Shown one piece after another: positions 1 through 64,000 of a DNA stretch of 64,000 bases. How positions within the stretch are numbered: position 1 is the first letter of the stretch; each line of letters starts with the position of its first letter. The position numbers and the translations under genes were made by a program. Below the pieces are notes generated by a model, which saw nothing but the letters and a program-made list of their open reading frames with translations, was not told the origin of the DNA and made no database searches. The DNA is from Planctomycetota bacterium. GTDB taxonomy: Bacteria; Planctomycetota; UBA1135; GCA-002686595. The DNA is taken from the NCBI GenBank assembly GCA_028823395.1, contig JAPKBO010000001.1, positions 4,920 to 68,919 on the forward strand. The letters run 5' to 3'.

Positions 1-1187
1 GGTGAGAGTATGGACACGCAAGCGAGAGCCAGGGCGCCGGCATTTACCCAGACCGAGGCCTGCTCGACGAAGTCACCTCCGCCGCCATATCCCCCCCACC
101 CTGGCAGCCCGTGAATTCCGGGAAGGAAGAGGAGCATGCGTCCGCCGTGCCCGCTATTGAGAGTCACGAGCCAAAGGCTCGCCACCAAAATGAGTCCTCC
201 AAGGATTCTTCCGCCCAGCACACGCGGACCCGCGTTACGGCGCATCAGGCCCGTGCCCAGGGATACCAACGCGATCAGACGTATCCCCCGACCGATACCT
301 GAGACTGCCGGGGACTCCATACCCTGCCGAGCAAGGCGCGCGCCCGAGTGGGCCAGATACTCCACAAAAGGAAAAATCGATGGGGCCGCAAGCATCAAGC
401 CGAATCCAAGGAACAAGCCCGCGCGACGACCCGCCACACGATCCGTCAGATACAGACGCGCCGCCCACAGCGAAGCTGCGCCGAGACAGAAAAAGGCCGT
501 CTCCGGATGCCCGCCGAGCCAGGTAAGGAGTACGGCGATCGAAATACCCAGCGGCGCCCAGCGGCGGCCCCCAAGCGCCACGCGCTCAATGGTCCACAAG
601 AGCCAGGGTAGGACAGGTGCCACGTGGCCCAGGCTGTGGCCCAGCCAACCCACCACAAAGCCGGAGGTTTGGAAAGTGATCGCCACGAGCGCGGCACCAC
701 TCACGGACAATCCCAAGGCGCGCGCCAAAAGCCAGGCGCCCAACCCTGCGGCGAACAGACGGCCCAGGGCGAGCCATGCCAAACCGCGGTCGAAAGCGTC
801 TCGTCCTCCCAAGCGCTCCAGCAATCCCAAGAACATTACCTGTGGGTCGAGCACGCCCCATTGCGGGTTGGCAAGCGCAGGCACTCCGGCGTGGATGTCC
901 GGGTTCCAAAGAGTGATCTCACCTCTCGCCCAACGCTCGGCAACCTGTCTATAGGCCGGGTAGAAGACCATGCCTTGATCGGACAGGTCGGGCGCTGGAG
1001 TAGCGCTGGGTGCCTCCGGGAGCACCGCGCTCCAGGGCAAATGCCGCGCAGGCTGGTGGAGAGCCAGCTGCACCTGCCCCGCATCCCACAGGGATGGACC
1101 GACCTGAACGCAGGCGAGAACCAGCAAGAACAGCGTGGCCCAGCGTGTGGGCCGGGATTGCCTGATGACGAGGGGCGGGGAATCCAT
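1..1187 (-). CDS. polytopic inner-membrane protein, truncated at its 3' end by the window edge (possible GT-C-like partner of the divergent GT2)
   Basis: Absent from the ORF track because it has no stop in the window. My reverse-complement reading from the ATG (complement of 1185-1187) gives MDSPPLVIRQSRPTRWATLFLLVLACVQ... and stays open to position 1; I spot-checked 1-60 and 301-360. It has many hydrophobic helices (LAWLALGRLFAAGLGAWLLARALGL, PLGISIAVLLTWLGG). The + strand ORFs 136..954 and 348..611 are its antisense shadows. Confidence 0.6.
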   Translation of the reverse strand, partial: MDSPPLVIRQSRPTRWATLFLLVLACVQVGPSLWDAGQVQLALHQPARHLPWSAVLPEAPSATPAPDLSDQGMVFYPAYRQVAERWARGEITLWNPDIHAGVPALANPQWGVLDPQVMFLGLLERLGGRDAFDRGLAWLALGRLFAAGLGAWLLARALGLSVSGAALVAITFQTSGFVVGWLGHSLGHVAPVLPWLLWTIERVALGGRRWAPLGISIAVLLTWLGGHPETAFFCLGAASLWAARLYLTDRVAGRRAGLFLGFGLMLAAPSIFPFVEYLAHSGARLARQGMESPAVSGIGRGIRLIALVSLGTGLMRRNAGPRVLGGRILGGLILVASLWLVTLNSGHGGRMLLFLPGIHGLPGWGGYGGGGDFVEQASVWVNAGALALACVSILS

Positions 1188-1259
1188 CGGAGGAATATGA
1201 TTGGAAGCGCGCGCCTCCAGCGACGATGCTGCCGATCCGAGACGCCGAATACCACTTTC

Positions 1260-2192
1260 ATGACTGCCTCACACCTCACTCTCAGCTCCTCCGCTGCCGG
1301 AGTCCCATCAGAGGGTCCTCCCAAGCTGAGCATCGTGCTGCCGGTTTACGACGAAGAGGCCGTCTTGAGCCCTTCCATAGAGCGACTTCTCGCCACTCTC
1401 AGGGAATGGCACCTAGAACTGCTAATTGTGGATGACGGCTCACGGGACGGGAGCGCAGAGATCGCGCGCCACTGGTCCGAACGTGACTCCAGAGTGCGAC
1501 TGGTGCAGTTGAACCAGAATATGGGCAAGGGCGCAGCTGTACGGGCCGGCCTGGCAGCGGCGCGCGGAAAATGGATGCTAGTCACCGACGCGGACCTCTC
1601 AGCGGATCCCGCCTGCGCCTGCGACCTGCTCAATGCCCTCGAAAGCGGGGCCGACCTGGCCTTCGGCTCTCGCCGGGCGAAGGGCGCCCAGTTGCTAAAT
1701 CGACAGCCCCGTCTCCGGGAGGAGTTAGGACGCGGATTCACAGCCATGACCAACGCCCTCTTCGGCTTGGGCCTCGGAGACCTAACCTGCGGATTCAAGG
1801 CCCTTGGACGCCCCGCGACTGAGGCCCTCCTGAGGTCCACACAGGTGAATGGCTGGGCCTTTGACGTGGAGTGGGCCGTGTGCGCACGGGCCCACGGGCT
1901 CCGCCTAGTGGAGATCCCCGTGCGCTGGGGCCACCAGCAAGACAGTAAGGTGCGCGTGGCCCACGCCGTTCTCACGTCCCTCGTAGACCTGTTCCGTATC
2001 TGGTGCCGGAGGCACAGTGGCCACTATGGAGCGCCAGGGAAGGAAACAGGACCTTTACGCGATAGGAGTGATCCTCCGACACGTGAACCCCGTATGAAGG
2101 GTTCAGTCTCCCCCTCGGAGCAGCCCCCCCTGCCACACGAGAGCGACCTCGTTACCATTCCTACGTCCTACACGCCCATGCACCATGCCTGA
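1260..2192 (+). CDS. family 2 glycosyltransferase (polyprenyl-phosphate sugar transferase-like, DPM1/ArnC type)
   Basis: Carries LSIVLPVYDEE...LLIVDDGSRDGS...VTDADLSADP, the typical GT2 DxD architecture. The tracked ORF 624..2192 is trimmed to the in-frame ATG at 1260 (MTASHL). An ATG at 1197 is an alternative start. Confidence 0.8.
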   Translation: MTASHLTLSSSAAGVPSEGPPKLSIVLPVYDEEAVLSPSIERLLATLREWHLELLIVDDGSRDGSAEIARHWSERDSRVRLVQLNQNMGKGAAVRAGLAAARGKWMLVTDADLSADPACACDLLNALESGADLAFGSRRAKGAQLLNRQPRLREELGRGFTAMTNALFGLGLGDLTCGFKALGRPATEALLRSTQVNGWAFDVEWAVCARAHGLRLVEIPVRWGHQQDSKVRVAHAVLTSLVDLFRIWCRRHSGHYGAPGKETGPLRDRSDPPTREPRMKGSVSPSEQPPLPHESDLVTIPTSYTPMHHA

Positions 2193-2934
2193 CCCCAATT
2201 CTCAAGCCTCCGCTTCCCAAGAGTCCACTTCCGCCAAGAACGCTGCGGCCAAGACCGTGCTCGTCATCGAGGACGAGCAGGCCCTGGCGCTGGGCTTGCG
2301 CGATGCACTGGAGCATGCCGGCTACAACGCCCACCTCTGCCTCGACGGCGCCGCGGCCGCAGGGGCGATCGCCGAGCACAACCCAGACCTGCTGGTGTTG
2401 GATTTGATGCTGCCGGGGAAGAACGGCCTCGATGTGCTCCGCGACCTGCGCGCGGCCGGCAACAAGATCCGCGTTCTCATCCTGTCCGCGCTGGCATCCG
2501 AAGAGGACCTGCTCGTCGGATTCCAACTGGGTGCCGACGACTACATGAAGAAACCGTTCTCGCCGCGCGAGCTCCTCGCGCGGGTGGAGGCACAGTTCCG
2601 TCGCGTCGAGCTCGACACGACGCCGCCAGAGATGCTGGAGCTGCCGGGGGACATCCGCGTGGATCTGGCGCGCCTTGAGGTACACCGTGATGGCAAAGTC
2701 CAGGCACTCACTCCGCGTGAGGGCGACATGCTCACCTACCTCATCACCAATCGCGACCGGGTCGTCACTCGTGATGATCTCCTCCTCGACGTGTGGCACT
2801 ACAAGAGCGCCAATGTGGAAACACGTACGGTGGATATTCACATTGTCGGCCTACGCCGCAAGGTGGAACCCAACCCCTCCGAGCCGACGCTCATACAGAC
2901 CGTGCGTGGTAAGGGCTATCGGTGGTACAGCTGA
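2185..2934 (+). CDS. OmpR/PhoB-family response regulator (receiver plus winged helix)
   Basis: Receiver motifs VLVIEDE, LLVLDLMLPGKNG and DDYMKKPF. C-terminal TPREGDMLTYL...TRTVDIHIVGLRRK...VRGKGYRW. Overlaps the GT2 stop by 8 nt. Confidence 0.9.
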   Translation: MPDPNSQASASQESTSAKNAAAKTVLVIEDEQALALGLRDALEHAGYNAHLCLDGAAAAGAIAEHNPDLLVLDLMLPGKNGLDVLRDLRAAGNKIRVLILSALASEEDLLVGFQLGADDYMKKPFSPRELLARVEAQFRRVELDTTPPEMLELPGDIRVDLARLEVHRDGKVQALTPREGDMLTYLITNRDRVVTRDDLLLDVWHYKSANVETRTVDIHIVGLRRKVEPNPSEPTLIQTVRGKGYRWYS

Positions 2935-4868
2935 GCCAAGCGGCGACGCCTGCTCCGCATCCGACCCGAGCCATCCGCACGGACAGACGGGCACTCCTGC
3001 TCTATACGGTATTGGTTCTCGTGCCCGCACTGGTGCTCGGGGGTCTGCTCTTCTCGCAGCTTCTGAGTAGCCACTCCAACCAATTGGCGCAGCTCCCCAG
3101 GGAGGTGCGCGATAGTGCGGCGCGCCTGCGATCGGGTATAGAAAGCCGCTTGCGAGATCTCATCGCTCGGGAGGACGCGCGCGAGTTCTATCACTACCAC
3201 CAAGACTACTGGGAAAAGGGGACGATCCTGGGAGCTGAAGGCCGCCCCACCTTGGCACCGATCACCTCCAATCTGGCCCTCAAGCTGCGGCCCCCCGGAG
3301 TGCTGGCCTGGTTCTCCTGGAATCTGACCCAAGAGGGCGACCAGGAGCCGTTGCTCCTGCGCGGTCGGCCGCAAGTCCCCCACGGGCTCACGAGTGAACA
3401 GGAGGTGGACCTGTGGTCTGCGGAGGCCATGCGCGGGCTGGATCAGCAGGACTTCGTCCGCGATGTACTCATGTGGCACGAGTCCCAGCAGCCCTTCGAA
3501 GCCTTCAGCGACGAGTTCCACGGCGCTGAAACAAGCGTGGGAGAGCCCTTCCCCATCGAGCTCCTCGCACTCAACCTCGGATCGCGCCGAGACCCCGCCT
3601 GCCTCAACGCCGACATCGGCCTGCTGCGCCGCAGTATCGGAGATCTACAGACTCTGCGTGTTCACACCGGCCCCCTCCGGCTCGAAGGCCGCCACGACAA
3701 GCAGGGACAGCTGAGACTAATCGCCATCCGCAAGGTCTTCGTCGAGCCTCTTCCGGCTCTGATTCCCATCCCCACGTGCTTTGCGGGGTTGGGCCAGGAC
3801 ACGATCCTCGTACAGGGCTTTGAGTTGGATAGTGAGTGGTTCCTGAATGAACTCCCGAATGCCGAGGCCCTGCGCATCCTGGGGCCCAGTATAAAAATGT
3901 TCGGTCCCAAGGATAAATGGGACAAGGGATCAGCGGATTACGTCACGTCGCGCTTCAACCTGTTCGAGGAGTTGGACGTGGCGTTGGACGATGAGTTGGA
4001 CTTCGAGAAAGCCTGGGTGGAGGTAGCCTTTCCCAGCAGCGAATTGCGCAGGCGTCTGCGCACCACACTCGCCTCCCTGCTGGGAGTCGGGACGATCATG
4101 ATTATCTCCTTGGTGGTGGGTGTGCGACTGCTACGCTCAAGTGTCCAGAAATCCCAGGAACGCGCTCGCCGCACGGAAAATTTCGTAGCCGCCGTGACCC
4201 ACGAACTGCGCACACCCCTGGCCTCGGTCAAGCTGTATAGCGAAATGCTGCGGGACGGGTGGGCAGATAATGAGCAGAAACGCGCAGACTACCTGCAACG
4301 CATCGTGAGGGAAACTAACCGGCTCGACACGCTGGTAGATGGTCTCCTGGAGTCGAGACGATTGGCCGACATGGAGGCCACGCCCGAGCCCGGATCACTC
4401 AACGAGGCGGTGCAAGCCACCATGCCCGAACTCAAGATGACCGATGGCACCGAAGCCACCGACATCACCTTCAACCTCCAAGAGGATCTCCCTCCCGTCC
4501 TCATGGAAGAAGGGGCCGTACGGGGCATCCTGGTCAACTTGGTTGAAAACGCACGCAAGTACGCTCCGGTTGAAAAGGGCACAGCTCCGCTCGAGGTACG
4601 GACCAGCCTCGATCGCCGCGGGCGGGTCCTGCTAGAAGTGGCGGACCGAGGGCCGGGTATTCCGTCCAGCGAGCGCGGCCGCATCTTTGATGCCTTCTAC
4701 CGAGTGGGCGACGAGAGCACGCGCACGACCCACGGCACGGGCCTGGGACTACACCTGGTGCAGATGCATGTTGATGCCATTCGCGCGCGCGTTCGGGTCA
4801 CCCCACGCAAGGGCGGAGGTTCAATCTTCCAGGTCACTCTCCGCAGCACGCCCTCGAAGATCTCATGA
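2922..4868 (+). CDS. sensor histidine kinase with an about 330-aa periplasmic domain
   Basis: GTG start overlapping the regulator gene by 13 nt. Two TM helices (LLLYTVLVLVPALVLGGLLF; LLGVGTIMIISLVVGV). H-box AAVTHELRTPLASV, N-box NLVENARKYAP, G-boxes DRGPGIP and GTGLGLHLV. Confidence 0.9.
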   Translation: MVQLSQAATPAPHPTRAIRTDRRALLLYTVLVLVPALVLGGLLFSQLLSSHSNQLAQLPREVRDSAARLRSGIESRLRDLIAREDAREFYHYHQDYWEKGTILGAEGRPTLAPITSNLALKLRPPGVLAWFSWNLTQEGDQEPLLLRGRPQVPHGLTSEQEVDLWSAEAMRGLDQQDFVRDVLMWHESQQPFEAFSDEFHGAETSVGEPFPIELLALNLGSRRDPACLNADIGLLRRSIGDLQTLRVHTGPLRLEGRHDKQGQLRLIAIRKVFVEPLPALIPIPTCFAGLGQDTILVQGFELDSEWFLNELPNAEALRILGPSIKMFGPKDKWDKGSADYVTSRFNLFEELDVALDDELDFEKAWVEVAFPSSELRRRLRTTLASLLGVGTIMIISLVVGVRLLRSSVQKSQERARRTENFVAAVTHELRTPLASVKLYSEMLRDGWADNEQKRADYLQRIVRETNRLDTLVDGLLESRRLADMEATPEPGSLNEAVQATMPELKMTDGTEATDITFNLQEDLPPVLMEEGAVRGILVNLVENARKYAPVEKGTAPLEVRTSLDRRGRVLLEVADRGPGIPSSERGRIFDAFYRVGDESTRTTHGTGLGLHLVQMHVDAIRARVRVTPRKGGGSIFQVTLRSTPSKIS

Positions 4869-5776
4869 GCGTGCGACAGCTCTCCGACTCACCCTCCGCC
4901 CCCCTTCGGGATACCGCCTGCCCCATGTGCGGCGGAACCCAACGCCGCTCGCGTTTTCAGGAGCCGCCGTTCGGGGTATGGCTGTGCACGAGCTGCGACC
5001 TGACCTACGTGAGTCCGCGCATGGCGGACGACGATCTCCTGCAAGAGGTCTACGATGCCACCTACTGGACCTCCCCCACTCCACGCCTGCGCGGCTACCG
5101 GGACTACCTGGGTGACGGTGAATTGATCGCCGAAACTTTCCGCCGGCGCTTACGCGGCCTGGCCCAACACCTGCCCCAGCCCGGCACCGTGCTGGACGTG
5201 GGCTGTGCGGCGGGAGGCTTCCTGCAAGTGATGGAAAAAGCGGGCTGGCAGATCCAGGGCCTCGAGCCTTCGGAGACCATGCACAGAGTCGCCAACGAAC
5301 GCCTGGGACCCGAGCGCGTCCGCGCCGGAGGCATGGAGTGCCTGAAGGAGGGCGAGCTCTTCGACCTGATAACCTTCTGGGACGTGCTCGAACACCTACC
5401 CCAACCTCCGGAAGCCCTTGCTCAAGCGGCTTCGCATCTGGCCCCCGGCGGCAAGATCCTGGTCTTGACCCAGAACGTGGCCAGCCCCTTCGCACGCCTC
5501 CTGGGCCGTCGCTGGCAGCATTACAAACACCTCGAGCATCTCGCTCACTTCCACCGCGGCACTCTAAAGGCGGCCATAGAAGGAGCAGGGTTCAGCATTG
5601 AGACCATGGGGCCGCGTCACACGGGCAAGCTGATTCGGCTGGACTTCCTCGTCGAACGTTCCGCGCGCATCTCGCCCCTCTTGGAGCGCGCCCTGCGGCC
5701 GCTTCTGCGGCTTGGCAATCCATCCTTCTACTGCAACCCGATGGACGAACTGGTAGCCGTGGCCAGCCGCTGCTGA
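4865..5776 (+). CDS. class I SAM-dependent methyltransferase with N-terminal zinc ribbon
   Basis: CPMCGG...CTSCDLTYVSP followed by VLDVGCAAGGFL (motif I) and FDLITFWDVLEHL. ATGA overlap with the kinase stop. Confidence 0.8.
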   Translation: MSVRQLSDSPSAPLRDTACPMCGGTQRRSRFQEPPFGVWLCTSCDLTYVSPRMADDDLLQEVYDATYWTSPTPRLRGYRDYLGDGELIAETFRRRLRGLAQHLPQPGTVLDVGCAAGGFLQVMEKAGWQIQGLEPSETMHRVANERLGPERVRAGGMECLKEGELFDLITFWDVLEHLPQPPEALAQAASHLAPGGKILVLTQNVASPFARLLGRRWQHYKHLEHLAHFHRGTLKAAIEGAGFSIETMGPRHTGKLIRLDFLVERSARISPLLERALRPLLRLGNPSFYCNPMDELVAVASRC

Positions 5777-6543
5777 TGGACGCTCTAGCGTCCAGGCAGC
5801 TGGCCGAACTGGAGGCCCACCACTGGTGGTTCCGTGGTCGGCATGCTCTGTGTATGGCCCTGGAAGAGGCCACGCGTAACGGCCAGCCCACAGGCCGTGT
5901 GTTGGACGCAGGCGCGGGGGTCGGTGGATTCCTCGACAGCCTGAGTCCGGTCGGCACTCAACTCCACTATCTCGATGCCAGCGCCACGCACGTGCAAGCC
6001 TGTCGAATGCGTGGTCACGAAGGTGGAGTGCAAGCCGATTCGCAGCGCCTACCGTTTGCAGCGGAAGCGTTCGACCTGGTGTGCCTCTTCGACGTGCTCG
6101 AACATCTCGACGACGACGGCGCGGCCATGCTGGAGGTGCAGCGTGTTCTGCGCCCCGGTGGCCGGGTACTGATCCACGTCCCGGCTCATCCCATTCTGTT
6201 CGCACAGAACGATCAGGTCTCGGGTCATCGACGCCGCTACACGAGGAGGCGCCTGCGTCGGGTGGTTGAGGAAGCAGGGTTGGACGTGCAGCGCCTAAGC
6301 GGCAGTGACCTTCTGCTCCTGCCCCTGATCGCCCCGGCAATCCTGACCCTCAAGGTCTTGGAAGGCCTGGGCCTCGGCCGGCGTAAGACGCACACCAATC
6401 TGAGTTGGACGATGCCCACCTGGGTCAACGGACTCTGCGGGTGGTTGTACGGGCTCGAGGCCAAATGGGTCAAACGCTTCGACCTGCCCACGGGCCACTC
6501 CCTCGCGCTGGTCGCGCGCCTCAGTCCGAAAGACAGGCGCTAG
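5776..6543 (+). CDS. class I SAM-dependent methyltransferase
   Basis: VLDAGAGVGGFL, FDLVCLFDVLEHLDDD and LRPGGRVLIHVP. TGATG overlap with the upstream methyltransferase. Confidence 0.8.
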   Translation: MDALASRQLAELEAHHWWFRGRHALCMALEEATRNGQPTGRVLDAGAGVGGFLDSLSPVGTQLHYLDASATHVQACRMRGHEGGVQADSQRLPFAAEAFDLVCLFDVLEHLDDDGAAMLEVQRVLRPGGRVLIHVPAHPILFAQNDQVSGHRRRYTRRRLRRVVEEAGLDVQRLSGSDLLLLPLIAPAILTLKVLEGLGLGRRKTHTNLSWTMPTWVNGLCGWLYGLEAKWVKRFDLPTGHSLALVARLSPKDRR

Positions 6544-6545
6544 GA

Positions 6546-8747
6546 CTACTGCGTCGAATCGCTGGCAGGATCCACTTCGGCTTCGGCTTCGGCTTCGGCC
6601 TCGTCTGCGGCCTCGGCTGCCGCCCGATTCCAAGGATCAAAGTCCACCTTGAACCGATCAATGAACCACTCGCTGTTGAAGCGGAAAAGTGAATCTCCCA
6701 GGAGACTGGCATTCTGGCCCGCGACCTGCTGACGCAGACTCAGGAGGTCGGCCGCCTTCATCTCGTCGATGGGCCTGTCCCGCTTGCCTGAATAGCGCAC
6801 CAAAATGGCGTGGGTATTCTCGGCGTTGGCCACGGCGGCGGGCACCTGCCCAGCCTCCAACTCGAACCAGTCGGGGTTCACCCGGATGGTCTTGTCTGCG
6901 GCAGTCATGGCGTCGTAGTCGTCGCCCGGCACCTCAAACTGCTCCAACCAGGGGCGGTTCACCATCTCGAAGCCACCGTCAGTCAGCAGCGCATTGAAGG
7001 CAGCCTCGTCTGAGTTAGGAAGCCACGGGGACGGCTCGTCATCCAGAGCTGTGGCATCCGCGGTGGAATCGACGGCGTCATCCGCGGTGTTATCCGCGGT
7101 GTCATCGGTCGAGTCCTCCTCGGTCGTAGGGCGCTCGCCCAATCCATCACGGAGACCTTCAAGGGTCTCCACAGCCAGATTCACGGCGCGCTCTTGGGCC
7201 CACTCCTCACCCACAGCCTCGCGGATCTGAGCGATGGGAGGTTCCTGACGGGCCACCTTGCTGGTCAATTGCCCAGCGATGATGGCACCCTCTTCAAGGA
7301 TCACCGAGGAAAGCAGGTCACCTTCGAGAGCGTAGGTGAATTGGTTGGAGAGGAACTTGCCGCCCCAGCCCTCCTGTTCTTCCAGTTGCGCCCGGGTCAA
7401 GGGCTCGTCGATACGCACCACCGTGAGCCCTGCGGCCTCGGCCTCGGCGGCGAAATCCAGAGGAGCGTCCTCGGGAGCAGCGCTCATGCGCATGCGCAGG
7501 TCCCCAAACCACGCGGTCAGCGCGGCGTGCAGGGGCGCTTCGCGCAGGCACTGCTCAGACACTTCCTCGAAGGGCTTGTAGAGGGGAACTTCTATTGGCT
7601 CGTCCGCGGCCAATTCTTCTCCTGAGTCCACCGCCACATCTTCCTGGATGGCGTCCTCCGTCTCCTGCGTATCTTCGGCGACCTCAGCAGCCCCCTCGTC
7701 ATCCTGGGGAGCAGGGGCCGGGAAGTCCTCCGAACCATCCTCTTCGGGAGCTTCATCCAAAGGGGCGGGCTCGCCCTCATCGGGTGCAGCAGCATCCTCG
7801 ATAGGCACCTCGTTCTTGAAGCGCACGTTATTGAAGCGGTTGTAGTAGCTACGTGCCTGAACTTCGGGGTCCAAGCCTTCCGGTGCCGGGAAGCGCTCCA
7901 GGAGTGTAGTCGCGTCGAAGGGTGTATCGAGGCTGGCGTAGGCCACCATGCCACTAAAGCTCTCTTCGGTGAAGTGCACTTGCTGCTGGAACAGGGGCTT
8001 AGCGTGGAACCACTCGAGCAAGTCCTCGTCTGCCGGCAGGGCGGCGCGCGCTTGATCTAGATACTTGGCGCCCTCGACCTCGGTGTACTGAAATGCGTAC
8101 TGGGGATGTTGCTCATTCCAAAGCACCTCCACGTCATCGGCATCAGCACCCGCCGTGGCACCCATAGCCAAGAAACTCATCAGCTTGGCCACGCGCAAGT
8201 GATCGCGTAGCAGAGCCTCAAAGGCGGGCACGGTCATCCGCCGCTGGCGTGCGAACGCCTGAACGTTATCTCCCGTCTGGAAGGAGTTGACCAGGAACTG
8301 AACGAACTCGCCGTCGCTAACCTCGATGCCCGCGTCTATGGCCATCTGGTCCAGCACTAAAACTAGGCCCGCATCCTCCGGGGACACGCGCGGGCGCCGC
8401 TTGCCTTCTGGCACGTGACGCGGCTGATAGGCCCCTACGGAATGTAGGGTGTCCAGACCGGTGAAGCGCCGCTGGAAGACATCGTATCGCACCTCATGCC
8501 GGATCTCGGTCGTGGGGTCCGTCCAACTCAGATGAACGGGGTTGGTGTCCTCACCTCCAAACGCGCCTCCCGCGACGTCCTGGAAACTGCCGCCCACGGT
8601 GAAGATGAGCAGCACGAAGAGCAGGAGCCCGATGGTGCCGTAGAACTGCCACTTGCTGCGACCCTTGGGGACAATGATCAGATCATCATCGTGGGCCGAG
8701 GAGTCGTGCGAGGAGGAGTCGTGCGAGGTGGAGTCGGCTTGCGGCAT
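6546..8747 (-). CDS. membrane-anchored PpiD/SurA_N-like periplasmic chaperone-like protein with long acidic low-complexity regions
   Basis: Single N-terminal TM (WQFYGTIGLLLFVLLIFTV) and a PpiD-like N-terminal region. Asp/Glu/Ala-rich linkers and an (EA)n C-terminus. Start set at MPQADST (8747); the tracked ORF extends to 8846. The function call is weak, but the CDS itself is well supported by length and coupling. Confidence 0.5.
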   Translation of the reverse strand: MPQADSTSHDSSSHDSSAHDDDLIIVPKGRSKWQFYGTIGLLLFVLLIFTVGGSFQDVAGGAFGGEDTNPVHLSWTDPTTEIRHEVRYDVFQRRFTGLDTLHSVGAYQPRHVPEGKRRPRVSPEDAGLVLVLDQMAIDAGIEVSDGEFVQFLVNSFQTGDNVQAFARQRRMTVPAFEALLRDHLRVAKLMSFLAMGATAGADADDVEVLWNEQHPQYAFQYTEVEGAKYLDQARAALPADEDLLEWFHAKPLFQQQVHFTEESFSGMVAYASLDTPFDATTLLERFPAPEGLDPEVQARSYYNRFNNVRFKNEVPIEDAAAPDEGEPAPLDEAPEEDGSEDFPAPAPQDDEGAAEVAEDTQETEDAIQEDVAVDSGEELAADEPIEVPLYKPFEEVSEQCLREAPLHAALTAWFGDLRMRMSAAPEDAPLDFAAEAEAAGLTVVRIDEPLTRAQLEEQEGWGGKFLSNQFTYALEGDLLSSVILEEGAIIAGQLTSKVARQEPPIAQIREAVGEEWAQERAVNLAVETLEGLRDGLGERPTTEEDSTDDTADNTADDAVDSTADATALDDEPSPWLPNSDEAAFNALLTDGGFEMVNRPWLEQFEVPGDDYDAMTAADKTIRVNPDWFELEAGQVPAAVANAENTHAILVRYSGKRDRPIDEMKAADLLSLRQQVAGQNASLLGDSLFRFNSEWFIDRFKVDFDPWNRAAAEAADEAEAEAEAEVDPASDSTQ
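6575..6598 (-). repeat. tandem hexanucleotide (CTTCGG)x4 encoding (EA)n at the C-terminus of the PpiD-like protein
   Basis: Direct reading: cttcgg cttcgg cttcgg cttcgg, translated on the minus strand as AEAEAEAE. Confidence 0.9.
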
Positions 8748-8886
8748 CGGCTGGACCGTGGACCAGGGGGGTTGCGGGGTGGCGAACCACCCCAGACGGA
8801 AAGATGTGAGATGCAGAGGATACGGGCGAAGCCAGAAGGCTTGCAAGCGGAGTGGGCTATCCCGTGGAAGGCACCCAGTAAGGGGA

Positions 8887-9618
8887 TCAGTCCCGGGCCA
8901 ACTCAGAGTCCCTGGGGAGGTCTCCCAGGTCCATCAAACCGAAGCGATCCAGGAATTCCTTGTCCGTACCGTATTGCAGGGGGTGGCCCGGTACGTCGGC
9001 ACGGCCCAGGACCCGCACCAGACCGCGGTCCACGAGGGAGCGCAGAACGGGCCCAGCCTGGACGCCACGGATGGCCTCCACCTCCGCCTTGGTCACCGGC
9101 TGGCGGTAGGCGATGACGGCCAGGGTCTCGAGAGCTGCCGGGCTGATGCGCTCGACGCCGCTCCCCTTGCCAAGACGACCCACGACCTCGCCGAGATCGG
9201 CACTGGTCATGAGAGTGTGCCCCCCTCTGATGGCACGTACTTCCAGGGGCAGCCCCGTCTCCGATAGCTTCTGCGTAAGCTGCTCGAGGGCCGCAACAAC
9301 TCGCGGCCGTCGCGGACGATCCAGAAGTTGAACCAGGCGATCCACTCCAAGGGGATCGGATGAGGCGAAGAGCAATGCAGCCAATTGCCGCACCATCTCG
9401 TCATCGGAGAGCTTATCTCCCGGACCAACCCGGGAGCGCTTCTTCGGCTTGGGGGCGGAATCCTCAGCAGCTACAGATTCCGGCTCTCCCTCGGAAGCTT
9501 CGCCCTCTGAAGTTTCGCCCTCGGGCAAATCCTCGGGCAAATCCTCGGCGGGGTCCACTTTGGAGTTGTCATTCATATCCGTGGGCTCAAGCAAGGCGGT
9601 ATCGAGTTTGGATTCCAT
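8887..9618 (-). CDS. scpB: segregation and condensation protein B with an acidic N-terminal extension
   Basis: LAALLFASSDPL...ISPAALETLAVIAYRQPVTKAEVEAIRGV...LVDRGLVRVLGRADVPGHPLQYGTDKEFLDRFGL, the ScpB tandem winged-helix signature. Start trimmed to MESKLD (9618) so it does not overlap the upstream gene. Confidence 0.85.
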   Translation of the reverse strand: MESKLDTALLEPTDMNDNSKVDPAEDLPEDLPEGETSEGEASEGEPESVAAEDSAPKPKKRSRVGPGDKLSDDEMVRQLAALLFASSDPLGVDRLVQLLDRPRRPRVVAALEQLTQKLSETGLPLEVRAIRGGHTLMTSADLGEVVGRLGKGSGVERISPAALETLAVIAYRQPVTKAEVEAIRGVQAGPVLRSLVDRGLVRVLGRADVPGHPLQYGTDKEFLDRFGLMDLGDLPRDSELARD

Positions 9619-9698
9619 TGGGTGCAGGATCGGCTTTCGGTGCACTGTGATCAAGCACCCGCCGGGAGAGGAATTGTGATTATGGGCAAGGACTCGGG

Positions 9699-10688
9699 TC
9701 AGTCCAGCGCCACGTCGCCCATCAGGCGAAAAAAAGGAGTCATGTCCACTTCGTGCTCCATGACCACAGCGGACTTCCACTGCCAGTATTCCGGATCCTC
9801 AATGGGCCTCTGGAGGAGACTCGCCTCCACGGCCCGGGACAATTCGTCGGGGCGCTCGGGGGACAAGGGTGCTGGCCTCCCATCAACCTGCATAATCAGC
9901 CAGCGGTCGCCTTCGCGTACGGGCCCTCCCAAGCCTCCGACAGGAGTCTCGAAAGCAACCAGCGCCAGCGGCGTTCGGCCCCGCACGATCGGGGGGACGC
10001 GCCCACCGTCGGCACTTGACTCGTCCACACTCCAGGTCCGGGCGAGGTGCTCAAAAGGCTCCCCGGCAGCGAGTAGGGCCTGGACCTCATCCACCTGCGC
10101 ACGGGTCTGGAGCACAATTACGCGCACCTGGGCATGCGGGGTACACAGGAGCCACCCACGCACCACCCGCTCGGCTAAGAGATCCAATTCAGCCTGATAT
10201 TGGATGCGCTGCTTGTAGGGGCCCGGATTCAGGCCCAGCCTCTGCCGCAGAAATTCATCGCTGCTCAGGTCCCCAGCCCCGCTGGCCGCCACCTCTTGAT
10301 CCAAGCGATCCAAGGCCTCCTGTCGAGCCGCCTGACCCTGTGCCTCAGTCACGCTCACGCCCAGCCTAAGAGCCTCGAGCACGATCAGCCGCTCGAGAAT
10401 CAGCTCGTCGAGTAGAGCGCGCACCCCCGGGCTGTCCCGGTGCAGCCAGGACTGAAGCAGCTCGGCGGTGGTCAGGGGTTGGCCCGCGATACGAGCCACG
10501 AACGGAGCCTGCGTAGCCTCTGCTGTGGACCCGGCGGCCTCTCCGGGTGCCACCAACGCACCGGCCCGTGGACCAGCGCAAGCGCTCAGCCCCAAGCCCA
10601 GAAGCAGCAGGCCTGTGGGTGCGTGGATAACAGGCACGCGCGCACTCAGCGGTAGTACACGCGGCGGGTCACAGCGACTCCCCGACAT
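9699..10688 (-). CDS. SurA/PrsA-like lipoprotein (degenerate parvulin-type PPIase or chaperone)
   Basis: Lipobox LGLGLSAC after a basic N-terminus. SurA-like helical N-domain (LLDELILERLIVLEALRLGV), then a parvulin-like stretch (VRVIVLQTRAQVDEVQALLAAGEPFEHLARTWSVDESSADGG). Its 5' end overlaps the upstream gene by 43 nt, so the start is uncertain. Confidence 0.55.
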   Translation of the reverse strand: MSGSRCDPPRVLPLSARVPVIHAPTGLLLLGLGLSACAGPRAGALVAPGEAAGSTAEATQAPFVARIAGQPLTTAELLQSWLHRDSPGVRALLDELILERLIVLEALRLGVSVTEAQGQAARQEALDRLDQEVAASGAGDLSSDEFLRQRLGLNPGPYKQRIQYQAELDLLAERVVRGWLLCTPHAQVRVIVLQTRAQVDEVQALLAAGEPFEHLARTWSVDESSADGGRVPPIVRGRTPLALVAFETPVGGLGGPVREGDRWLIMQVDGRPAPLSPERPDELSRAVEASLLQRPIEDPEYWQWKSAVVMEHEVDMTPFFRLMGDVALD

Positions 10689-12205
10689 GCATGACAGGGC
10701 ACGATCTGCACCGAGGAGGCCTGCTTACTTCCGCCCCCACCTGAATAGATCATCTCCAGCGCGCCACGGCCGCCGCAAGTAGAGCAAGCCTTGAGGTAGG
10801 GGTGATCGCGCAGCTCGTAGTCTCCGGCGAATTCCACGTAGAAGGCCTTAATCCAATTGGCGCGCTTGCTGAGGGTGAAGGCGTCCCAGAAAACCTGGAA
10901 CTCGTCCTCTTGGGCGGCCTGAGCCTGTGCACGGCGGGCATTGCGCTGGTTCTTCAGGAAGCGCTGGATTTTGTCCTCTAGTGCCGCCCGCTCCTTGTCC
11001 TTGTCGGTCATGGCATCGCGCTGGGCGGAGGTATCCTCGGTGCCCGCAAGGGCCTTGTCTTCCCCCAGCATCCAGGTCCCCTCACCATAGGTGGCGTTGT
11101 TGTAGCGCAGCATGTGGCGCGAGACCCAGTGGGCCACGATCTGATCTTCACTCGCCTCAGAGTTGTACTGTTCCTGGACGTCCGCCAGCACAGCCTCTCG
11201 AATAGCCTCGCCAAGCCCCTCTTCCGCAAAAGCCACGGCACCGACGTAGTTGAGACTGCCGGCCGCCTGCCGGGTCAGTCGGGAGAGCCAGTAACCCCAG
11301 CGCCTGCGCACAAAATCGGTCACTTCCTCATCGCGCGCGAGCATGATCTGATTTTCCTTCGCCTTGACCTCAAGCACTAGAGGGCTGGCCGGGAACACGA
11401 GGGCGAAACCCGCCAGCCGTTCCAGCGCCGTCTCGTACTGTCCCTTCTTGCGTAGCACGTCGACGCTCCGCAGATAGTCAATCTGGGCCTGCTGCGCGGC
11501 CTTGACCTGAGCTAAGGCTACGGAGTTGGCCAGCTCGGGATGCTCCAAGTTCTCATCCAACGCCACCGCTGCCTGGAAGTGTTCCAGGGCATGCTGGAAA
11601 TCGAGAAACTGCTCACAGGTGCGTGCCATATTGATCTGGCCCTGGAGGTCCGTCTCCACCAACTCAGCCGAGTGGCGCGCATACAGCTCCTCGCGGCTGT
11701 AGATATCTAGAGCCGGAGCCTGGCCCCCCTTGGAAATACTCTGCACTCGGCGCTTGGGCACGAGCTGCAGGTTGCCATCCACCTGAACGACGAAGTCCGT
11801 GCCCTCCCGCGAGAGGATGACGCCCACGACCTCGTGGCCGTCCACCAAGATCAGGCGCTCCACATCCACCATCAATTCGTCCGTGGCCACGTCCACGTAG
11901 CCCAGCTCTTCGCGCAACTCCTGCTGCTGGCTGGGATCCAGTGCGGTCCAGACAACGCTCGCCACTCCACCGTGGGACAAAAGCGTAAAGCGGAAGCCGT
12001 CCGGGTCGTGATCTAGAATGTGGCCCCACCGGATCTGCCCACTGCGCAGCTTCAACATCAGCGCAGGTTGCAGCTCCAGTTCGGGCGCCTCCTGCGAGGA
12101 CGGCTCAGGCGTAAGGCCGGGGTCCTGTTCAGGAGACTGGAGCGCCGAGGCACTGGCACAGAGGAAAAGGGAAAGGCTCAGGAACTTGAGGGTGTCGATC
12201 ATCAC
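10646..12205 (-). CDS. secreted TPR-like protein with C-terminal DnaJ-type zinc finger (CxxCxGxG ... CxxCxG)
   Basis: Signal peptide MMIDTLKFLSLSLFLCASASA. Helical repeat region. C-terminus CSTCGGRGALE...CHACRGVAV. GTG (12205) or ATG (12202) start, overlapping the upstream pseudopilin stop. Confidence 0.7.
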   Translation of the reverse strand: MMIDTLKFLSLSLFLCASASALQSPEQDPGLTPEPSSQEAPELELQPALMLKLRSGQIRWGHILDHDPDGFRFTLLSHGGVASVVWTALDPSQQQELREELGYVDVATDELMVDVERLILVDGHEVVGVILSREGTDFVVQVDGNLQLVPKRRVQSISKGGQAPALDIYSREELYARHSAELVETDLQGQINMARTCEQFLDFQHALEHFQAAVALDENLEHPELANSVALAQVKAAQQAQIDYLRSVDVLRKKGQYETALERLAGFALVFPASPLVLEVKAKENQIMLARDEEVTDFVRRRWGYWLSRLTRQAAGSLNYVGAVAFAEEGLGEAIREAVLADVQEQYNSEASEDQIVAHWVSRHMLRYNNATYGEGTWMLGEDKALAGTEDTSAQRDAMTDKDKERAALEDKIQRFLKNQRNARRAQAQAAQEDEFQVFWDAFTLSKRANWIKAFYVEFAGDYELRDHPYLKACSTCGGRGALEMIYSGGGGSKQASSVQIVPCHACRGVAVTRRVYYR

Positions 12206-12726
12206 GGTCGGTCTGGGGTAGAAGACGTAGCGGATTGGTCCTCCTCACCCGGAGCCATCTCCTGGGGCGGGGGGAATGAACGGGCTCGGATGAAGCGCCG
12301 GCGCAGTCGCTCTCCAAAGGGTACTTCACGTAGCAACAGGGTGGTGAACTTGCGCGCGCGTTGCACTCCGGCGGCCTCCCAGGAGACGTTCACGTCCACA
12401 GCGAACTCGTCCGGGTCGTCGGGGTTGACCCGCGCCAGGGCCGAGTAGATCACGCCGGTGGCGCCGGGCACGGGGCGATCGACGATCACACGCGGGTCCC
12501 CCACGCTGCCGTCTTCCTCTAAAGGAAAGAGTGACTCCTCTAGGTCTGCCACCACCGCCTCGATGGCCGTGGCCGCAGCCGTGCGCAAGGCAGCGGTACG
12601 GGTCAGGGCGGCGCCAAAGGTGAACAGGCCCAGGAGCGAGGTCATGGCCATGACCAGCAATCCCATCGCGAGGACGACCTCCAGGATGGTGAAGCCCGCC
12701 TGCGTCCGGGTGCGTGAAGGGCTCAT
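12202..12726 (-). CDS. minor pseudopilin, GspI-like (prepilin-type N-terminal methylation domain)
   Basis: Class III signal RTQAG|FTILEVVLAMGLLVMAM with Glu at +5. ATGA overlap with the upstream gene. Confidence 0.75.
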   Translation of the reverse strand: MSPSRTRTQAGFTILEVVLAMGLLVMAMTSLLGLFTFGAALTRTAALRTAAATAIEAVVADLEESLFPLEEDGSVGDPRVIVDRPVPGATGVIYSALARVNPDDPDEFAVDVNVSWEAAGVQRARKFTTLLLREVPFGERLRRRFIRARSFPPPQEMAPGEEDQSATSSTPDRP

Positions 12727-13937
12727 CGGCCACTCCCTAGCCGGGTCGAGGACGCAGGACGCCCCAGGTTCCAGTCGTCACTGTGCATAGCCACGGGCAC
12801 CTCAACGACGACGGTCTCACCGAAGTGTACGCGTGCGCCAATATCGTGGGGCATCGCGGCGGATCCACGGGCGGCACGTTTCACACTCACGCGGTCGCCG
12901 CGCAAGCCCTGTACCTCCATCCACTCCCCGTCGATGAGAATGTGGCGTCCTTTCCGATAGGGCAGGGCGGAACCGTCGCTCACCTCGAATGAGGCCGTTT
13001 GTTTCTCTAGGGGTTCGAGGAGGGTCGGACGCCTCCGAAGATCCGCAGGGCGCTCGAACTCAAGCTCCACGCGCACTCGGCGCGGAAGCAGGGGGCTGCC
13101 CGACACCGCCGGCATCCCCGCGCCGGGCTTGTTCCAGGGGTGCGCCTGCCAGTCCGGACAGAGGGGATCGTCGCTGGATCGTCCCCAGGCATCCCAGGAA
13201 GCGCTGGCGTGTTCCAACCCGGCGCCCAGTTCCCACCCATCCCAAATAATGCTCGTTTGTGTGGCGAACTGCAGGCCCAACCAAAGCAGCCCTCCGGACA
13301 CTTCCTCCAGCCCCCCCGCCTTGGGACGGCCCGAGGAGGAGAAGAAGTCGGACCTAAAGAAGGTGCCGACAGAGCCCGGGGCCAAAAGGGCCTCGCCACG
13401 CATGAGTAGACCCTGCCCACGGGAAAGGGCATCGGTCCCCACGGGCACCACGGCCCAGGCCACCTCCATGAGCCCACTCTGTATGGCCGGCGTGGGACGC
13501 TGGTCCTCGGGAATGAGAGTCTCTACATCGACGCCTAAACTCGCGGCTTGAGCCACCAGCGCCGGGTCCACACCACGCGCCGACAAACGAACGACGTCCG
13601 CCATGGATACCGATCGCACAAGGCGCAAACGCGGCCAGACGCGGTCCACGCGCCCGTCCTGGTCCACATCGAAATTGACCCAATCCACGAGGAAGTCCCC
13701 TTGGGATCCACTGTGTAGAGAACGCAGATCTTCAGCGATGAGCTCCGCAGTCGCAGCCCCGCGCTCAACGATGAGACGTTGATCCTCACCCCGGGTCCAC
13801 ATGTCCAAGGTCGTGTCGAGCAGACGGAACAGAGCCACCATCAAGATCGCGGCCAGACCAGCCGCCACCATCAGCTCCACCATCGTGAAGCCTCGACGTG
13901 CGATGGAACTCTTCGGATTCAGCCGGGTGCCTCTCAT
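12723..13937 (-). CDS. minor pseudopilin, GspJ-like, with a C-terminal repeat module shared with the giant pseudopilin
   Basis: ARRG|FTMVELMVAAGLAAILMVALF with Glu at +5. Start trimmed to MRGTRL (13937), which gives an ATGA overlap with the giant gene's stop. Module ILIDGEWMEVQGLRGDRVSVKRAARGSAAMPHDIGARV lies at 12828-12947. Confidence 0.7.
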   Translation of the reverse strand: MRGTRLNPKSSIARRGFTMVELMVAAGLAAILMVALFRLLDTTLDMWTRGEDQRLIVERGAATAELIAEDLRSLHSGSQGDFLVDWVNFDVDQDGRVDRVWPRLRLVRSVSMADVVRLSARGVDPALVAQAASLGVDVETLIPEDQRPTPAIQSGLMEVAWAVVPVGTDALSRGQGLLMRGEALLAPGSVGTFFRSDFFSSSGRPKAGGLEEVSGGLLWLGLQFATQTSIIWDGWELGAGLEHASASWDAWGRSSDDPLCPDWQAHPWNKPGAGMPAVSGSPLLPRRVRVELEFERPADLRRRPTLLEPLEKQTASFEVSDGSALPYRKGRHILIDGEWMEVQGLRGDRVSVKRAARGSAAMPHDIGARVHFGETVVVEVPVAMHSDDWNLGRPASSTRLGSGR

Positions 13938-16900
13938 TGATCCACACTCCTCAGCACCTGACCCGGTGCCTGATAGCCCACACCCAGACGCTTCAGACGC
14001 GGCGTCTCTTTCCAACCGTGTGAGAGCCCGGCCGTGGGGTCGAAAGCACCCGGGTCGTAGCGCACGAAAACGCGCCAGTCGATGCGCTGGGATTGCACGC
14101 CCACCGGCAGGGCCGCGTCACCGTCTCGCCCCTGGAACAGAAGCTGCAAGCCGCTCTCCTCTTCGGGGTCCGCGTCCCAGGGAACGGATGGGTCCGTGCG
14201 TTGCAAGACACCGATGTGGCACTGGCCATGGGTGGCCGGCTCAGAATCCCAGAAGGATTCCGACCACCAAGCGCCGGGCTGCTCCAACTCAAAACCGAAG
14301 TACGACATTTCGGGAGCGTCGGCCTGCTCAGCCCAACGATCCCAGTAGCGGAACGGGAACTGGATCACGGTGGAGCGCAATGCGTGGGCGCTCGGCACGG
14401 TGCCGTAGCGACCCCTAAACAGGCCCGCCCCGCCACCGTCATCGCTACTCGATCTAGAGTCAGGATCATCGGCGTCGTAGCCGGAGCGCGGCATCTCCAG
14501 CGAACCCCGGCGCTGCCGTGTGAAGTGGATCAACTCGTCACCGATCAGGACCGTACCGGAGGTGCCGAAACCGGTGGCGCTCTCAATGGGCAAGGTGGAG
14601 TCGGAGGGGCCGATCCCTCCCGTCAGCGAACTCACAGCCCAACCTTCCATCAAAGTCACCAATTCGGTCGGTTGATGGGGCTGGGGATCTGTACCCAAGA
14701 GGCCGCGACCATCGGGGGCGACGACAATGTCGCCGGTTTCCACGTCGCGCTCGGTGTAAGCCAGGATCTCGTTGCCGATCCGCAAGAGCCCCCCATCGCT
14801 GTCCAATGCTCCGAGCACCCCCTGCGCGCCACCCCAGCGGCCGCCAGGAATCACGAACCCCGTCGGGGCCACCCGCATCGTCCCACTGCTCTCATCCATG
14901 GCCTCGGCCAGGATCATCTGCGCGCCCGCACTGTGCATGGCGGGGCTAGTGCCAGGCAAGCCCATCAGGAATTGCTGGGAGCCAAATGCCACCTCGTCCA
15001 CAACGGCCGAGGGCACTTCGCCTCCTTGGGCATCAAAAGTTGAGCCCACGCTGACCGACGAAACGATACGCGGCCTCTCTCCAGAAGGGAACTTACTGAT
15101 ACGTGGCAGGAGGCGGGAGTCCGTTGTCGTCGTGCCAAGCGTGACCATGGCAACCGACTCCGGGCAAGGCTTGTCGAAAGCCACATAGATGTGCTGCACG
15201 TTGATCTCCGAGTGATTGGCCTCGAAGCTCTCCGGGGAACTGGGGAGGGCCACCTGGTCTCCGCCCGGATCGAAGTCCCAACCGTAGCCGGTGTACTCGG
15301 CCGCAGGAAGGTGAGCACGCTCAACGACCATGGGCCATCCCAGGTGGTCCGGATTGGCGCCCGATACAAAGACTGCATCACCCGCACCGGGGCGCCCTCC
15401 ATCAACGCCCCTATCAAACAAGTGGAAGACCGGCAGAACCTGAGTTCCGGCGGGATGGTCATGTGTGTGGGTTCCCAAAACACCGCGGAATTGGAAGACC
15501 GAGGAGACCGCTCGGGATAGATAGAACTCATCCAGCTCGGGTTCTCCACGCAGGGGATCCCAGTCCGACCCTACGGACGGAACCGGGCCTGAAGAAACCA
15601 CCGGAGGACCTGTAGCAGGTGCGTAAGTGCCGCCGCCACCGCCACCGCCGCCACCACCACCGCCGCCGCCCGGTCCACCACCGCCATTGCCATCAACGGT
15701 GCCACGCAAGTCGTTCATGACTCCGCCGGAGGTCAGGGTGACGTAGACGGCAAGCAGGGCCTGGTTGCGGTCGCGCACGAGCTGGCCCTGGGCCGTGGCC
15801 AAGGTGTCGTAGCGCACCCACTCGGTGAACTCCGCTGCGTCCGGCCGCGTGAGTTGGACGAACTCCGAGTTGTCGAGGGCGGGCAGATACGTGAGGTCAT
15901 CGGCACCTGGACAGGGAAGGGAAATAGGTACGCAATAGCAGCCCATGTCCAGCATGCCCTGCACCAGGTCACCCTCTGCGTTGGTGGTGCCCTCCCAGTC
16001 CACGACGTACACGCGTACGCCACCGGCAAACCCGGTGGGGTCCTGGTTCCCATAGTTGGGCAGTTCATTGGCCACGACATCCCCCCGGGCCGTGACATCG
16101 AGGACCGTCCCGGTATAGCCCGAGTAGCGGATGATCTCCAACCCGCCCAAGGGCGCGTTGGGAGGGATGCCCGAGGTACCCGTCTCGTCAAAGGCCCAGC
16201 CTTGCTGAACGAGGGCGGCATAGCCCCCGGTGGGATTGAAGGCTGTCATCACATCGGACTCCCCTGGATCTCCGGTGGGGTCGTCCGCCAGAGCCAGTAT
16301 CAGGCCACTCATGTTGGTGGCCTCGTACCCGTCGCCAAAGTCGAAGAAGCCGCCCAGGATGGGATCGGGCCCCGTCCCCGTGGAAGCATCCACGCCGATA
16401 ACACGCGCCACCCTGAACGGGCCGATGGCCTCAGGTAGTTGCGCGTTGCCTGCGGGCAGATTGGAGGCCAGGGGCGCAGAGTAGCCGTAGAGGGACACGC
16501 TCGCGCCGAGCGGGTGATCGGTGGTGATGGCTCCCAAATTGGCGGGCAGGCCTTCCACGCTCCAGCGCGTACGGGCCAGGCGTCCACCGTGCCCCGCGTT
16601 GGGGCCCACTTCTACGTGGGTGGCTTCAAGCCCTCCGGAGGAGAGCACGTACTCCACCAGCTCGTTCCCTACTCGCACCACCCCCTGGGTGGGGAATCCT
16701 TCGGTGTCATCCAGAGCAAGGAACCCCATACCTTGGCCGGCCCCACCGCTCAGCTTCGACATTCCCGGGCGTCGAACGCCCGACGCTGAGCCATTGACCA
16801 TCAGGCCCAGTTGATCCGGGCGTGTACCAAGCACCTCCAAGGAGACGTGGCTCCAGGTGTCCACCGGGAAGCCCGGACCATCTCCTTCCGCTAGCGCAAA

Positions 16901-19066
16901 ACGGGCCTCGGCCGCCTCCCGAAAACCGGGCGTGTCCACGTGATCCCCAAAACCATCGAGCACGCGCAACACCAGATCCTCGCCCTCCATTAGGAGGCTG
17001 ACCCGGTCTGACTCGCGGCTGGTCATGCCTACGTCCAAGAGGTATCCCTCCCCCAGCATGGCAGGCTTGACCCACAGCTCGAAGAGGACCGGATTCATCA
17101 AGCCACCCGAGCGCGCGTCCGCCCAAGCCACGCGCTTGTCGTCGATGGCGAAACCCAGAGTCTCGTCCGGCAGATAGCGACCCTCCAAGTCGCGAGTCTC
17201 GCGGTCAAAGTGCAGGGTACGGCCACGGTAGCGCCCCCCCTCTTCGAGGCGGGAGGGCCACAGCTGCGCCCAGGCTTCGTCTTCGCGCGAGGCGAACACG
17301 TGCTCGCCGGGTCCCGGATCCCCACTGTCAGAGTCGTCCGGAGTGAGGCCAGGCAGGTACACGCGTCCATCGCGTGTACCCATGTGCGGCCAGACCCGCG
17401 AGGGTGGCACCGTGCCGCCGTCCCACTGGGACGTCGCTTCGGGGCCCGTGGCCCACCAGGTGGCGCGCCGGGTCAGGCGCATGGATTCATCGAAGGCCTC
17501 CTGGGTGCCCCACAGAGTGAAGAGGTCGCGCTGGGGCACGACCCACTCGACGCGCTCACGGAGAGCATGGGTGCGTTCCAATCCACTCGGCGCATTGACC
17601 GAAGCGCGCAGTTGCATCGAGTACACGTCCCGCGACGTGAAGCACAAGGGCATGGTGGAGAATGCCAGCGACCCGTCGTTGGCGTTCAAACTATTCACGT
17701 AGAGCGCCAGCGCATCGACCGAAGAGATGGCGGCGCCAGAAGTGCCGGCGAATCGATCGGGAGACACGGGCGAACCCGAGGGCAACTCTTCAATTCCCGC
17801 CGCAGGCAAAACGATGCGCCGCATCCAGTCCTCGAGCCCCTCGAAGGGCCGACTCTCAACCGTCAACTCCGCAAGGAGCTTGGCCTCACTCGTGGTGATG
17901 CGCGAGTTCTGCCCGCGCAGCTGTAGGTTTTCAAACAGCGCGCGCAACACGAGCCCAGGTGCCGTGTTGACGTTCACCGGCCGGCGAGCCAGCACGCGCA
18001 CCTCCGTCTCCCAAGCCAGATAGTCCCGATCCAACACCTCATTGCAGAGGATGCGTCCGTTGGTGCTGCGCGACTGCACGTAGCGCAACTCGCCCCCCTC
18101 CTTGTCACCAATCCAAATCGTCGCGCCCTCGTTGAGATAGCGTGCATCATCCACGCCAATAGAGAGGGTCAATCCACCCTCTATGGGAGTGATCAGGCGT
18201 ACGGACCTTTGCCAGGCACTACCCGCGCAGACTCCAGCATGCACGCTGCCCACCTCCCCCAGAGCGTTATAGGCGCCATCCCCGACGCCCCCCACTATGG
18301 CGAAGGCGTCAGCCTCCCGTAGTTGCTCGATGGTGTCGAATTCGCGCAGGCGACCACCAGGACCCGAGATGCGCCAGATCACGGGGGCGAACGAACGCTG
18401 ATCCATGACGTGCGCCCCCACCGGGTGGTCGGAGGGCGGACGTGGGCCGTCGGTCACCCAGTCGCCGTCATCATTCTTGTGCGTATTCACACCCCGAACT
18501 TGAACCTGCATCTCGCCCTCTTCATCGAGAACGTAGTGAACGATCTCACCCTGGATAACGAGGAAACCCTCGCGCTCCCCGAAAGTATCGGCGTCATTGA
18601 GGGCCAGTGAGTTTGCGTCTCCCGCAACCACATCCGACGTGCGGGTGATCAGGCCCATGGCGCTGGCCAGCAGCTGGGGCGGCGCGCTGTTCAGATCGAT
18701 CAATCCCGCTACGTCGCGCACGTCCAGATCCCACATCGCTCCCGTCGCGTCGTTGGCCTTCAGGAAACCTTCGGCAAAAACATTGTCCACGCTCAACTCC
18801 TCCAGGGAGTCGGCGTACGGCGAAAGGTCGGGCAGCCCCGCATGGGAGGCCCCCAACTGACCGCGAGCGTGGCGGGCAGCGGAGTCCAGCAACAGGCGCG
18901 CCTCGGCACGGTCCGCCAGGTGCGCGCTGGCCCTATCCGCGTTGCGGGCGGCCAAGAGGAACGGAGCGCACAACACGAGCAGCGATAGGACGACCAGCAG
19001 CACCGCCATCAAGGCGAAGCCTTCGCGCCCGCGCGCAGCCAAAGGGATGGACTTATGGGCTCTCAT
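13934..19066 (-). CDS. giant (1710 aa) GspK-like minor pseudopilin with LamG-like and multiple repeat modules
   Basis: Leader ARGREG|FALMAVLLVVLSLLVL has no Glu at +5, as in GspK. Two GspK-type helix-hairpin-helix motifs (GLIDLNSAPPQLLASAMGL; PVNVNTAPGLVLRALFENL). ATGA overlaps at both ends (19063-19066 and 13934-13937). The tracked ORF start at 19429 is rejected as an extension running into the upstream gene. Confidence 0.7.
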   Translation of the reverse strand: MRAHKSIPLAARGREGFALMAVLLVVLSLLVLCAPFLLAARNADRASAHLADRAEARLLLDSAARHARGQLGASHAGLPDLSPYADSLEELSVDNVFAEGFLKANDATGAMWDLDVRDVAGLIDLNSAPPQLLASAMGLITRTSDVVAGDANSLALNDADTFGEREGFLVIQGEIVHYVLDEEGEMQVQVRGVNTHKNDDGDWVTDGPRPPSDHPVGAHVMDQRSFAPVIWRISGPGGRLREFDTIEQLREADAFAIVGGVGDGAYNALGEVGSVHAGVCAGSAWQRSVRLITPIEGGLTLSIGVDDARYLNEGATIWIGDKEGGELRYVQSRSTNGRILCNEVLDRDYLAWETEVRVLARRPVNVNTAPGLVLRALFENLQLRGQNSRITTSEAKLLAELTVESRPFEGLEDWMRRIVLPAAGIEELPSGSPVSPDRFAGTSGAAISSVDALALYVNSLNANDGSLAFSTMPLCFTSRDVYSMQLRASVNAPSGLERTHALRERVEWVVPQRDLFTLWGTQEAFDESMRLTRRATWWATGPEATSQWDGGTVPPSRVWPHMGTRDGRVYLPGLTPDDSDSGDPGPGEHVFASREDEAWAQLWPSRLEEGGRYRGRTLHFDRETRDLEGRYLPDETLGFAIDDKRVAWADARSGGLMNPVLFELWVKPAMLGEGYLLDVGMTSRESDRVSLLMEGEDLVLRVLDGFGDHVDTPGFREAAEARFALAEGDGPGFPVDTWSHVSLEVLGTRPDQLGLMVNGSASGVRRPGMSKLSGGAGQGMGFLALDDTEGFPTQGVVRVGNELVEYVLSSGGLEATHVEVGPNAGHGGRLARTRWSVEGLPANLGAITTDHPLGASVSLYGYSAPLASNLPAGNAQLPEAIGPFRVARVIGVDASTGTGPDPILGGFFDFGDGYEATNMSGLILALADDPTGDPGESDVMTAFNPTGGYAALVQQGWAFDETGTSGIPPNAPLGGLEIIRYSGYTGTVLDVTARGDVVANELPNYGNQDPTGFAGGVRVYVVDWEGTTNAEGDLVQGMLDMGCYCVPISLPCPGADDLTYLPALDNSEFVQLTRPDAAEFTEWVRYDTLATAQGQLVRDRNQALLAVYVTLTSGGVMNDLRGTVDGNGGGGPGGGGGGGGGGGGGGTYAPATGPPVVSSGPVPSVGSDWDPLRGEPELDEFYLSRAVSSVFQFRGVLGTHTHDHPAGTQVLPVFHLFDRGVDGGRPGAGDAVFVSGANPDHLGWPMVVERAHLPAAEYTGYGWDFDPGGDQVALPSSPESFEANHSEINVQHIYVAFDKPCPESVAMVTLGTTTTDSRLLPRISKFPSGERPRIVSSVSVGSTFDAQGGEVPSAVVDEVAFGSQQFLMGLPGTSPAMHSAGAQMILAEAMDESSGTMRVAPTGFVIPGGRWGGAQGVLGALDSDGGLLRIGNEILAYTERDVETGDIVVAPDGRGLLGTDPQPHQPTELVTLMEGWAVSSLTGGIGPSDSTLPIESATGFGTSGTVLIGDELIHFTRQRRGSLEMPRSGYDADDPDSRSSSDDGGGAGLFRGRYGTVPSAHALRSTVIQFPFRYWDRWAEQADAPEMSYFGFELEQPGAWWSESFWDSEPATHGQCHIGVLQRTDPSVPWDADPEEESGLQLLFQGRDGDAALPVGVQSQRIDWRVFVRYDPGAFDPTAGLSHGWKETPRLKRLGVGYQAPGQVLRSVDQ
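15629..15685 (-). repeat. imperfect (GCC/ACC)n trinucleotide tract encoding GGGGPG14 inside the giant pseudopilin
   Basis: Codon-by-codon reading: 14 consecutive Gly codons, then Pro, then 4 more Gly (protein ...DGNGGGGPGGGGGGGGGGGGGGTYAP...). Confidence 0.95.
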
Positions 19067-20112
19067 TCGACCGTCCCGTACACGTTGACTCGAATGGTCT
19101 CCACACCGCCCTCGCCAAAGTCGAGGCCCAGCTCTACCGGCCGCAGATGAACCGTTGGATCCAATCCACCTCCGGCCATGAACTCCACGGAGGCGGGAGT
19201 TTGGGGAGTAAAATCCACCCCCAGGGGCAAAACGCCTCGCTCGCTGCCCACCACGACCGCCAGGATCAGCCTGTCGAGAACTCCCGAGGGAAGGGTGGTT
19301 CCACCGCCCACGATCAAGGGCGCCTCCACGTCCCAGACCGGCACGTCGGAGGCCGTTGAGGCCAGCGGAACCCCATTGACCAGAAGTCGCAGAGTGCGTT
19401 TGTCGTAGACGCATCGCACATGATTCCATTGGTCCGGCCGTAGAGCCGTGGCACTTGTCTGAACACCGACCCTTGCGCCACGCCGAGGCTGGCCCAGTGC
19501 GTCCACCTCACGCCGGTACAGGGTGGCCGAGAGGCCTCCACCGGAAGTGGTCTGCAACAGGAAGGAGTCGCCGATTTCGATCAGCTTGGCCCCCACCATG
19601 CGCTCGGGCTTGTAGCTGATCTCCAGACTGAACCCCTCGGTCAAGTCGAATGCGGGGTCGTGTTGCACGGGGAACTCGGCCCGCGCGCCGGCGGGCGCAC
19701 CATCGAATGAGAGTCCACGCCCCATGAACCCGTCGTCGTCCAACAGTGAGCCACTCCCCAAGAATACACCGTCGATTCCATCCGAACCGCTAAGGGTCTC
19801 GTCCTCGAAATGCCAAGTACCCACGACACGCATGCCCACGGTCAGGATTTCGCCTGTCTCGTGATTGAGGATCACGCGAGAAGGAGCCCCCAGAGCCACG
19901 GCTGTGTTGTGCGCGGTACGCAACAGGCTCGTGACCTGACCCAGAGCGGCGCGCCGACCGGGATCCAGGGTCGCGAAAGCCCCCAATCCCATGCCCATCA
20001 TCACAGCGATCAGCCCCATCACAAGCATCAGCTCGATCAGGGTCATGCCCGCGTTGAAGCGGACCGGACGCGTGGGGTTAGTCCCGCTCAATCTCAAAGT
20101 TGGCGATGTCAT
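19063..20112 (-). CDS. modular pseudopilin (GspH position) carrying a LamG/concanavalin-A-like domain
   Basis: VRFNAG|MTLIELMLVMGLIAVMM with Glu at +5. C-terminal WNHVRCVYDKRTLRLLVNGVPLAS is typical of Laminin_G_3-type jelly rolls. ATG at 20112 overlaps gspG by 35 nt (in-frame TTG alternatives exist). ATGA overlap with the giant gene. Confidence 0.7.
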   Translation of the reverse strand: MTSPTLRLSGTNPTRPVRFNAGMTLIELMLVMGLIAVMMGMGLGAFATLDPGRRAALGQVTSLLRTAHNTAVALGAPSRVILNHETGEILTVGMRVVGTWHFEDETLSGSDGIDGVFLGSGSLLDDDGFMGRGLSFDGAPAGARAEFPVQHDPAFDLTEGFSLEISYKPERMVGAKLIEIGDSFLLQTTSGGGLSATLYRREVDALGQPRRGARVGVQTSATALRPDQWNHVRCVYDKRTLRLLVNGVPLASTASDVPVWDVEAPLIVGGGTTLPSGVLDRLILAVVVGSERGVLPLGVDFTPQTPASVEFMAGGGLDPTVHLRPVELGLDFGEGGVETIRVNVYGTVE

Positions 20113-20779
20113 CTGCAGTACCGAAAAATCCGTCGGGTCCGGCGGAGATGATCTGGAAGCTGGATTTGCGATGAGGGTCTCCCGTCTTGCGGGAGACGCC
20201 TCCCTTGACCGGGCCCTCAATATCCAGACCCACTTCGTCATAGGTGAGGTAGTGAATCTCCTTCTCGTAGTCCCGGCGGTGGATGTACGCGAGGGGATTT
20301 CCCCAAACGTCGATCAACTCGAAGGCATCGGGGCTACTGAAGCGCGTCAGGCTGGTCTTCGTGCTATCTCCATCGGTGTTGCCGAGAGCATCCTCACCTA
20401 TCTCCGCGGCCTGCCAAGGACGGCCCTGGCGCCACAGGCTGATGACGAGCATTTCCACACCCATGTTGATGCGGTTGGGCTTGGGGTCGAGGCTGGCCGG
20501 GAAGGTCGAGGGCGGGTAGCGCTGGAACTCGTTGTTGTACTCCTCCACCAGCCCACCGATGGTCTGAATCAGGGCCTTGGTATTGCCCACCTCCACGCTG
20601 ATCTGGGCAGCGCGCACGGAGCGCACCAGGAAGGTCACCAGGATGGACAGAATCATGAGCACCGCCAGGAGCTCAATCAGGGTGAAGCCACCTTGGGTTC
20701 CGTCCCGCTCAGGAGCGGTCGTGGAAGACGCCCGAGAGGTCCGGAGGAGTAGCGGGCGAAGGGAGTTGGAGATTCGCAT
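20078..20779 (-). CDS. gspG: type II secretion major pseudopilin GspG-like, with an internal insertion
   Basis: TQGG|FTLIELLAVLMILSILVTFLVRSV...KALIQTIGGLVEEYNNEFQRYPPS and C-terminal FQIISAGPDGFFGTADDIANF match the GspG pattern. Confidence 0.8.
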   Translation of the reverse strand: MRISNSLRPLLLRTSRASSTTAPERDGTQGGFTLIELLAVLMILSILVTFLVRSVRAAQISVEVGNTKALIQTIGGLVEEYNNEFQRYPPSTFPASLDPKPNRINMGVEMLVISLWRQGRPWQAAEIGEDALGNTDGDSTKTSLTRFSSPDAFELIDVWGNPLAYIHRRDYEKEIHYLTYDEVGLDIEGPVKGGVSRKTGDPHRKSSFQIISAGPDGFFGTADDIANFEIERD

Positions 20780-20794
20780 GGTCGAGTTTAAATC

Positions 20795-23488
20795 CTAAAG
20801 CCGTCGCCGGATGACCCCTACGTAGTTCACCGAAACCGAGGCACGCCTGCCGGCGCGGCCCTCTACGAAGATTCCGAAGCGCAATGGCTGACTTGAACGG
20901 CCCAGAGTCGGCAGTGCCAAGTTCTCGATCACGGGAACGTCATCGACCCACAGGGTAACCGTGGTATCCGAGGAGGTCTCTCCGCGCTTCTCGATCCCCA
21001 CGCGCATGGGCTCCCCCACGTTCCATTGGGCGGTATACAGATCTTGCGCCGCCGCATCCAGCTCACCCTTCTTGGTCAGCGTCGCGCGCACGGCACCGTC
21101 CCAGTGACGCACCAATTCCACAGCGGCATGGGTTCGGATGTCCCCGGTGCGACCTTCAGTTTCGCGTGCGATAAAGATGCCCACGGTCACGTCCCGCGAA
21201 TCGGGGTGAACGGTGAGCTCGGCCTCGAGTGAAAGCAGGCGGTCTGCGGGAAGCTCGCGGTAGAGGCGGGTCCGACTCTCCTTGCTGAGCTGCCCCTCGA
21301 TCCACACGGCTCCGTCGCGCAGGCGCACCTCCGCGCCGTAGCCTTGGTCGTAGGTCCAGCCGTTGCCCACACGTCCCACGCGGTCGAAACGGTCGCGCCA
21401 GAACTCCTTGCTCTCGTGGTCGCGGATGCGAGCGCTCTGGGACTCGGCGTATTGACTGGCCGCATCGCCCTCGAGCTCGTTACGGCGGATGTCCACCAGT
21501 TCGGCAAAGCTAGCCTGGGCCTGCCCCGAGTCGCCGCTGAGGTACTGCCACCAGGCCATCCCGTTCCGGGCCGAGGCCAGGTCGGGATCGAGGCCCAGTG
21601 CTACGCCGAAAGAGGTCTCGGCCTTGCTCAACTCACCCAGCACCAGGAAGTTCAATCCACGCCGGGCATGCACGGCCGGGCGTGCGGTATCGATACTCAG
21701 GGCCCGCTCGAAGTAGCGCTCGGCCGAATCCGGATCCCCCCCCTCGCTGGCCAGGGCGCCCATAGCGATCAGCGCGTCGGGGAAATCCAATTCCTGATCG
21801 AGGGCAGCGCGGAAGCTCGCCATGGCTTCGTCCTCTTCATCGCGCTGCGTCTGCAGACGCCCGCGCTGATAGAGAGTCCAGGCGTCTTCGGGGTTCGACG
21901 CGTAGGCCATCTCGATGTAGGTCCAGGCTTCCTCCGGATGGCCCGTAATCTCGGCCACCCAACTCAAGCTTCGCCAGCACAGCCAAGCACGGAAGGGATC
22001 AACCGCTGCGGCCTGGCGTAGGGAGCTCACGGCGCCCCCATCATCCTCGGCCTGCAAGGCGGCCAACCCACGGGCGAAGAGCAGATCGAAGCTGGCATCC
22101 GGCCCGTCGCTGACATTCTCCTCCAGCACATCACCCTCACCCAAGAGGACCGACGCGGCCAAGACTCCCGCAGGGCCAAGGTCCGCTTCGGGGTCCGCAC
22201 TGGCGCCGCGCTCGAACGCATCTCTCGCCGCCCGTACCTCACCGCGAGCCATCAGCACACGACCAAAATCCGTGCGGATACCCACCCGTTCGGCGCGCAG
22301 GTCGTTGCCCGTGGGCTCCCGCTTCTGGGCCTCGTTCAGGTGCTCAAAGGCTTGATCGTATTGACCGGCATCCAGGAGAAACCGTCCGTACAGCCAACGC
22401 ACAAGCCAGTCCGTTCGCGAACGGCGCAGGCCCTCGTCAAAGGCCTGCTGGGCCGGGCCGCGCATGCGGAAGCGGGCGTACAGGTCTCCTAGTCGAGCCC
22501 ACGGCTCGGGCTCCGTATGCAAATTGCCTTCGGTCAGGCTCGCGTAGACGTCCAAGGCAGCCTGGAAATCAAAACCCAGCTCATGACACCGGGCCAAACC
22601 CAGGTGCGGGCGCACGTCGGTGGGCTGTAACCCGACGCACAGGCGGTACAGGTCCTCGGCCACTTCCAGGGCACGCGACGTCTCGTTACGCAGCCCGAGG
22701 CACTCCCCTGCAAAACGCATGGCCCCGTCAAAGTCGCCCGGGCGCAAGTCAGAACCGAAGGCGGCACGGCCCAGCTCGACTCTGTTCGCCGATGTATCAG
22801 CAAACCCTAAATCTTGAACGCGCTCGGCCTCGTAGGCCACAGCTTGCTGGCCGGGGAAGCGCTCCTTGCCAGTGCTGGGATCAATCTCGAGAAACAAAAC
22901 GGCCTCGCCACTTCCCTTCAGCCCAAAGCGGTCGCGATTCGCGATGTGGCCGAACTTCAGGTTGGCTACCACGATCCAATCGTAGAGTTTCTTGCGCGCT
23001 TCAATGCGTGCTAGGCGTTCGTCGACAGTGAGGTCCGCGTCCGACGCACCACTCACCGTTATGATGTCCTGCGAGTCTCCACTTCCGATCGATGCGGGCT
23101 CCATTGACGAGACATCAAACAGGCCTGGCGCCGATCTGGCAGAAAGCGGCGTGCGCAGATGCTCGCCCATGTGCTTGGCGGCAGGGCCGTAAGCGCTTGG
23201 AGGGGCGAGGGCAGGCAGGGGCTCGATGGGTGGTGAAATTAACTCCAGGAGCGGCAGGGGGGTGGTGTCCCGAGGTGGCGAGAAGAGGTCACGCTGAAGG
23301 GTCCCCTGACGACTCTCAGCCGGTAAGGCCAAATCGCTATCGGGGACGGCGGCCCGCGAGTAGCTCTTGGCCGTTCCAGCGCTCCCTCCTCGAAGGCCCA
23401 CAGTCCCATCAGACATCAAACCGTAAGCGCTCCAGGCGAGGAGCCCCGCTACGGCCAGGAAGACACCGGTCTCTTTTTTCATTTCCAT
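20795..23488 (-). CDS. membrane-anchored TPR-repeat protein with C-terminal beta-jelly-roll (DUF1080/LamG-like) domain
   Basis: Start trimmed to MEMKKETGVFLAVAGLLAWSAYGLM (TM), 16 nt after the upstream stop. Multiple TPR-like helices. The last about 190 aa (20798-21367) read GNGWTYDQGYGAEVRLRDGAVWIEG...LWVDDVPV... Confidence 0.7.
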   Translation of the reverse strand: MEMKKETGVFLAVAGLLAWSAYGLMSDGTVGLRGGSAGTAKSYSRAAVPDSDLALPAESRQGTLQRDLFSPPRDTTPLPLLELISPPIEPLPALAPPSAYGPAAKHMGEHLRTPLSARSAPGLFDVSSMEPASIGSGDSQDIITVSGASDADLTVDERLARIEARKKLYDWIVVANLKFGHIANRDRFGLKGSGEAVLFLEIDPSTGKERFPGQQAVAYEAERVQDLGFADTSANRVELGRAAFGSDLRPGDFDGAMRFAGECLGLRNETSRALEVAEDLYRLCVGLQPTDVRPHLGLARCHELGFDFQAALDVYASLTEGNLHTEPEPWARLGDLYARFRMRGPAQQAFDEGLRRSRTDWLVRWLYGRFLLDAGQYDQAFEHLNEAQKREPTGNDLRAERVGIRTDFGRVLMARGEVRAARDAFERGASADPEADLGPAGVLAASVLLGEGDVLEENVSDGPDASFDLLFARGLAALQAEDDGGAVSSLRQAAAVDPFRAWLCWRSLSWVAEITGHPEEAWTYIEMAYASNPEDAWTLYQRGRLQTQRDEEDEAMASFRAALDQELDFPDALIAMGALASEGGDPDSAERYFERALSIDTARPAVHARRGLNFLVLGELSKAETSFGVALGLDPDLASARNGMAWWQYLSGDSGQAQASFAELVDIRRNELEGDAASQYAESQSARIRDHESKEFWRDRFDRVGRVGNGWTYDQGYGAEVRLRDGAVWIEGQLSKESRTRLYRELPADRLLSLEAELTVHPDSRDVTVGIFIARETEGRTGDIRTHAAVELVRHWDGAVRATLTKKGELDAAAQDLYTAQWNVGEPMRVGIEKRGETSSDTTVTLWVDDVPVIENLALPTLGRSSQPLRFGIFVEGRAGRRASVSVNYVGVIRRRL

Positions 23489-23504
23489 GATGATGGTCCC
23501 GAGG

Positions 23505-24299
23505 CTACTGCCCGGCCTCCTCGCCACCCAGGTTGTCCTTGATGCGCACGACCTGATACTCGATATCCGCTTTGACGGATCCGATCTTGTTGCGCTCGTT
23601 CTTGACGTTGAACTGACCGATGGCCAACGGACCACCGCTCCCATCTTCCGCCGCAGGCTCTTGGCTGGCCACGATCAAGTTGGTGACCGACTCGGCGCTG
23701 GACAAAAGAGTAAAGGTGACGCTCGTACGCTCCACGGCGCCCAATCCACTGCGGGATCCAAAGCCCGGATCGAGCTTCACAGCAATACGACTGATGCGAT
23801 CGACGCCAGCATCGGCGGCGAGTCGAGCCACGCGCTCTAAGAGGTCTAAGGCCTCAAGGCGACGCTCGATCTCCGGCAGACTGTTGGTCTCCAACATTTC
23901 AATACCCCATCCGTCCGGGTAGTTCATACGTCGACGGCTGGCCAGAAGGTTCAGGTCCTCTCGCACTTCCTCCACGCGAGTGAAGTAGATCCCGCTCGCT
24001 GAACCGGTACCCGCCTCCACGACAAAGCCGGGGCGCGGCCGAAATGCGGTGGCTCCGGTCATGACGCTGATCGCCTCGCGCAGAGCGTCGTTCTCTTCGG
24101 CCGCAGCATCACGATGGGTGGTGGAGTAACGCTCGGCCTTGAGGTCTCCACGGTTCTTGTTGCGCAGACGCTTGGCCGTCCCCAAGTCCTCACCGTAGAG
24201 ACTCTGCACGACGAAGAGTCCGATCACAAAGACGAGGAAGCCGCCGCCAAGAGTGACAAGGAAACGTTTGTTCTCTTGCCAGTAGTCATTCATGTCCAT
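23505..24299 (-). CDS. PilO/GspM-like bitopic assembly protein
   Basis: Short cytoplasmic N-terminus, one TM (FLVTLGGGFLVFVIGLFVV), a coiled region and an about 150-aa periplasmic domain. Sits 2 nt downstream of the PilM-PilN fusion gene. Call is by position and topology. Confidence 0.5.
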   Translation of the reverse strand: MDMNDYWQENKRFLVTLGGGFLVFVIGLFVVQSLYGEDLGTAKRLRNKNRGDLKAERYSTTHRDAAAEENDALREAISVMTGATAFRPRPGFVVEAGTGSASGIYFTRVEEVREDLNLLASRRRMNYPDGWGIEMLETNSLPEIERRLEALDLLERVARLAADAGVDRISRIAVKLDPGFGSRSGLGAVERTSVTFTLLSSAESVTNLIVASQEPAAEDGSGGPLAIGQFNVKNERNKIGSVKADIEYQVVRIKDNLGGEEAGQ

Positions 24300-24301
24300 G
24301 G

Positions 24302-25999
24302 CTAGTATTCCCCCCCTTCATCATCACCCGCGCCGTCATCCGCGTCGGGCGGCGGCGCACCGAACAGGCAAAGGTCCAATGAAAACTGGTCCCGATCGAT
24401 GGACTCCTTCATGCGCCCCCCACTCGATCCGTCCCCCACCAGGGCTTCGCGCAGGGTGCGCGTCATCTCCTGGAACTGGCGACTGGGAGAGTCGGTACCG
24501 GGCCGTATCATCCCGCGCACCATGAGCATCGGGCGCTCGGCGTTGCGCTCGACTCCCAGTTCGGGGTCGAAGGTCCACTCGCTGCTCAGCTCGGAGACCC
24601 AGAAATCGCCGGGAAGGGATTTGTCGAGCTTGCTCATCGCACGCGCGCCCTGCTCGCCCAAACCCGCCACCCACTGGAGCTCCGAGGCGAGCACACGCAG
24701 GGATCCATTTTCCTCGATCAGCTGCTCGGCCTCGCGATGGATTCGGGTGTCCCTAGAGAGGCGGGACTGTAGCCCTGCGTTCTCGCTATTGACCTTGTCG
24801 AGTTCATCGGCGAGGTGCACCGTCTTGAAGCCCAGGTAGCACACAGCCAGGAGGGCGGCGGCAATAAGCCAGACCGTCTCTCCCCAAAAAGCTCGCTTCT
24901 TGGCGAGGCTCGCCGGCAAGACCTCCAGACTGTAAGCCTCGGAGTCGGAGCCCATGGTGGCCAAGCCAAGCGCCACCACCGCCTGCAACTTGAACTCTTC
25001 AAGCAGATCCGCACTGGCTGCGTCCAGCTTCTCAGTCTCCACCATGCGGAAAGCATCGAAGAGTTCCACCGTCACACCCATACCGCCCGAGATGTACTGG
25101 GGCAAGCCGTCAAGAGCTGCGCCGCCACCGCAGAGCATCACGCGATCCACTTTCAGGCCGCTGATCTTGACCTGACTTTTGCAGAACAGGATGGCCGACT
25201 GAAGGAGAGAGAGAATCTGGCCCGCGGCGCCCATGATGCTGCGGCTGGCCTTCTCGTGGTTGGGAGTCGGGTGCGAGGCACCGGGACGCAAGCTGGCATA
25301 TTTCCGCTTGAGCATCTCAGCCTGCGCCGGGCCCACGTTGAAGCGCTGCGCCAGGGCCTGGTCGAAAAGTCGACTGCCCCCGGAGAGATTGCGCGCAAAC
25401 AGAAGATCCGGTCCCCGGGCAATAACCACGTCGATGTTGTCGTGCCCGATGTTGGCCAGGAGAACGGTCTCGTCTTCCACCACGCCGTAGTGCGTCCAGG
25501 CGTTGTGCAACGCGATCGCGCTGGGGCTGAAGCTATCCAGGTTCCCGCCCGTCAGCTCTAAGCCCTCGAGGTGGTCGTCCAAGAGGCCTTCACGTGCCAT
25601 GGCCAGCAGGACCACGTCCTCCCCCTCGACCTCCGGGAGTTCGGGCAAGAGGTTGAAGTCACTCGCCACATCGGTACCGGATTGATCGCCAATCTCGGAC
25701 ACCTCGAACCGCATCAGGTTGCGCAGCTGCCAGTCGGGCACCCGCGGCACGCGGGTATAGCGCACGTTGACATCGCGGCCCGTCAGGCCCACTCGCGCCG
25801 CCACGGGCTTAAAGCCCTGGGCCAGTTCCTCCCACCCGCTCAGCAGCCAGCCGGTGTCCGCTTCACTCGCGCTTGAGCCAAGGGAAGGGTTGGCACGAGC
25901 ATGGAAGTTCGTGACGTGAAAGGTATTTCCCTTGTACTGTCCGCACAGTGCAATGGCCGAACCAGCACCGACGTCAATGCCTGTTGAGGTGCGCGCCAT
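24302..25999 (-). CDS. PilM-PilN fusion (GspL-like): actin-like ATPase-fold domain, TM, and periplasmic coiled coil
   Basis: N-terminus TGIDVGAGSAIAL...LLANIGHDNIDVVIA...VMLCGGGAALDGL is PilM-type actin fold. This is followed by TM VWLIAAALLAVCYLGF, a coiled coil (LDKVNSENAGLQSRLSRD) and a PilN-like tail. Confidence 0.8.
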   Translation of the reverse strand: MARTSTGIDVGAGSAIALCGQYKGNTFHVTNFHARANPSLGSSASEADTGWLLSGWEELAQGFKPVAARVGLTGRDVNVRYTRVPRVPDWQLRNLMRFEVSEIGDQSGTDVASDFNLLPELPEVEGEDVVLLAMAREGLLDDHLEGLELTGGNLDSFSPSAIALHNAWTHYGVVEDETVLLANIGHDNIDVVIARGPDLLFARNLSGGSRLFDQALAQRFNVGPAQAEMLKRKYASLRPGASHPTPNHEKASRSIMGAAGQILSLLQSAILFCKSQVKISGLKVDRVMLCGGGAALDGLPQYISGGMGVTVELFDAFRMVETEKLDAASADLLEEFKLQAVVALGLATMGSDSEAYSLEVLPASLAKKRAFWGETVWLIAAALLAVCYLGFKTVHLADELDKVNSENAGLQSRLSRDTRIHREAEQLIEENGSLRVLASELQWVAGLGEQGARAMSKLDKSLPGDFWVSELSSEWTFDPELGVERNAERPMLMVRGMIRPGTDSPSRQFQEMTRTLREALVGDGSSGGRMKESIDRDQFSLDLCLFGAPPPDADDGAGDDEGGEY

Positions 26000-28116
26000 T
26001 ACTTATTGTCTCCGCTGCCTGGGGTCACGTGATACTCCTCCTGGAGATAGGTGCGCATGCGCGCCACCAACCCCTGGGCCTCACGACTCTCGAGAGTCTG
26101 AAGAATGGACTGCAAACGCCGCACCTCCCGCCGGTCCAGGTCGGTCTCAAGCGCCGCTAGATCCGCGTCCACCCGCGAAACTATGGCCTGCGCCCCACTC
26201 TCGACCTCCGAGCCTGCGTAACGGCCGGCGATGTCACTCGCATGATCGCGGCACTCCCGATACAGGCCGGCCAGACGGAAGAATTTCGCACGCTCGATCT
26301 GGCTCTCCAAGGCGCGTGTCTCCTCGAACCCGGTGCGCACGAGATTGGCGCGCTGAGACTCAGCGCGCTGTACCAAGTGGTCTTCGAAGGGGTACGTGTC
26401 GAGGAGCTGCTGCCAAAGGACAAGACACTCGCCCAGACGGCCCGCACGCTCCGCACCTTCCGCATCCGCAGCCAGGTTGATAGCAGCCGTGCGCTCCTCT
26501 TGGAAGCGCACCTGGATCAGGGGTCTGGCGCCGCCGGGCAACTCAACGGTCACCTGGAATGCTCCTCCCTTCCTGAGGCCGCGCACGTTACAGGGCTCGC
26601 CCAGAGCAACGCGCAGTAAGTTGACGCCCTTGCCGATCACGAGGTCTGTCACGCCTGCGGTCTGAAAGTCCTCCTGCTGCAGGGAGTAACCGCCCTCCCC
26701 CATGGTCGCCAGACCACCGTCCAATGAACTCGGCTCGGCAGTCCAGACAAGGAGCAAACCCGAATCACCGCCCGGATCAAGCCGCACTCCATTCGCCTCT
26801 TCCGTGAGTTGCAGGTCGAGGGCGGCACGCGCCGTGGCGCCTGCAGAACGAAGGTGCATCCCCGAAAGCAGGGTCGCATCCACCTTGAACAGGTTAAGGA
26901 GGCGTCCCGCTTCGAAGAAACGATACTCGTCAAGCACCGCCCGGGGTGCGCCGCCGGCACTCACTACGACGCTGACATCATCGACTGAGGCGCGCCCCGC
27001 GCTGTCCGACGCCTCATCTGCCTCACCGCTCCCGCTAGCCGCGGCAGCCAGCAAGAGCCGTGCCCGGTCGTAGCCCTGGGGCACGGTCAATGAGAAGGTC
27101 CTTTCGGCGAATGCGGTGCTCTCGGAGATTGCATCGCCGAAGCTCGCACAAGGGGTGGGATCTTGAACTTGCGTGCCGCGGGCCAATTCGATGCCCAAGC
27201 GGAGCTGCGCGGATCCAGACACGCGCACCTGGGCAGTGGCCATGAGCTGCTGACTATGGCGCACATCGACCCACGGGGAAGCGTGTACCGCACTCTCCCC
27301 CGCAACCAGAGAAACGGACAAGCCGAACTCGCCCGAATAAGCGGCGCGAGCGGAACGACCGAAAGCCGCTTCGCCCTCGTCTAGAGCTTCCCAATCACTA
27401 GAACCCTCGAACGAGGAACCGTCTTCCAACAGGTTGCCCACGACGGTGGGTACGGGCCGGCCGCCAGAGCTCTCCTCGCCATCGCGACTCATGACCCACC
27501 AGACGCCAACCGATCCAGCGGCGAGGACGACGAGGACCAGAGCTCCGAGGGGGGATTTCTTTTTTGATCGGGCCAGGTTCTCGGCGCTGATCGTGTGCTG
27601 TTCGCTTTCAGCCGGCGCGAGAGGAGGCGTAGCCACGGACGGCGACATCGGCGTGGGAACCGGCGTGGGAACCGGCTTAGCCCGAACCGGAGGAGCCTTA
27701 GCCGGAACGCTTCCGGGCATGGGCGGTGCGGGTTCCTCGAGAGTCAGCTCTTCCGAAGCACCCGAGTCCCCCTCAAGTACGATGTCGTCCATTCCTCCGG
27801 AACCATGGGACTGCTCCACATCAGCTCGCGAGAGGGTGCAGTGAATCGCACCGAAGGTCACCCGCTGACCGACATCGAGACGGGCCTCCAAGATCTTGGC
27901 GCTGCCGATGCGCGTGCCGTTCGTGCTCCCAAGGTCGCGCACGCTAACGCCTTGATCGTCCACGCTCAGGCGCGCGTGTGCGCCCGACACGGACGCGTCG
28001 GCCAACTGTAGGGTGGAATCCGGCTTGCGGCCTACAGTGAATCCCTCCCCTTCAATGGGGAATGACTGACCCTCTAGGGCGCCGTTTTCGACGCGCAGGG
28101 AATACCGGTGGAGCAT
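25999..28116 (-). CDS. FHA-domain transmembrane protein with a large periplasmic domain; first gene of the pseudopilus operon
   Basis: FHA domain at 27832-28116: FTVGRKPDSTLQLADASVSGAHARLSVDDQGVSVRDLGSTNGTRI. Pro-rich linker and TM (LGALVLVVLAAGSVGVWWVM). Periplasmic NLLEDGSSFEGSSDWEAL resembles a CBM4_9-type beta-sandwich. Start trimmed to MLHRYSL (28116). Its stop overlaps the PilM ATG by 1 nt. Confidence 0.8.
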   Translation of the reverse strand: MLHRYSLRVENGALEGQSFPIEGEGFTVGRKPDSTLQLADASVSGAHARLSVDDQGVSVRDLGSTNGTRIGSAKILEARLDVGQRVTFGAIHCTLSRADVEQSHGSGGMDDIVLEGDSGASEELTLEEPAPPMPGSVPAKAPPVRAKPVPTPVPTPMSPSVATPPLAPAESEQHTISAENLARSKKKSPLGALVLVVLAAGSVGVWWVMSRDGEESSGGRPVPTVVGNLLEDGSSFEGSSDWEALDEGEAAFGRSARAAYSGEFGLSVSLVAGESAVHASPWVDVRHSQQLMATAQVRVSGSAQLRLGIELARGTQVQDPTPCASFGDAISESTAFAERTFSLTVPQGYDRARLLLAAAASGSGEADEASDSAGRASVDDVSVVVSAGGAPRAVLDEYRFFEAGRLLNLFKVDATLLSGMHLRSAGATARAALDLQLTEEANGVRLDPGGDSGLLLVWTAEPSSLDGGLATMGEGGYSLQQEDFQTAGVTDLVIGKGVNLLRVALGEPCNVRGLRKGGAFQVTVELPGGARPLIQVRFQEERTAAINLAADAEGAERAGRLGECLVLWQQLLDTYPFEDHLVQRAESQRANLVRTGFEETRALESQIERAKFFRLAGLYRECRDHASDIAGRYAGSEVESGAQAIVSRVDADLAALETDLDRREVRRLQSILQTLESREAQGLVARMRTYLQEEYHVTPGSGDNK

Positions 28117-28377
28117 GGACAGCGGAGGTGGAACGGATCGACTCCCACCGCCAGGCACCCTGGGGGGGGTACTGACCGTGGAGAGCTGGGGAGATTGTGA
28201 GGCGGGATCGGGCGCGTGGCCTATCCCCACCAGAGGACCATGTAACCTCCCCGTGCGCACGGAAAGGGCAATGGGAAGACATCGGCGGGGGCGCGAGGGT
28301 AGCGCAGAGACATGGCGCCGCAAAGGGACCTTTCATCCCTGTCATCTCTGGCTCCCTCACTCTGGCCCCTGAGCCTC

Positions 28378-28986
28378 TCAGAAGTCCATGGATTCCCGCA
28401 ATGAGACCCAGCACCCGTGCCCCAGCACGACGTGATCCAGCAGGGGTACACCCACCAAGCGGCCCACTTCCAGGAGCCTTCGGGTCACGGCACGGTCCTC
28501 TGAACTTGGCTCTGGATCCCCTGAGGGGTGGTTATGGGCCACGATTAGGGCTGCGGCGCCGAGCCGGAGGGCGGGCGCGAACACCTCCCGGGGATGGACT
28601 AGGGAGGAGGTCAGGGTGCCCAGGCTGACAATCTGTCGCCCCTTCAGGCGATGCCTAGGATCCAAGAAAAGTGCGTGAAAACTCTCCTGTTGCTCCCCGC
28701 GCACCTCGGGCGCCAGGAGGCGGTAGACAGCCTCCGGCCTGGCGAGGGAAGGAGAAGGGTCTGGACGCTCCCGCTCGACCCAGCGCCCCAGGGCAAAAGC
28801 CGCTTCCAGGCGTCCGGCCTGGCCAGGGGTCAAAGCGTGCCCTTGGGTGAGCTCCTCCCCGGAAAGCCGCGACAGCCTGTGGAGGCCGTAGGTGGCGAGC
28901 AACTCACCAGCCGGATCCCCCTCTATAGCCCTCTCTCCAAGGAGCCTAGCGAGAAGCGTCTCGGGCGTCGGATCGGGGGAGACCAT
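28378..28986 (-). CDS. radC: RadC-family JAMM/MPN+ protein
   Basis: ESFHALFLDPRHRLKG...LVHPREVF...AAALIVAHNHPSGDPEPSSED...LLDHVVLG, the canonical RadC motif set. Start trimmed to MVSPDP. Confidence 0.85.
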   Translation of the reverse strand: MVSPDPTPETLLARLLGERAIEGDPAGELLATYGLHRLSRLSGEELTQGHALTPGQAGRLEAAFALGRWVERERPDPSPSLARPEAVYRLLAPEVRGEQQESFHALFLDPRHRLKGRQIVSLGTLTSSLVHPREVFAPALRLGAAALIVAHNHPSGDPEPSSEDRAVTRRLLEVGRLVGVPLLDHVVLGHGCWVSLRESMDF

Positions 28987-29162
28987 CACATCTCGACAGA
29001 CGCTTCCGCGCCTCAACGGTGTCCCAATGCACACAATTCCCGGAAATGGGAAGGCCCGCATTTTGCTCTCGGATTTTGGGAATTAAACAGGCTCCCCGGC
29101 CGAAGGAAATATGTGCGGGCATTCCTGCTCGTAACGAAGCTGAGGAGGAAACGTGAGCGTTC

Positions 29163-29300
29163 TTGCGACAACCCTAGGCGCGGCCCTCTTGGGGGCCTGG
29201 TTGGTGGAGTCTGTGATCTTCGCCTACTACTGGCGCGGCTTGAAGCGAAGTAAGAATGCACGACCCTGTTGGCCCATCTCTTTGGGATAGGCCAACGGAT
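29163..29300 (+). CDS. candidate 45-aa small hydrophobic protein
   Basis: Strong SD GAGGAGG sits 5 nt before the GTG. Product VSVLATTLGAALLGAWLVESVIFAYYWRGLKRSKNARPCWPISLG has one TM helix plus a basic tail. An intrinsic terminator follows 40 nt downstream. Not in the ORF track because it is under 60 aa. Confidence 0.3.
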
Positions 29301-29340
29301 CGAAGGGGAGCCTCCCCCACATTGGACGGGAGAGGCTGAC

Positions 29341-29386
29341 GAGCGGCCGCGCTTAGAGCACATGCTCAAGGCGGCTGCTCTTTTTT
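29341..29386 (+). terminator. rho-independent terminator (10-bp GC stem with one mismatch, 20-nt loop, T6 tail)
   Basis: GAGCGGCCGC-(20 nt)-GCGGCTGCTC-TTTTTT, read directly. The T-run is on the + strand only. Confidence 0.45.
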
Positions 29387-29424
29387 GTCCTGACCCCCGG
29401 ACGGAACTCAGCGGCCTAAAGCCC

Positions 29425-30609
29425 TCAGCGGAGTGGAAACACGTCTTCGAGTAGGGAATCGAGTTCCAAGCCCACGCGCGACTTGAAGACAGCCCGTGGA
29501 GCTAGCTCCTTCAGACCACCCTCGATCATCTCCTGTAGTAGATGAGCTCCGAAGTGGCTCTCGATGTGGGCAACCAGCAGAAGCGACTGCGCATAGGCAC
29601 GCTCGATGGCCTTCGGATCGTCCCACTTGGCAAGCGAGCCTCGCAATTGATCGAGAGGGAAAGGCCGCTCCGTACCCATCGCCTTCTGCGCGCGCTCCAG
29701 GTCGACGGCCGCCGGGCCCCGACGGCCTCGCTCAAGCCATTGGGCTAGCCCCTCATTGAGCCAACCGGGAATCGAGTCCCCACCAACCACATGCACGAAA
29801 GCGTGCAGCAATTCGTGGCGCAAGACGCTGACCACGCGGACTAATTCACGGGAGAGGTCTGCCACGGGAACGCGAATCGCGCCGTCATACACGCCCCCGG
29901 CCCAAGCCCCCACCTGCGTCACGGCACTGAAGCCTTCCTGTGTATAGATCACCACGCGGATGGGCTGACCGCGATCGGCAGGCCGCCGACCAAACCACTC
30001 GCCGTATTCCAAGTAGGCGTCTTCCAAGGCCACCACCAAGGTCTGCACGTCCGCGCGTACTTCCGTGCGATTCAGATCGAAGGCCACCTCGAAATGCAAA
30101 GTGTGCCGGGTGAAGAACCCCTCCTCGGCTTCTTCACTGCGACGATAGCGGCCCAGGAGATCCGAGAGGTCAAGGCGCTCGGGGTGCAAGCCTACGGCCT
30201 GCTCCAAGAGATCAATCGAGCGCGTACGATCCCAGGCATCTCCAGCCTGCAGCGACATCGCCCAGCGCGCGTAGGTCTCCGCCAAGTTACGAGCGTAGAC
30301 CACCTCATCCGGACGTCCGGCCAGACAAGCAGAAAAGTGCTCGGCAGCTTCTTCGAAAGCGTCCTTGTCCAGAGCCTCAATGCCCGCCTTGTTACGCGCC
30401 ACCCAGGCGGGAGCCGAAAGCGAAGGAAGGTTGGCTTCCCCCACAGGCGCGGGTTCAGGAGTGAAGAGCGCCCCTTGGTCCGTGGGACCGTCAGGCATCT
30501 GTGGACCTGCGGGGCCCGAAGGGGCGCGGAAGCTCTCCAGGAACTGACGCCCCACCAGCAGCACGACCAGCGCGACGAGAGCGGCCGCCAGGGTGAACCG
30601 AAACCTCAT
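29425..30609 (-). CDS. membrane-anchored gluzincin-like (HExxH...E) metallopeptidase-like protein with a TPR-like N-domain
   Basis: N-terminal TM MRFRFTLAAALVALVVLLV. LRHELLHAFVHVVGGDSIPGWLNEGLAQWLE gives HExxH plus a downstream Glu. Family assignment is tentative. Confidence 0.55.
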   Translation of the reverse strand: MRFRFTLAAALVALVVLLVGRQFLESFRAPSGPAGPQMPDGPTDQGALFTPEPAPVGEANLPSLSAPAWVARNKAGIEALDKDAFEEAAEHFSACLAGRPDEVVYARNLAETYARWAMSLQAGDAWDRTRSIDLLEQAVGLHPERLDLSDLLGRYRRSEEAEEGFFTRHTLHFEVAFDLNRTEVRADVQTLVVALEDAYLEYGEWFGRRPADRGQPIRVVIYTQEGFSAVTQVGAWAGGVYDGAIRVPVADLSRELVRVVSVLRHELLHAFVHVVGGDSIPGWLNEGLAQWLERGRRGPAAVDLERAQKAMGTERPFPLDQLRGSLAKWDDPKAIERAYAQSLLLVAHIESHFGAHLLQEMIEGGLKELAPRAVFKSRVGLELDSLLEDVFPLR

Positions 30610-31466
30610 GAGGTTCCGCCACCTCGCCCGATTCCCCGGGCCCTGGCCATAGCTGGAAAGAGGCCGTAGCTCGCCGGGTACCCCAAGCTGGATTCCAACG
30701 CTCGCACGCGGGTCAGGTAGGACTCGTGCAGGGACTCCAATTCATCACGCTTAGAGTCATCACAGAAGTAGCTGCGACAACCCAGCGGGCGACCTTCCCG
30801 GGCCTGACAACGACCGGCCACGTGATAGGGGCAGCGGCCTTCAGCCTCCGGCGCGGGAGCCTCCGGGTGGCGGTCCGCCGTGAAGTCAGCTTCCAAGCCC
30901 GTGGCGTAGAGATCGTGGTCCGCCTCTTCAAAGCGGCAGCACAAGCCGCTCATCTCGCACCGGGGAGAGAGCTCGTTCAGCTCGACTTCCAGTTCCGCGT
31001 AGAGGGCTTCAAGCTCGGCGAAGGCGCGCTCACGCAAGTCCTCAGGAACGATCACTGCGATTCCCGGGCACACCGCACGCGCATTCTCGAAAGCACTCGG
31101 GTCGCCGAGCACGCTTGGCCAGTAGGGGAACGTCCGGCAGTGGACCGGGCGCTGCTCGTAGACGGTGCAATCGCGCGTGCCCTCCAATAAAACGCAGCGC
31201 CCCTGTTCTTCCCGCAAAGCCGTGCGCAATTGCCCGCTCTTGGGATCGGGTACCTGGCGCACATGGCGAGCGATAAAGGCCGCGGGTTTCATATCCAAGA
31301 TCGCGGCGAGGGTCTCTATTTCCCCTTCTTCAAGCCACACGTGCCCCTCACCAAAAGTGCAGCAGCGACCGGATCGCTGGCAGCTAAAGCTAAAGGGTAC
31401 GACACCCTCGAGGCCAGGATCTGGAGCACCTTGCTCACTGGTTGGATCTGCTTGCGGCTTGTCCAT
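30606..31466 (-). CDS. tandem YkgJ-family (CxxCxxCC) zinc/iron-chelating Cys-cluster protein
   Basis: Two copies of the motif: FSCQRSGRCCTF...C..YWP and CEMSGLCCRFEE...CPYHVAGRCQ...C. ATGA-type 4-nt overlap with the downstream gene. Confidence 0.65.
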   Translation of the reverse strand: MDKPQADPTSEQGAPDPGLEGVVPFSFSCQRSGRCCTFGEGHVWLEEGEIETLAAILDMKPAAFIARHVRQVPDPKSGQLRTALREEQGRCVLLEGTRDCTVYEQRPVHCRTFPYWPSVLGDPSAFENARAVCPGIAVIVPEDLRERAFAELEALYAELEVELNELSPRCEMSGLCCRFEEADHDLYATGLEADFTADRHPEAPAPEAEGRCPYHVAGRCQAREGRPLGCRSYFCDDSKRDELESLHESYLTRVRALESSLGYPASYGLFPAMARARGIGRGGGTS

Positions 31467-31472
31467 TTAGGC

Positions 31473-32549
31473 CTAGCGCCCCGGGGGCCGGCGGCGGCGA
31501 ATCCCGCTGCGGGTTTTGCTCTTGCTGGAATCGGACGCAGTGAAATCGAGATCCTGAAAGCCCTTGAGTTGGCCGCGTACCTCGCTGAGAAACTCCTCCC
31601 AGGACTGAAAGCGCACCGCCGCATCCTTGGCCATCATCTTCTCGATGATGAAGTGCAGGTGTGGAGAGAAGGCCTTGCTCTTGAGCTCGGGACTCTTGAG
31701 GTTGTTCATCACGGCCATGCGCAGGGTGTCCTCGTCGCCGTCGCCCTCAAAGGGCAGGCGACCCACCACCAACTGAAAGAGCGTCACTCCCAAACTATAG
31801 ATGTCACTGCGGATGTCGGCGCAGCCACCTCCCTCAGCTTGGTTGGGATCCAAGTAGGCCACCGTACCGACGGCCGAGTCCTCCGGATTACGATCGTCAG
31901 AGCGAGCGCAAAAGCCCAGATCGATGAGCTTCACCTCACCTCCCGCCGCGAGCATGATGTTCCCCGGCTTGACGTCCCGATGCACGAGGTCCTCGGAAGC
32001 CATGTACTCCAAGACCTCCGCCACGGCGAGGATGATCTTGAGGGCCGGCGCCTCTGAAAAGGCGGTGCCTTCATCGAGGATCTCGAGCAAGGTGTTGCCT
32101 TCGACGAGCTCCTGCCGACAGAGATAGGTCTCGCCGCTGCGATTGACGCCGTAGCCGCGGACCAGCCCGGGGTGGTCCAGCTTCTCCAGTAGCCGCGCCT
32201 CGCGCACGAAAGCCGCAAGCTGGACCTTGTCCTCGGTGCAGCGCCGATTGAGCACCTTCATCGCGAGCACCCGGCCGCCCTTGCGCTCCTGGACTCGAAA
32301 CACGTCTGCGGTTCCGCCCGACCCAAGAAGGCCCAAGACCTCCATTCCTGGAATCTCCGGCTGCTCTCCGGCACGCGTTCGCCGCAGCATCTGGATCTGC
32401 TCGGCATCCCAACCCAGATGGGCTTCCAGCAAATCGTCGAGGGCCTCACCCTCCTTCAGGGGCCCAAGCAGAGGTTCAGCCGTCGCGCGGGCGAGATACC
32501 CCCGGTGAACGAGAAGGGCCAGGAAGCGGGCGTCGTGTTGGGGGCTCAT
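31473..32549 (-). CDS. soluble Hanks-type Ser/Thr protein kinase
   Basis: GSGGTADVF (G-loop), AMKVL (VAIK Lys), HRDVKPGNIML (catalytic loop), DLGF (DFG-like) and GTVAYLDPNQ (APE-like). No TM segment. Confidence 0.9.
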   Translation of the reverse strand: MSPQHDARFLALLVHRGYLARATAEPLLGPLKEGEALDDLLEAHLGWDAEQIQMLRRTRAGEQPEIPGMEVLGLLGSGGTADVFRVQERKGGRVLAMKVLNRRCTEDKVQLAAFVREARLLEKLDHPGLVRGYGVNRSGETYLCRQELVEGNTLLEILDEGTAFSEAPALKIILAVAEVLEYMASEDLVHRDVKPGNIMLAAGGEVKLIDLGFCARSDDRNPEDSAVGTVAYLDPNQAEGGGCADIRSDIYSLGVTLFQLVVGRLPFEGDGDEDTLRMAVMNNLKSPELKSKAFSPHLHFIIEKMMAKDAAVRFQSWEEFLSEVRGQLKGFQDLDFTASDSSKSKTRSGIRRRRPPGR

Positions 32550-32620
32550 GCGCAGCGGGGGTCGTCCAAGGACAGGGAAGCAAGAGTGTAGCGCTCTCCT
32601 TGCATGCTACCGTAGCCAGC

Positions 32621-34585
32621 ATGCACACATACCGCTCCAGGAGAATTGCACTACTCGTGAGTCTATGGGTTCTCGGCTCTGCCCAGGCCAGTGCTCAAGA
32701 TCCAGACCGGATCCAAACGGACCGGCCCGGTAGAGAGCTCCTCGACCTGCCCGCCGAGGACGAGACCTTTACCTTCGCCGTATTCGGTGATCGCACGGGG
32801 GGGCCCGCAGATGGCGTCAAGATCCTGGCCCAGGCCGTGGCGGACGTGAACCTGGTGCAGCCCGACCTCGTAATGACCGTGGGCGACCTGATCAATGGCT
32901 ACAACAGAAAGCCTGAGTGGATGACGCAGATGACCGAGTTCACGGGCATCATGGACCGGCTGCTGTGCCCCTGGTATCCAGTAGCGGGCAACCATGACGT
33001 GTACTGGCGTGGTGAAGGGCGTCCCGAGCGCGAGCACGAGGCTAATTACGAGGCGCACTTCGGACCCCTTTGGTACGCGCTGCGCCACAAGGACTGCTGG
33101 TTCCTGAGCCTGTACACCGACGAGGCCAATCCTGAAACGGGTGAGCGCAACTTCAGCAAGGCCGAATGCCAACGCATGAGCGCTGAGCAGATGGATTTCC
33201 TTGACCAGACCTTGAACCGCGCTTCAGAGGCGCGGCATGTCTTTGTTTTCCTGCACCACCCACGCTGGTTGGGCGGTAACTACGGAGACGACTGGGAAAA
33301 AGTGCATCGACGCCTCGTAGCCGCAGGAAACGTCACCGCTGTCTTTGGAGGTCACATCCACCGCATGGTGCACAGTGGCGTGCGCGATGGCATCGAGTAC
33401 ATGACCCTCGCCACGGTAGGTGGTGGCCAGTCCGGTATTTCCCCGGAAGCGGGCTACCTGCACCACTGGAATCTGGTCACGGTTCGCGAAGGCCACATTG
33501 CCATCTCGACCTTCCCCGTGGGCGCCGCCATGGACCCGCGCCAGATCACTGAAGAAGTCAGCAATCAGGTACGCGCCCTCAGCAACGGCTTGCAACTCAA
33601 GGTGCTTTCGACGCCCAGCATGGACGCCCAGGGCTTGGTGGATGGAGAGATCATCCTGGAGGTCACCAATCCCCAAGCCACGCCAATCGAAGTGCAAATC
33701 GGCCTGGAGAGTGCCGACTCGCGCTGGCTCTTTATGCGCGACCACCACCACGAGCGCTTGGAACAAGGGCAGAAGACCCAGTTCCGCGCCCTCGCCCTTC
33801 ACCCCCGAGCGGGGATCGATGAGAGCCTGCGCTTCCCGGTGGCCCAATTACAGGCCGACTATCTGGGAGAGAACGTACGCATTTCCCTTCCGGCACGCGC
33901 CATCGAGATTGCTCCACACCTCAAGGCCACCACTGCGGACCTCCCCCCTCTGCCGCCGGGCCACGACTACTGCATGGACTTCAACGGGAGCACGGACGCA
34001 CTCGTCTTGGCAAGCGACAACTTCGACCTGCCCGACGGACCGTTCACTGTGGAAACCTGGCTACAGGCAAAGAGCTTCGGGGAGCGCACGGGACTGATCT
34101 GCAAGACAGAAGGCTCTGAATTCGGGGTTTTCGTCAACGGCGGCATGCCCAGTTTTATCGTGCACCTTGATGGAGCCTACGTGACCGCCGCCGTGAAGGC
34201 ACCGATTCTAGAGGTCGGTCGATGGCACCACGTTGCGGGCGTCTTCGACGGCAAAGAGGTTCGACTATATGTGGACGGCCGGCCGGTGGCGGCTGCGCCG
34301 GGGAAAGGCAAGCGCACACGCAATGCCCTCCCCTTGATGATCGGCGCCGACGTGGACTCCAAGGGAAAGACCACCTCGCCTTTCCATGGCAGCCTCGACG
34401 CGGTTCATCTCTCGAGCGGAGCGCGTTACACCGATGCCTTTGATCCGGCGGCCCGGCGCGCTGCGGACGACTCCTCCCGGTTGCTGCTGCAGTTCGACGG
34501 ACTCGTGGGACCCTGGTCTTTGGACTCGTCCAACCAGGGCAGCCACCCTCGCATCCAAGGGCAACCGGACCTAACTAGGCGCTAG
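32621..34585 (+). CDS. secreted calcineurin-like metallophosphoesterase fused to a C-terminal LamG domain
   Basis: Signal MHTYRSRRIALLVSLWVLGSAQASA. Motifs FAVFGDRTGG, VGDLINGY, AGNHDV, FLHHP and GGHIHR. C-terminus FTVETWLQAKS...WHHVAGVFDGKEVRLYVDGRPV is LamG-like. Confidence 0.8.
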   Translation: MHTYRSRRIALLVSLWVLGSAQASAQDPDRIQTDRPGRELLDLPAEDETFTFAVFGDRTGGPADGVKILAQAVADVNLVQPDLVMTVGDLINGYNRKPEWMTQMTEFTGIMDRLLCPWYPVAGNHDVYWRGEGRPEREHEANYEAHFGPLWYALRHKDCWFLSLYTDEANPETGERNFSKAECQRMSAEQMDFLDQTLNRASEARHVFVFLHHPRWLGGNYGDDWEKVHRRLVAAGNVTAVFGGHIHRMVHSGVRDGIEYMTLATVGGGQSGISPEAGYLHHWNLVTVREGHIAISTFPVGAAMDPRQITEEVSNQVRALSNGLQLKVLSTPSMDAQGLVDGEIILEVTNPQATPIEVQIGLESADSRWLFMRDHHHERLEQGQKTQFRALALHPRAGIDESLRFPVAQLQADYLGENVRISLPARAIEIAPHLKATTADLPPLPPGHDYCMDFNGSTDALVLASDNFDLPDGPFTVETWLQAKSFGERTGLICKTEGSEFGVFVNGGMPSFIVHLDGAYVTAAVKAPILEVGRWHHVAGVFDGKEVRLYVDGRPVAAAPGKGKRTRNALPLMIGADVDSKGKTTSPFHGSLDAVHLSSGARYTDAFDPAARRAADDSSRLLLQFDGLVGPWSLDSSNQGSHPRIQGQPDLTRR

Positions 34586-34646
34586 CCGCTGCAGAATCCT
34601 GTGCACGGCAAGGCGCAATGCCCCGGCCGAAAGTAGGCTGACCTGC

Positions 34647-36119
34647 ATGAACCGCATCGCGACCAGGACCTTGCTCTCGTCGGCCATCCGCTCAGCGACT
34701 CTACGCGGCCTGACCGGCATCGCCGTCTGCGCTCTCGGCAGCAGCCAGGTGGAGGAGCCACCCACGCCTCAAGCCCCCGCTACAGCAGCGCCCCGACTCG
34801 GCGAAGACCTGGCTGCGCGAGCAGACAACACGAGTCTCTCCTTTAAGGAGTTGGACGAACTGCTCTTGTGGCGCTATGGGCAATCGCCCGACGGCCAGGC
34901 CGCCCTGAAGCAGCTGCTTGAGCTACACGTGCTCGAGGTCCTCGCCACCGAAGCCAAGATCGAAGTCTCCTCGACCGATCTCACCCGCCGCTGGTCCGAG
35001 TTGGAAACAGACCTGAAGGCTGCGGGCGTGGCCGACAACCTGCCCGCCTACTTGGCCCAAACCGGTATCGCCCGCGAAACGTTTTTGGAGTATCTGCGGC
35101 TGGCCCTGGTGCACGAGGCCTTGACCCGCGCGGCCCTCAGTCTGGAGCCGGGAGAACCGATCACGGGAGAGCAGCAGAGCACTTGGCTGGATTCAACACT
35201 GGCCGCGCGCGGGGTGGAACACCTGCCGCACCCCTGGGAGAACGGCATCGTCGCTCGCAGTGCTGAAGTGGAGATCACCCGTAGCGACTACGCTCTACAT
35301 CTGCGCAAGATGCTGCCCCCCGACGACCTCAAGGCAGCCTGTCATCAACTGCTCCTGGAACAGCGACTCCGGGCCCGCATGCCCGACCTTTCACCCGATG
35401 CCATGAAGCGGCTGGTGGAAGGGGAGGTCGAACGGCGGCGGGCGTCAACGCAAGCCGATCCGCGCTACCAAGGGGTGAGCTACGAGCGCCTACTCGAGGC
35501 CCAAGGCCTCTCACTTGAAGCTGTGCGGCGAGATCCCGCCCTCGTCATCGCCGTGCTCTCGCGCTACTGGATCGCCCGCGCTCACGATGATGAGTCCCTG
35601 CGCGCCGTCTACGCCGCGGAACGCGCCGTGTTCGAGGGAGCCTACGGCGAGGGCGTGGAGAGTCTCGCCATCGTGCTCAAGGCGGCCAAGCTCCCCAACG
35701 ACCTCGTGCCGCGTACCTTCGAAGCCGCTGAGGCCGAGTTGGTGGAGCTGAGGGCCAAGATCGGGTCTATTGAGGACTTCCGGCGCCTGAGCGCCGAGCA
35801 CTCCGAGGATCCGGTCAGCCGCGAGCGCGGAGGCAACCTTGGAATCGTCACCCGGGACTCGAAAGGAGTGCCTGAAAGCGTGCGCAAGCCCATTTTCGCG
35901 GCCCTGGACGCGGCCCGCTCCGCCGGAGTGGATGACGTCTCGGGGACCATCCTGGGCCCACTACGCTTCAGCGGCGGTGCCCTCCTGCTGGCCTTGGGCC
36001 AGCGCAGGCCTGCGCCCACCTGGGAAGAAATGGCCACCAAGGTTCAAGGTGAACTCCGACGCCGTTTCCTTGTAGAGTTGCTGCCGCCGGACTCAGTAGT
36101 GACCTGGCTCAACCAATGA
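34647..36119 (+). CDS. SurA-like periplasmic chaperone with a C-terminal PpiC/parvulin-type domain
   Basis: Signal or lipobox-like region GLTGIAVCALGSS. SurA-like helical region. C-terminal EDFRRLSAEHSEDPVSRERGGNLGIV...GTILGPL is parvulin-like. Confidence 0.6.
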   Translation: MNRIATRTLLSSAIRSATLRGLTGIAVCALGSSQVEEPPTPQAPATAAPRLGEDLAARADNTSLSFKELDELLLWRYGQSPDGQAALKQLLELHVLEVLATEAKIEVSSTDLTRRWSELETDLKAAGVADNLPAYLAQTGIARETFLEYLRLALVHEALTRAALSLEPGEPITGEQQSTWLDSTLAARGVEHLPHPWENGIVARSAEVEITRSDYALHLRKMLPPDDLKAACHQLLLEQRLRARMPDLSPDAMKRLVEGEVERRRASTQADPRYQGVSYERLLEAQGLSLEAVRRDPALVIAVLSRYWIARAHDDESLRAVYAAERAVFEGAYGEGVESLAIVLKAAKLPNDLVPRTFEAAEAELVELRAKIGSIEDFRRLSAEHSEDPVSRERGGNLGIVTRDSKGVPESVRKPIFAALDAARSAGVDDVSGTILGPLRFSGGALLLALGQRRPAPTWEEMATKVQGELRRRFLVELLPPDSVVTWLNQ

Positions 36120-36146
36120 CACCCTGCGGGTAGCACGCCAATCCCC

Positions 36147-36446
36147 ATGATGATTTCCAAAGTGGTCGGCAGCGTTGTTGCGACCCAAAAGGACGAGAAG
36201 CTCGAAAACCTCAAGCTGTTGGTTCTGGAGGTCCACGACCAGAACGGAAAGGCCGCCGGGTCCTACGTGGTGGCCGTGGATTCTGTCGGCGCGGGCCTGG
36301 GAGACATGGTGCTCTATGCCACCGGCTCCAGTGCGCGTCAGACGACCCTCACCGACGGTCGCCCCTGCGATGCGGTCACCATGGCCATCGTCGACTCCTG
36401 GGACCTGGGTGGCGACAACGTCTACGAAAAGTGGAAGGACGTCTGA
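36147..36446 (+). CDS. bacterial microcompartment vertex protein BMC-P (EutN/CcmL family), paralog 1
   Basis: MMISKVVGSVVATQKDEKLENLKLLVLEV...VAVDSVGAGLGDMVLYATGSSARQ, the classic EutN/CcmL pattern at about 99 aa. Confidence 0.85.
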   Translation: MMISKVVGSVVATQKDEKLENLKLLVLEVHDQNGKAAGSYVVAVDSVGAGLGDMVLYATGSSARQTTLTDGRPCDAVTMAIVDSWDLGGDNVYEKWKDV

Positions 36447-36447
36447 G

Positions 36448-36744
36448 ATGTTTCTGGCACGGGTAACCGGACGGTTGGTGGCAACGATTTCCTACCCGGG
36501 ACTCGACGGGGTGCCCTTGCAGTGGATCCAGCCCCTGGACGAGGACGGACAACCCTGTGGGCCGCAGCTTGTGGCCTGCGCTGCAATAAGCAGCGGACCC
36601 GGGGATCTGGTGCACTACGTGGACGGTCGCGAAGCGGCGGTAGCCCTCGAGGAGACCTATGTACCTGTGGACGCGACGATCATCGGCTACGTCGAGCAGG
36701 TCCAGCGCGCAGACGCCACCGCTTGGGTGGAGGTACAACCGTGA
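36448..36744 (+). CDS. BMC-P (EutN/CcmL family), paralog 2
   Basis: MFLARVTGRLVATISYPGLDGVPLQWIQPL...SSGPGDLVHYVDGREA. ATG lies 1 nt after the paralog 1 stop, and is internal to tracked ORF 36175..36744. Confidence 0.8.
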   Translation: MFLARVTGRLVATISYPGLDGVPLQWIQPLDEDGQPCGPQLVACAAISSGPGDLVHYVDGREAAVALEETYVPVDATIIGYVEQVQRADATAWVEVQP

Positions 36745-37040
36745 TCCTCGCCGAGGTGATTGGCACAGTGGTGTCGCCGGTTCAGATTCCCGTTCTGGAT
36801 GGCCGCAAGCTCCTGCTCCTGAAGCCGGTGTCCCCAAGCGGCGCTCCCGCCGGGCAGGCGCGCATCGGAATCGACACGATCGGCGCCGGTATGGGCGACC
36901 GCGTACTCGTCATCCAAGAGGGCAACTCCTCTCGCCAAATACTTCAAGAGCCCCAAGGCGCCGTCAAGACGGTGATCGTCGGCTTTGTCGACGAAGTCGA
37001 AATGGGCGGCGAGATCGTCTACGACCACGCCAACTCCTAG
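36741..37040 (+). CDS. BMC-P (EutN/CcmL family), paralog 3
   Basis: GTG start in a GTGA overlap with paralog 2. VILAEVIGTVVSPVQIPVLDGRKLLLLKPV...IDTIGAGMGDRVLVIQEGNSSRQ. Confidence 0.8.
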   Translation: MILAEVIGTVVSPVQIPVLDGRKLLLLKPVSPSGAPAGQARIGIDTIGAGMGDRVLVIQEGNSSRQILQEPQGAVKTVIVGFVDEVEMGGEIVYDHANS

Positions 37041-37055
37041 GCTACAATCAGCGCC

Positions 37056-37772
37056 ATGAGTCAATCGGCAACCTCTCTTCCCCAGGACAGGGGCGACGAG
37101 CAGACGCGCCTGCGCAAGGCCATCTGCCGCGTCTCATCGCTGGCCTACCAACGCGGCTTCACCTCGGGCTCCGAGGGCAACGTCAGCGCTAGGCTTACTG
37201 ATGGCACGCTTCTGATAACCCCAACTGCGTTGATGAAGGGGTTTCTTGAACCCCATCACATCGCCCACGTGGACATGCAGGGCCGAGTGATTGACGGAGG
37301 CCCGAGCCCTTCAAGCGAAGTGGGCATCCACTTCGTGGCCTACGAGGAACGATCCGACGTACGCGCTGTCTGCCACGCGCATCCTCCGCACGCCGTAGCC
37401 ATGACCATTGCCGGCATCGACATGCAGATGCCCATCATCCCTGAGGCTGTCGTCTCCATCGGCGGCATCCCCACGGCCCCTTTCGGCATCCCGGGAACGC
37501 CCGATCTGGGGGAGAGCATTCGCGAGATCGTGCGTTGCTCGGACACCATGGTCATGAAGAACCACGGCTCGGTGACTCTGGGCGCGAACCTGATCGACGC
37601 CTACAAGAAGCTCGACATGCTCGAGCACACGGCGCACATCCTGTGGCTGGCCCACACCGCTCGCGGCGGCCTGGAACCCCTCCCGCCCGAAGACGTCAAG
37701 CGACTCTTGGACACGCGCCGGGAGCTGGGGTTCACCAACCTCAACACCCTCGAGAACAACTGCGGGTTGTAA
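37056..37772 (+). CDS. class II aldolase/adducin-family protein (fuculose/rhamnulose-phosphate aldolase-like)
   Basis: GSEGNVSARL, EVGIHFVAY, VCHAHPPHAVAM (metal-binding His residues) and MKNHGSVTLG. Starts 15 nt after the third BMC-P gene. Confidence 0.85.
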   Translation: MSQSATSLPQDRGDEQTRLRKAICRVSSLAYQRGFTSGSEGNVSARLTDGTLLITPTALMKGFLEPHHIAHVDMQGRVIDGGPSPSSEVGIHFVAYEERSDVRAVCHAHPPHAVAMTIAGIDMQMPIIPEAVVSIGGIPTAPFGIPGTPDLGESIREIVRCSDTMVMKNHGSVTLGANLIDAYKKLDMLEHTAHILWLAHTARGGLEPLPPEDVKRLLDTRRELGFTNLNTLENNCGL

Positions 37773-37950
37773 GAGCGTTTCGAGGGCCGCAGCGCCCTAA
37801 AGACCGTCGGCTGAATTCCGACCTGGAAAACGATTCCGCATGGGCCCACAGAAGGGGGCTCCCCTGCAACCGTCTATCCAAGGTGCCTGTAGCCGGGTAA
37901 CACTTACAAGGGGTCTGCGTACACCGCACCCCACACACAGGTTGTCACCA

Positions 37951-40518
37951 ATGATCCAATTCGCCGCGCTCCTAGCACTCTGCTCCCTCTCCCCCACTCA
38001 AGAACCGACCCACGTTCGGGTCATTCAGGCGGGTAAGCAGCACCGAATCCTGCTCGACGGTCAGGCTCTGCACTCCAGCGCGCGCACTCTGACCAATGCG
38101 CGTCACGTGGACCTGCGCCCCATTTCTTCGGGCGCCTCCCAAGCCCATGCGCATGGGGTCCTGCTGTGGAACGAGGTCAGCCCCAAGGGGCGCAAGAAGC
38201 CCCACTACCGGGTACAGCTTGCGGACGGTCGCTGGGCAAGAGCACGAGTGGCGGACGAGCGGTTGCACACGCTGTGGGCGCGCTTCGATCCCTTGACCCA
38301 ATCGCCCCAAGACCGACCCTCGCCGCTCGGAGAGTCCGGTGCGCTGGCCATTGTCCAGTACGAGACCCAGCCCCTGGACTCCTACCGGCACAGGGTGGAA
38401 GCCGCCGGTGGCAAGGTCCTGCGCTTCCTGCCGGGCCACGGGCACATCGCACACCTGCCACGCTCCTCCTGGGAACAGCTGCAAGCCCTGCCCTTCGTGC
38501 GCTGGGTGGGTGCCTACGACCCGCGCATGCGAGTGGAGCCCGCGCTGCTGGAACGCATGCACTCCTCCGTGGCCCTCGGTAGTGCACGCTATCTAATCCA
38601 GCTCACCGAACGCAGCCCGGCAACGCGCAAGGCAACCACGGCGCGGCTGATTGAATCGGGCGCCCAGATGCACGCCAGCGCCGAGCAAGGCTTGATGCTG
38701 AACGCCACCATGGAAGAGCAACTCCTGCGCGAGGTCCTCACCTGGGATTCGGTCCTCTACCTGGATCGCTGGCAACCGGCTCGCACCTACATGGAAAAAG
38801 TGCGTGTGGACGGCGGCGCGGATTACCTGGAGTCATTAACGGGCTTCACGGGCCAAGGGGTGGCGGGCGAGGTTTTCGACTCGGGTCTCTTGAACTCGCA
38901 CCAGGACTTCCAGTCCAACCCGCCTTTGATACACAACGGCAACAACGCCGATGACTGGCACGGAACTTCGGTGGCAGGCATCGTCTTTGGTGATGGGCAG
39001 GGAAGCGTCACGGCCCGGGGCATGCTGCCCGACGGCGACCACGTGTTCGCGACCTTCCACAACCTCAACAACCGCTACACACACACGGCCCAGTTGCTTC
39101 AGCCTCCCTACGAATGCGTCTTCCAGACCAACTCCTGGGGCTGGGGCTACAGCAGTAACTACACCAACCAAACGACGCAGCTGGATGACGTGGCCTTCCA
39201 GAACGACCTGGTCATCTGTCAGGCCCAGGGCAACAGCGGTACCACGCAGTCCGAACAACTCTCCTGGGCCAAGAACGTGCTGTCGGTGGGCGGCATCAAC
39301 CACCTCAATACCCAGACCCTGAGCGACGATTCCCATAACGGTGCAGCGGGGAGCTACGGCCCGGCGCCGGATGGTCGCATCAAACCGGATCTGTGCTACT
39401 GGTACGATTCGATCCGGACAACCTCCGATAGTGGTGGCTACACCAACACCTTCGGCGGAACCAGCGCCGCAACACCGGAGACCGCCGGACACGTGGGCCT
39501 GCTGTATCAGATGTGGCACCAGGATCTGTTTGGCACGAGCTCCGGGGGCACGACGGTTTTTGATAGCGCGCCTAAGGCCACCACGGCCAAGGCCATGATG
39601 ATCAACACGGCCAACCAATACTCCTTCACCCAGGGCAGCGACCTGCGCCGGGTGCGTCAGGGTTGGGGCCGGCCCAGCGTGCAACGGCTGCACGATCTGC
39701 GCGATGAATTCTTCATCGTGGACGAGACCGAGGTACTCCAGAATCTGGACACCATCATCTACCAGGTCAGCGTGGCGCCCGGCACTCCCGAACTGCGCGC
39801 CACCCTGGTCTACCTAGACCCCGCCGGAACAACCTCGGCCAGCCAGCACCGCATCAACGATATTTCCCTGCGGCTGACCTCGCCCAGCGGAGTGAAGTAC
39901 TGGGGCAACCAAGGCATGAAGACCGGGATGTTCACGTCAACGGGCGGCAGCTCCAACAAGCTGGACACCGTCGAGAACGTCTGGCTCGCCAACCCTGAGA
40001 GCGGAACCTGGACCGTCAAGGTCCTTGCGGACGAGGTCAACCAGGATGCGCACCTAGAGACCGCTGCCGTGGACGTGGACTTCGCTCTCGTGGTCTCGGG
40101 AGTCACGACGAGCTCCTGCGCCGACCCCATCAACTACTGCAACACGAGCGTCAACTCGGCGGGCGCTGGCGCGGTAATGGGCTTCAGCGGCAGCGCATCG
40201 CTGGCCGCCAACGACCTGACCCTGACCACCTCCGGCCTGCCGGCCGGGACCTTCGGGGCTTACCTGTACGGACCGCTGCAGGACAACCAACCGGCAGGCA
40301 ACGGCACTCTCTGCGTGGCCCAACCCTTCGGCATCCTGGGTGTTGTCCGTGCGGGCGTAGGTGGCACGAGCAGCCTACTTCTAAATTCCGCCGGCCTACC
40401 CGGAGGCGCGGTCAACACCGGCGACACCCTGCACTTCCAACTCTGGTATCGCGACCGTCAGGGTGGAGGCTCAGGTAACAACCTCTCCGACGGGCTGCAG
40501 GCGACCTTCTGCGACTAG
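37951..40518 (+). CDS. secreted S8 (subtilisin/kexin-like) serine peptidase with a P-domain and an uncharacterised C-terminal domain
   Basis: Signal MIQFAALLALCSLS. Triad VFDSGL (Asp), WHGTSVAGIV (His), GGTSAATPETAGHV (Ser), with oxyanion QGNSG. P-domain-like ISLRLTSPSGVKYW...GTWTVKVLADE. Start trimmed from 37840. Confidence 0.85.
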   Translation: MIQFAALLALCSLSPTQEPTHVRVIQAGKQHRILLDGQALHSSARTLTNARHVDLRPISSGASQAHAHGVLLWNEVSPKGRKKPHYRVQLADGRWARARVADERLHTLWARFDPLTQSPQDRPSPLGESGALAIVQYETQPLDSYRHRVEAAGGKVLRFLPGHGHIAHLPRSSWEQLQALPFVRWVGAYDPRMRVEPALLERMHSSVALGSARYLIQLTERSPATRKATTARLIESGAQMHASAEQGLMLNATMEEQLLREVLTWDSVLYLDRWQPARTYMEKVRVDGGADYLESLTGFTGQGVAGEVFDSGLLNSHQDFQSNPPLIHNGNNADDWHGTSVAGIVFGDGQGSVTARGMLPDGDHVFATFHNLNNRYTHTAQLLQPPYECVFQTNSWGWGYSSNYTNQTTQLDDVAFQNDLVICQAQGNSGTTQSEQLSWAKNVLSVGGINHLNTQTLSDDSHNGAAGSYGPAPDGRIKPDLCYWYDSIRTTSDSGGYTNTFGGTSAATPETAGHVGLLYQMWHQDLFGTSSGGTTVFDSAPKATTAKAMMINTANQYSFTQGSDLRRVRQGWGRPSVQRLHDLRDEFFIVDETEVLQNLDTIIYQVSVAPGTPELRATLVYLDPAGTTSASQHRINDISLRLTSPSGVKYWGNQGMKTGMFTSTGGSSNKLDTVENVWLANPESGTWTVKVLADEVNQDAHLETAAVDVDFALVVSGVTTSSCADPINYCNTSVNSAGAGAVMGFSGSASLAANDLTLTTSGLPAGTFGAYLYGPLQDNQPAGNGTLCVAQPFGILGVVRAGVGGTSSLLLNSAGLPGGAVNTGDTLHFQLWYRDRQGGGSGNNLSDGLQATFCD

Positions 40519-40519
40519 C

Positions 40520-41416
40520 TCACGGGGTCACGGGACACACGAACCCTGGCGGCTTCAGCATGAGGAGTGAGCAGTTGGTACGGCCCAGCAAACGCTCGGC
40601 GGTGCCGCCCACCAAGAGCCCCGGCTCGCCTTCCGTGGTGAGGCTCCCCATGACCAGCAGGTCGGGGTGCAAGTGCTCGCCCGCTTCACGAATCGCTAGG
40701 TACGGCTCACGTCGGCTCAGGTGAACTGCGGACTCCCCGTCGAAGGCCCCCTTCGAAATCCTCTCGTCCACCAGGGCCGCAGCGCCCGCCTTTTGCTTAT
40801 CCAGCAGGGCTTCGCGCTCTCCCCCTTCAAGATCCGTAAGCCCTTCGGGGTTAGAGAGCGCGTGGACCACGTGCAAGCGTGCACCCTGGTGCTCCGCCAC
40901 CCAGGCTGCCATGTCCAACGCCTGCCCTCCCACCTCGGAGAGGTCGGTCGCAGCAAGAATCAGCTTGTGGTTCTGATCGTGCTCGGGCCGCACGGCCCAC
41001 ACGGGAACGGGGCACTTACGCAAGACCTTGACGGCCACTGAACCCAGCCTGCGGCCCTCCGCAGTGGGTGAATCTCGCTTGCCAAGCACGACCATCTGAC
41101 CGCGTCCCTGAACGGCCAACAAGATCAGGGCGCGCCACGGACGTAGGTCCGTCACCTCCGAAGTTGCCCGCAAGCCAAGTGCCTTGCAGCGCTCGACCGC
41201 CTCAACGAAGCCGGGCGCATCGCCGGCCCCGTAGGTGGCGGCCGAAGCGGACTCCAAGCCGGCTTGACCGTGGGTCGAGTGCAAGAGATGCAACTCCGCG
41301 CCCGACGTCTGCGCCACCCAGATGGCTTGATCCAAGGCACGATCGCTTCCCAAGGTGAGTCCCCCTTCAGGAAACGCAACCTGCAGGCCAACCAGAATCG
41401 TATGCAGTTCTCGCAT
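40520..41416 (-). CDS. tandem universal stress protein (two UspA domains)
   Basis: Two repeats, each ending in the Usp ATP-binding type motif (VVLGKRD...GSVAVKVLRKCPVPVW; LLVMGSLTTEGEPGLLVGGTAERLLGRTNCSLLMLK). Confidence 0.8.
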   Translation of the reverse strand: MRELHTILVGLQVAFPEGGLTLGSDRALDQAIWVAQTSGAELHLLHSTHGQAGLESASAATYGAGDAPGFVEAVERCKALGLRATSEVTDLRPWRALILLAVQGRGQMVVLGKRDSPTAEGRRLGSVAVKVLRKCPVPVWAVRPEHDQNHKLILAATDLSEVGGQALDMAAWVAEHQGARLHVVHALSNPEGLTDLEGGEREALLDKQKAGAAALVDERISKGAFDGESAVHLSRREPYLAIREAGEHLHPDLLVMGSLTTEGEPGLLVGGTAERLLGRTNCSLLMLKPPGFVCPVTP

Positions 41417-41428
41417 GGGCCCGAATAC

Positions 41429-42820
41429 CTAGATGCGTTTAGCTGCCCGGCCTCTGGACGCCTCGATCTCCTGGCGCCGGTCTTCGAAACCCGACCGCCC
41501 CATCAGGGCATAGGCCGCGATCTTCCCGGCCTCCACGCCGGGTTGGTCAAACGCATCTACGCCGTAGTGCTCCCCCATGACCGCCACGGCAAGCTCCATC
41601 ATGTACAGGTATTGCCCGACGGTGGCCGCGGTCACCTTGGGGAAGATCACATCCACGGAAGGACGACCCGCTTCGGTCAGGGCGATACGTGTGCCCTCAC
41701 GTTCGGCCTCAAACAACTCGTTGAGGGTCCGTCCGCCCAGATAGGCCAACGCATCCCGATCCGCGTAGGCACCAGGGATCCTGATGGTGTGGTCGGAGTT
41801 CTCCACGGACAAGAACGTGAACCACTTATCCGCGGGGCCTTCCGCGTAGAGCTGCACCTGGGAGTGCTGATCGGTGACGCCCACGGCGCGCACAGGGGTC
41901 GGGCCGACGAACACTTCCTGCCCGTCCTTTGAGTGCCGCTTGCCGATGGACTCTGCGAGCAGCTGGGCGTACCAATCTGCCAGGTCGCGCAGTCGCTGGC
42001 TGTAGGCGAAGGTCACGGCGATGTTCTTGTTGCCCTCTGATTGCATCAGCCATTGGATCGCCGCATAGACGAGGGCCGGGTTCTCCTCAAAGGGTGCCTC
42101 TTTGCAACGTGCATCCATGTCGACGGCACCAGCGGCTAGCCCGCGGATGTCGATGCCCACAAGCGCAGCGGACAGCAGTCCCACGGGAGAGAGCACACTG
42201 AAACGGCCACCGACGCCTTCGGGGACCACGAACGAGGCGTAGCCCTCTTCCTCCACGATAGGGCGCAGCACACCCTGGCTCCCATCGGTGGTCACCACCA
42301 CATGCCGCTTGTGATCCTCTTGGCCCACGGCCTCGATCAGCGCCTTCTGGAAGATCAGGAACTGACTCATGGTCTCCGCCGTGGAGCCGGATTTCGAAAT
42401 CACGTTGAAGAGGCAGGTGCGCGGATCCACGTGAGTCAGAAACTCGCCGATCCAGTCGGGATCAACGTTGTCGAGGACGTGCAAGCGCGGCAGATCCGCT
42501 GGGGGCTGCACGTCGTGGTAGGGACTATTCAGCGCCGTATGCAGGGCTCGAGGCCCCAGAGCGGAACCGCCGATTCCAAGCACGACCACGTTCTCGAACT
42601 GCCCGCGCACGGACGCAGCATAAGCCACGATCTCGTCGAGCATCTCGTCCTGGTGCGGCAGCTCGAGCCACCGTAGGTCTGTAGTGCGGCGCGCCTGCAC
42701 CGCGGACAAGGCAGCCATGGACGGCCCCGCCAAGGCCATCAGACGCTGTTCATCCAGCCCATGGGTCGGGCCGACAGAATCGGCCAGGATATGGGTGTAG
42801 TCCAGTTGAATGCGATCCAT
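41429..42820 (-). CDS. pgi: glucose-6-phosphate isomerase (short bacterial type)
   Basis: VVVLGIGGSALGPRAL, ISKSGSTAETMSQF, GGRFSVLSPVGLL and DQHSQVQLYAEGP. Confidence 0.9.
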   Translation of the reverse strand: MDRIQLDYTHILADSVGPTHGLDEQRLMALAGPSMAALSAVQARRTTDLRWLELPHQDEMLDEIVAYAASVRGQFENVVVLGIGGSALGPRALHTALNSPYHDVQPPADLPRLHVLDNVDPDWIGEFLTHVDPRTCLFNVISKSGSTAETMSQFLIFQKALIEAVGQEDHKRHVVVTTDGSQGVLRPIVEEEGYASFVVPEGVGGRFSVLSPVGLLSAALVGIDIRGLAAGAVDMDARCKEAPFEENPALVYAAIQWLMQSEGNKNIAVTFAYSQRLRDLADWYAQLLAESIGKRHSKDGQEVFVGPTPVRAVGVTDQHSQVQLYAEGPADKWFTFLSVENSDHTIRIPGAYADRDALAYLGGRTLNELFEAEREGTRIALTEAGRPSVDVIFPKVTAATVGQYLYMMELAVAVMGEHYGVDAFDQPGVEAGKIAAYALMGRSGFEDRRQEIEASRGRAAKRI

Positions 42821-42871
42821 GTGCGCGCAGAGCCTCGAACCCGTCGGGGAAATATGGGCAGATCGCGTTCC

Positions 42872-43549
42872 CTAGTCGCGGGAACGCATGATGAGATAGA
42901 GCAGAGTCGCGATCGAGGTCAAGGCTGAAGCTACGTAGGTCATGGCCGCTGCGTTGAGAACCTTGGAGACGCCTTGTTCCTCTTCCGCGTTGGCAACGAT
43001 TCCAGTCTCGACCAATACCAGCTTAGCCCGCCGCGAAGCGTCGAACTCAACGGGGAGTGTGACCAATTGGAAGACCACGGTGACACCGAAAATGAGGATA
43101 CCCACCGTGACCAGCGGCTTGATGCTGAGAATCATGCCGGCCATGAAGATCCAGATCCAACCGGTCGACCCAAACTGCGTGATGGGAACCATGAATGAGC
43201 GCAACCGCAGGGGCGCATAGGCCCGCGCATCCTGGATCGCATGCCCAGCTTCGTGCGCAGCCACGGCAACGGCCGAGATGGAGCGCCCTCCATACACATC
43301 GGGTGAGAGGCGCAGGACCCTGCCGCGCGGATCGTAGTGGTCGGAGAGGAACCCGCTGGACTGTTCGATGCGCACGGCAATCCCGGCCGAACGGGCCACA
43401 GCCGCTGCAGCCTCCGCGCCAGTCATTCCCGAGCGGACCCCCACACGGGAGAAGCGCTGGAACGTGGATTTCACACGGGCGCTGGCAACCATGGCGATGA
43501 GCATGAACGGCCCAACGAAAAGGAAATACAGGGGATCGAACAGGTACAT
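42872..43549 (-). CDS. YugP-type membrane zinc metallopeptidase
   Basis: MYLFDPLYFLFVGPFMLIAM..., then VAVAAHEAGHAIQD (HExxH) and C-terminal TM helices. Confidence 0.8.
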   Translation of the reverse strand: MYLFDPLYFLFVGPFMLIAMVASARVKSTFQRFSRVGVRSGMTGAEAAAAVARSAGIAVRIEQSSGFLSDHYDPRGRVLRLSPDVYGGRSISAVAVAAHEAGHAIQDARAYAPLRLRSFMVPITQFGSTGWIWIFMAGMILSIKPLVTVGILIFGVTVVFQLVTLPVEFDASRRAKLVLVETGIVANAEEEQGVSKVLNAAAMTYVASALTSIATLLYLIMRSRD

Positions 43550-43750
43550 GGCTGGAGTTCCGGGCCAGAGAGAGCGGACTGGAAGGAGGCAGGAGTGACA
43601 CGATAACCCTTTGGGCCGCTGGATCCACCCGGACAGGTGGCTCTGACCTGTCGGAACCCATGGAAAGGGCCTTCAGCGCGCCTCGACGGTCCCGCCATAG
43701 TTGGGCCTATGCCCCCAAAAGGTCGTTCGCTATCGTAAGGGTAAGCAAGC

Positions 43751-43771
43751 AACCGGGTTTCCCTCCCGGTT
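43751..43771. promoter_or_regulatory. inverted repeat AACCGGG-N7-CCCGGTT in the divergent promoter region, candidate MerR operator
   Basis: Read directly. Lies 32 nt upstream of the MerR ATG, between the divergent peptidase and regulator genes. Operator function is inferred only. Confidence 0.25.
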
Positions 43772-43802
43772 CCTCAAGTGGCCCTATTCTCATCTAACCG
43801 CC

Positions 43803-44276
43803 ATGCCCGACTCCACCGAACTACTCAAAATCGGCAAGTTCGCCGAACTCGCAAAGACCAACTTACGCACTCTCCGCTACTACGAGGAATTGGGGCTAGT
43901 CACGCCGTCCCGTCGTAGCAAGGGAGGCTTCCGTTTCTACCGCCCCACGGATCTCGCCCGCGTCCAGTTGATCCAATTCCTTCAGGAGTTGGGCCTACCA
44001 CTGGAGGAGATCGGGACTTCCCTCAAGGGAATTCCTGACGCCAGCTTGCGCGGAGAATGGCTGACGCGACTTCGGAAGATCCTGAAACAGCAGGAGGATC
44101 TGATCCAGAAGCGCATCGATGCCCTAAAAGCCCAAAGCAATCTGGTCGAAGGGTCCTTGAAGCACCTCGACATGTGTGAGACGTGCGAGCACTATCCTCG
44201 GGCGAGTAACAATTACTGCGAGCCCTGTCAGAGTTCGGGCTCCCCCCTGCCCAACCTTCTAAGCGCACTTTTCTAG
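43803..44276 (+). CDS. MerR-family transcriptional regulator with C-terminal CxxC-x10-CxxC
   Basis: LKIGKFAELAKTNLRTLRYYEELGLVTPSRRSKGGFRFY (MerR HTH), a coiled-coil dimerisation helix, and C-terminal CETCEHYPRASNNYCEPC. Start trimmed to MPDSTE. Confidence 0.85.
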   Translation: MPDSTELLKIGKFAELAKTNLRTLRYYEELGLVTPSRRSKGGFRFYRPTDLARVQLIQFLQELGLPLEEIGTSLKGIPDASLRGEWLTRLRKILKQQEDLIQKRIDALKAQSNLVEGSLKHLDMCETCEHYPRASNNYCEPCQSSGSPLPNLLSALF

Positions 44277-44330
44277 CCTCTCCCGGGCACGATTTCTGCC
44301 GAACTCACGCCCGTGCATCGGCCAAGCCCC

Positions 44331-45479
44331 ATGCAGCGCATTTACCTGGACAACAACTCCACCACCCGGCCGGCACCGGAAGTGGTTGAGGCTATGGCCC
44401 CGTGGATGCATGAGCGGCACGCCAACCCGTCGAGCCCCCACCCAGCCGGCGAAGCGAGCGCTGACGCCATCCGTGCAGCCCGTGGTCAGGTGGCCTCGCT
44501 CCTGAACTGCAGCCCCTCGGAAGTCTGCTTCACTTCCGGTGCCAGCGAGAGCATCGCCACCGCGTTCGCGTCAGCCCAGGCCACAGCACCCGAAGCGCGC
44601 CGCAAGCTGATCGTCTCCCATGCCGAACACAGCGCCGTAAAGTACAACGCGCAACGAGCAGAAGAAGAGGGATGGGACCTGGCCGTCATCGGCGTGGACG
44701 AAGAAGGGCAACTGGACCGCGAGCGGCTGCTGTCCGAAATCGATTCCTCCTGCGCTTTCGTCTCCCTGATCCTCGCCAACAATGAGACTGGAGTACTCAG
44801 CGACCTGCAGGGGGTGGGCGAAGCCTGCCGCTCGGCCGGCGCGAGCTTGCATGTGGATGCCGTTCAGGCCCCAGGCAAAATGGAGTTGGACGTGGGTAAC
44901 CTCGACTGCGACTTCCTCTCCCTTTCGGCCCACAAGTTTCATGGCCCCGCGGGCGTGGGGATCCTCTACGTGCGGTCAGGCCAGACCTTCCGCCCATTGA
45001 TTGTCGGGGGCCCCCAGGAAGATCAGCGCCGTGCCGGAACCGAGAACGTCGCAGCTGTTGTGGGACTGGGGGTCGCAGCTCAACTGGCCCATACCCGCAG
45101 CCTCGACACAACGAGCCTGGCAAGCATGGAACTGCTACGGGATACCCTTGAACAGCGTCTATTGGCATCCCTGCCCGGCTCCAGGGCCAATGGCGCTGGG
45201 AGCCTGAGGGTTCCCAGCACTTCAAACCTCTACCTGGGGGGACTCGAGGCAGCCTACGTTCTGGCCGTGATCGGGCAGGATGGAGTGGACGCCTCGGCGG
45301 GGTCGGCCTGCAACGCCACGAGCACCGCACCCTCACCTGTACTGATGGCCATGGGCCGCAACGAGGCTCAAGCTTCCGGGAGCTTGAGGTTCTCGCTCTC
45401 TGCCCACACGACCGCAGAGGAGATCGACCGGACGGGCGACATAGTGATCGCCGCCGTGCAAGCTCTCAGGTCTCTGTGA
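44331..45479 (+). CDS. cysteine desulfurase (class V aminotransferase, NifS/IscS-like)
   Basis: MQRIYLDNNSTT..., SLSAHKFHGPAGVGILYV (PLP Lys), RAGTENVAAVVG and an active-site SGSAC-like GSAC. Confidence 0.85.
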   Translation: MQRIYLDNNSTTRPAPEVVEAMAPWMHERHANPSSPHPAGEASADAIRAARGQVASLLNCSPSEVCFTSGASESIATAFASAQATAPEARRKLIVSHAEHSAVKYNAQRAEEEGWDLAVIGVDEEGQLDRERLLSEIDSSCAFVSLILANNETGVLSDLQGVGEACRSAGASLHVDAVQAPGKMELDVGNLDCDFLSLSAHKFHGPAGVGILYVRSGQTFRPLIVGGPQEDQRRAGTENVAAVVGLGVAAQLAHTRSLDTTSLASMELLRDTLEQRLLASLPGSRANGAGSLRVPSTSNLYLGGLEAAYVLAVIGQDGVDASAGSACNATSTAPSPVLMAMGRNEAQASGSLRFSLSAHTTAEEIDRTGDIVIAAVQALRSL

Positions 45480-45525
45480 GAGCCCCGACACCGTTCGGCT
45501 CGCAGGAGATTCTGCGGCGCCCCTG

Positions 45526-45559
45526 GAGCGAGAGAGATTTTCTGCGCTCTCTCTCGCTC
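45526..45559. terminator. 12-bp GC-rich hairpin between convergent genes (possible bidirectional terminator)
   Basis: GAGCGAGAGAGA-loop-TCTCTCTCGCTC, read directly. No clean T-run on either side. Confidence 0.4.
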
Positions 45560-45567
45560 GCCTGAAA

Positions 45568-46131
45568 CTACTTGTTCTCTGAGTGCTCGTGCGAATTGAG
45601 GTGCTTGAGGTCCTCGGCAGTAAAGTAACCGGCGCTGAATTCGCTGGCCGCCTTGCGCAGTGCATCCACGTGAGACTTGTCCGTGGTCTGCTTGCACTTC
45701 ATCGCCGCAACAGTGATCTGATGCATGCTCTTCAGTTGAGCGTAGTACTTGTCAATGCCATCATCGAGGCCTGAGGTCCTGATGAAGTCCTTGGGTGCCT
45801 TGATGCGCTGAGCGAGCCAGTACGCGGCAACCGTGTCTTGAATGCTCTGAGCATGTTGCTCCTTGGTCATGACCCAGCGAACCATCTGGTTCTTGCTAGG
45901 GCTCTCTTCGGCGTCCATGGCCTGCAGAGTCGTCATTGCCTTCTCGATGGTGGCGCAATCTTCCATGAGCATGTCGATGCGCATCTTGTCGCCGTAGATT
46001 CCGCACGGAACCTGGCAATGAAGAGGCGCCACGGTATGAACCGCAGGAGTCGTCGGCGTTCCCACGGAAGGAGAACTGTTGACGATGGATACGGATGCGA
46101 TAAGAGCGCTGAGGGCTAGGAGGGTCTTCAT
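45568..46131 (-). CDS. sodN: nickel superoxide dismutase precursor with a 37-aa Sec-like leader
   Basis: Ni-hook HCQVPCGIYGD sits directly after MKTLLALSALIASVSIVNSSPSVGTPTTPAVHTVAPL. The remainder is four-helix-bundle-like (AAYWLAQRIK...). The tracked ORF extends to 46725; I trimmed it to the ATG at 46131. Confidence 0.85.
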   Translation of the reverse strand: MKTLLALSALIASVSIVNSSPSVGTPTTPAVHTVAPLHCQVPCGIYGDKMRIDMLMEDCATIEKAMTTLQAMDAEESPSKNQMVRWVMTKEQHAQSIQDTVAAYWLAQRIKAPKDFIRTSGLDDGIDKYYAQLKSMHQITVAAMKCKQTTDKSHVDALRKAASEFSAGYFTAEDLKHLNSHEHSENK

Positions 46132-46521
46132 GTCGTGAGGCTTTTCTCTGGTGAAATAAGGGGAGCTAACCGTGAGGGCGAGGATCATAGCAGGACACCG
46201 CTCAGGGTCCGGAACTGGAGCGGTCCACCCGATACTCCAGTCGACGCACCCGCTCCTCCCGACAGAATGCCCGGAATTGGAACCAAATCTGAGCCCGTCC
46301 CGACCCCCAGGCAGCCCCGACCACGCGGTCTGGGGCCCGGCGGCCCCCCCACTTGAACCTGCCCCTTTGGCCCAATAGGTGGTGTTTCGCCTGTGGCCAG
46401 CCATTGGGATGGGCCAAGGGGGTGCCGAGAGGAGCCATATAGGGCTACACCTCCCCCCGGTCCCAATCCGATAACATCCCCTGTCCCCTACCCCGTCGAC
46501 CCGTCTTTGCCCGATTCGCCC

Positions 46522-47070
46522 ATGGCTAAACCCCTGCGAACCCTTATCACCAGAGTCCGAGGATTCTGGAACCCCGTGCACACCATTTTGGAAGCCGATG
46601 GCAGCGCCGTAGGCATTCTCAAGGTGCGCCGCAATCGCTGGGGCCTCGTTCTGGGAGCCGAGTATCGGCCCGAAGAGGGCGAGGTGCTGCAATTCCGGCG
46701 AGACCCGGGAATTCTGAGGGCCCAATTTTCACTGTGGACCGAGGATGGGGAGTGGCTTGGATCGTCCCTGCGCTGGCACGTAGGGCGGCGTCAGATCGAT
46801 CTTTGGACCGGAAGCAAACCCTACCGGGTTGTGCCCCGTAAGGGTCTTGGTCGGGGCTGGCGAGTCATCGCGAGCCGAACGGGAGAAGTTGCCACCATCC
46901 GCCTCGGCCTCTTGGGCCGTGCCGCGCGCATTGATCTACAGCGCAAGATGGACCCGGAACTGCTCCTGTTTAGCTACTTCCTCGGCTCCCTTACTTCCAA
47001 TGAGTCCTTCTACCCTTCCTGGCTCGATCGAACGATCCCTAGCCCAGCTAGACCGTCGACCTCGAGCTAA
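46522..47070 (+). CDS. hypothetical protein (possible LURP-one/tubby-like beta-barrel)
   Basis: Start trimmed to MAKPLRTL. No catalytic motif recognised. Beta-rich alternation (ILEADGSAVGILKVRRNRWGLVLGAEY...). Confidence 0.45.
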   Translation: MAKPLRTLITRVRGFWNPVHTILEADGSAVGILKVRRNRWGLVLGAEYRPEEGEVLQFRRDPGILRAQFSLWTEDGEWLGSSLRWHVGRRQIDLWTGSKPYRVVPRKGLGRGWRVIASRTGEVATIRLGLLGRAARIDLQRKMDPELLLFSYFLGSLTSNESFYPSWLDRTIPSPARPSTSS

Positions 47071-47239
47071 CCCTAGAGCCCCTCAGGGGGGAGGAAGCCC
47101 CCTCAAGCGCCCTCAGGGCGTTTCTCAAACACATTCTCCTAACACAAGGAAGAGCGAGCCCGAAGGCTCGTCGTAATCCAGCGAGAGCACCGCCCAGTAG
47201 CCTTGCCTCGTGCCCCTCACCCGCCACCCACCAGCCATC

Positions 47240-49207
47240 ATGCGCCCGTTCCCCGTACTAGTCCTCGTCGTTGCCGCCCTCGGAGTTTTCTATCTGGCCT
47301 TCTTCTCAGGAGAAGACGCCAACGGCCCCGGTCCGGCCGCGCCCATTCACACGGCGCCCCAAGGCCCTGCGGTATCCAACGCCCAGGACGAAACACCGGC
47401 GGAGCTGCAGAAGCCCAGCAACAATGGCGGCTTGGCCGAAGTGCCCGCTGCCGTTGACCGCCAGAACGTCGAGCCCCCGCACGCCATCCTGGCCAACTCC
47501 ATCAGCGGCCGAGTGCTTGCAGGCGGCAAGGGAGTCAAGGGAGCTACAGTCACCCTGACCAAGTACGGACGCATGGCAAGCCTCTTTGGCCCGGTCTCTG
47601 GCGACCAGCGGGACGGAGATCGAGCCGTGGAAACCGACGAGAAGGGCGCATTCGTCTTTCGGAACGTGGACACCTACACCGAACTTTCGCTCATCGCCAA
47701 GCACCCAGACCTGGGGCGCAAGGAAGAAGGCAACCTCCAAATTGCCGAGGGCGAGGCGCGTGAAGGTCTCGTCATCACCCTGGGCGACGGCGTCCGGCTT
47801 CATGGCAGCGTAAACGACACCTCGGGCAATCCCATCCCCGGAGCATCGTTGCTGCTGGGCATGGCCAGTCTGGGCTCGATCTCGGATGAGGATAGCCCCG
47901 ACATTCTCTCGGCCACCTCTTCACCGGACGGCTCCTTTGAGTTTGCCAGCGTGGACAACGGCAACTACTCCATGACGGTTCAAGCAGAGGGTTTTGGGCG
48001 TGTGACCATTCAGCAGATGAACGTCACCGGTCAGGCAGCCGTTAGGCGCGATGTAATTCTGGACGTCGCGTACATGATCGGAGGCACCGTTCTGTCTGAT
48101 GAAGGCCTACCGCTCGCCAAGGCGACAGTGCAAGCCTTCTCAATGACCAATAGGGCTGAAACGACACGCTCCGCGGTCGAAACTAATACCGCCGGTGAAT
48201 TCCTCTTTGATGACGTGAGCGAAGGCGTTTACACGTTGATGTTCATCGCTGATGGCTACAAGAACGAGCGGGAGCCGCGGGTAGAGACGGGTGAAATGGC
48301 GCTGAGCAAGACCATGACTCCCCTACCCCAGATCCGGGGTCGAGTTGTGGACGGCCTAGGAGAGCCTGTCCCCAACTTCACCGTGCTACTGCGCAACCCC
48401 GTGCAGAACACCGATACCACAATGGCCATGCCTGACACGGCCAAGCACGTGAAGGGCGCCAAAGATGGCGCCTTCGTCCTCTCCTGCCCCAACCGCGGAA
48501 CCTTCGTGGTGGAAGCCAAGGACGACAAGCACGCGCCCTCATTCTCCGAGCCCTTTGAGATCGTCTACGGACAGGAGATCACAGGCATTGTTGTTCAACT
48601 GAGCGAGGGCGGGATCTTGCGCGGCCGAGTGGTGGACGCCAAGGGTCAAGGCATTCCAGGCGCCAGGATCAAGACCCACGACACCGAGTACTCCGACGAC
48701 CCCTTCTGGCGCAGCCTGCCGGCATTCCCCTCCGAAGCCACGGAGAAGGAGGTGCGCACCAACGCCAGTGGTGATTTCGAGATCGCCGGTCTATCAGCCG
48801 CCACGTACCAGGTTGACGTGCGCCACGCGAAGTTCGCCCAGACCATCAAGACTGGTGTCGTCGTGGTGGAAGGAGACATGGTGGAATTGCCCGAAATCCA
48901 ACTGTCCGCGGGTGCGACCATCAGCGGCACCGTACATGGACCCAGCGGAGCAGGGCTTTCTGGCGCCATGGTGCAACTACAACTTGAAGGGGGCGCTGAC
49001 GAGGTCCAGGTCAACTTGACAACTCGCACCGACGGCGAGGGCCGCTACACCTTCAGTCACGTGCCCGCCGGTTCCTACCACATCCACGCCCAACGTCGTG
49101 GCAGTGACAATCCATTCCAGGGCAGCCTGGATCTGCAGAAGACGAAGAAGCGCATCTCCGTTAGCGAGGGCGACTCCTACGTGCAGGAATTCAACATCAG
49201 TAACTGA
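47240..49207 (+). CDS. membrane-anchored protein with about six carboxypeptidase-regulatory-like (CarboxypepD_reg) beta-sandwich repeats
   Basis: N-terminal TM MRPFPVLVLVVAALGVFYLAFF. Recurrent I(S/R)G(R/T)V.D..G.P(I/V).GA.V motif six times, for example ISGRVLAGGKGVKGATVTL, IRGRVVDGLGEPVPNFTVLL, LRGRVVDAKGQGIPGARIKT and ISGTVHGPSGAGLSGAMVQL. Confidence 0.7.
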   Translation: MRPFPVLVLVVAALGVFYLAFFSGEDANGPGPAAPIHTAPQGPAVSNAQDETPAELQKPSNNGGLAEVPAAVDRQNVEPPHAILANSISGRVLAGGKGVKGATVTLTKYGRMASLFGPVSGDQRDGDRAVETDEKGAFVFRNVDTYTELSLIAKHPDLGRKEEGNLQIAEGEAREGLVITLGDGVRLHGSVNDTSGNPIPGASLLLGMASLGSISDEDSPDILSATSSPDGSFEFASVDNGNYSMTVQAEGFGRVTIQQMNVTGQAAVRRDVILDVAYMIGGTVLSDEGLPLAKATVQAFSMTNRAETTRSAVETNTAGEFLFDDVSEGVYTLMFIADGYKNEREPRVETGEMALSKTMTPLPQIRGRVVDGLGEPVPNFTVLLRNPVQNTDTTMAMPDTAKHVKGAKDGAFVLSCPNRGTFVVEAKDDKHAPSFSEPFEIVYGQEITGIVVQLSEGGILRGRVVDAKGQGIPGARIKTHDTEYSDDPFWRSLPAFPSEATEKEVRTNASGDFEIAGLSAATYQVDVRHAKFAQTIKTGVVVVEGDMVELPEIQLSAGATISGTVHGPSGAGLSGAMVQLQLEGGADEVQVNLTTRTDGEGRYTFSHVPAGSYHIHAQRRGSDNPFQGSLDLQKTKKRISVSEGDSYVQEFNISN

Positions 49208-49272
49208 CCGGATGAGCACGACTGGATAGCTGGGGCTTGCCCTCTAGGTATCGCCCAAGCATTCTGTCCAGC

Positions 49273-50091
49273 ATGGCTGCCTCGCTCCCTCTGGACCCCT
49301 CCAAGGATGCGGGTGGTTGCCCCACGACCGAGGACTGGACGGAATTGCTGATCGAGACCCTACGCCGACCCGTGCAGGTCAGTTACGGGACTTCGCGCAC
49401 GGTGCCCGTTCGGGCACAAGAGAAGGGCCAACCGCCCGTATTCTGCGTACGCCTACATCGGTCCTTCTCCGAAGCACCCATGGACGTTTGTGAGGCCCTA
49501 GCCCGCTGGTTACTAGTGGGACGCCGCGCCCGCAAAGCCTGCACACTCCTCGACGATTGGATCGATCAGCGCATGCAGCGTGAGCCGGTGCCCCCACACT
49601 CCGCTCCTACCCTGCACCCCGATGGCACGACGTACGACCTCGGCACCCTGGCACAAGAGGTCTTGGCCCAGTGCTTCGAAGGCCATTTTGGAGAGGGTCG
49701 CCCCATTCCAGAACTGACCTGGGGCCGCCGGGCGCGCAGTCGCAGCCGTCACTCCCTGCGCCTGGGGAGCTTCGACCCACTCACCCACGTGATACGTCTG
49801 CACCCCGTCCTCGATCAAGCGGAGGTCCCGCGCTGGTTCGTGTGCTTCGTCCTCGCCCACGAACTACTCCACGCTAAATGGCCCCCCAAGCGCGGAAGCG
49901 GTCGGCGCTGGATTCACCACGGAGCCCAATTCCGAGCAGAAGAAGCCGCCCATCCGGACTTCGAGCGCGCTCATGAATGGGAGAAGTTGCAGCTACCGGG
50001 CCTCATCCGGAGCGCGCGACAGGGCACCACCTTCCGGGCCAAGAGAAGCCGCAGGCTTCGGGATCTGATCGGTCGCAAGGGCGGCCGCTGA
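49273..50091 (+). CDS. SprT/YgjP-like HExxH zinc metalloprotease-like protein
   Basis: FVLAHELLHAKWPPKRGSGRRWIHHGAQFRAEE. Start trimmed to MAASLP. Family assignment is tentative. Confidence 0.55.
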   Translation: MAASLPLDPSKDAGGCPTTEDWTELLIETLRRPVQVSYGTSRTVPVRAQEKGQPPVFCVRLHRSFSEAPMDVCEALARWLLVGRRARKACTLLDDWIDQRMQREPVPPHSAPTLHPDGTTYDLGTLAQEVLAQCFEGHFGEGRPIPELTWGRRARSRSRHSLRLGSFDPLTHVIRLHPVLDQAEVPRWFVCFVLAHELLHAKWPPKRGSGRRWIHHGAQFRAEEAAHPDFERAHEWEKLQLPGLIRSARQGTTFRAKRSRRLRDLIGRKGGR

Positions 50092-50103
50092 GGTCCGCCT
50101 TTC

Positions 50104-50838
50104 CTAGCCGCCGTACTCTTTCGCCGTGTCTTCCTGGTCAGCACCCGTAAGGCACATTCCGAGCACGTTTCCGCCCAGCGCTTCAAGCCCGTTGTGCGCC
50201 TCTTCCACATAGTGTCGGGGCGTCTTGCCCAAGCGCACGACAAGCAGGATCCCATCCGCGATGGCACCCAACAGGCTAGCGTCGGAGTAGGTCATCGTGG
50301 CCGGCGTGTCGATCAGTACGTAGGAGTAACGCTGACGGACCTGGTTGAGCAAGGAACGCATGCGATCGGAGCCCAGGAGTTCTGAGGGATTGGAAGGCAA
50401 GCAGCCCGCCCCCATCACGGAGACTCCACCCACAGAGGTCTGGCGAATCGCCTGATCGAGAGTCAGTACACCGGACAACACTTCGGTCAGACCCTGGCGA
50501 CGCGGCAGCCCGAGGACAGATTCCAAAGCGGGGTTGTGAAGGTCCGCATCCACGATAAGAACTTCATTCCCAGGCAGCTCTGCCATGGCAGCGGCAAGGT
50601 TGATCGTCGCAACAGTTTTACCCTCCCCGCGTAAGGCACTGGCCATCACCAAAGTGTGGGACGCCCCATCGGTGTTGAGAGCGTGAATCGAGTTGCGCAG
50701 CGAGCGGAACTGCTCGGATATCTGCTCGCGCGGCTCATGAGCAATAACAACTTCCTCACGCTTGATGGGGAGGTTGACCGCCTCGCCGGGCTCAGCCGGC
50801 TTGAGTGCGGTGTTTTTCTGGGAGAAGGGATGGGCCAT
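50104..50838 (-). CDS. CpsD/CapB-type BY-kinase-like P-loop ATPase (no TM activator domain)
   Basis: Walker A SALRGEGKT, Walker A' VLIVDADL, Walker B YVLIDTPA, and SNPSELLGS. Start trimmed to MAHPFS (50838); 50889 is an alternative. Confidence 0.75.
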   Translation of the reverse strand: MAHPFSQKNTALKPAEPGEAVNLPIKREEVVIAHEPREQISEQFRSLRNSIHALNTDGASHTLVMASALRGEGKTVATINLAAAMAELPGNEVLIVDADLHNPALESVLGLPRRQGLTEVLSGVLTLDQAIRQTSVGGVSVMGAGCLPSNPSELLGSDRMRSLLNQVRQRYSYVLIDTPATMTYSDASLLGAIADGILLVVRLGKTPRHYVEEAHNGLEALGGNVLGMCLTGADQEDTAKEYGG

Positions 50839-50966
50839 GGGATCAGGTGTGCGGGTTGGCGGGCGGGAAGCACCGTGGCTCTCAATCATCGGCCCCTGAA
50901 GGGGAAGACCCCAGATCAATCGGCCTAAATCCCTACGGTCTGGCCGACATCTGAGAATCCGAGCCC

Positions 50967-53078
50967 TCAGGGAGCCTGAATTTCCAGATGACGGTCTCGA
51001 CTCCAGAGATTCCGCGGAGCCGGTGCGGCCCCTTTGGGCCAATCGGGGGTGTAGAGGATCCCCGTGAGATCAGCTCCTCTGCGGACGATCGAACGGTGGA
51101 TCCCGTGGCGCAGATTCTCCGCCTCCGGCACCCAGCCAGCCCACACCAGGACACGGCCAGCCACAACCGTGGCGGATCCAACATCCTCTGGTGCGGCAAC
51201 CTTGGCCGCCGCGAGCAAGTCCGCCAGGGCCAGCCCCCCCCGAGGGGGAGCGTCCGCCACGAGGGCGGCCAGGTCCTCGAGTTGTGCGCGGCCCGGCTTG
51301 CCCCCCGTCTGGGAGAAGTCTTTCCAGCGGTCCCAAGCCGCCGCCCGTTCACCCGGATCGGCCAGGCCCGCCTGCAAGAGATACCGCACCCGATCGGGAG
51401 CAAGACCCTGGCCAAGGCCAACCACGGTGGTCGAAGCGGTCCAGCGCACTAACTCTTCGAGTCCTTGAGCCAGACCACTGCCGTGCCAAGCCTTGCAGCG
51501 CAGGGCCAATTCTGTGGGTCCCCATTCCGCCAGTAACCCCGCGAAGACCTCCGCGCCACGCTCGTGATCCCCCAGACCCACGCACCAGCGTAGATAGGCC
51601 AAGCGGCGTGCCGAAGTTCCTTGAAAGGCCTGCTCGAAGGCCGCGGGTTCCGCGCGCACGGCGATCAGATCCCGCACGTACAAATCCAGTACCCCCTGTT
51701 GTTCGGCCCACTCAAGACTGCGGGGCATACTGAGTGCACCCGGAAGTTCGGAGACCGTCGAGCCCAGAGCACCGAGGGTACGCAGGGCCTGCCACTGCAT
51801 CGGGACCGACTTCGATTCCTCAAGCCACTCCTGACACCGGGTGCGCACGGCTTGCCCCCCGGGCCGCTGCCCCTCCCAGATCACAAGCCGCACCCAGCGA
51901 GAGGCCGAGTCCATGGCTTGGGACTCCTCCAGCAGTGCAGCGGTGAGGAGCGATTTGTGGCTCATAGCCAGGGGCAACTTCGCCACCGTGCGCGCCAGAT
52001 CTTCAAGGTACCGCCTCGTTGCCAGTTCCCCACGGCTCACATCCGGTCCCCCCTCAAGGACTAGCCGGGAGAGTCGCGCGCCGTCCAACAAGCTGGGCGC
52101 AAATCGCCCACCGCGCGCAGCAACCAGGAGTCCTTCCAGGGCGGAACCGTCCCCACTGAGCCAGCGCTCCTCCAACCAGCCCGTAGCCGCGGGCCACCCC
52201 AGAGCCCCGAGGGCCCGGGCCGAGGCGACGTTCCAAGCCAAGTCATGCGGCCGGAGAACTCCGCGGCACCAATCCAGCACGTGATCCGCTGCTGTGGCTG
52301 ATTGACGGCGCTTCTTGTGAATGAGCAGAAACGGTTGGGTCCCAGCCGAACTTGCCTCCTCAGTCCCGCGCCAGCCGAAGACGCTGCCGCTCACTCCGTA
52401 GGTCTCCATCGTCCCACGCAGCCCCTGGACCCAGGTGCCTTTGATGGGACCGAGATCTGGAACGCGTCGCGATCCGGCACGGGGAGCTTGGCGCGCCAGA
52501 TCTCCCGCCACGCCGGGATCCAGACTGGGATCGAGAACTAGGGGCATGGGGCCCTGGCCCCAGCGTCCAACACGATCCACGACCGAATGCAGCCCTCCCC
52601 GCTTCGGTTCCAAGAGGTAGCCCCCCCACCCTGTGTTCAGTGCTGGAGGCCAGGTGCCCTCCTTGAGTGGATGGTCCAATGCGGCGGCACTCCAAACCGT
52701 CAGGAGTTCCTCAAGGGCGCTCTGTCCGAGCTCTGCAATCTCCTTGCGTGGGTCCGTCAGAAGCAGCACGCACAATTCCATGTGTCGCCCATCGGCGGAG
52801 AGGGCACGAATCAGGCGTCCCTGCACTTCGCTCCCCCCCCCGAGAGCTGCTCGTGCAAGGTCGGGCAAGTGTGCGGAGGTGAGATGGGTGGCAAGCCAGC
52901 GCTCGGCCCGCCAGCGGTCAGCCGCCTGCTCGGAGGTCAAACCGGCCAAGTGGCTCTCGACGTCATCCATCCCATGGGCCTCCGCGGCCGGGGCCAGGAG
53001 CCCAGCCATCACCAACCAAGGCCCCAGGAGTTGAGCCGGAGGCCGCCAGGTGACGATCGAGAAGCAGGGACCTTGCAC
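50967..53078 (-). CDS. secreted or periplasmic alpha-helical (HEAT/ARM-like) repeat protein, function unknown
   Basis: N-terminal signal-like LLGPWLVMAGLLAPAAEA. Leu/Ala/Arg-rich helical repeats throughout. No catalytic motif. Confidence 0.55.
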   Translation of the reverse strand: MQGPCFSIVTWRPPAQLLGPWLVMAGLLAPAAEAHGMDDVESHLAGLTSEQAADRWRAERWLATHLTSAHLPDLARAALGGGSEVQGRLIRALSADGRHMELCVLLLTDPRKEIAELGQSALEELLTVWSAAALDHPLKEGTWPPALNTGWGGYLLEPKRGGLHSVVDRVGRWGQGPMPLVLDPSLDPGVAGDLARQAPRAGSRRVPDLGPIKGTWVQGLRGTMETYGVSGSVFGWRGTEEASSAGTQPFLLIHKKRRQSATAADHVLDWCRGVLRPHDLAWNVASARALGALGWPAATGWLEERWLSGDGSALEGLLVAARGGRFAPSLLDGARLSRLVLEGGPDVSRGELATRRYLEDLARTVAKLPLAMSHKSLLTAALLEESQAMDSASRWVRLVIWEGQRPGGQAVRTRCQEWLEESKSVPMQWQALRTLGALGSTVSELPGALSMPRSLEWAEQQGVLDLYVRDLIAVRAEPAAFEQAFQGTSARRLAYLRWCVGLGDHERGAEVFAGLLAEWGPTELALRCKAWHGSGLAQGLEELVRWTASTTVVGLGQGLAPDRVRYLLQAGLADPGERAAAWDRWKDFSQTGGKPGRAQLEDLAALVADAPPRGGLALADLLAAAKVAAPEDVGSATVVAGRVLVWAGWVPEAENLRHGIHRSIVRRGADLTGILYTPDWPKGAAPAPRNLWSRDRHLEIQAP

Positions 53079-53168
53079 GGGGGTATCCTACGCTGCCCGA
53101 GGACTCTCACCCCCTAGAGATCCCAACCGCCCGTCAGGCCCCGCTCGATCTTCACCCACTGAAGCACC

Positions 53169-53187
53169 ACCCGGGGAAACCCCGGGT
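53169..53187. promoter_or_regulatory. perfect 8-bp inverted repeat ACCCGGGG-AAA-CCCCGGGT, 22 nt upstream of accC
   Basis: Read directly. Either a 5'-UTR hairpin or a protein operator; function is unassigned. Confidence 0.3.
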
Positions 53188-53209
53188 TCGAGACGGTAGG
53201 CTGGGGGCT

Positions 53210-54595
53210 ATGTTCCGTCGCCTCCTCATCGCCAACCGCGGCGAAGTCGCTGTCCGCATCGCTCGCGCGGCTCGCGACCTGGGAGTGGTCCCCATCGGGG
53301 TCCATTCCCAAGCCGATGCTCGCGCGTCGTGGCTCGAAGTTTTCGAGGAGTCCGTTTGCATCGGAACGGGTCCGCCCGAGAAGAGCTACTTGCGAGCTTC
53401 CGCACTGGTGCAGGCAGCACTGCAAACCGGTTGCAGCGCAGTTCATCCAGGCTGGGGCTTCTTGGCCGAAAACGCACGCTTCGCTGCCCTGTGTGCCCAG
53501 CACGGTCTGACCTTCGTGGGCCCGCGGCCCGCAGTGATGGATCGCATGGGCCTCAAGTGGCCCGCCAAGCGTGCCATGGCCGCCGTCGGTCTCATGGGGA
53601 TTCCCGGTTCGGAGGGCATCCTTGCGGATGCAGATCAGGCAGCCCGGGTAGCGAGCGAGGTCGGCTATCCCGTGCTGCTGAAGGCGGACGCTGGAGGTGG
53701 TGGACGCGGCATGCGCCTCTGCAAGGATGAGCCCACCCTGCGCACGGCCTTCGTCGAGGCCCAGACCGAAGCGCGCGCGGCTTTCGGCAACGACGACCTG
53801 TATTTGGAGGCCTACGTGTCCGGGGGCAGGCACGTGGAGGTTCAAGTGCTAGCGGACGCCAGTGGAGCAGCTATTCATCTGGGCGAGCGTGAGTGCTCCA
53901 TCCAACGCAATCACCAGAAATTGATCGAGGAGAGCCCGAGCCCGGTACTCTCCCCATCAGAGCGGGCCGAAATTGGGCTCGCCGCGGCAACCGCATCCGC
54001 ACAGGTGGGATATTGCGGTGCCGGCACCATCGAATTCCTGCGACTGCCCACCACCGGACAGTTGTGCTTCATGGAAATGAACACGCGCCTGCAGGTCGAG
54101 CATCCCGTTTCGGAGTTCGTCTCGGGCATCGATATTGTGCAAGCCCAGCTGCGGCTGGCCGCCAACCAACCCCTGGGGCTAACCCAGGATCAGGTTCAGC
54201 TGAGCGGGCACTCCATTGAGTGCCGCATCAACGCCGAAGACGTCCATCGCAACTTCCAACCCACGCCCGGCAAGGTGCGCGTCTTCGATTTGCCCACAGC
54301 CGGGGGCCCGGGCCAAGTGCGAGTGGACACCCACCTGCGGGCGGGAGACGAGGTCCCGCCCTATTACGATTCCCTGCTAGCGAAGGTGATCGTGCACGCC
54401 GAGACCCGCGATTTGGCCATTGAGACCATGCAGCGCGCACTCTCCGACGCCCGGGTGGAGGGCGTCTCCACCACCCTTCCCCTTCACCTGGCTGTCCTCG
54501 CCAGCCCGGAGTTCGCAAGCGGCGAATACGACACGAGCTCTCTGCCCTTCGACCCGGCCAACCTGGAAGCGCCTGGATCCTCTGACACCGACTGA
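53210..54595 (+). CDS. accC: biotin carboxylase subunit of an acyl-CoA carboxylase
   Basis: MFRRLLIANRGEVAVRIARAARDLG, GYPVLLKADAGGGGRGMR, ECSIQRNHQKLIEESPS and EMNTRLQVEHPV. Confidence 0.9.
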   Translation: MFRRLLIANRGEVAVRIARAARDLGVVPIGVHSQADARASWLEVFEESVCIGTGPPEKSYLRASALVQAALQTGCSAVHPGWGFLAENARFAALCAQHGLTFVGPRPAVMDRMGLKWPAKRAMAAVGLMGIPGSEGILADADQAARVASEVGYPVLLKADAGGGGRGMRLCKDEPTLRTAFVEAQTEARAAFGNDDLYLEAYVSGGRHVEVQVLADASGAAIHLGERECSIQRNHQKLIEESPSPVLSPSERAEIGLAAATASAQVGYCGAGTIEFLRLPTTGQLCFMEMNTRLQVEHPVSEFVSGIDIVQAQLRLAANQPLGLTQDQVQLSGHSIECRINAEDVHRNFQPTPGKVRVFDLPTAGGPGQVRVDTHLRAGDEVPPYYDSLLAKVIVHAETRDLAIETMQRALSDARVEGVSTTLPLHLAVLASPEFASGEYDTSSLPFDPANLEAPGSSDTD

Positions 54596-54601
54596 ACAAC
54601 C

Positions 54602-56329
54602 ATGGCCCACGTCCCCCTACAAGAGATCGGAAGCGAGCGCGATAAGGCCCTCGACAAGCAAGCCTTTGCGGCCAATGAACAGACGTTGCAGGGGCGCGAA
54701 GACGACCTTGCCGCACTCCGCGCGAAGGTGGCCGAAGGCTGGGGCAACAAGTACCGCGAGCGCGTTCACGCCAAGGGTAAGCTCACCGCGCGTGAACGCA
54801 TCGATCTCCTACGCGATCCGGACTCGCGCCTCTTCGAAGTGGGAACGTTTGTGAACCACGAGCGCTCCTTTGGCAAGCTGCACGCTCCAGGAGCTGGGGT
54901 AATTACCGCCTTCTGCGAGGTCCATGATCGCTGGACGATGGTCATCGCGAACGACAACACCGTGGCCTCGGGATCCTGGTGGCCACTCACTCCGGAGAAG
55001 ATCCAACGGGCACAGGAAATGGCAAGGCGCCTGAGCCTGCCCGTGGTCTACCTGGTGGATTGCTCGGGCCTATTCCTGCCGGAGCAATCGCGCTCCTTCC
55101 CGGGCCGCACCGGTGCCGGCCACATCTTCAAGAAGAACGCGGAGTTGGCTGCCGCCGGTGTACCTCAGATCGCGGGAGTGTTTGGCGACTGCATTGCCGG
55201 CGGCGGCTACATGCCCATCATCTCCGACCGGGTCTACATGACCGAGCAGGCCTACATGGTCATTGCCGGCGCAGCACTGATCAAGGGCGCCAAGAGCCAG
55301 CACCTCTCGAGTCTGGACATCGGCGGGCCTGAGGTGCACGTCCACCAATCGGGTTGTGCGGACGTACGCGTCCCCGATGACCCCTCTGCCATCGCGGCCA
55401 TCCGGGATGAATTGGCCGCCCTACCGAGCAGCGCTTCGGGGTTCTACCGCCATGGAGCCGATGCAGCTGAGCCACACTTCCCAGCCAGTGAGCTAACGGG
55501 GCTCTTCCCCAGCGACCACCGCATGACCTACGACGCGGCCGAGGTCCTCGCCCGCCTAGTGGATCGCAGCCTGTTCTGGGAAATTCTGCCGGATCGGGGC
55601 CGGGAGTTGATGGTGGGCGTAGGCCGAGTGCAAGGCCTCTACATGGGGTTCGTCATCAACCGCCAAGGCCTCATTGACGACCCCGAGCATCACGGTGCCA
55701 AGAAACCTGGAGGCATCCTCTACAAAGAGGGCATAGCCAAGATGGCCGCCTTCAGTCGCGCCTGCAATGACGACGGGATCCCCTTGGTCTGGCTACAGGA
55801 CGTCTCAGGATTTGACATCGGCGTCGAGGCCGAACGCCTGGGCCTTTTGGGCTACGGCTCGAGCCTGATCTACACAAACAGCACCAACCAAACCCCCATG
55901 TTCACGATGCTCCTCAGGAAAGCCTCGGGCGCGGGCTACTACGCCATGGCTGGGCTGCCCTATGAGCCGGTACTCCAAGTGTCGACTCCCATCACCCGCC
56001 AGTCTGTCATGGAAGGGCGTACGCTGGCCATCGCCGCCTTCAACACCAAGCTCGATGATGACTTTGAGATCGCCGTCGAGGACCCCGAGGAGCGCGCCCA
56101 AATAGAGGAGGGCATGCGCGCCACTGAAGAACGCATTGAGGGGGACATGGATCCGTACAAGTCTGCGGCACAGATGGACACGGACGAGATAGTCGGTGTC
56201 AGCGAGCTACGCTCGTGGTTGGAATTGTTCGCCGAGACTAGCTATGCAGCCTGCGGAGTGCGCCGAACGAAGAACCCACGTATTTGGTCATTGCACGACC
56301 TGGCCGCCCTAACGGACTCGCGCACGTGA
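54602..56329 (+). CDS. acyl-CoA carboxylase carboxyltransferase (beta) subunit
   Basis: Duplicated crotonase-like CT domains: [12 protein letters not shown]..., [43 protein letters not shown] and GAGYYAMAG. Substrate (propionyl, methylcrotonyl or acetyl) is not assignable by eye. Confidence 0.85.
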
Positions 56330-56925
56330 GCTCCCCCGAGAACCTAGACGTGATTCCCGTGCAAGTCGGTGAGTCCGTACGCCTGGAGTCGCCCGACGTA
56401 GGCATGTTCACCGGGGCCTTAGAGCAAGGGACGTGGATCGACGAGGGCCAAATCGTCGGCCAGCTGTCGCGCTTGGGACGCACAACTCCACTCCGGGCGC
56501 CCACAGGTTTCGCGGGACCGGGCCGCACCCGCGCCCAGATCGCATCTGCGCCACCCAAACGGGTGCTCGAGCCGGTGGGTTTTGGAACGACTCTCTACGA
56601 ACTGGAGTGGGTACCAAGCGAAGGGCAAGGCCAGGAAGCTCCAGCCGCTCCGGCCCCCACAGAAAAGACCCTCGTAGTCCCTGCCCCCCAGAGTGGCCGC
56701 TTCTACCATCGCTCGGGCCCCGACAGCCCACCCTTTCTCAGCCCGGGCGACGAGCTGCGGGAGGGCACAACCCTGGGGCTGATCGAGGTCATGAAGACCT
56801 TTGCACACGTGTCGTACCACGCAGGAAACGGGCTCCCGGATCGAGCCCGTATGCTGGCCTGGGCGGCCGAGGACGGAGCCGAGGTGCACGAGGGGGCGCC
56901 CCTGCTTGAGTTTGAGCCCTTCTAG
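56326..56925 (+). CDS. biotin carboxyl carrier protein
   Basis: GTG start in a GTGA overlap with the CT stop. C-terminal biotinyl domain with the GLIEVMKTF (E-x-M-K) attachment motif. The N-terminal half resembles a Lys-less lipoyl-like hairpin. Confidence 0.75.
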
Positions 56926-56999
56926 AGCCGAAAGCTGTCCTCAGACCACGATCGTACACCTCCGCGCTCACCCCCCGCAGAACCCTCCGTACTCCCAGC

Positions 57000-58355
57000 A
57001 TGCAAGCCTCCTCCCGACTCCCCCTGGCCCTCTTAGGCGTCGCTCTCCTGCTGGGCATAGCCGGATTGACATGGAAGCTGACGACCCCTGATGCGGTCCC
57101 CATTATGGGTCCGATCGTGCCCGTCACACAGGAGAAGGTTCAGACCAAAACCGAACTTACCGAGACGCCGCTGACGCCCTCCTCCAGTCAGGCTGTGGCG
57201 AAGCCAACGAATTTGACGGTACGCATCATCGCGGAAGATGGGCGCCTCCTGCCGGAGGCGGGCGTCGTCCTCACAGGCCCGGACGGCGAACTGCACAACA
57301 GCGTAGGGACCGCCGACCTGCGCAACTGCCTAAGCGGTGACTGGAGTTTGCTCGTGCGCCTGAAAGGGGTCATCAATCACCGTCAAGAGATTCACGTAGC
57401 AGAGGGCACAACGGAACGGGTAGTTGTGCATATGGCTCGAGTGATTCGCATCACAGGCACGGCAAAAAACATCTTTGGAGAACTGCCAGGTACTTTCCCT
57501 ATCTGGTTCTTGGCCGAGGGCGAAGTTCACCCAACCCAAAGGCAGGGCACCATGAAGCTCGCAGGCTCCGTCATCAACTCGGCTGGCGAATTCCAGGTGG
57601 ATATCCCCAAGCCCGGCTCCTATCACGTTTCCGTTGGCCCCATCGGGGAAGCCGTCATGACCACGGAGGAAGCCGTGCACTTGCATCCTGGCGGTCCCTC
57701 TGAGCTGACTATCGTCATTGGCGGCGGCACAGACCTTGACGTGATCATTGACCCGGTCCCCCTCCGCGTTGCCGAGGGCGGAATTCAACTGCACGCAGCC
57801 CTGATGGTGCGCAGCGACGATCTGAATAAGGGCCGCCAGAAACGAAAGCGGCCCGGATTCCTTACAAGGCAACCGGTCGCTTCGGGCCAAAAGCGCCTAC
57901 GCGACCGTGGAAACCGGGCGACGGACGAACCGGATGCCACGACGGAAGGATCCAAGCCAACCACGCCCAAGGTAATTCTCGGACCGGGCAAGGCTCTACC
58001 GGGCGGCGCTGGGCGCAGAGAGAAGAACGGTCCGGGGCCCGACTCCATCAAGGATGAGACACCCCAATGGCAGGAGTTCCGCAAGGTCGTCATCGACTCC
58101 GAGGGTCGTTGTGATTTTGGCGTTCTACCGACCGGCCTGGAGATGCGCCTAGCCATCACCCGTCCGCGGGATCGCTACGAGTCCACCCAACCGTTCCAGT
58201 TGCAGCCCAACGCCCGAACAACCGTGACCGTGCAGGTTCCAGGCGTGCGCGCACACAACCTCGTCAAGGCCCAACCGATCGCCGAGTTGCCCACCCTCGT
58301 GGACGTCACCTTTCCGACAGGTGACGACCTAAAACCCGGTTTCACCTGGGAGTAG
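57000..58355 (+). CDS. membrane-anchored protein with carboxypeptidase-regulatory-like beta-sandwich(es) and a basic low-complexity linker
   Basis: TM LPLALLGVALLLGIAGL. LTVRIIAEDGRLLPEAGVVLTGPDG. Lys/Arg-rich linker KGRQKRKRPGF... Confidence 0.55.
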   Translation: MQASSRLPLALLGVALLLGIAGLTWKLTTPDAVPIMGPIVPVTQEKVQTKTELTETPLTPSSSQAVAKPTNLTVRIIAEDGRLLPEAGVVLTGPDGELHNSVGTADLRNCLSGDWSLLVRLKGVINHRQEIHVAEGTTERVVVHMARVIRITGTAKNIFGELPGTFPIWFLAEGEVHPTQRQGTMKLAGSVINSAGEFQVDIPKPGSYHVSVGPIGEAVMTTEEAVHLHPGGPSELTIVIGGGTDLDVIIDPVPLRVAEGGIQLHAALMVRSDDLNKGRQKRKRPGFLTRQPVASGQKRLRDRGNRATDEPDATTEGSKPTTPKVILGPGKALPGGAGRREKNGPGPDSIKDETPQWQEFRKVVIDSEGRCDFGVLPTGLEMRLAITRPRDRYESTQPFQLQPNARTTVTVQVPGVRAHNLVKAQPIAELPTLVDVTFPTGDDLKPGFTWE

Positions 58356-58359
58356 TGGC

Positions 58360-59016
58360 ATGCGACGCGCTCAGAAGGCCACGCGTATCCAGGAGATCCT
58401 CGACGAGTTGATCCCTGAGACACCGATCCCCTTGACCCACAAGGATCCGTTCACGCTCCTGATTGCCGTCTTGCTCTCGGCCCAGACCACTGACGCACGA
58501 GTGAACGAGGTCACCCCTGCACTATTCCGTGCCGGTGGAACACCTGCACGGATGGCACAACTCGAGGAGGGGGAAATCCTCGGACACATCCGTCGCATCG
58601 GCCTAGCGCCCACCAAAGCGCGCAACGTAAGGCGCCTCGCACAACAACTCTTGGACGAACACGCAGGCGATGTACCGGAGAGCTTCGAAGAGTTGGAGGC
58701 CCTACCTGGTGTCGGTCACAAGACGGCTTCGGTGGTCATGGCTCAGTCATTCGGCGTACCGGCCTTCCCCGTCGATACGCATATTCACCGCCTAGCTGCA
58801 CGCTGGGGACTGAGCCGCGGTACAACGGTCGAGCGCACCGAAGCGGATCTCAAGAAAGTCTTCCCCGAAGCGGCCTGGAACAAGCTACACCTGCAGATCA
58901 TCTACTTCGGGCGGCAGTACTGCCGGGCACGGGCCCATGACCTGCGTGGCTGTCCTATCTGCTCTTGGGCTGCCACCCAACGTCGAATCATGGCAGAATC
59001 CGGACCGGGTCGCTGA
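58360..59016 (+). CDS. nth: endonuclease III (HhH-GPD glycosylase/lyase) with a non-canonical Cys set
   Basis: LLIAVLLSAQTTDARVN, HhH LPGVGHKTASVV (catalytic Lys), VDTHIHR (Asp). C-terminal C-x9-C-x2-C with only three Cys in the whole protein. Confidence 0.85.
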   Translation: MRRAQKATRIQEILDELIPETPIPLTHKDPFTLLIAVLLSAQTTDARVNEVTPALFRAGGTPARMAQLEEGEILGHIRRIGLAPTKARNVRRLAQQLLDEHAGDVPESFEELEALPGVGHKTASVVMAQSFGVPAFPVDTHIHRLAARWGLSRGTTVERTEADLKKVFPEAAWNKLHLQIIYFGRQYCRARAHDLRGCPICSWAATQRRIMAESGPGR

Positions 59017-59053
59017 GCGCCCCCCCTACCCCTACTCCTACCCCTACCGACAC

Positions 59054-59383
59054 ATGCCTACCGATCCAGACGCTGCAGAATTTGCCCTCGCGGCCGATGC
59101 GTGCCTGGAACGCGTCTCCTCCTGGCTTGAGGGTTTCGATCCCGACGAGGTCGATTACATGACCGCAGACGGAGTATTGAAAATCGAGTTCCCCGACGGA
59201 GTCGCGTTCGTCTTGAACCGCCAATCTGCCGCGCAACAAGTATGGTTCGCTGCGGGAGCCAGGGCCTGGCACTTTGAGCGAGAGCCGAATGGCTCTTGGC
59301 TCTCCACCAAGAGCGGCGAGGATCTCATGCAAAGTATCGCCGAGGCCGTTGGGGGCAAGCTCGGGCGACAAGTCGAGTTGTAG
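59054..59383 (+). CDS. cyaY: frataxin-like iron-binding protein CyaY
   Basis: EFALAADACLERV...DGVLKIEFPDGVAFVLNRQSAAQQVWFAAGARAWHF...W, the CyaY pattern. Start trimmed to MPTDPD. Confidence 0.8.
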   Translation: MPTDPDAAEFALAADACLERVSSWLEGFDPDEVDYMTADGVLKIEFPDGVAFVLNRQSAAQQVWFAAGARAWHFEREPNGSWLSTKSGEDLMQSIAEAVGGKLGRQVEL

Positions 59384-59403
59384 GGCAGAGCCCAGAATAT
59401 GGG

Positions 59404-61221
59404 CTAGGGACTAAGACCGTCGTCGAATGCCCCGCGTAGCCGATCGAGTTGCCGGCCGAGGGTCTCGAACATCTCACTGGAGAAACTCAACTGCGGGTCC
59501 TTCCAGTCACCGCGGACCACGGCAGACATGGCCATGTCGCCCGCGGCCTCTGACCCCTTGATCAAGAGGAACGACGCCGGGAATTGCACATCCAAGGAGA
59601 GCTCCTGGGTATCAAGGGTCATATTCCCGCGGATGAGGCACTCCTCATCGTCCAAGACGAGCAGGATGTCCTCGTAGGCCACATGGCCCAAACGGACGGA
59701 GAGCTTGAATGGGTCGAGGTCGTCCTCGTAGACGGCGCGCCCCACGCCAGGTCGCAGAATCCCATCGCTGAGCAAGGGGTGCAGTCGATAGCGGACCTCT
59801 CCAAGATCAAAGGTGATCTCAGCACTCGCGGGAAGCTCCGATCCGCTCATCGGCAAGGTGAACTCGCCTACCGTCAATCGTATCGGATCGCTGCCCTCCG
59901 CCTTCTCCACGATCTCCAGCCAGGGAAGAAGGATCGCGAGCACATCCACGCTGAACCTATCGTCCAAACCAAGCTCTAGGTTGCTAGTGAAGCCTCCGAC
60001 AGACCGGACGACATCGCCCTCCAGCAGCATCTGTACCGCAAGATCCTGAAGCGGAGTGAGAAGCGAGATCTCAGCGCGCTCCATCCCCCAATTTTGATCG
60101 GTATCCACCATGTCACCAAGAAGCCGCAAGGCGACCTGTGGCCCCATGCCATCCTCCAGAGACCAGGGAAGCGTCAGCATCTGGTCGACGATAGCCGTAG
60201 GCAGTTCCAACTCGGCGACCACTCGTTGCCCACTCGACGCCTGCTCCGCGATACGTACCTGCCCCTTTACAACGCCCTCCTCTCCCTCCACGCCCCCTTG
60301 CCAGGTTCTCGATTCTCCCCATGTACCCTCCAGCGTGAGGTCCACATCACCGGCCTCCCCTAGCGCTGCACGCAGCCCGGCTCCTCCCGGCAACACATCC
60401 AGAAGGGTCAAAGGCAGAGCCTGGGCCTGAAAATGAAAGTGCAGGCCCTGATCATCAAGGGCATGGATTCCCCGGGCAACGAATACGCCGGGAGCCAACT
60501 CCATGGAGATGTCCTGATCCGCACCGGGTGCCGCCTCCGGGCTACCGAAAGCGCAACGCATGACGTAGTGGTCGCTTACATCTGGATTGTGCGTGTAGCG
60601 GAATTCGGCCGAGTGCAACTCGCCCAAGCTCTCCCCTTCTCTACTTATCATGAGGTTCTCGGCCCAGATGCGGAAGACACCTCCAGATGGCAACTGAGAG
60701 AGAATTTCAAAGTCGGGGGCGAGTGAGGTTCCGTTCTCCAACGTCATGGCCTTGGTCAGATTTGAGACCCCATTCGAGTCGAACTCGATGGAGCCGCTCG
60801 TCACCCAAAAATCACAGCGCCACTCCTCCTCCCCAAATCCCATCATGGTGAGCAGGGACGGAAGAGTGCCTTCACCGAAGAGGATCTCCACCCCCTCCGC
60901 GTTCACGATCCGGACCTGCCTCACGTTCTGCGGGCGGGTCCATGCAAATCCAATCCCCTCAAATTCCATGGAGCCGTCCAGGCCTGCGTTGGCAAACCCC
61001 TCGACCAAACGCGTCCCAAATCCACTGAGCAGGGCCGGGGCAAGGATGATCGCTCCCAGGACCGCACCGAATCCGAACCCCAGACACCCCAGGCCGCCTG
61101 TGAATAGGCAGCCAAAGCACGAGCGGGTTTCTGCCTCGTTATTCGGTGGTACCGATTCCACATCCCCTGGAGCGGAAAGGGGAGGATGGGATACGGGCTG
61201 GGTGGGTTGCGGCAAGTCCAT
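59404..61221 (-). CDS. membrane-anchored hypothetical protein (AsmA-like beta-rich topology possible)
   Basis: Gly/Cys-rich TM CFGCLFTGGLGCLGFGFGAVLGAIILAPALL followed by about 520 aa of beta-rich sequence. No motif recognised. Confidence 0.5.
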   Translation of the reverse strand: MDLPQPTQPVSHPPLSAPGDVESVPPNNEAETRSCFGCLFTGGLGCLGFGFGAVLGAIILAPALLSGFGTRLVEGFANAGLDGSMEFEGIGFAWTRPQNVRQVRIVNAEGVEILFGEGTLPSLLTMMGFGEEEWRCDFWVTSGSIEFDSNGVSNLTKAMTLENGTSLAPDFEILSQLPSGGVFRIWAENLMISREGESLGELHSAEFRYTHNPDVSDHYVMRCAFGSPEAAPGADQDISMELAPGVFVARGIHALDDQGLHFHFQAQALPLTLLDVLPGGAGLRAALGEAGDVDLTLEGTWGESRTWQGGVEGEEGVVKGQVRIAEQASSGQRVVAELELPTAIVDQMLTLPWSLEDGMGPQVALRLLGDMVDTDQNWGMERAEISLLTPLQDLAVQMLLEGDVVRSVGGFTSNLELGLDDRFSVDVLAILLPWLEIVEKAEGSDPIRLTVGEFTLPMSGSELPASAEITFDLGEVRYRLHPLLSDGILRPGVGRAVYEDDLDPFKLSVRLGHVAYEDILLVLDDEECLIRGNMTLDTQELSLDVQFPASFLLIKGSEAAGDMAMSAVVRGDWKDPQLSFSSEMFETLGRQLDRLRGAFDDGLSP

Positions 61222-61305
61222 GCGGACGGGTCCTTGTGTGGGCTTCAGCCTAGTCCATTGCCCACGGGGGATCGAACCCGGTCCACCAACCCGTGCCTCA
61301 CGGGG

Positions 61306-61860
61306 TCAATTCCAACTTACATCCGGTGGAAGGTGTGAGAGCTGCTCCCCTGCGGCGTCCAGTCCACCCAGGATTCCACGCCAAATGCTCTCGGCACTGC
61401 CAGCCGTGAATACGCTGTTCGCATCGGGAGGAGCCTCGCGCCACGATCCCGTTTGCAACTCGTTTTCCAACTGCCCACCACCCCAGCCCGAGCTGCCGAG
61501 GAAAATCCGCAGATCAGCCCCCGCGCCCTCTTCCTCAACTGCCCGCAGCATGGCCTCGATCGAGCCCCCCAAGTACAGATCCTGTCCGAGGCGAGTGCCG
61601 CCTGAAATCAACTGAGGCAGTCGGTGCACGAACTGCAGCGTCTGTGTTTCCACCGGACCACCGCAGTGGACGGGAAAAGTGCTGTTCGTCCGATCCGACA
61701 TCAGGCCTCCCAGATCCGCGCCGAGCTGACGGTTCACGACCAAGCCGTAGGCCCCCATCGGAGTGTGGTCCAGGAGCAGGACCACCGTGTGCATAAAGTT
61801 CGGATCCAACATGCTTGGCATGGAGATCAGGAGGGAGCCGGGTTCAATCAACGAGGCCAT
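61306..61860 (-). CDS. YqgE/AlgH-family (UPF0301) protein
   Basis: GSLLISMPSMLDPNFMHTVVLLLDHTPMGAYGLVVNR...GGPV...GSSGWGGGQLENE. Start trimmed to MASLIE. Confidence 0.8.
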   Translation of the reverse strand: MASLIEPGSLLISMPSMLDPNFMHTVVLLLDHTPMGAYGLVVNRQLGADLGGLMSDRTNSTFPVHCGGPVETQTLQFVHRLPQLISGGTRLGQDLYLGGSIEAMLRAVEEEGAGADLRIFLGSSGWGGGQLENELQTGSWREAPPDANSVFTAGSAESIWRGILGGLDAAGEQLSHLPPDVSWN

Positions 61861-61899
61861 GTGATGAGGATAACGACTTGAGCCCGGAAGGGCTCCCAC

Positions 61900-63324
61900 T
61901 CAACCCGGAACGAGCGTGAACACGCACTCTAGGTGCGGAGTATGCGGAAACAGATCCACGGGCTGCACACGGACTAGGCGATAGCCGCCTCGCGCCAAGT
62001 GCTCCATGTCGCGCACGGCGCTGAGAGGATTACAGGAAACGTAAATCAGGCGTGCAGGAGCAGCCGCAAGCAGGATAGGAATCACTTTTGGGTGCAGCCC
62101 GGCACGGGGCGGATCGACGATACACAGGTCTCCCTGCGCACCCTGGGTGCACTGCGCCAGATTCTCCAAGACGTCGCCTTCTACAAATGACGCGTTGTGA
62201 ATCCCGGCGGCTTGTGCATTGGCCCGCGCATCGCGAATGGAAGAGGCAGAGGACTCGAGCCCCACGACCTCCTTGACCGCCGATGCCAGACTCAGGCCAA
62301 TCGTTCCGGCTCCACAATACAAGTCGAGCACACGCCCCTCGAAGGACTGTACTTCGCTGTGGATGCACTCAAGCAACCGTGCAGCCTGCACCGTGTTGGT
62401 CTGAAAGAACGAAGTGGGAGAGAGGGTGAAGGTCAGGCCCGCTAGAACTTCGTGAATCACACCGGGGCCGTGCAGAATCCGCTCTTCGTCACCGACGGCT
62501 ACGGAGGCGGCGCGGCTGTGAATCCCCTGGACCAGGGTCGTGATCCCAGGACAACGCTTTACGAGGTCGGCGGCATAGGGGTCCACACGCTCGGCGTCTT
62601 CCACGGAGGTGACCAGGTAGACGAGGATCTCGCCCGTGTTGACGCCCTTGCGCAAGACCAGATGCCGTAGGAGCCCGACGTGCCGCCTAGTATCCCAAGC
62701 ATCGAGGCCATGCTCACGTGCCAACTCACGCGCCGCGTTGAGGATCTCGTCCGCTCCCTCGAAGTGGATGGCGCAGGATTGGACGTCCAGGACTTTGGAG
62801 TACACGCCGGGAACGTGGAGGCCGAGGGCGAAGTCAGCGGCGACCCCCTCGGGCTCACCGACTTCGATCCAGCGCCGATTGCCGAACGTAAAGTCCATCT
62901 TGTTGCGATAGCCGAAGGGCACTTCCATGCCGAGCACGGCCTCCACCTCGACCTCCCCCAGGAGCTCCGCCTCCTGAAGTTTCTCAAGCAGGTGGCCCCG
63001 CAGGGACTCCAGCTGCCCGGCGTAGTCATAGGTCTGGAATGAGCAGCCGCCACAGGTACCCACGTGCGGACAGCGTGCTTCGCGCTGCAGCGGACCGGGC
63101 TCGAGGACCTCTTCGAGCTGCCCACCGATGGCCCCCCGGTGTCGACGCCGGATCTGCGCACGCACCAAGGAGCCGGGCACAGCACCTCGCACGGCAACCG
63201 GGTGCCCATCTACTTCGCCATATCCACGGCCCAGGTCATCGATACCCTCGACGCGCATCTCTACCTGGCTTCCTTTTGCCGGCCGCGGACCGCGGCCATC
63301 GATTTGTGTTGAGTTCTCGCTCAT
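61900..63324 (-). CDS. rlmD: 23S rRNA (uracil-5-)-methyltransferase RlmD/RumA family (TRAM, Fe-S and SAM MTase)
   Basis: N-terminal TRAM-like domain (VEMRVEGIDDLGRGYG), Cys cluster CPHVGTCGGCSFQ, VLDLYCGAGTIGLSLA, IVDPPRAGL and YVSCNP. Confidence 0.85.
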   Translation of the reverse strand: MSENSTQIDGRGPRPAKGSQVEMRVEGIDDLGRGYGEVDGHPVAVRGAVPGSLVRAQIRRRHRGAIGGQLEEVLEPGPLQREARCPHVGTCGGCSFQTYDYAGQLESLRGHLLEKLQEAELLGEVEVEAVLGMEVPFGYRNKMDFTFGNRRWIEVGEPEGVAADFALGLHVPGVYSKVLDVQSCAIHFEGADEILNAARELAREHGLDAWDTRRHVGLLRHLVLRKGVNTGEILVYLVTSVEDAERVDPYAADLVKRCPGITTLVQGIHSRAASVAVGDEERILHGPGVIHEVLAGLTFTLSPTSFFQTNTVQAARLLECIHSEVQSFEGRVLDLYCGAGTIGLSLASAVKEVVGLESSASSIRDARANAQAAGIHNASFVEGDVLENLAQCTQGAQGDLCIVDPPRAGLHPKVIPILLAAAPARLIYVSCNPLSAVRDMEHLARGGYRLVRVQPVDLFPHTPHLECVFTLVPG

Positions 63325-63353
63325 CAGGGGCGGTACCCTACCGTACCCCTGCC

Positions 63354-64000
63354 ATGCCTGCGTCCCCTACCGCTGCAAGTCAGCCTATCTCGCCCCCCGG
63401 CGACGGCTCCCCGGCCCTCCCCTCCTGGGTCGGACTCGTGCTGGGTCTCAGCGTCTTGGGTGCGCTGGTCGCGCGCACGAATTTCCTGATCGACGACGCG
63501 TATATCTCCTTCCGTTACGCGCGCAACTGGGCCGATCTTGGTCTGCCCACCTACAACCCGGGCACGGCACCACCGGTGGAGGGCTACAGCAACACGCTGT
63601 GGGTCCTACTGCTGCGAGCTTGCGCGGGCCTGTCCCTCAACCTAGAGATCTGCGCACGCGTGCTCTCGTGCCTCTTCGCTGCAGGCACCTTGACCCTCGT
63701 GCACTTGCACCTCCGACGTCTGGCCCTCGCACCTTGGCCGAGACTTCTTGCCACGGTCAGCTTGGCCGCCTTCCCCCCTTTCGCCGTCTGGACCACCGGC
63801 GGCCTTGAGACGGCGAGCTTCGGGTTCTTCGTCTTCTCCGCCTACATCACCCTCACCCGGGCCTTCGCGAATGGAGGCAGGGGAGCCGGGCTCGCAGGAG
63901 TTCTGGGCCTCGCGGTCTGTCTCTCTCGAGTGGAGGGACCCCTATGGGCTTTGGGGATCGTCTTGGCCGCCGGGATCGCGGGGAAGGGCAAAGGAGTGTC
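63354..64000 (+). CDS. polytopic membrane protein, 3'-truncated by the window edge (possible GT-C-like glycosyltransferase)
   Basis: ATG at 63354; my reading MPASPTAASQPISPP...WVGLVLGLSVLGALVARTNFLIDDAYISFRYARNWADLG... stays open to 64000 with several hydrophobic helices. Absent from the track because it has no stop. Confidence 0.5.
   Translation, partial: MPASPTAASQPISPPGDGSPALPSWVGLVLGLSVLGALVARTNFLIDDAYISFRYARNWADLGLPTYNPGTAPPVEGYSNTLWVLLLRACAGLSLNLEICARVLSCLFAAGTLTLVHLHLRRLALAPWPRLLATVSLAAFPPFAVWTTGGLETASFGFFVFSAYITLTRAFANGGRGAGLAGVLGLAVCLSRVEGPLWALGIVLAAGIAGKGKGV

Follow-up and report, generated by a model that had tools for sequence, protein, structure and literature searches.

The window analysed here, a 64-kb stretch of planctomycete DNA, carries eleven tightly packed genes on its minus strand between positions 9699 and 28116 (Table 1). 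In order, they encode an FHA-TM protein, a PilM-PilN fusion (PilMN), a PilO/GspM-like protein, a TPR protein, a GspG-type pseudopilin (G), a LamG-bearing H-type pilin (H), a giant K-type pilin (K), J-like and I-like pilins (J and I), a zinc-finger protein and a peptidyl-prolyl isomerase (PPIase). The FHA and PilMN genes overlap by 1 nt (TAATG); gaps of 2, 16 and 15 nt separate PilMN from PilO, PilO from TPR and TPR from G; ATGA is common to the H/K, K/J and J/I junctions and GTGATG to I and the zinc-finger gene; and the zinc-finger and PPIase genes overlap by 43 nt. The 35-nt overlap of G and H holds only if H starts at the ATG at 20112; alternative start codons exist, and this start is uncertain. 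The gene map and junction sequences agree with the original prediction, made from sequence alone, of eleven minus-strand reading frames and their junctions, and stop codons that overlap or almost touch the next start are consistent with co-translation. The profile searches that it had proposed matched FHA, PilM_2, TPR, N_methyl/TIGR02532, Laminin_G_3 and Rotamase, and T2SSK/GspK weakly. The locus is best read as a type IV filament or T2SS-like pseudopilus module, a variant of a known category whose function is predicted.

Table 1. Predicted products of the operon and of an upstream kinase gene
Product	Description	Length (aa)	Position	Strand	Main evidence
FHA protein	FHA-TM-periplasmic protein	705	25999..28116	(-)	Pfam Yop-YscD_cpl 1.3e-15, FHA 8.9e-14
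PilMN	PilM-PilN fusion, GspL-like architecture	565	24302..25999	(-)	Pfam PilM_2 1.8e-14
PilO-like	Bitopic PilO/GspM-like protein, TM aa 13-31	264	23505..24299	(-)	Position, topology, faint ortholog matches
TPR protein	Exported TPR protein	897	20795..23488	(-)	Many TPR families, e.g. TPR_2 1.5e-22
G	GspG-type major pseudopilin, leader G|FTLIEL	233	20078..20779	(-)	N_methyl 1.7e-5
H	GspH/FimT-like modular pilin with LamG (concanavalin-like) module, leader G|MTLIEL	~349	19063..20112	(-)	Start uncertain
K	Giant GspK/PilX-type predicted tip pseudopilin, leader G|FALMAV without Glu5	1,710	13934..19066	(-)	T2SSK 0.0035
J	GspJ/PilW-like minor pseudopilin, leader G|FTMVEL	404	12723..13937	(-)	N_methyl 1.9e-5
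I	GspI/PilV-like minor pseudopilin, leader G|FTILEV	174	12202..12726	(-)	XpsI 4.7e-9 over aa 9-130
Zinc-finger protein	Exported protein, C-terminal CxxCxGxG...CxxCxG zinc-finger motif	518	10646..12202	(-)	Signal-peptide-like N-terminus
PPIase	PpiC-type peptidyl-prolyl isomerase, probable lipoprotein (LGLGLSAC)	329	9699..10688	(-)	Rotamase 9.9e-5
Kinase	Ser/Thr protein kinase, upstream, outside operon proper		31473..32549	(-)	Pkinase 2.1e-44

Pilin-like subunits

Five products, G, H, K, J and I, have prepilin (class III) leaders, and the N-terminal motifs of G, H, J and I match the N_methyl or TIGR02532 models. Among the recognised leaders of 42-57 orthologs, Glu+5 is found in G (53/54), H (46/46), J (39/41) and I (41/41) and in none of those of K (0/36), which have A, T or V instead; the predicted pattern of four leaders with Glu+5 and a K-like one without it therefore extends across the orthologs. 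G matches the GspG family (TIGR01710) at 6.1e-8, under its cut-off, and a profile of its orthologs aligns with aa 3-140 of E. coli GspG at an hhalign probability of 99.4%. H matches Laminin_G_3 (4.8e-8) and N_methyl (8e-4) in Pfam, and GspH (6.3e-5) and XpsH in NCBIfam. The 34 orthologs of J include 27 that match Verru_Chthon cassette protein C, the best of them at 6e-6, and 16 that match GspJ (best 2.4e-6); I matches cassette protein B at 1.5e-6. The C-terminal repeat unit of J also occurs in K.

The weak T2SSK/GspK match of K lies at a VNVNTAP motif (aa 365), and T2SS_GspK is recovered in 27/28 family members searched against NCBIfam (best 3.6e-11), with Verru_Chthon_A in 4/28. A LamG-like module spans about aa 655-830 and a Gly14 linker aa 1133-1146, and the C-terminal 560 aa are all-beta. 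AF2 models (pLDDT 83.7 and 82.9) place a pilin helix at aa 18-72; Foldseek searches with these models returned nothing at E<=1e-3, only weak LamG/agrin-LG and tailspike-like pieces. The 204 homologs are all ~1,700-aa 'hypothetical' proteins of Planctomycetota. By analogy, the LamG modules of K are putative ligand-binding domains.

Scaffold and accessory proteins

PilMN combines an actin-like PilM domain, a TM segment (aa 376-394) and a periplasmic PilN-like tail. It matches the solved PilM structures of M. xanthus (3.5e-15) and Thermus (5e-11), and aa 358-475 align with E. coli HofN (hhalign 26.6%, E 7e-4), bearing out the proposed fusion. The Amuc_1101 family (NF045709) is matched at 1.9e-27 over aa 67-478, but with 96 bits where membership would take 650. 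The 697 homologs of PilMN are essentially all from Planctomycetota. The PilO-like protein of the window had no match in Pfam, NCBIfam or PDB. Of its 38 orthologs, four match T2SS_GspM_XpsM (best 1.2e-5), two T2SSM_b (0.01) and one the Amuc_1100 family (0.0065), and the protein weakly resembles the PilN part of PilMN (hhalign 19.9%). Its slot after PilMN is conserved in the scanned loci. The position and topology given for a PilO/GspM-like protein stand, and the family identity, which draws on faint matches (4/38 orthologs), is a weak assignment.

The FHA protein opens the operon as described, with a cytoplasmic FHA domain (aa 8-98), a TM segment located by hydropathy scan (aa 190-208) and a periplasmic part of about 500 aa, the putative beta-sandwich, that had no sequence match in PDB. 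A homologous first gene is present in 53 scanned loci; homologs with two FHA domains occur in a distant locus (L066; hhalign 100%) and beside P0274. Its NCBIfam matches, all sub-threshold, are to the FHA regions of GltG, TagH and SctD. Like T3SS SctD/YscD, T6SS TagH/Fha and Myxococcus GltG, it starts with an FHA domain in the cytoplasm, crosses the membrane once, continues into a large periplasmic region and is encoded first in a machine operon; however, the match is confined to the FHA domain, with scores far under cut-offs, and these proteins all serve machines other than type IV filament systems.

Comparison of the TPR protein with GspC, PilP and secretin revealed no resemblance, and its slot is conserved even in distant loci. 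Its TPR families confirm one half of the earlier description as an 897-aa TPR and jelly-roll protein; for the other half, the C-terminal domain (aa 767-890) aligns with the LamG domain of H at an hhalign probability of 32.9% and may be LamG-like. At the end of the operon, the zinc-finger protein is present in 43 scanned loci and has weak TPR-like repeats, with weak TPR matches in Pfam, and no PDB relative. Its C473, C476, C503 and C506 are invariant in 42/42 sequences, in keeping with the proposed periplasmic DnaJ-type zinc-finger protein. The PPIase is the last gene in each of the 41 scanned loci that have it. With its Rotamase and Rotamase_3 (3.7e-4) matches, it is a PPIase and probably a lipoprotein, as proposed, and PpiC-type describes it better than SurA-like.

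Conservation among planctomycetes

We compared 57 related loci from 57 species-level Planctomycetota genomes. All eleven genes are present in 36, and the FHA-PilMN-PilO-TPR-G-H-K-J-I-ZnF-PPIase order and strand are kept in 36/36; many of the 21 incomplete loci are short or end before the full 10-kb flank. This co-conservation goes far beyond chance, and the operon is a conserved feature of Saltatorellus-clade planctomycetes. A core of PilMN, the PilO-like protein, TPR, G, LamG-bearing H, giant K and J recurs in lineages with just 26-30% PilMN identity. Conservation of the complete loci and persistence of the core at such distances argue that the operon is one functional unit.

A motor predicted to be encoded elsewhere

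Pfam scans of window ORFs of at least 170 aa found no T2SSE, T2SSF, secretin or Peptidase_A24, and phmmer searches of six-frame window ORFs of at least 60 aa with E. coli GspC/D/E/F/L/M/O and HofB/C found no motor, platform, secretin or peptidase component. GspE/PilB, GspF/PilC, secretin and prepilin peptidase were likewise not found within 10 kb of the operon in any relative, and about 60 related and four more distant loci, together with the window, support the view that the module stands apart from these components. The operon does not encode them, so the genes for its motor, outer-membrane pore and processing enzyme have to lie in another part of the genome. The operon is best read as depending on a trans-encoded motor and peptidase, and probably on a trans-encoded secretin. 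We lean, with slightly better than even confidence, towards a specialised type IV filament machine with a trans-encoded motor and a giant lectin-like tip, to which the operon contributes the filament and the scaffold.

Saltatorellus ferox Poly30 carries the eleven-gene operon. According to a published gene inventory, Poly30, Pla133 and Pla163 have a canonical T4aP locus with pilA/C/B/U/D/T/Q/O/M, and in Poly30 the operon and pilB/pilC/pilD/pilQ/pilT/U lie in separate loci (bioRxiv 10.1101/817700). The original suggestion of a borrowed motor and secretin is upheld as far as such parts being present elsewhere in cultured genomes of the clade; the borrowing itself is a prediction, and a dedicated gspDEF-type locus at another site may serve instead. 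It would be out of the ordinary for two alignment complexes to use a single PilB/PilC, since a GspL-type protein usually has a GspE of its own, and the PilM/O/Q that the inventory gives the canonical locus count against motor sharing.

The same inventory bears on a different proposal, that the clade has a single, canonical T4a pilus and draws its core minor pilins and tip adhesin from H-K-J-I, with PilMN, the PilO-like protein, FHA, TPR and G as auxiliary paralogs tuning it. A T4aP needs a priming set, yet the inventory gives 'no clear prediction' for pilV, pilW, pilX and pilY1 in the three strains (bioRxiv 10.1101/817700), although this wording there denotes ambiguous N_methyl matches rather than absence. 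In cyanobacteria, one T4P machine serves several core minor-pilin sets, among them that of the giant HpsA-type PilX, and each set primes a filament of its own (10.64898/2026.02.12.705559), a precedent that also favours the reading above of a trans-encoded motor. The operon also resembles T4aP systems (P. aeruginosa and M. xanthus pilMNOPQ with fimU-pilVWXY1E) in its PilM homology and PilN-like tail, in having scaffold and pilin genes apart from pilBCD, and in the predicted pairing of a large tip adhesin with core minor pilins. However, PilM and PilN are fused, PilP, PilQ, a PilA-type pilin and PilY1 are lacking, the putative adhesin mass lies within K itself, and polymerisation would use a GspG-like subunit. 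Neither a GspG-type subunit nor a PilM/N/O-type scaffold of its own would be needed by a simple cassette of minor pilins, and both accompany the pilins in all complete loci and in distant lineages. We regard this proposal as quite unlikely.

Comparison with known systems

Several features point towards a T2SS (Gsp/Xps/Xcp). A major subunit that is GspG-like over its full length accompanies H-, I-, J- and K-type minor subunits, and this set, with a K that lacks Glu5 and has a (V/I)N(V/I)NTA motif, is a T2SS signature. PilMN has the GspL layout (actin-like domain, TM, periplasmic domain), and orthologs of its GspM-like partner match GspM and not PilO models. Pfam and NCBIfam found no PilA-type pilin or PilT in the operon, and both it and a T2SS would depend on a prepilin peptidase that may be unlinked. 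The operon could supply the pseudopilus and the GspL/M pair of a true T2SS, scattered like Legionella lsp, with its own GspD, GspE, GspF and possibly GspC in another locus; folded exoproteins would be secreted, and giant K would be only an unusual piston tip. We consider this unlikely. Every family score falls under its curated cut-off, the order is G-H-K-J-I rather than G-H-I-J-K, no GspC-like protein was found, and GspD, E, F and O are also missing nearby. K is about five times its normal size, and its ~1,350 extra residues and the LamG of H suggest ligand binding rather than a compact piston tip. The operon also has FHA, TPR, zinc-finger and PPIase genes beyond the T2SS set, and no orphan gspDEF is known from the clade, whose sole published inventory gives T4aP genes.

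The named family most similar to PilMN, Amuc_1101 (Mul2B), belongs to Akkermansia muciniphila MUL2 (Amuc_1098-1102), which has a PilM-PilN-type fusion from the PVC superphylum, followed by a PilO-type protein (one PilO-like ortholog matches Amuc_1100) beside pilin-like genes; MUL2-like loci also have no adjoining ATPase. Mucin accumulation requires MUL genes for pili and periplasmic complexes (PMC12418764, PMC13174399). With the PilP/PilQ slot consistently filled by the TPR protein and lectin-type modules on H and K, the operon might encode a functional relative of MUL2: a secretin-independent pseudopilus in the enlarged planctomycetal periplasm, pulling in or holding captured macromolecules, with the TPR protein in place of the PilP/PilQ connection. 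This seems very unlikely to us. MUL2-like loci keep a secretin beside PilM, and a system that works without one is therefore not what the comparison would lead us to expect; matches to the Amuc families fall far short of their cut-offs, and PilMN is not an Amuc_1101 family member. MUL2 also has no G-H-K-J-I set, FHA or TPR.

Verru_Chthon cassette proteins A-D (TIGR02600, TIGR02598, TIGR02599, TIGR02596), an uncharacterised prepilin-like cassette of Verrucomicrobia, provide the best or near-best named matches for J (C), I (B) and, weakly, H (D), besides the K matches to A, and likewise form a four-gene prepilin-like cassette with one very large member. However, all operon scores fall under the family cut-offs, and that cassette as defined has no PilMN, PilO-like, FHA, TPR, G or chaperone genes. 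Cyanobacterial HpsA/PilX_EPS parallels K as a Glu5-less PilX/GspK-type pilin that insertions of beta-rich domains have enlarged to >1,280 aa; its gene shares one locus with PilV, PilW and FimT-type partners, and the set primes a specialised filament whose motor is encoded elsewhere (10.64898/2026.02.12.705559). There is, however, no detectable sequence relation, as the K family matched just GspK and Verru_Chthon_A in NCBIfam, and the cyanobacterial sets have no PilM/N/O, G-type subunit, FHA or TPR genes of their own.

Literature searches found no paper on the eleven-gene composition, in line with the original statement that no characterised system has it. The novelty lies in this composition and not in a new category, since split type IV filament loci, a giant K pilin and a PilM-PilN fusion all have precedents. 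Split loci are ordinary: pilMNOPQ and pilBCD are separate in P. aeruginosa, Legionella lsp genes are spread over several loci, and PilD is common to T4P and T2SS. With these and the HpsA/PilX_EPS and MUL2 precedents, the finding is a new variant within a category already known.

Proposed mechanism

As a filament and scaffold half served by a motor encoded in trans, the operon would work as follows. A trans-encoded prepilin peptidase (PilD) would cleave the five leaders, and I, J and K would assemble with H into a tip complex in the inner membrane, capped by Glu5-less K, whose lectin-like beta modules the PPIase and zinc-finger protein may help to fold. PilMN, the PilO-like protein and the FHA protein would form an inner-membrane alignment ring. 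An ATPase of PilB/GspE type and a PilC/GspF platform, both encoded in trans, would dock on this ring and polymerise G beneath the tip. The TPR protein would span the periplasm and meet the exit through the outer membrane, probably a secretin from another locus. With the LamG modules of H and K on display, the filament could then adhere to or capture a surface ligand such as a glycan; S. sanguinis is reported to bind glycans by means of modular pilins that carry lectin domains (PMC9934059; 10.1101/2021.01.27.428410).

The FHA domain may couple assembly to Ser/Thr-kinase signalling. By neighbourhood, the kinase encoded upstream is a possible partner of the FHA protein, and an STK-CxxCxxCC-Peptidase_MA-RadC block precedes the operon in two relatives (L002 and L003).

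A conserved eleven-gene operon in Planctomycetota

Window positions 9699-28116 hold eleven minus-strand ORFs, running from an FHA-TM protein (the FHA protein), a PilM-PilN fusion (PilMN), a bitopic PilO/GspM-like protein and a TPR protein, through five pilin-type products lettered G, H, K, J and I after GspG/H/K/J/I, to an exported protein with a C-terminal DnaJ-type zinc-finger motif and a PpiC-type lipoprotein (PPIase). The tight junctions described in the original prediction (TAATG, +2, +16, +15, three ATGA overlaps, GTGATG and a 43-nt overlap) were all borne out, and the G/H overlap is contingent on the choice of H start codon. A promoter and terminator consensus scan of positions 8700-28600 returned sites no more numerous than in shuffles and is therefore uninformative about the transcription unit; Rfam gathering and tRNA scans of the whole window gave no match.

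Features of the window, with positions, strand and product length
Feature	Position	Strand	Length
FHA protein	25999-28116	minus	705 aa
PilM-PilN fusion	24302-25999	minus	565 aa
PilO-like protein	23505-24299	minus	264 aa
TPR protein	20795-23488	minus	897 aa
G	20078-20779	minus	233 aa
H	19063-20112	minus	349 aa
K	13934-19066	minus	1,710 aa
14-glycine run of K (aa 1133-1146)	15629-15670	minus	
J	12723-13937	minus	404 aa
I	12202-12726	minus	174 aa
Zinc-finger protein	10646-12202	minus	518 aa
PPIase lipoprotein	9699-10688	minus	329 aa
Upstream block (next four rows)	28378-32549	minus	
Ser/Thr kinase	31473-32549	minus	
CxxCxxCC protein	30606-31466	minus	
Peptidase_MA-like protein	29425-30609	minus	
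RadC	28378-29061	minus	
ScpB	8887-9780	minus	
Acidic single-TM protein	6546-8846	minus	766 aa
Metallophosphoesterase and rotamase-domain protein	32600-36119	plus	661 and 490 aa
EutN/CcmL-type vertex protein and class II aldolase	36175-37772	plus	
ORF with nickel superoxide dismutase domain	45568-46725	minus	385 aa
ParA/MinD-like protein and overlapping protein	50104-53078	minus	312 and 703 aa

A synteny scan with the H alignment as query, limited to one genome per species, returned 57 loci, all from Planctomycetota MAGs and Saltatorellus ferox Poly30 except for two probably misbinned records. All eleven genes are present in 36 of these loci, and order and strand are identical in 36/36; the remaining 21 are incomplete, and many of these are short or do not reach the end of the 10-kb flank. 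PilMN served as query in an exhaustive HMMER search, which yielded 204 cluster representatives below 1e-30. Relatives whose PilMN is only 26-30% identical, which are Planctomycetota wherever named, keep the core (FHA)-PilMN-PilO-like-(small TM protein)-TPR-G-H(LamG)-giant K-J. Because the eleven-gene order, the prepilin leaders and the zinc-finger cysteines are retained, and the core persists in these distant relatives, we conclude that the operon is a real, old and selected unit.

Pilin-type subunits and a giant K

In profile searches G, H, J and I each match N_methyl or TIGR02532, and the motif is kept in their orthologs, in agreement with the class III leaders that had been proposed. Glu5 occurs in nearly all recognised ortholog leaders of G (53/54), H (46/46), J (39/41) and I (41/41), and in none of the 36 recognised for K, as in K-type subunits. 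Subunits with a class III signal peptide (G|hydrophobic helix, Glu5), one mark of the type IV filament superfamily, are present. G is the polymerising subunit and matches GspG/ComGC-type models; compared by hhalign, the profile of its orthologs covers the whole of E. coli GspG with a probability of 99.4%, while G itself scores 32.8 bits against TIGR01710 (cut-off 88.85) and has no match to Pilin (PF00114). H carries a Laminin_G_3 domain, and its GspH match (6.3e-5) lies below the curated cut-off, as do the XpsI match of I (4.7e-9) and the GspJ matches found in 16/34 J orthologs. J orthologs also match Verru_Chthon cassette protein C (27/34) and, weakly, HpsC and HpsB; I also matches Verru_Chthon cassette protein B. 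When the J-family profile was searched against PDB sequences, the N-terminal pilin helix was the sole match. The window proteins nevertheless fall outside the Verru_Chthon cassette A-D families (TIGR02596, 02598, 02599, 02600), with 28.5 bits against a cut-off of 51.4 for B, 15.5 against 256.5 for C and 14 against 70 for D.

K has only 204 homologs, all of them 'hypothetical proteins' of ~1,700 aa from Planctomycetota. It shows a weak GspK match at its own VNVNTAP motif; 27/28 family members match the NCBIfam GspK model (best 3.6e-11, below the curated cut-off), 4/28 match Verru_Chthon cassette protein A (best E 0.0046) and none matches an NCBIfam Hps model at E<=0.1. Two AF2 models (aa 1-1120, pLDDT 83.7; aa 1150-1710, pLDDT 82.9) predict a long pilin helix at aa 18-72 and, beyond it, numerous beta-rich modules. 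A 14-glycine run, inside a longer Gly/Pro-rich linker, divides the N-terminal 1,130 residues from an all-beta C-terminal 560. In Foldseek searches of the PDB neither model gave a match at E<=1e-3, the fragments returned being LamG/agrin-LG-like or tailspike-like, and the K-family profile matched no PDB sequence. We rejected 55 PDB sequence matches of K, as every one was due to the glycine run (scFv and MHC linker chimeras).

A unit of ~30 residues, whose core is 'h-h-I-G-x-E-h-h-x-Y ... G', is found at four places in K (aa 169, 797, 1428 and 1506), where shuffled K would be expected to give 0.02 matches, and at one place close to the C-terminus of J (aa 333). By hhalign, J aa 302-387 aligns with K aa 139-221 at 50% probability and with K aa 1472-1568 at 25%. 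This unit, which matches no known family, may be a common small beta domain mediating contact between J and K.

Scaffold-type and folding-factor-like proteins

A hydropathy scan assigned one TM segment to each of three proteins: the FHA protein at aa 190-208, PilMN at aa 376-394 and the PilO-like protein at aa 13-31. The FHA protein has an FHA/YscD-type FHA domain, and its periplasmic part matches no PDB sequence; sub-cut-off NCBIfam matches of the FHA region point to the FHA-TM proteins also found in T3SS, T6SS and Glt machines. PilMN contains PilM_2, matches the PilM structures determined for M. xanthus and Thermus, and has a tail weakly resembling HofN/PilN. Its closest named relative is the Akkermansia Amuc_1101 family (NF045709; 1.9e-27), of which its 96.3 bits (cut-off 650) and the lack of an adjacent secretin make it no member. 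The PilO-like label is the weakest in the operon: 4/38 orthologs match a GspM model and 1/38 matches Amuc_1100 (0.0065), and PDB sequences gave no match. The TPR protein matches TPR families. We also considered the FHA or TPR protein as a disguised GspC/PilP or secretin and dropped the idea, as hhalign found their profiles unrelated to E. coli GspC, HofP, GspD, HofQ, GspL and GspM.

Distant lineages encode an additional small TM protein (121-142 aa) between the PilO-like and TPR genes (positions 2948-3313 of related locus L064 and 12723-13151 of L065). The window clade is without this gene and its own TPR protein is longer by about the same length, so a fusion of the two is possible; sequence similarity between them was not detected.

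At the end of the operon, the PPIase has a Rotamase match. The zinc-finger protein carries CxxCxGxG...CxxCxG, with the four Cys invariant in 42 sequences, and its sole match among PDB sequences is a designed TPR.

Upstream, a block of four genes precedes the operon. In two related loci (L002 and L003), the kinase-CxxCxxCC-Peptidase_MA-RadC block also lies ahead of it, with an opposite-strand RsmE inserted before the FHA gene, and several relatives keep a Ser/Thr kinase a few genes upstream. This kinase is a candidate partner of the FHA protein, and the FHA domain together with the conserved kinase suggests phospho-dependent control of the system.

Missing machinery and comparison with named systems

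Pfam searches of scanned window ORFs of at least 170 aa found no ATPase (the PilB/GspE motor), platform (PilC/GspF), secretin (GspD/PilQ) or prepilin peptidase (GspO/PilD). Nor were these missing parts recovered by phmmer when E. coli GspC/D/E/F/L/M/O and HofB/C served as queries against all six-frame ORFs from the window and the entire set of fetched loci; the sole matches of the Gsp queries were GspG and GspH, in the G and H genes. ATPase, platform and peptidase are absent within 10 kb in ~60 close and four distant loci, and in two loci that resemble the Akkermansia muciniphila Amuc_1098-1102 locus (MUL2), and among the loci inspected only the MUL2-like branch has a secretin near PilM. The earlier statement that motor, platform, secretin and peptidase are not nearby thus holds for the window and for ~60 related and four distant loci. 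Two further marks of the type IV filament superfamily, a PilB/GspE extension ATPase with PilC/GspF platform belonging to the system and a Peptidase_A24, are thus missing from the window and these loci, the latter with no GspO match in either. A true T2SS with gspD/E/F located elsewhere is, in our judgement, unlikely. The Glu5 pattern is that of H/I/J/K minor pseudopilins, and their family scores fall below curated cut-offs. Neither a GspD secretin nor its GspC connector was recovered nearby, no secretin being found by Pfam or phmmer.

Nor is this the pilMNOPQ operon of a type IVa pilus: PilM is recognisable, PilN is fused and weakly detected, PilO is faint, and PilP and PilQ are absent, with the TPR protein in their slot. 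A PilA-type major pilin and PilT are also lacking, and no T2SSE-family protein lies nearby. A preprint on Saltatorellota places pilA, pilC, pilB, pilU-like, pilD, pilT-like, pilQ, pilO and pilM in one canonical region, reported for S. ferox Poly30 (Poly30_38940-39150), Pla133 and Pla163, in all of which pilV/W/X/Y1 have 'no clear prediction' (10.1101/817700). Poly30 carries the present operon at 2.68-2.71 Mb of its complete chromosome (CP036434.1), which we estimate from locus-tag order to be far from the canonical pil region. The operon also sits on megabase contigs, among them CAVXOA010000004.1 (3.8 Mb) and an ENA contig of 6.57 Mb. The absence of pilV/W/X from that inventory (10.1101/817700), together with a cyanobacterial precedent (10.64898/2026.02.12.705559), would fit an operon that merely supplies the minor-pilin and tip set of a single T4a pilus; we find this quite improbable, given that the G subunit and a PilM/N/O-type scaffold are co-inherited with the pilins.

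The secretin-adjacent, long PilM variants of MUL2-like relatives form a branch separate from the operon PilMN. Two such variants of the same superfamily (880 and 1,027 aa) directly follow a secretin gene (L068 6861-13838; L070 6461-14565) in an order resembling Amuc_1098-1101; one of the two loci has a Ser/Thr kinase downstream, and neither has an ATPase within 10 kb. That the operon builds a MUL2-like, secretin-independent periplasmic pseudopilus for uptake is very unlikely, as the secretin stays beside PilM in MUL2-like loci.

A proposed filament operon with no motor nearby

Inherited together are a GspG-type subunit, a full core set of H/I/J/K type in which K has no Glu5, a PilM-PilN fusion of GspL-like layout, the FHA-TM protein and three exported products, namely the TPR protein and two that resemble folding factors. 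The parts are recognisable; the function we infer. By established type IV filament biology, PilD would cut the leaders, and I, J, K and H would form a priming tip with K topmost. A ring of PilMN, PilO-like and FHA proteins would dock a PilB/GspE-type ATPase and PilC/GspF platform, with G added under the tip; exit through the outer membrane would be linked via the TPR protein, and the huge K would fold with help from the PPIase and the Cys4 protein. The LamG modules of H and K suggest binding of glycans or surface ligands, by analogy with the modular lectin pilins of S. sanguinis (PMC9934059, 10.1101/2021.01.27.428410) and with the PVC 'pili' that Akkermansia requires for mucin uptake (PMC12418764, PMC13174399). 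On balance we lean towards this overall model, in which ligand capture by LamG modules and kinase control are the least secure steps.

A bolder reading would see here a class of type IV filament machine that spans the Planctomycetota and has so far gone unrecognised. Its FHA ring would be gated by Ser/Thr-phosphorylation, the TPR protein would replace the PilP-secretin connection, and a ~180-kDa lectin-like tip would capture macromolecules for uptake across the envelope or act in the cell-cell fusion and 'trunk' formation known from the Saltatorellus clade; it might use a non-canonical energy source or exit route, not a borrowed PilB/PilQ. We regard it as a long shot.

The operon that we favour, with motor, platform, peptidase and exit supplied as modelled, would work like a T2SS pseudopilus or T4P tip-priming system, yet we could place it in no named family. 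It misses every curated cut-off and is atypical in its K-J-I order, FHA and TPR genes, chaperones and K size. Split type IV filament loci with a shared PilD are precedented. K functionally resembles HpsA/PilX_EPS (IPR049774), and the giant Glu5-less pilin of cyanobacterial HpsA/PilX is a precedent for it (10.64898/2026.02.12.705559), just as the PilM-PilN fusion of Akkermansia MUL2 is for PilMN (PMC12418764, PMC13174399). The earlier interpretation stands in part, as regards a pseudopilus module with no nearby motor, whose composition our searches of the Planctomycetes or PVC literature found described in no paper; several of its unusual features are precedented.

These results bear on several questions. 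First, Planctomycetota take up polysaccharides and produce fibres, and members of the Saltatorellus clade change shape, fuse and form pseudopod-like trunks; the genes for the surface machines behind these traits are scarcely assigned. The operon represents a strictly conserved, uncharacterised putative filament system of that lineage, with a core common to several deep planctomycetal lineages, and the cultured, sequenced S. ferox Poly30 offers a concrete genetic target, genetic tools being available for the phylum (PMC11958385). Second, for research on type IV filaments it is an independent example of a K-type tip pilin of giant size. Third, a scaffold-plus-filament operon kept without a motor bears on motor sharing between filaments, a question that can be tested in this cell-biologically unusual lineage. 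Finally, it provides the first FHA-TM protein within a PilM/N/O-type scaffold, which suggests kinase control of assembly, and adds dedicated periplasmic folding factors.

Neighbouring genes

ScpB directly follows the PPIase gene here and follows the operon in 18 scanned loci. Its true start is probably later than that of the longest ORF, because the latter runs 82 nt into the 3' end of the PPIase gene. The next gene encodes a highly acidic protein that has one TM segment and lacks a Pfam match. On the plus strand, two exported-looking proteins, a metallophosphoesterase with a strong Laminin_G_3 match (6e-24) and a protein with a PpiC-type rotamase domain, have domain types in common with operon members.

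Farther away, a ParA/MinD-like P-loop protein (AAA_31), which has no phmmer match with the T2SSE-family queries GspE and HofB, overlaps a protein without a Pfam match; instead of a TadZ-type pilus protein, the two may represent a split chain-length-determinant/tyrosine-kinase pair involved in polysaccharide export. A nickel superoxide dismutase domain covers only residues 235-368 of its ORF, so that either translation begins well downstream of the listed TTG or the N-terminus is greatly extended. A gene for a EutN/CcmL-type microcompartment vertex protein adjoins a class II aldolase gene, a pairing that we take to recall the planctomycetal microcompartment for fucose/rhamnose use.

Follow-up and report, generated by a model that had tools for sequence, protein, structure and literature searches.

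We found that a gene in the window, the 64,000-nucleotide stretch of a Planctomycetota contig analysed here, encodes a 1710-residue protein that is probably an enlarged (about five-fold) cap subunit of the GspK/PilK class, with a very large binding head, from a type IV filament, either pilus or pseudopilus, in uncultured Planctomycetota. Profile comparison shows homology between its first ~520 residues and GspK over the full GspK length, and the ~1190 residues beyond this module are predicted to form a LamG jelly-roll, several beta-barrel modules and a terminal beta-sandwich (Table 1).

Table 1. Features of the giant gene and its neighbours, in window coordinates.
Feature	Position	Strand	Evidence
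Giant GspK-class minor pilin gene, 1710 aa + stop	13934..19066	-	ORF, ATGA overlaps, 204 homologues, dN/dS 0.07
Leader peptide (aa 1-16) with Gly(-1) as its last residue; putative cleavage by prepilin peptidase at G16|F17	19019..19066	-	Sequence, family conservation
GspK-homologous module, aa 1-522	17501..19066	-	hhalign; Pfam T2SSK in members
Pilin alpha1 helix, aa 17-72	18851..19018	-	AF2 helix 15-72; aligns with GspK residues 3-66
First HhH motif IDLNSAPPQLLASAM, aa 123-137	18656..18700	-	Aligns with GspK 'FNLNAL' motif; AF2
Beta-barrel module R1, aa 159-225, inserted in alpha-domain	18392..18592	-	AF2 strands 166-222
Second beta-rich insert R2, aa 289-360, in alpha-domain	17987..18202	-	AF2 strands 289-359
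Second HhH motif VNVNTAPGLVLRALF, aa 364-378	17933..17977	-	Pfam T2SSK and NCBIfam GspK matches fall here; aligns with GspK 'iNvNt'
Conserved connector, aa 511-600	17267..17536	-	Invariant residues; pLDDT 44-71 in both split models
LamG/concanavalin-A-like jelly-roll, aa ~629-785	16712..17182	-	Foldseek; Pfam in homologues
Beta-barrel module R3, aa 788-866	16469..16705	-	hhalign vs R7, probability 96-97%
Beta-rich middle region, aa 887-1057	15896..16408	-	AF2 pLDDT mostly 73-97, short dip near aa 961-970
Split beta-barrel module, aa 1058-1214	15425..15895	-	hhalign with R7: 73 columns, probability 62%, E 7e-5
Disordered Gly/Pro-rich loop within split module, aa 1116-1164	15575..15721	-	pLDDT ~30
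Beta-barrel module R6, aa 1418-1478	14633..14815	-	hhalign vs R7, probability 85-90%
Beta-barrel module R7, aa 1497-1575	14342..14578	-	Profile-profile comparison
C-terminal beta-sandwich, aa ~1588-1699	13970..14305	-	AF2 strands, pLDDT 86-91
Conserved C-terminal end APxxVLRSV(E/D)R-COOH (aa 1700-1710), a candidate docking strand	13937..13969	-	Family conservation
GspI-like minor pilin, 174 aa	12202..12726	-	NCBIfam XpsI E 4.7e-9 over aa 9-130
GspJ-like minor pilin, 404 aa	12723..13937	-	N_methyl E 1.9e-5; profile vs K-12 GspJ, probability 89.7%
GspH-like minor pilin with Laminin_G_3 domain, 392 aa by longest ORF	19063..20241	-	Laminin_G_3 E 6e-8; NCBIfam GspH E 7.6e-5
GspG-like major (pseudo)pilin, 233 aa	20078..20779	-	NCBIfam GspG E 6e-8
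Upstream operon genes	20795..28323	-	Profile matches
949-aa TPR protein gene	20795..23644	-	
264-aa protein gene of upstream operon	23505..24299	-	
PilM-like gene, Amuc_1101 family, 565 aa	24302..25999	-	
FHA/YscD-like gene	25999..28323	-	

A single gene with a GspK-homologous module

The open reading frame and its translation define a single gene. Its frame is uninterrupted upstream to 19429, and the residue numbers of the first-pass annotation referred to the resulting 1831-aa frame; numbering here follows the 1710-aa gene, whose start at 19066 agrees with the N-termini of homologues. This ATG shares an ATGA with the stop codon of the gene upstream, and a second ATGA joins the gene's own stop codon (13934-13936) to the start codon of the gene downstream (13937). 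We detected 204 homologues of ~1700 aa each, and relatives were present in 214 stretches of species-representative genomes. The family comprised 414 clusters at 50% identity, its named members all being derived from Planctomycetota MAGs and lacking annotation. Apparently complete members were ~1540-2040 aa long, even at 27% identity, and shorter entries were apparent fragments. Comparison with a 92%-identical relative (L001) gave a dN/dS of 0.072 for the gene and 0.057-0.104 in each of six blocks along it; the frame is therefore not a chance ORF, and the gene is under strong purifying selection over its full length. The earlier suggestion of one real gene, coupled by ATGA on both sides, was thus borne out by the frame, the overlaps, the homologues and dN/dS.

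The putative cleavage site lies within REGFALMAVLLVV (aa 14-26). Among 158 non-redundant family members, position -1 was Gly in 147 of 148 ungapped rows, and the commonest residues at +5 were T, A, V, I and S, Glu not being among them, which agrees with the lack of Glu+5 first noticed in the window protein. Pfam N_methyl had no match in the giant protein. Against a profile of 78 GspK sequences, hhalign aligned aa 12-522 with GspK residues 3-323/327 (probability 88.8%), and removal of two inserts gave a probability of 97.2% (E 3e-11). Pfam T2SSK matched 15 of 28 family members (best E 1.8e-5); the window protein itself fell below the cutoffs of T2SSK (E 0.0035, 18.1 bits; cutoff 24.2) and NCBIfam GspK (E 6.7e-4, 19.3 bits; threshold 130), and T2SSK_1st was not detected in it. 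The AF2 N-terminal model (pLDDT 83.9, pTM 0.82) shows a pilin helix and sheet with an expanded alpha-domain. In the module, alpha1 and beta1 (110-118) precede an alpha-domain of two HhH/SAM-like units, which is followed by a hairpin (481-508). When the entire N-terminal model was searched with Foldseek, GspK was not among the 50 best PDB matches, and a sequence search with the family HMM gave no relative in the PDB. The GspK-like N-terminus proposed in the first-pass annotation held, with ~520 residues aligning to the full GspK length, and fold prediction agreed in giving a pilin-like N-domain and an expanded alpha-domain.

The motifs IDLNSAPPQLL (aa 123-133; 244-254 in the 1831-aa numbering) and VNVNTAPGLVL (aa 364-374; 485-495) are indeed separated by inserted sequence, modelled as two beta-barrels plus helices. 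R1 is homologous to R3 and R7 (hhalign, probability 73-95%) and resembles phage tailspike N-domains by Foldseek; for R2, profile-profile comparison detected no sequence similarity to the other modules.

The beta-rich C-terminal region

The connector behind the GspK-homologous module contains the invariant residues P511, Q512, L515, Q522, R530, P542 and G563. The C-terminal AF2 model had pLDDT 84.9 and pTM 0.82. The block previously described as LamG-like, whose quoted strings span aa 661-679 and 738-760 (nt 16787-17086), was recovered as a jelly-roll: Foldseek matched it to laminin LG4-5 (E 1e-4) and the agrin LG domain (1pz8, probability 1.0), and Pfam Laminin_G_3 matched 8 of 28 family members (best E 9e-6). 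Similarly, profile-profile comparison supported the repeated modules: a beta-barrel of 65-80 aa occurs at least five times. The barrel belongs to no Pfam family and resembles phage tailspike N-domains and tail proteins; R6, for example, matched PHROG 1101 'tail protein' (E 1.4e-4). A module-like stretch at aa 966-1025 of the middle region was weak (profile-profile probability 7%). A Gly run is present at aa 1128-1146, where a poly-Gly linker had been claimed; rather than linking domains, it lies in a disordered loop inside the split barrel and is missing from many relatives.

At the extreme C-terminus, P1701 was invariant and L1705 occurred in 149 of 158 family members, the motif being retained to the last residue in relatives of 27-33% identity. 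This end had pLDDT <50 in the AF2 model lacking the N-terminal module, and covariation was too weak to inform on docking of a C-terminal strand. Beta-strand addition has been reported for GspK, CpaL, PilY1 and MshQ (PMC13533445), and the extreme C-terminus of the giant protein may fold back and add a beta-strand to the pilin module or to the J-like subunit.

Neighbouring genes and alternative readings

The pilin genes are ordered G-H-K-J-I, K-J-I being the reverse of the canonical I-J-K. The two downstream pseudopilins expected earlier proved to be J-like and I-like; a J-like gene was directly downstream of the giant gene in 59 of 70 loci examined (J-like length in 54), and the J-like pilin of the window carries the repeat module at aa 322-374 (probability 95.5% against R7). 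For the H-like gene, the internal ATG at 20112 is a likelier start than that of the longest ORF. A tblastn search with K-12 GspG gave matches in 60 loci. The upstream operon genes keep their order in a 46-48%-identical relative, on a contig of 6.5 Mb. Neither the window nor the 10 kb around the gene in 80 related loci contained a homologue of GspC, D, E, F, L, M or O, a secretin, an ATPase, a platform protein or a prepilin peptidase.

These neighbours bear on the earlier proposal of a short T2SS pseudopilus, whose GspK-type homology stood; given the PilM/Amuc_1101 matches and the lack of T2SS core genes within 10 kb, neither its T2SS assignment nor the short pseudopilus was established. We regard it as rather unlikely that the giant protein caps a periplasmic T2SS pseudopilus and is not a surface adhesin, in which case its head would remain periplasmic, as a platform recognising folded substrates and pushing them through a secretin, the LamG and beta-barrel modules serving as substrate-binding sites. 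T2SS GspK is the nearest homologous family, the major subunit matches GspG best, the 565-aa PilM-like gene is in principle long enough for a GspL-like layout and is followed by a 264-aa gene of unknown family, and the very low dN/dS would suit an internal machine part. However, GspC/D/E/F/L/M homologues were not detected near the gene in any of the 81 loci, the family matches of the assembly protein are to PilM and Amuc_1101 ('pilus complex') instead of GspL, and a 1700-aa head far exceeds any known T2SS tip. Considerably less probable is a GspK-derived bitopic inner-membrane protein that has left the filament, stays anchored by its uncleaved N-terminal helix and displays a large scaffold in the periplasm or on the cell surface. 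Such a scaffold would fit the extreme size for a pilin, the lack of a prepilin peptidase gene within 10 kb and the undetected N_methyl, but Gly(-1) and a hydrophobic alpha1 segment are kept as in processed pilins, translational coupling joins the gene to four other pilin genes in conserved order, and purifying selection has preserved the pilin sheet together with the entire GspK module. Fusion of two or more genes by a frameshift or mis-join, suggested by nothing except the unusual length, is refuted by hundreds of independent assemblies with collinear proteins of ~1560-2040 aa (one of them on a 6.5-Mb contig), besides the uniform selection in six blocks and confident AF2 models with high pTM across domain boundaries.

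Several observations were counted against the cap reading. A head of ~180 kDa must pass, or sit outside, the outer-membrane channel; Pfam and NCBIfam scores were below threshold, GspK was absent from the top 50 Foldseek matches, assembly genes were not nearby and the K-J-I order was reversed.

Relation to known systems and proposed role

GspK/XcpX, the minor pseudopilin at the top of the GspI-J-K tip complex in T2SS, is homologous over its entire length to the first ~520 residues of the giant protein. Both have a leader without Glu+5 (RG|VALLI in K-12 GspK) and an alpha-domain of two HhH/SAM-like units inserted after beta1, and both are encoded beside I- and J-like pilins. Complete GspKs found with E. 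coli K-12 GspK were 286-393 aa long, confirming that normal size is far below 1710 aa; the giant protein adds two beta-rich inserts and ~1190 residues, and differs further in its K-J-I gene order, the lack of T2SS core genes within 10 kb and scores below curated GspK thresholds. In the PVC superphylum, the Verru_Chthon cassette of Verrucomicrobia (proteins A-D, TIGR02596-02600) includes pilin-like proteins. The I-like and J-like proteins weakly matched its proteins B (E 1.5e-6) and C (E 0.008), and the protein D model had no match to the giant protein at E <= 0.01.

A large binding protein sits atop an I-J-K initiation complex in CpaL/TadG (Tad), PilK with PilY1/PilC (T4a) and MshP with MshQ (MSHA); CpaL joins a pilin-like N-module and a large body in one polypeptide whose extreme C-terminus returns as a beta-strand, and MshQ (~1200 aa) is encoded downstream of pilIJK homologues in the operon (PMC13533445). 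The giant protein likewise has an invariant extreme C-terminus, a candidate for such strand return. In contrast to CpaL, its N-module is a full GspK homologue and not merely pilin-like, and the protein as a whole is almost three times as large. The PilY1 beta-propeller, vWA and the MshQ family had no match in it (Pfam, NCBIfam). Modular type IV pilins such as S. sanguinis PilB (vWA) and PilC (lectin), T. thermophilus ComZ and ETEC CofB carry grafted non-pilin modules, including concanavalin-A-like lectin domains (PF13385), that are predicted to be tip-exposed; modules can insert within the pilin fold, as in ComZ and GspK, and the most extreme multi-domain pilin singled out in that survey has 860 residues with 12 repeat copies (PMC8179133). 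The giant protein shares with them a pilin module and grafted modules, including a LamG/concanavalin-A-like fold, whereas its family is about twice the size of the 860-residue case, combines insertion with C-terminal extension and uses a repeat module without a Pfam family.

We infer a tip-binding role for the giant protein, as adhesin or effector. After cleavage at the putative G16|F17, its alpha1 helix would seed the filament with the I- and J-like subunits, by analogy with the GspI-J-K and PilI-J-K initiation complexes, and the giant protein would therefore be the topmost subunit. The beta-domains may build a large, rigid head for binding a conserved ligand, for which a glycan is the most plausible candidate, with one LamG in the head and a second on the H-like subunit. 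The uniformly low dN/dS favours a conserved ligand or structural role over an arms-race adhesin. Cultured planctomycetes bear dextran-binding pili-like fibres (PMC5394234). Read as a filament cap, the giant protein extends the known modular GspK-class tip pilins to an extreme size.

Conservation of the giant gene

The giant gene lies on the minus strand in an open frame running from 19429 to 13934, and it is coupled to both of its neighbors: an ATGA overlap joins its ATG at 19066 to the TGA of the gene upstream, and a second ATGA joins its stop codon (13934–13936) to the ATG of the next gene (13937). A start at 19429 would give a longer product of 1831 aa; this frame was rejected since it overlaps the H-like gene and since homologues begin at the equivalent of 19066. 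Among 5.8 billion proteins searched, 204 relatives were found, nearly all of the best 120 being 1670–1870 aa in length. Relatives were also found in 214 stretches in a scan of species-representative genomes, and an exhaustive phmmer search with aa 1–580 against 1.84 billion cluster representatives yielded 414 clusters at E ≤ 1e-3. Complete-looking members of these clusters were ~1540–2040 aa long, even at 27% identity, and shorter ones appear to be fragments. Of the 80 related loci that were kept, nearly all came from metagenome-assembled genomes (MAGs) labelled Planctomycetota or subgroups. The MAGs of two loci with the giant gene (L025 and L075) carry the labels “Candidatus Paceibacteria” and “Glaciecola sp.”, the rest being Planctomycetota; these labels most likely reflect binning contamination rather than the true distribution.

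Compared with a 92%-identical relative, the giant gene had a dN/dS of 0.072, with values of 0.057–0.104 in each of six consecutive blocks. Such very low and uniform values argue for a conserved ligand or structural role and against an arms-race adhesin. Together with the hundreds of relatives of ~1700 aa, they bear out the proposal of the first-pass annotation that this is a single real gene rather than a chance ORF or a mis-join. All database names on family members were “hypothetical protein” or a generic label, and no description of the family was found in literature searches.

An N-terminal module related to GspK

The giant protein begins with a class III prepilin signal, MRAHKSIPLAARGREG/FALMAVLLVV..., which combines a short basic leader, Gly(-1) and a hydrophobic alpha1N. 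This Gly(-1), at a putative cleavage site predicted from the sequence, was present in 147 of 148 ungapped members. As the first-pass annotation had pointed out, the leader REG/FALMAVLLVV (aa 14–26) has no Glu at +5; the commonest residues at this position among 158 members were T, A, V, I and S, with no Glu among them, and K-12 GspK likewise has no Glu there. Pfam N_methyl was not detected in the giant protein. The two helix-hairpin-helix (HhH) motifs claimed earlier were located at aa 123–133 (IDLNSAPPQLL) and aa 364–374 (VNVNTAPGLVL).

Comparison of the family with the single K-12 GspK sequence by hhalign was weak, covering the N-terminal helix and beta1 only with a probability of 14%, so a profile of 78 GspKs of 280–400 aa, collected with E. 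coli K-12 GspK as the starting point, was needed. Against this profile, aa 12–522 aligned with GspK 3–323 of 327 (probability 88.8%, E = 2.5e-6), and with the two beta-rich inserts cut out the same comparison gave a probability of 97.2% (E = 3e-11). The alignment paired the leader and alpha1 with those of GspK, D-x-x-G-x-IDLNSA with D-x-x-x-x-FNLNAL of GspK, and PVNVNTA with iNvNt, and it included the SRPF motif and the “S-x-yF-x-l” strand. A DNA-uptake receptor with ComEA-like HhH motifs was considered and rejected, since these motifs are of the GspK type and no other part of the giant protein suggests DNA binding.

The giant protein did not pass curated models, reaching 18.1 bits against a cutoff of 24.2 for PF03934 (E = 0.0035) and 19.3 bits against 130 for the NCBIfam GspK model NF037980 (E = 6.7e-4); both sub-threshold matches fall on the second HhH motif. 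PF21687 had no match in the giant protein in the Pfam scan. Among 28 diverse relatives, 15 matched Pfam T2SSK (PF03934) at E ≤ 0.01 (best E = 1.8e-5), and two homologous proteins (P0038 and P0090) carry a precomputed PF03934 match. A whole-family HMM gave chance matches only against PDB sequences (E = 0.46). Judged by profile comparison, the giant protein is a remote GspK homologue that fails curated GspK models.

Structure was predicted in two segments, as the first-pass annotation had recommended, and both models were confident. In the AlphaFold2 (AF2) model of aa 1–580 (45 sequences; pLDDT 83.9, pTM 0.82), the N-terminal part had a pilin-like topology. The predicted module has the GspK plan with two extra domains placed inside the alpha-domain. 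When the whole 580-aa model was compared with PDB by Foldseek, matches to the small beta-barrels dominated and no GspK was among the top 50, and homology was therefore tested by profile-profile comparison instead. The topology assigned by DSSP was compatible with GspK; fold identity thus rests on sequence-profile homology and topology.

Predicted elements of the N-terminal module and genes of the pilin locus, with flanking genes in order along the minus strand
Feature	Position	Strand	Basis and remarks
alpha1 helix, 58 residues	aa 15–72		AF2
Strand	aa 110–118		AF2; followed by HhH1
Beta-barrel insert	aa 166–222		AF2; three helices next
Second beta-rich insert	aa 289–359		AF2; followed by HhH2 and helices
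Hairpin	aa 481–508		AF2
FHA/YscD-like gene, 774 aa	25999–28323	-	FHA/YscD-cytoplasmic-like domain, E 1.6e-15
PilM-like gene, 565 aa		-	Amuc_1101 family
264-aa protein
949-aa TPR protein
GspG-like pilin, 233 aa		-
GspH-like pilin, 392 aa			Laminin_G_3
Giant gene, 1710 aa	13934–19066	-	K-like
J-like pilin, 404 aa	12723–13937	-	55-sequence profile vs K-12 GspJ, probability 89.7%
I-like pilin, 174 aa		-	XpsI/GspI, E 4.7e-9
519-aa secreted protein	10646–12205	-
PpiC rotamase	9699–10688	-
ScpB

LamG domain, repeat modules and the C-terminal end

A further 1190 residues follow the GspK-like module, and a model of aa 561–1710 was similarly confident (pLDDT 84.9, pTM 0.82). The LamG-like block proposed in the first-pass annotation was found at aa 661–760, within a domain of aa ~629–785. 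Foldseek against PDB matched this region with the LG domains of laminin, agrin, neurexin and Gas6 and with lectin-like domains of clostridial toxins, and Pfam Laminin_G_3 was present in 8 of 28 relatives, which confirms the LamG call. Another gene of the window, at 32600–34585 (+), encodes a secreted-looking protein of 661 aa with a calcineurin-like metallophosphoesterase domain and Laminin_G_3 (E = 6e-24), so in this genome LamG modules are not confined to the pilin operon. Two further ORFs, at 47210–49207 (+) and 57000–58355 (+), consist of CarboxypepD_reg/prealbumin-like repeats (E = 1e-65 for the first) and are probably cell-surface or secreted repeat proteins.

The repeated modules suspected earlier were defined by profile-profile self-comparison as a 65–80-aa repeat whose motif is G-h-h-x-I-G-x-E-x-I-x-Y ... 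RG-x-x-GT ... H-x-x-G-x-x-V. Four copies, at aa 159–225, 788–866, 1418–1478 (R6) and 1497–1575 (R7), are related to one another via R7 with probabilities up to 85–97%, and a further copy is split into halves at ~1058–1100 and 1180–1214 (probability 62%). The poly-Gly segment, taken in the first-pass annotation for an inter-domain linker, must be read differently. A Gly run does exist at aa 1128–1146, but the Gly/Pro-rich stretch around it (1116–1164, pLDDT ~30) sits between the halves of the split module and is thus an intra-domain loop rather than an inter-domain tether; also, many relatives have no Gly run.

The Pfam scan of nine separate segments of the giant protein gave no family, and the repeat module has no Pfam family. 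A PHROG scan of the nine segments matched a tail protein family with R6 (phrog_1101, E = 1.4e-4) and phrog_7578 of unknown function (E = 0.0013), with no others of note. By Foldseek, the module is structurally closest to N-terminal domains from phage tailspikes (AP22 gp54, LKA1 gp49 and K64-1 S2-4), to a baseplate protein of JBD30 and to the barrel at the N-terminus of F1/V1 ATPase subunits. In BFVD, the whole C-terminal model resembled large structural proteins and adhesins of phages. Taken together, the LamG domain, a second LamG on the H-like subunit and modules like those of phage receptor-binding proteins suggest a binding role for the head of the giant protein.

Conservation extends right to the carboxyl end: the final ten residues read AP-x-x-V-L-R-S-V-(E/D)-R, a pattern that persists in relatives at 27–33% identity. 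These residues were unstructured in the model that does not contain the N-terminal module. The connector at aa 511–600 has many invariant residues and low confidence in both half-models, which suggests that it would pack against something missing from each of them. In mfDCA with 158 sequences (Meff 126), the control contacts 485–502 and 111–491 were on top, and the rest was noise-like, with no clear tail-to-sheet coupling. Chimeric profiles compared with GspK (core plus tail, core plus native 511–526, and core plus a control segment) had equal scores and did not discriminate.

The pilin locus and a probable filament cap

Within the pilin locus at 12202–20779 on the minus strand, the minor pilin genes run H-K-J-I, the reverse of I-J-K, and the I- and J-like genes are adjacent to and coupled with the giant gene. 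Each of the five pilins is 1.4 to 5 times larger than its counterpart in E. coli K-12 (G 145, H 169, I 125, J 195 and K 327 aa). The J-like pilin carries the beta-barrel module of the giant protein at its C-terminal end (aa 322–374; hhalign probability 95.5%). Synteny, including the flanking RadC and ScpB, was kept on a 6.5-Mb contig of a 46–48%-identical relative; a gene lay directly downstream of the giant gene in 59 of 70 loci examined, and in 54 it was of J-like length. In tblastn searches of the window and the 80 loci (1.67 Mb) with K-12 Gsp proteins, GspG alone matched; GspC, D, E, F, L, M and O gave no match at E ≤ 1e-3. No motor, secretin or peptidase genes were found near the locus by tblastn, and these may therefore be located elsewhere in the genome.

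Several other genes of this region were recorded. The FHA/YscD-like operon head does not belong to the standard components of T2SS or T4P, and occupies the same position in a distantly related locus (L080). The 519-aa ORF has a signal-peptide-like N-terminus, weak TPR matches and a C-terminal DnaJ-type zinc-finger pattern (CSTCGGRG ... CHACRG), and its position is kept in L080 (505 aa); its product could be a dedicated periplasmic chaperone for giant pilins. At the PpiC position, L080 has a gene of similar size (378 aa) with no Pfam family on record. A second PpiC-domain protein is encoded in the window at 34647–36119 (+), and the PpiC proteins are possible folding helpers for the pilin set. 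At 45568–46725 (-), Sod_Ni (nickel superoxide dismutase, E = 5e-27) falls in the C-terminal third (aa 235–368) of a 385-aa ORF, which has either an over-called start or an unusual N-terminal extension. tRNA and Rfam scans of the window gave no match.

In GspI-J-K and PilI-J-K complexes, the K subunit caps the filament, and it has no Glu5 because nothing sits above it. For the giant protein, homology, architecture, coupling and selection are shown, and its function is inferred from these complexes. The giant protein would cap a type IV filament, either a pseudopilus or a pilus, in the manner of GspK or PilK, while differing from these caps in its size and domain content as well as in gene order and genomic context. 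Compared with T2SS, it has no GspC/D/E/F/L/M nearby, and the order is K-J-I instead of I-J-K, which is almost invariant in T2SS and T4P (PMC13533445). It would also work like the modular pilins PilB, PilC, ComZ, CofB and CpaL. As in modular type IV pilins (PMC8179133), a pilin/GspK module is joined to a module that is not pilus-specific, here LamG, and the most extreme multi-domain example singled out in that 2021 survey has 860 residues. A tip adhesin of the PilY1/PilC class was rejected, since Pfam and NCBIfam gave no match to the PilY1 beta-propeller and Foldseek gave jelly-rolls and small barrels, with no propellers. Similarly, the giant protein had no match to models of MshQ or of Verru_Chthon protein D. 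By its homology, the giant protein is best described as an extreme form of a modular, GspK-class pilin from a solid and widespread family.

According to a 2026 study (PMC13533445), assembly is licensed by the final beta-strand in the sheet of the K subunit. GspK and the 600-aa CpaL/TadG supply this strand in cis; the C-terminus of PilY1/PilC, and probably the 1200-aa MshQ, supply it in trans. By analogy, the extreme C-terminal peptide of the giant protein may be a licensing strand of the cis type. The giant protein would then represent the cis solution at its extreme, with a K module, an adhesin-sized body and an invariant strand-like end in one chain. Dextran-binding pili-like fibres have been described in cultured planctomycetes (PMC5394234); this is context only, the giant-protein family being known here from MAGs. 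The boldest reading, which we consider rather unlikely, is that the protein is a single-chain fusion of a PilK/GspK initiator with a tip adhesin of the PilY1/MshQ class, the largest pilin known, whose invariant C-terminal strand returns across ~1180 residues, completing the pilin sheet and licensing assembly. Its enlarged H-, J- and I-like partners would join it in a lectin-bearing tip complex of ~2700 residues. Such a complex would be the long-sought end through which the glycan-binding fibres of Planctomycetota bind their ligand, and it would be partly built from a beta-barrel module shared with phage tail proteins.

In this family the modular pilin is pushed to an extreme, with a probable cap subunit of 180 kDa kept across hundreds of uncultured Planctomycetota and the whole minor-pilin set enlarged. 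It also defines an unannotated beta-barrel module of 65–80 aa common to two pilins and phage tail proteins. The giant pilin would be a natural test case for how much cargo the tip of a type IV filament can carry and still be assembled, and bears on licensing by the C-terminal strand (PMC13533445) across an excursion of 1200 residues. Planctomycetota matter for marine and freshwater carbon turnover, and proteins of the giant family are currently without any annotation; if the LamG-bearing head binds polysaccharide, it would provide a molecular handle on fibre-mediated glycan capture.

Follow-up and report, generated by a model that had tools for sequence, protein, structure and literature searches.

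A recurrent sequence motif found in two adjacent minor pseudopilin genes of a Planctomycetota bacterium very probably marks a single domain of ~60–70 residues, folded as a six-stranded closed β-barrel. This domain is homologous to the barrel of solved phage tail-tip hubs, namely the Chi tail-tip protein and domain VI of JBD30 gp53. Within the window, the whole 64,000-nucleotide stretch of DNA that was analysed, a giant and tentatively GspK-like pseudopilin (hereafter K) contains six copies, four with the full motif and two (m3 and m4) heavily interrupted. A GspJ-like pseudopilin (J) carries one.

The two pseudopilin genes and their operon

The gene of K (13934–19066, minus strand) encodes a protein of 1710 aa, starting from Met122 of the ORF 13934–19429, whose numbering is used for all K residues here. 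This start is fixed by 229 orthologues, each of ~1700 aa, and the gene is kept in 39 of the 41 genomes of the order. The K N-terminus forms a pilin-type hydrophobic helix (REG/FALMAVLLVV) with Ala at position +5 and without Glu5. Matches of K to PF03934 (T2SSK/GspK; 17.9 bits, below the cut-off of 24.2) and NF037980 (19 bits, below the cut-off of 130) cover residues 479–512 only; PF03934 is precomputed on two K orthologues, P0048 and P0120. The gene lies beside those of I-, J- and H-like pseudopilins, a GspK-type context. These sub-threshold matches and the operon context weakly suggest that K is GspK-like.

K also possesses a LamG/ConA-like segment (16760–17122, minus strand; ~aa 770–890), located outside the repeat and directly before m2. 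Its assignment is based on PF13385, precomputed on the K orthologues P0020, P0040, P0083 and P0096, and a consensus motif is visible too; the window's own segment gave no match in the Pfam search of K.

The gene of J (12723–13937, minus strand) encodes 404 aa, from Met27 of the ORF 12723–14015, and its orthologues are of the same length. The J start overlaps the K stop codon, and the two adjacent genes are translationally coupled. J has an N_methyl motif (E 2e-5; 24.3 bits, above the cut-off of 21.2) and scores 14.7 bits against the GspJ model TIGR01711 (cut-off 64.85); a relative, P0289, is named "PulJ/GspJ family protein" by NCBI. Operon neighbours encode an I-like pseudopilin (XpsI, E 5e-9) and an H-like one (GspH, E 8e-5), the latter carrying a LamG/ConA-type module of its own. 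The scanned operon ORFs gave only FHA, PilM-like, TPR and pilin-type products; an ATPase, platform protein, secretin or prepilin peptidase was not identified among them.

Both proteins have the layout of modular pilins, that is, an N-terminal pilin module joined to at least one non-pilus domain: N_methyl and a C-terminal barrel in J; a pilin-type helix, six barrels and the LamG-like segment in K. Previously described modular pilins include GspK with an inserted α-domain and the S. sanguinis proteins PilB (vWA) and PilC (ConA-like lectin); proteins of this kind are considered to lie exposed at the filament tip (Raynaud et al. 2021, PMC8179133). K and J share with these proteins a pilin module bearing grafted modules, probably at the filament tip. 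What sets them apart is the kind of module grafted, a phage-tail-type barrel. Neither Pfam nor NCBIfam has a model for this domain, so a survey of InterPro signatures such as that in PMC8179133 would probably have missed it. At 1710 aa, the GspK-like K also has about five times the usual size, holding six barrels, the LamG-like segment and other inserts.

Recurrence of the module in K and J

An earlier note, made from the sequence alone, had picked out by eye at least six copies of the motif in K and one in J. At all five of its coordinate ranges, translation of the minus strand reproduces the quoted peptides exactly, and its remaining peptides were located at K residues 438, 1096, 1203 and 1312. 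The count itself is borne out by profile comparison with hhalign and by an HMM derived from unrelated proteins, with m3 and m4 resting on partial profiles and predicted fold.

Sub-alignments of 148 K orthologues and 30 J orthologues supplied the profiles. Comparison with hhalign shows mutual homology among the J copy, m1, m2, m5 and m6 (78–98 %, P 2e-5 to 5e-15, 46–73 columns), whereas eight control segments of K reach 3 % at most. The J copy (12795–13013, minus strand; ORF aa 335–407) shows the domain at its smallest, free of interruptions, and is placed at the C-terminal end of J; it scores 50.5 bits with the general domain HMM described below and 99.3 % against the general family profile. 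The copy m1 (18395–18622, minus strand; aa 270–345) has an insertion of ~13–20 aa after the RG turn and matches the J copy at 97 %, m6 at 98 % and the general profile at 96.7 %. In m2 (16475–16732, minus strand; aa 900–985), ~12-aa insertions stand on either side of a degenerate RG turn, and the hhalign values are 97 % with m1, 98 % with m6 and 96.1 % with the general profile. The copy m5 (14642–14827, minus strand; aa 1535–1596) is free of insertions (96 % with the J copy and with m1, 96.5 % with the general profile), and m6 (14354–14608, minus strand; aa 1608–1692), interrupted by a 23-aa acidic insertion after strand 4, reaches 98 % with m1 and m2 and 97.6 % with the general profile.

The two interrupted copies lie next to each other. 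The copy m3 (15920–16333, minus strand; aa 1033–1170) is a barrel with insertions that keeps the motif only in the strand 3–4 hairpin, giving 84 % with m1 and 72 % with the general profile over 18–19 columns only. The copy m4 (15428–15919, minus strand; aa 1171–1334) is split by a 92-aa insertion (15497–15772, minus strand; aa 1220–1311) holding a poly-Gly tract. Its second half matches m5 and m6 at 77–88 % and its first half m1 at 42 %; support from the family profile is partial (35–88 %, over part of the length), and the general HMM matches aa 1315–1332. In the AF2 model, strands flank the insert, which consists of two short helices and a disordered Gly-rich stretch. The joint model of m3 and m4 retrieves the phage barrels matched by the J copy at lower Z (4.4–5.5). 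Its residues 4–141 (m3) align with 8jov_1 (Z 5.5), 8vjh_A 495–577 (Z 4.9) and 8rk3_o 486–557 (Z 4.8), and its residues 142–305 (m4) with the barrels of 8gtc_M (Z 4.4), HerA (Z 3.6) and lambda gpJ (Z 3.2).

The copies m1–m6 thus belong to the same family, a statement that leaves out the "weaker copy" at residue 438, which could not be established. This segment (17984–18178, minus strand; aa 418–482) gives 38 % (P 3e-4) with the general profile and no more than 10 % with the other copies; it may be a divergent copy without the RG..GT..H motif.

An eye-picked likeness in a long Gly/Arg/Val-rich protein could in principle be a chance or compositional motif. In keeping with this, a leave-one-out comparison restricted to the motif's second half is weak for three copies, whose scores were reached by 109–345 of 1000 shuffles, and the choice of copies by eye biases that test. 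However, a general domain HMM derived exclusively from the tandem arrays of unrelated proteins matches K at residues 270–315, 904–928, 1315–1332, 1545–1593, 1607–1637 and 1672–1689. Each match scores 1.7–8.4 bits, against a 99th percentile of 0.9 bits and a maximum of 3.3 in 1000 shuffles of K. In a genome-wide search with the same HMM, the best two of 35,227 six-frame ORFs are J (E 1.6e-13) and K (E 2.8e-10), followed by a single marginal match; among the orthologues, the HMM detects 148 of 148 for K and 28 of 30 for J. Given these searches, the separation of copies from controls in hhalign and the agreement of predicted folds, we reject the chance explanation, which we consider extremely improbable; at the level of sequence, the recurrence is confirmed to be far above chance.

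A phage-tail-type barrel with an insertion site

The signature of the domain follows its strands: "h-x-V-x-D-x-x-x-F-P..G" in strand 1 and the loop after it, "h-x-I-(G/D)-x-E-h-h-x-(Y/V)" in strands 2–3, "G-x-x-h-x-V" in strand 4, "RG-x-x-GT-x-A-x-x-H" in the turn and "G-A-x-V" in the last strand. The AF2 model of the J copy is an all-β barrel (pLDDT 89), in agreement with the earlier proposal of a small β-hairpin or barrel unit. Large insertions between the module halves, also proposed earlier, are seen at one connection: they are concentrated in the loop that follows strand 4, around the RG..GT turn, with lengths of 0–163 aa across orthologues (50–163 aa in m4, 0–35 aa in m6).

A likeness to phage virion and cell-surface proteins, put forward in the earlier note, is substantiated by PDB matches, fold matches, PHROGs and giant surface proteins. 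Searched against the PDB, the J-copy profile hits two copies in 8vjh_A, at 534–575 and 938–984 (E 5e-9), and 8rk3_o at 491–560 (E 4.5e-5). In structural comparison by VIA, the J-copy model aligns with 8vjh_A 496–585 (Z 8.8), 8rk3_o 487–566 (Z 8.6) and 8jov_1 (Z 8.1), with 73 residues aligned; Z of 8–9 is moderate when taken alone, and unrelated entries follow at 6.6 or lower. Profile and fold point to the same regions of JBD30 gp53 domain VI (8RK3 chain o, ~487–566) and the Chi tail-tip protein (8VJH, ~496–585 and 938–984), and an E...V / RG..T.P..H / G..V signature is seen in the alignments, as in the K/J module. Both sequence-profile similarity and superposition on solved members place the domain among the small β-barrels of phage tail tips and tail fibres. 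In each of these proteins, as in K and J, the barrel is an accessory grafted on a larger scaffold. Unlike the virion hosts, K and J are minor pseudopilins of a type IV filament, and K holds six copies, mostly with loop insertions.

The same barrel is predicted in many phage tail fibres. Tail-fibre models in BFVD give TM values of 0.75–0.83 at 20–30 % identity, and m5 matches PHROG 1101 "tail protein" (E 2.6e-4, profile positions 586–634), which the J copy hits at the same profile region. Arrays of the module taken from other proteins match PHROG tail and tail-fibre families with E down to 2e-43, the families concerned being phrog_1101, 7578, 9851, 8469, 11439, 38058 and 4406. Each of these families describes whole proteins, with the barrel as just one segment, and none defines the domain itself.

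Known barrel models cover the module incompletely. Pfam searches with the K and J modules gave zero matches at E up to 10, and neither PF25274 (MJ0548_C, the connectase C-terminal domain) nor PF09378 (HAS-barrel) reached its gathering threshold on the module, other carriers showing summed partial matches only. Positions 48–89 of PF25274 match the module's first half in tandem arrays (29–60 bits summed, no single stretch significant). Matches to both families span part of the module, stay below threshold for each single copy and do not cover the RG..GT..H signature; what these families have in common with the module, as do the N-terminal barrels of F1/V1-ATPases and HerA (Z ~5 to the J-copy fold), is a small closed β-barrel.

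The domain occurs in ~4,000 protein clusters (at 50 % identity), in up to 33 tandem copies. Carriers include giant planctomycete-type surface proteins with long tandem arrays, and co-occurring domains are of adhesin type (VWA, TIG, PA14, Invasin_D3, Kelch) or are pilin N-termini (Tad, PilX_N, N_methyl). Among the carriers are the TadG-like pseudopilins P0153, P0162, P0189 and P0196, where the same barrel sits on a type IV filament pseudopilin with a TadE/G N-terminus in 5–12 tandem copies. They differ from K and J in belonging to the Tad pilin class and in having clean repeats at 60–70-aa spacing, some together with VWA or TIG.

Possible roles at the pseudopilus tip

GspK caps the I-J-K pseudopilus tip, and the location proposed here for K rests on this and on the presumed tip exposure of modular pilins (PMC8179133). 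We favor, as the probable overall explanation, that phage-tail-type barrels serve as building blocks of an enlarged pseudopilus tip. The barrels would be stable, insertion-tolerant blocks which, grafted together with the LamG-like segment onto a GspK scaffold, would make the I-J-K tip complex larger and stiffer at its exposed distal end. Contacts with ligands or surfaces would be made by the variable barrel loops and the LamG-like segment. For this functional part of the reading, sturdy blocks that enlarge the exposed tip, we see about even chances.

Alternatively, the barrels themselves could bind ligands such as glycans and mediate multivalent adhesion of the tip, like the accessory domains of tail fibres and tailspikes that bind host polysaccharide. 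Tail fibres and tailspikes of phages often contain the domain, giant surface proteins pair it with PA14, TIG, Invasin_D3, VWA and Kelch, arrays of up to 33 copies look like adhesin repeats, and K has the LamG-like segment in addition. However, no family member has a known ligand, and the conserved Gly, Arg, His and hydrophobic residues are of the sort usually seen in the core of a fold and in tight turns. Conservation across the family looks structural (Gly turns, buried hydrophobics) and is thus uninformative about a ligand. The JBD30 barrel, moreover, is described as making an intramolecular stabilizing contact, not as binding a receptor: domain VI of the hub is a small six-stranded β-barrel that projects from domain V, touches domain VII and stabilizes the baseplate (PMC11445458). 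That intramolecular role may not carry over to K and J. On balance, we consider ligand binding by the barrels unlikely.

Within the building-block reading, the barrel of J would be a neighbor of those grafted on K, to which it may dock, as JBD30 domain VI docks on its neighboring domain. A stricter version holds that the J copy pairs with one K copy in a dedicated J–K docking interface that keeps the giant subunit on the tip. The domain is confined to these two adjacent, coupled genes, with no other clear match in the genome; the J and K copies are both kept across the order, and JBD30 domain VI likewise acts by touching a neighboring domain. Yet six K copies exceed the need of one interface, and elsewhere the domain mostly forms tandem arrays without a partner protein, so we regard a dedicated interface as slightly less likely still than ligand binding.

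Finally, we raise a broader and rather doubtful conjecture, that the domain represents an unnamed, very widespread extracellular β-barrel family common to phage tail tips and fibres and to subunits at the tips of type IV filaments, GspK/J-like ones in Planctomycetota and TadG-like ones elsewhere, with the barrels acting as contact units. If the barrels were functional contact units, pseudopilus tips would share the receptor-engaging architecture of phage tail tips. Modules would in that case have been exchanged between the adsorption devices of phages and the filament tips of bacteria, and tip adhesins of this kind would form a new class.

The pseudopilin gene run

The minus-strand run H-K-J-I comprises an H-like pseudopilin with a LamG module (19063–20241; Laminin_G_3 E 6e-8, GspH E 8e-5), a giant ORF (13934–19429) encoding the 1710-aa protein K, a J-like pseudopilin (J; 12723–14015; N_methyl E 2e-5) and an I-like pseudopilin (12202–12726; XpsI E 5e-9). 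Genes upstream of the run encode a further pseudopilin, a TPR protein of 949 aa, and one PilM-like and one FHA protein. Since all 229 database relatives of K are ~1700 aa long, its true start is Met122 of the ORF (window 19066); residue numbers below follow the ORF. The N-terminus (REG|FALMAVLL) forms a pilin-type helix without Glu5, a lack typical of GspK, and T2SSK/GspK models match K at residues 479–512 only, under their cut-offs. Weak matches of this kind, together with gene context, tentatively suggest that K is GspK-like and J is GspJ-like.

The stop codon of K and the start of J share four bases (13934–13937). The same 4-base overlap is found at the J/I junction (12723–12726) and between I and the next gene (12202–12205), which encodes a TPR and zinc-finger protein; these three consecutive overlaps suggest that the four genes from K through the TPR/zinc-finger gene are translationally coupled. 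K is conserved throughout an order of uncultured Planctomycetota (39 of its 41 genomes), and a locus search with the J protein returned four close Planctomycetota MAGs and no others.

The H-, K-, J- and I-like proteins (12202–20241) also show weak N-terminal NCBIfam matches, confined to the pilin helices, to Verru_Chthon cassette proteins D, A, C and B, respectively, and the gene order resembles that of the PVC-superphylum Verru_Chthon cassette.

Recurrence of the module and its insertion site

The earlier note described, by eye, a recurrent module with at least six copies in K and one in J; every peptide it quoted was found where it had been placed. The K copies are numbered m1–m6 below, and the copy at the C-terminal end of J is uninterrupted. 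For a repeat test free of by-eye choice, each module was represented by a sub-alignment drawn from 148 K and 30 J orthologues, and the resulting profiles were compared by hhalign. Modules m1 (aa 270–345), m2 (900–985), m5 (1535–1596), m6 (1608–1692) and the J copy matched one another pairwise at 78–98 % probability (P 2e-5 to 5e-15 over 46–73 columns), versus never more than 3 % for eight control segments of K. The recurrence is real, and chance similarity is excluded as the explanation. The second half of m4 matched m5/m6 at 77–88 % and its first half matched m1 at 42 %, while m3 matched m1 in the central hairpin (84 %); a weaker copy proposed at K residue 438 reached at most 10 % against the other modules. 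Another candidate, K 1492–1513 (GTSPAMHSAGAQM), was rejected: an HMM matched the single sequence there, and the orthologue profile (control c7) lent no support, at 1.2 % or less. An alignment of K against itself by blastp yielded the diagonal only and was uninformative as a repeat test. Leave-one-out HMMs built on the eye-picked copies performed unevenly on the motif's second half; this test is biased by selection and was superseded by the comparison of orthologue profiles and by an HMM built independently.

The latter was obtained by searching the profile of the J copy (A1) against 1.84 billion representative proteins, which gave 3,996 proteins at E ≤0.001 and 653 at E ≤1e-10. Many of these are giant proteins in which as many as 33 stretches matched, mostly spaced by 60–80 aa, and a general HMM was built from 338 copies in 79 of them, with no K or J orthologue included. 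This model scores 50.5 bits on J and matches K at m1, m2, m4 (second half), m5 and m6 (both halves), every match on K exceeding the 99th percentile for 1000 shuffled versions of K. It detects the full set of 148 K orthologues and, of the 30 J orthologues, 28. Among the 35,227 six-frame ORFs of the entire genome, J ranks first (E 1.6e-13) and K second (E 2.8e-10); the J-specific profile matched J alone in this genome, so the K copies required the general one. Against the general profile, hhalign gave 99.3 % for the J copy, 96.7 % for m1, 96.1 % for m2, 96.5 % for m5, 97.6 % for m6, 72 % for m3, 38 % for the weak copy and 35 % for m4, with controls at or below 0.6 %. The third and last genome match is marginal (E 0.044) and covers residues 151–202 of a 1010-aa protein on another contig (C36:18395–21424, plus strand).

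Aligned to the uninterrupted J copy, the inserts of m1, m2, m4 and m6 all fall in the connection following strand 4, in the region of the RG..GT turn. Orthologues differ in insert length (50–163 aa in m4, 0–35 aa in m6; m5 is constant), which bears out the proposal that this loop tolerates insertions. The insert splitting m4 (K aa 1220–1311; window 15497–15772) includes a G4-P-G14 tract, its longest glycine run ranges from 1 to 15 residues across the 148 orthologues, and it is disordered in the AlphaFold2 model (pLDDT around 30). These results point to the post-strand-4 loop as a natural insertion site, which would be useful for engineering or display.

Two GspK-type xN(L/V)N(S/T)A helix-hairpin-helix motifs occur in K at aa ~244–260 (window 18560–18700) and ~480–500 (17930–17990). 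They flank m1 and the weak copy, so these modules appear to be inserted inside the GspK alpha-domain region. A LamG/ConA-like segment (aa ~770–890; window 16760–17122) immediately precedes m2; PF13385 is precomputed there on four K orthologues, and K of the window itself has no Pfam match at this segment. The neighbouring H-like pseudopilin likewise has Laminin_G_3.

Fold, phage relatives and carriers of the barrel

AlphaFold2 on A1 produced an all-beta model (mean pLDDT 89), in line with the small beta unit guessed earlier. Among solved proteins, the A1 profile matched the phage Chi tail-tip protein 8VJH (copies at 534–575 and 938–984, E 5e-9) and the JBD30 baseplate hub gp53 (8RK3 chain o, 491–560, E 4.5e-5). 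A Foldseek search of the PDB returned nothing at E ≤0.001 and VIA-align was needed; with it, a search of representative structures ranked first the same phage regions (8vjh_A 496–585, Z 8.8; 8rk3_o 487–566, Z 8.6). The phage link suggested in the earlier note is confirmed both in sequence and in fold. Chains of a VP1 capsid (Z 8.8) and of a phage GP4 portal-tail (Z 8.1) also scored high; below a gap in Z, further phage domains from tails and tailspikes were followed by the N-terminal barrels of F1/V1-ATPases and HerA (Z ~5). In BFVD, phage tail-fibre models match at TM 0.75–0.83.

A model of K 1030–1340, spanning m3 and m4 (pLDDT 71, pTM 0.74), places strands on either side of the disordered Gly-rich insert. 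Its m3 half aligns with 8jov_1, 8vjh_A 495–577 and 8rk3_o 486–557, and its m4 half with 8gtc_M, HerA and lambda gpJ barrels; the Z scores are low (3.2–5.5), as is to be expected when sub-domains are taken from a larger model, and the top chains are the same list as for the J copy. Six copies in K are accordingly supported, four by sequence and two (m3 and m4) by partial sequence and predicted fold.

The barrel of JBD30 gp53 (domain VI) extends from the fibronectin-like domain V, touches domain VII and stabilises the baseplate (PMC11445458). We consider it unlikely that the barrels of K and J themselves bind a ligand directly. A full-text literature search on the PDB codes 8JOV and 8VJH returned no paper describing the barrel domain.

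The family has no Pfam or NCBIfam model. Pfam searches of all eight module segments of K and J at E up to 10 gave nothing relevant, and nine module-rich proteins searched with Pfam/NCBIfam showed no model for the barrel; elsewhere, there were sub-threshold or summed partial matches only, to PF25274 (MJ0548_C, positions 48–89), HAS-barrel, NfeD_C, SH3_15, DUF6406 and PTSIIA_gutA. The barrel occurs in the PHROGs tail and tail-fibre families phrog_1101, 9851, 8469, 11439, 38058, 4406 and 7578, in planctomycete-type giant proteins, in phage fibres with a terminal S74 chaperone domain, and in proteins with VWA, TIG, PA14, Kelch or Invasin_D3 domains. Further carriers are four TadE/G-type pseudopilins from the database (P0153, P0162, P0189 and P0196) with 5–12 clean tandem copies, some combined with VWA and TIG, so grafting of the barrel onto subunits of type IV filaments has happened more than once. 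In these four proteins, summed partial matches exceed the sequence cut-off of PF25274, the connectase C-terminal domain, with no single stretch significant, so automatic annotation could mislabel them.

Proposed role at the pseudopilus tip

Within this genome, the barrel domain is restricted to two adjacent tip pseudopilins, K and J. A dedicated J–K docking pair, formed by the J copy and a K copy, seems to us quite improbable. GspK caps the I-J-K tip. Modular pilins, for their part, are thought to be tip-exposed (PMC8179133). For both reasons, the barrels together with the LamG-like segment and the inserts in the loops would make up an enlarged distal head of the pseudopilus. The identity, fold, copy number, insertion site and conservation of the domain are established. 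As to its role, we favour, with middling confidence, a reading of the barrels as robust building blocks that position the variable loops and the lectin-like part.

K and J represent the modular-pilin theme built from an unnamed yet widespread phage-tail-type barrel. They share grafted modules with known modular pilins but differ by the new module type and by extreme copy number, and the modular-pilin concept gains both. About 500 residues of the otherwise unannotated K acquire a name and a fold. The domain family defined here, absent from Pfam and NCBIfam, has thousands of carriers among phage tail proteins, giant surface proteins and pseudopilins, whose annotation a family model would improve, and the question of what the pseudopilus tip does in these bacteria becomes testable.
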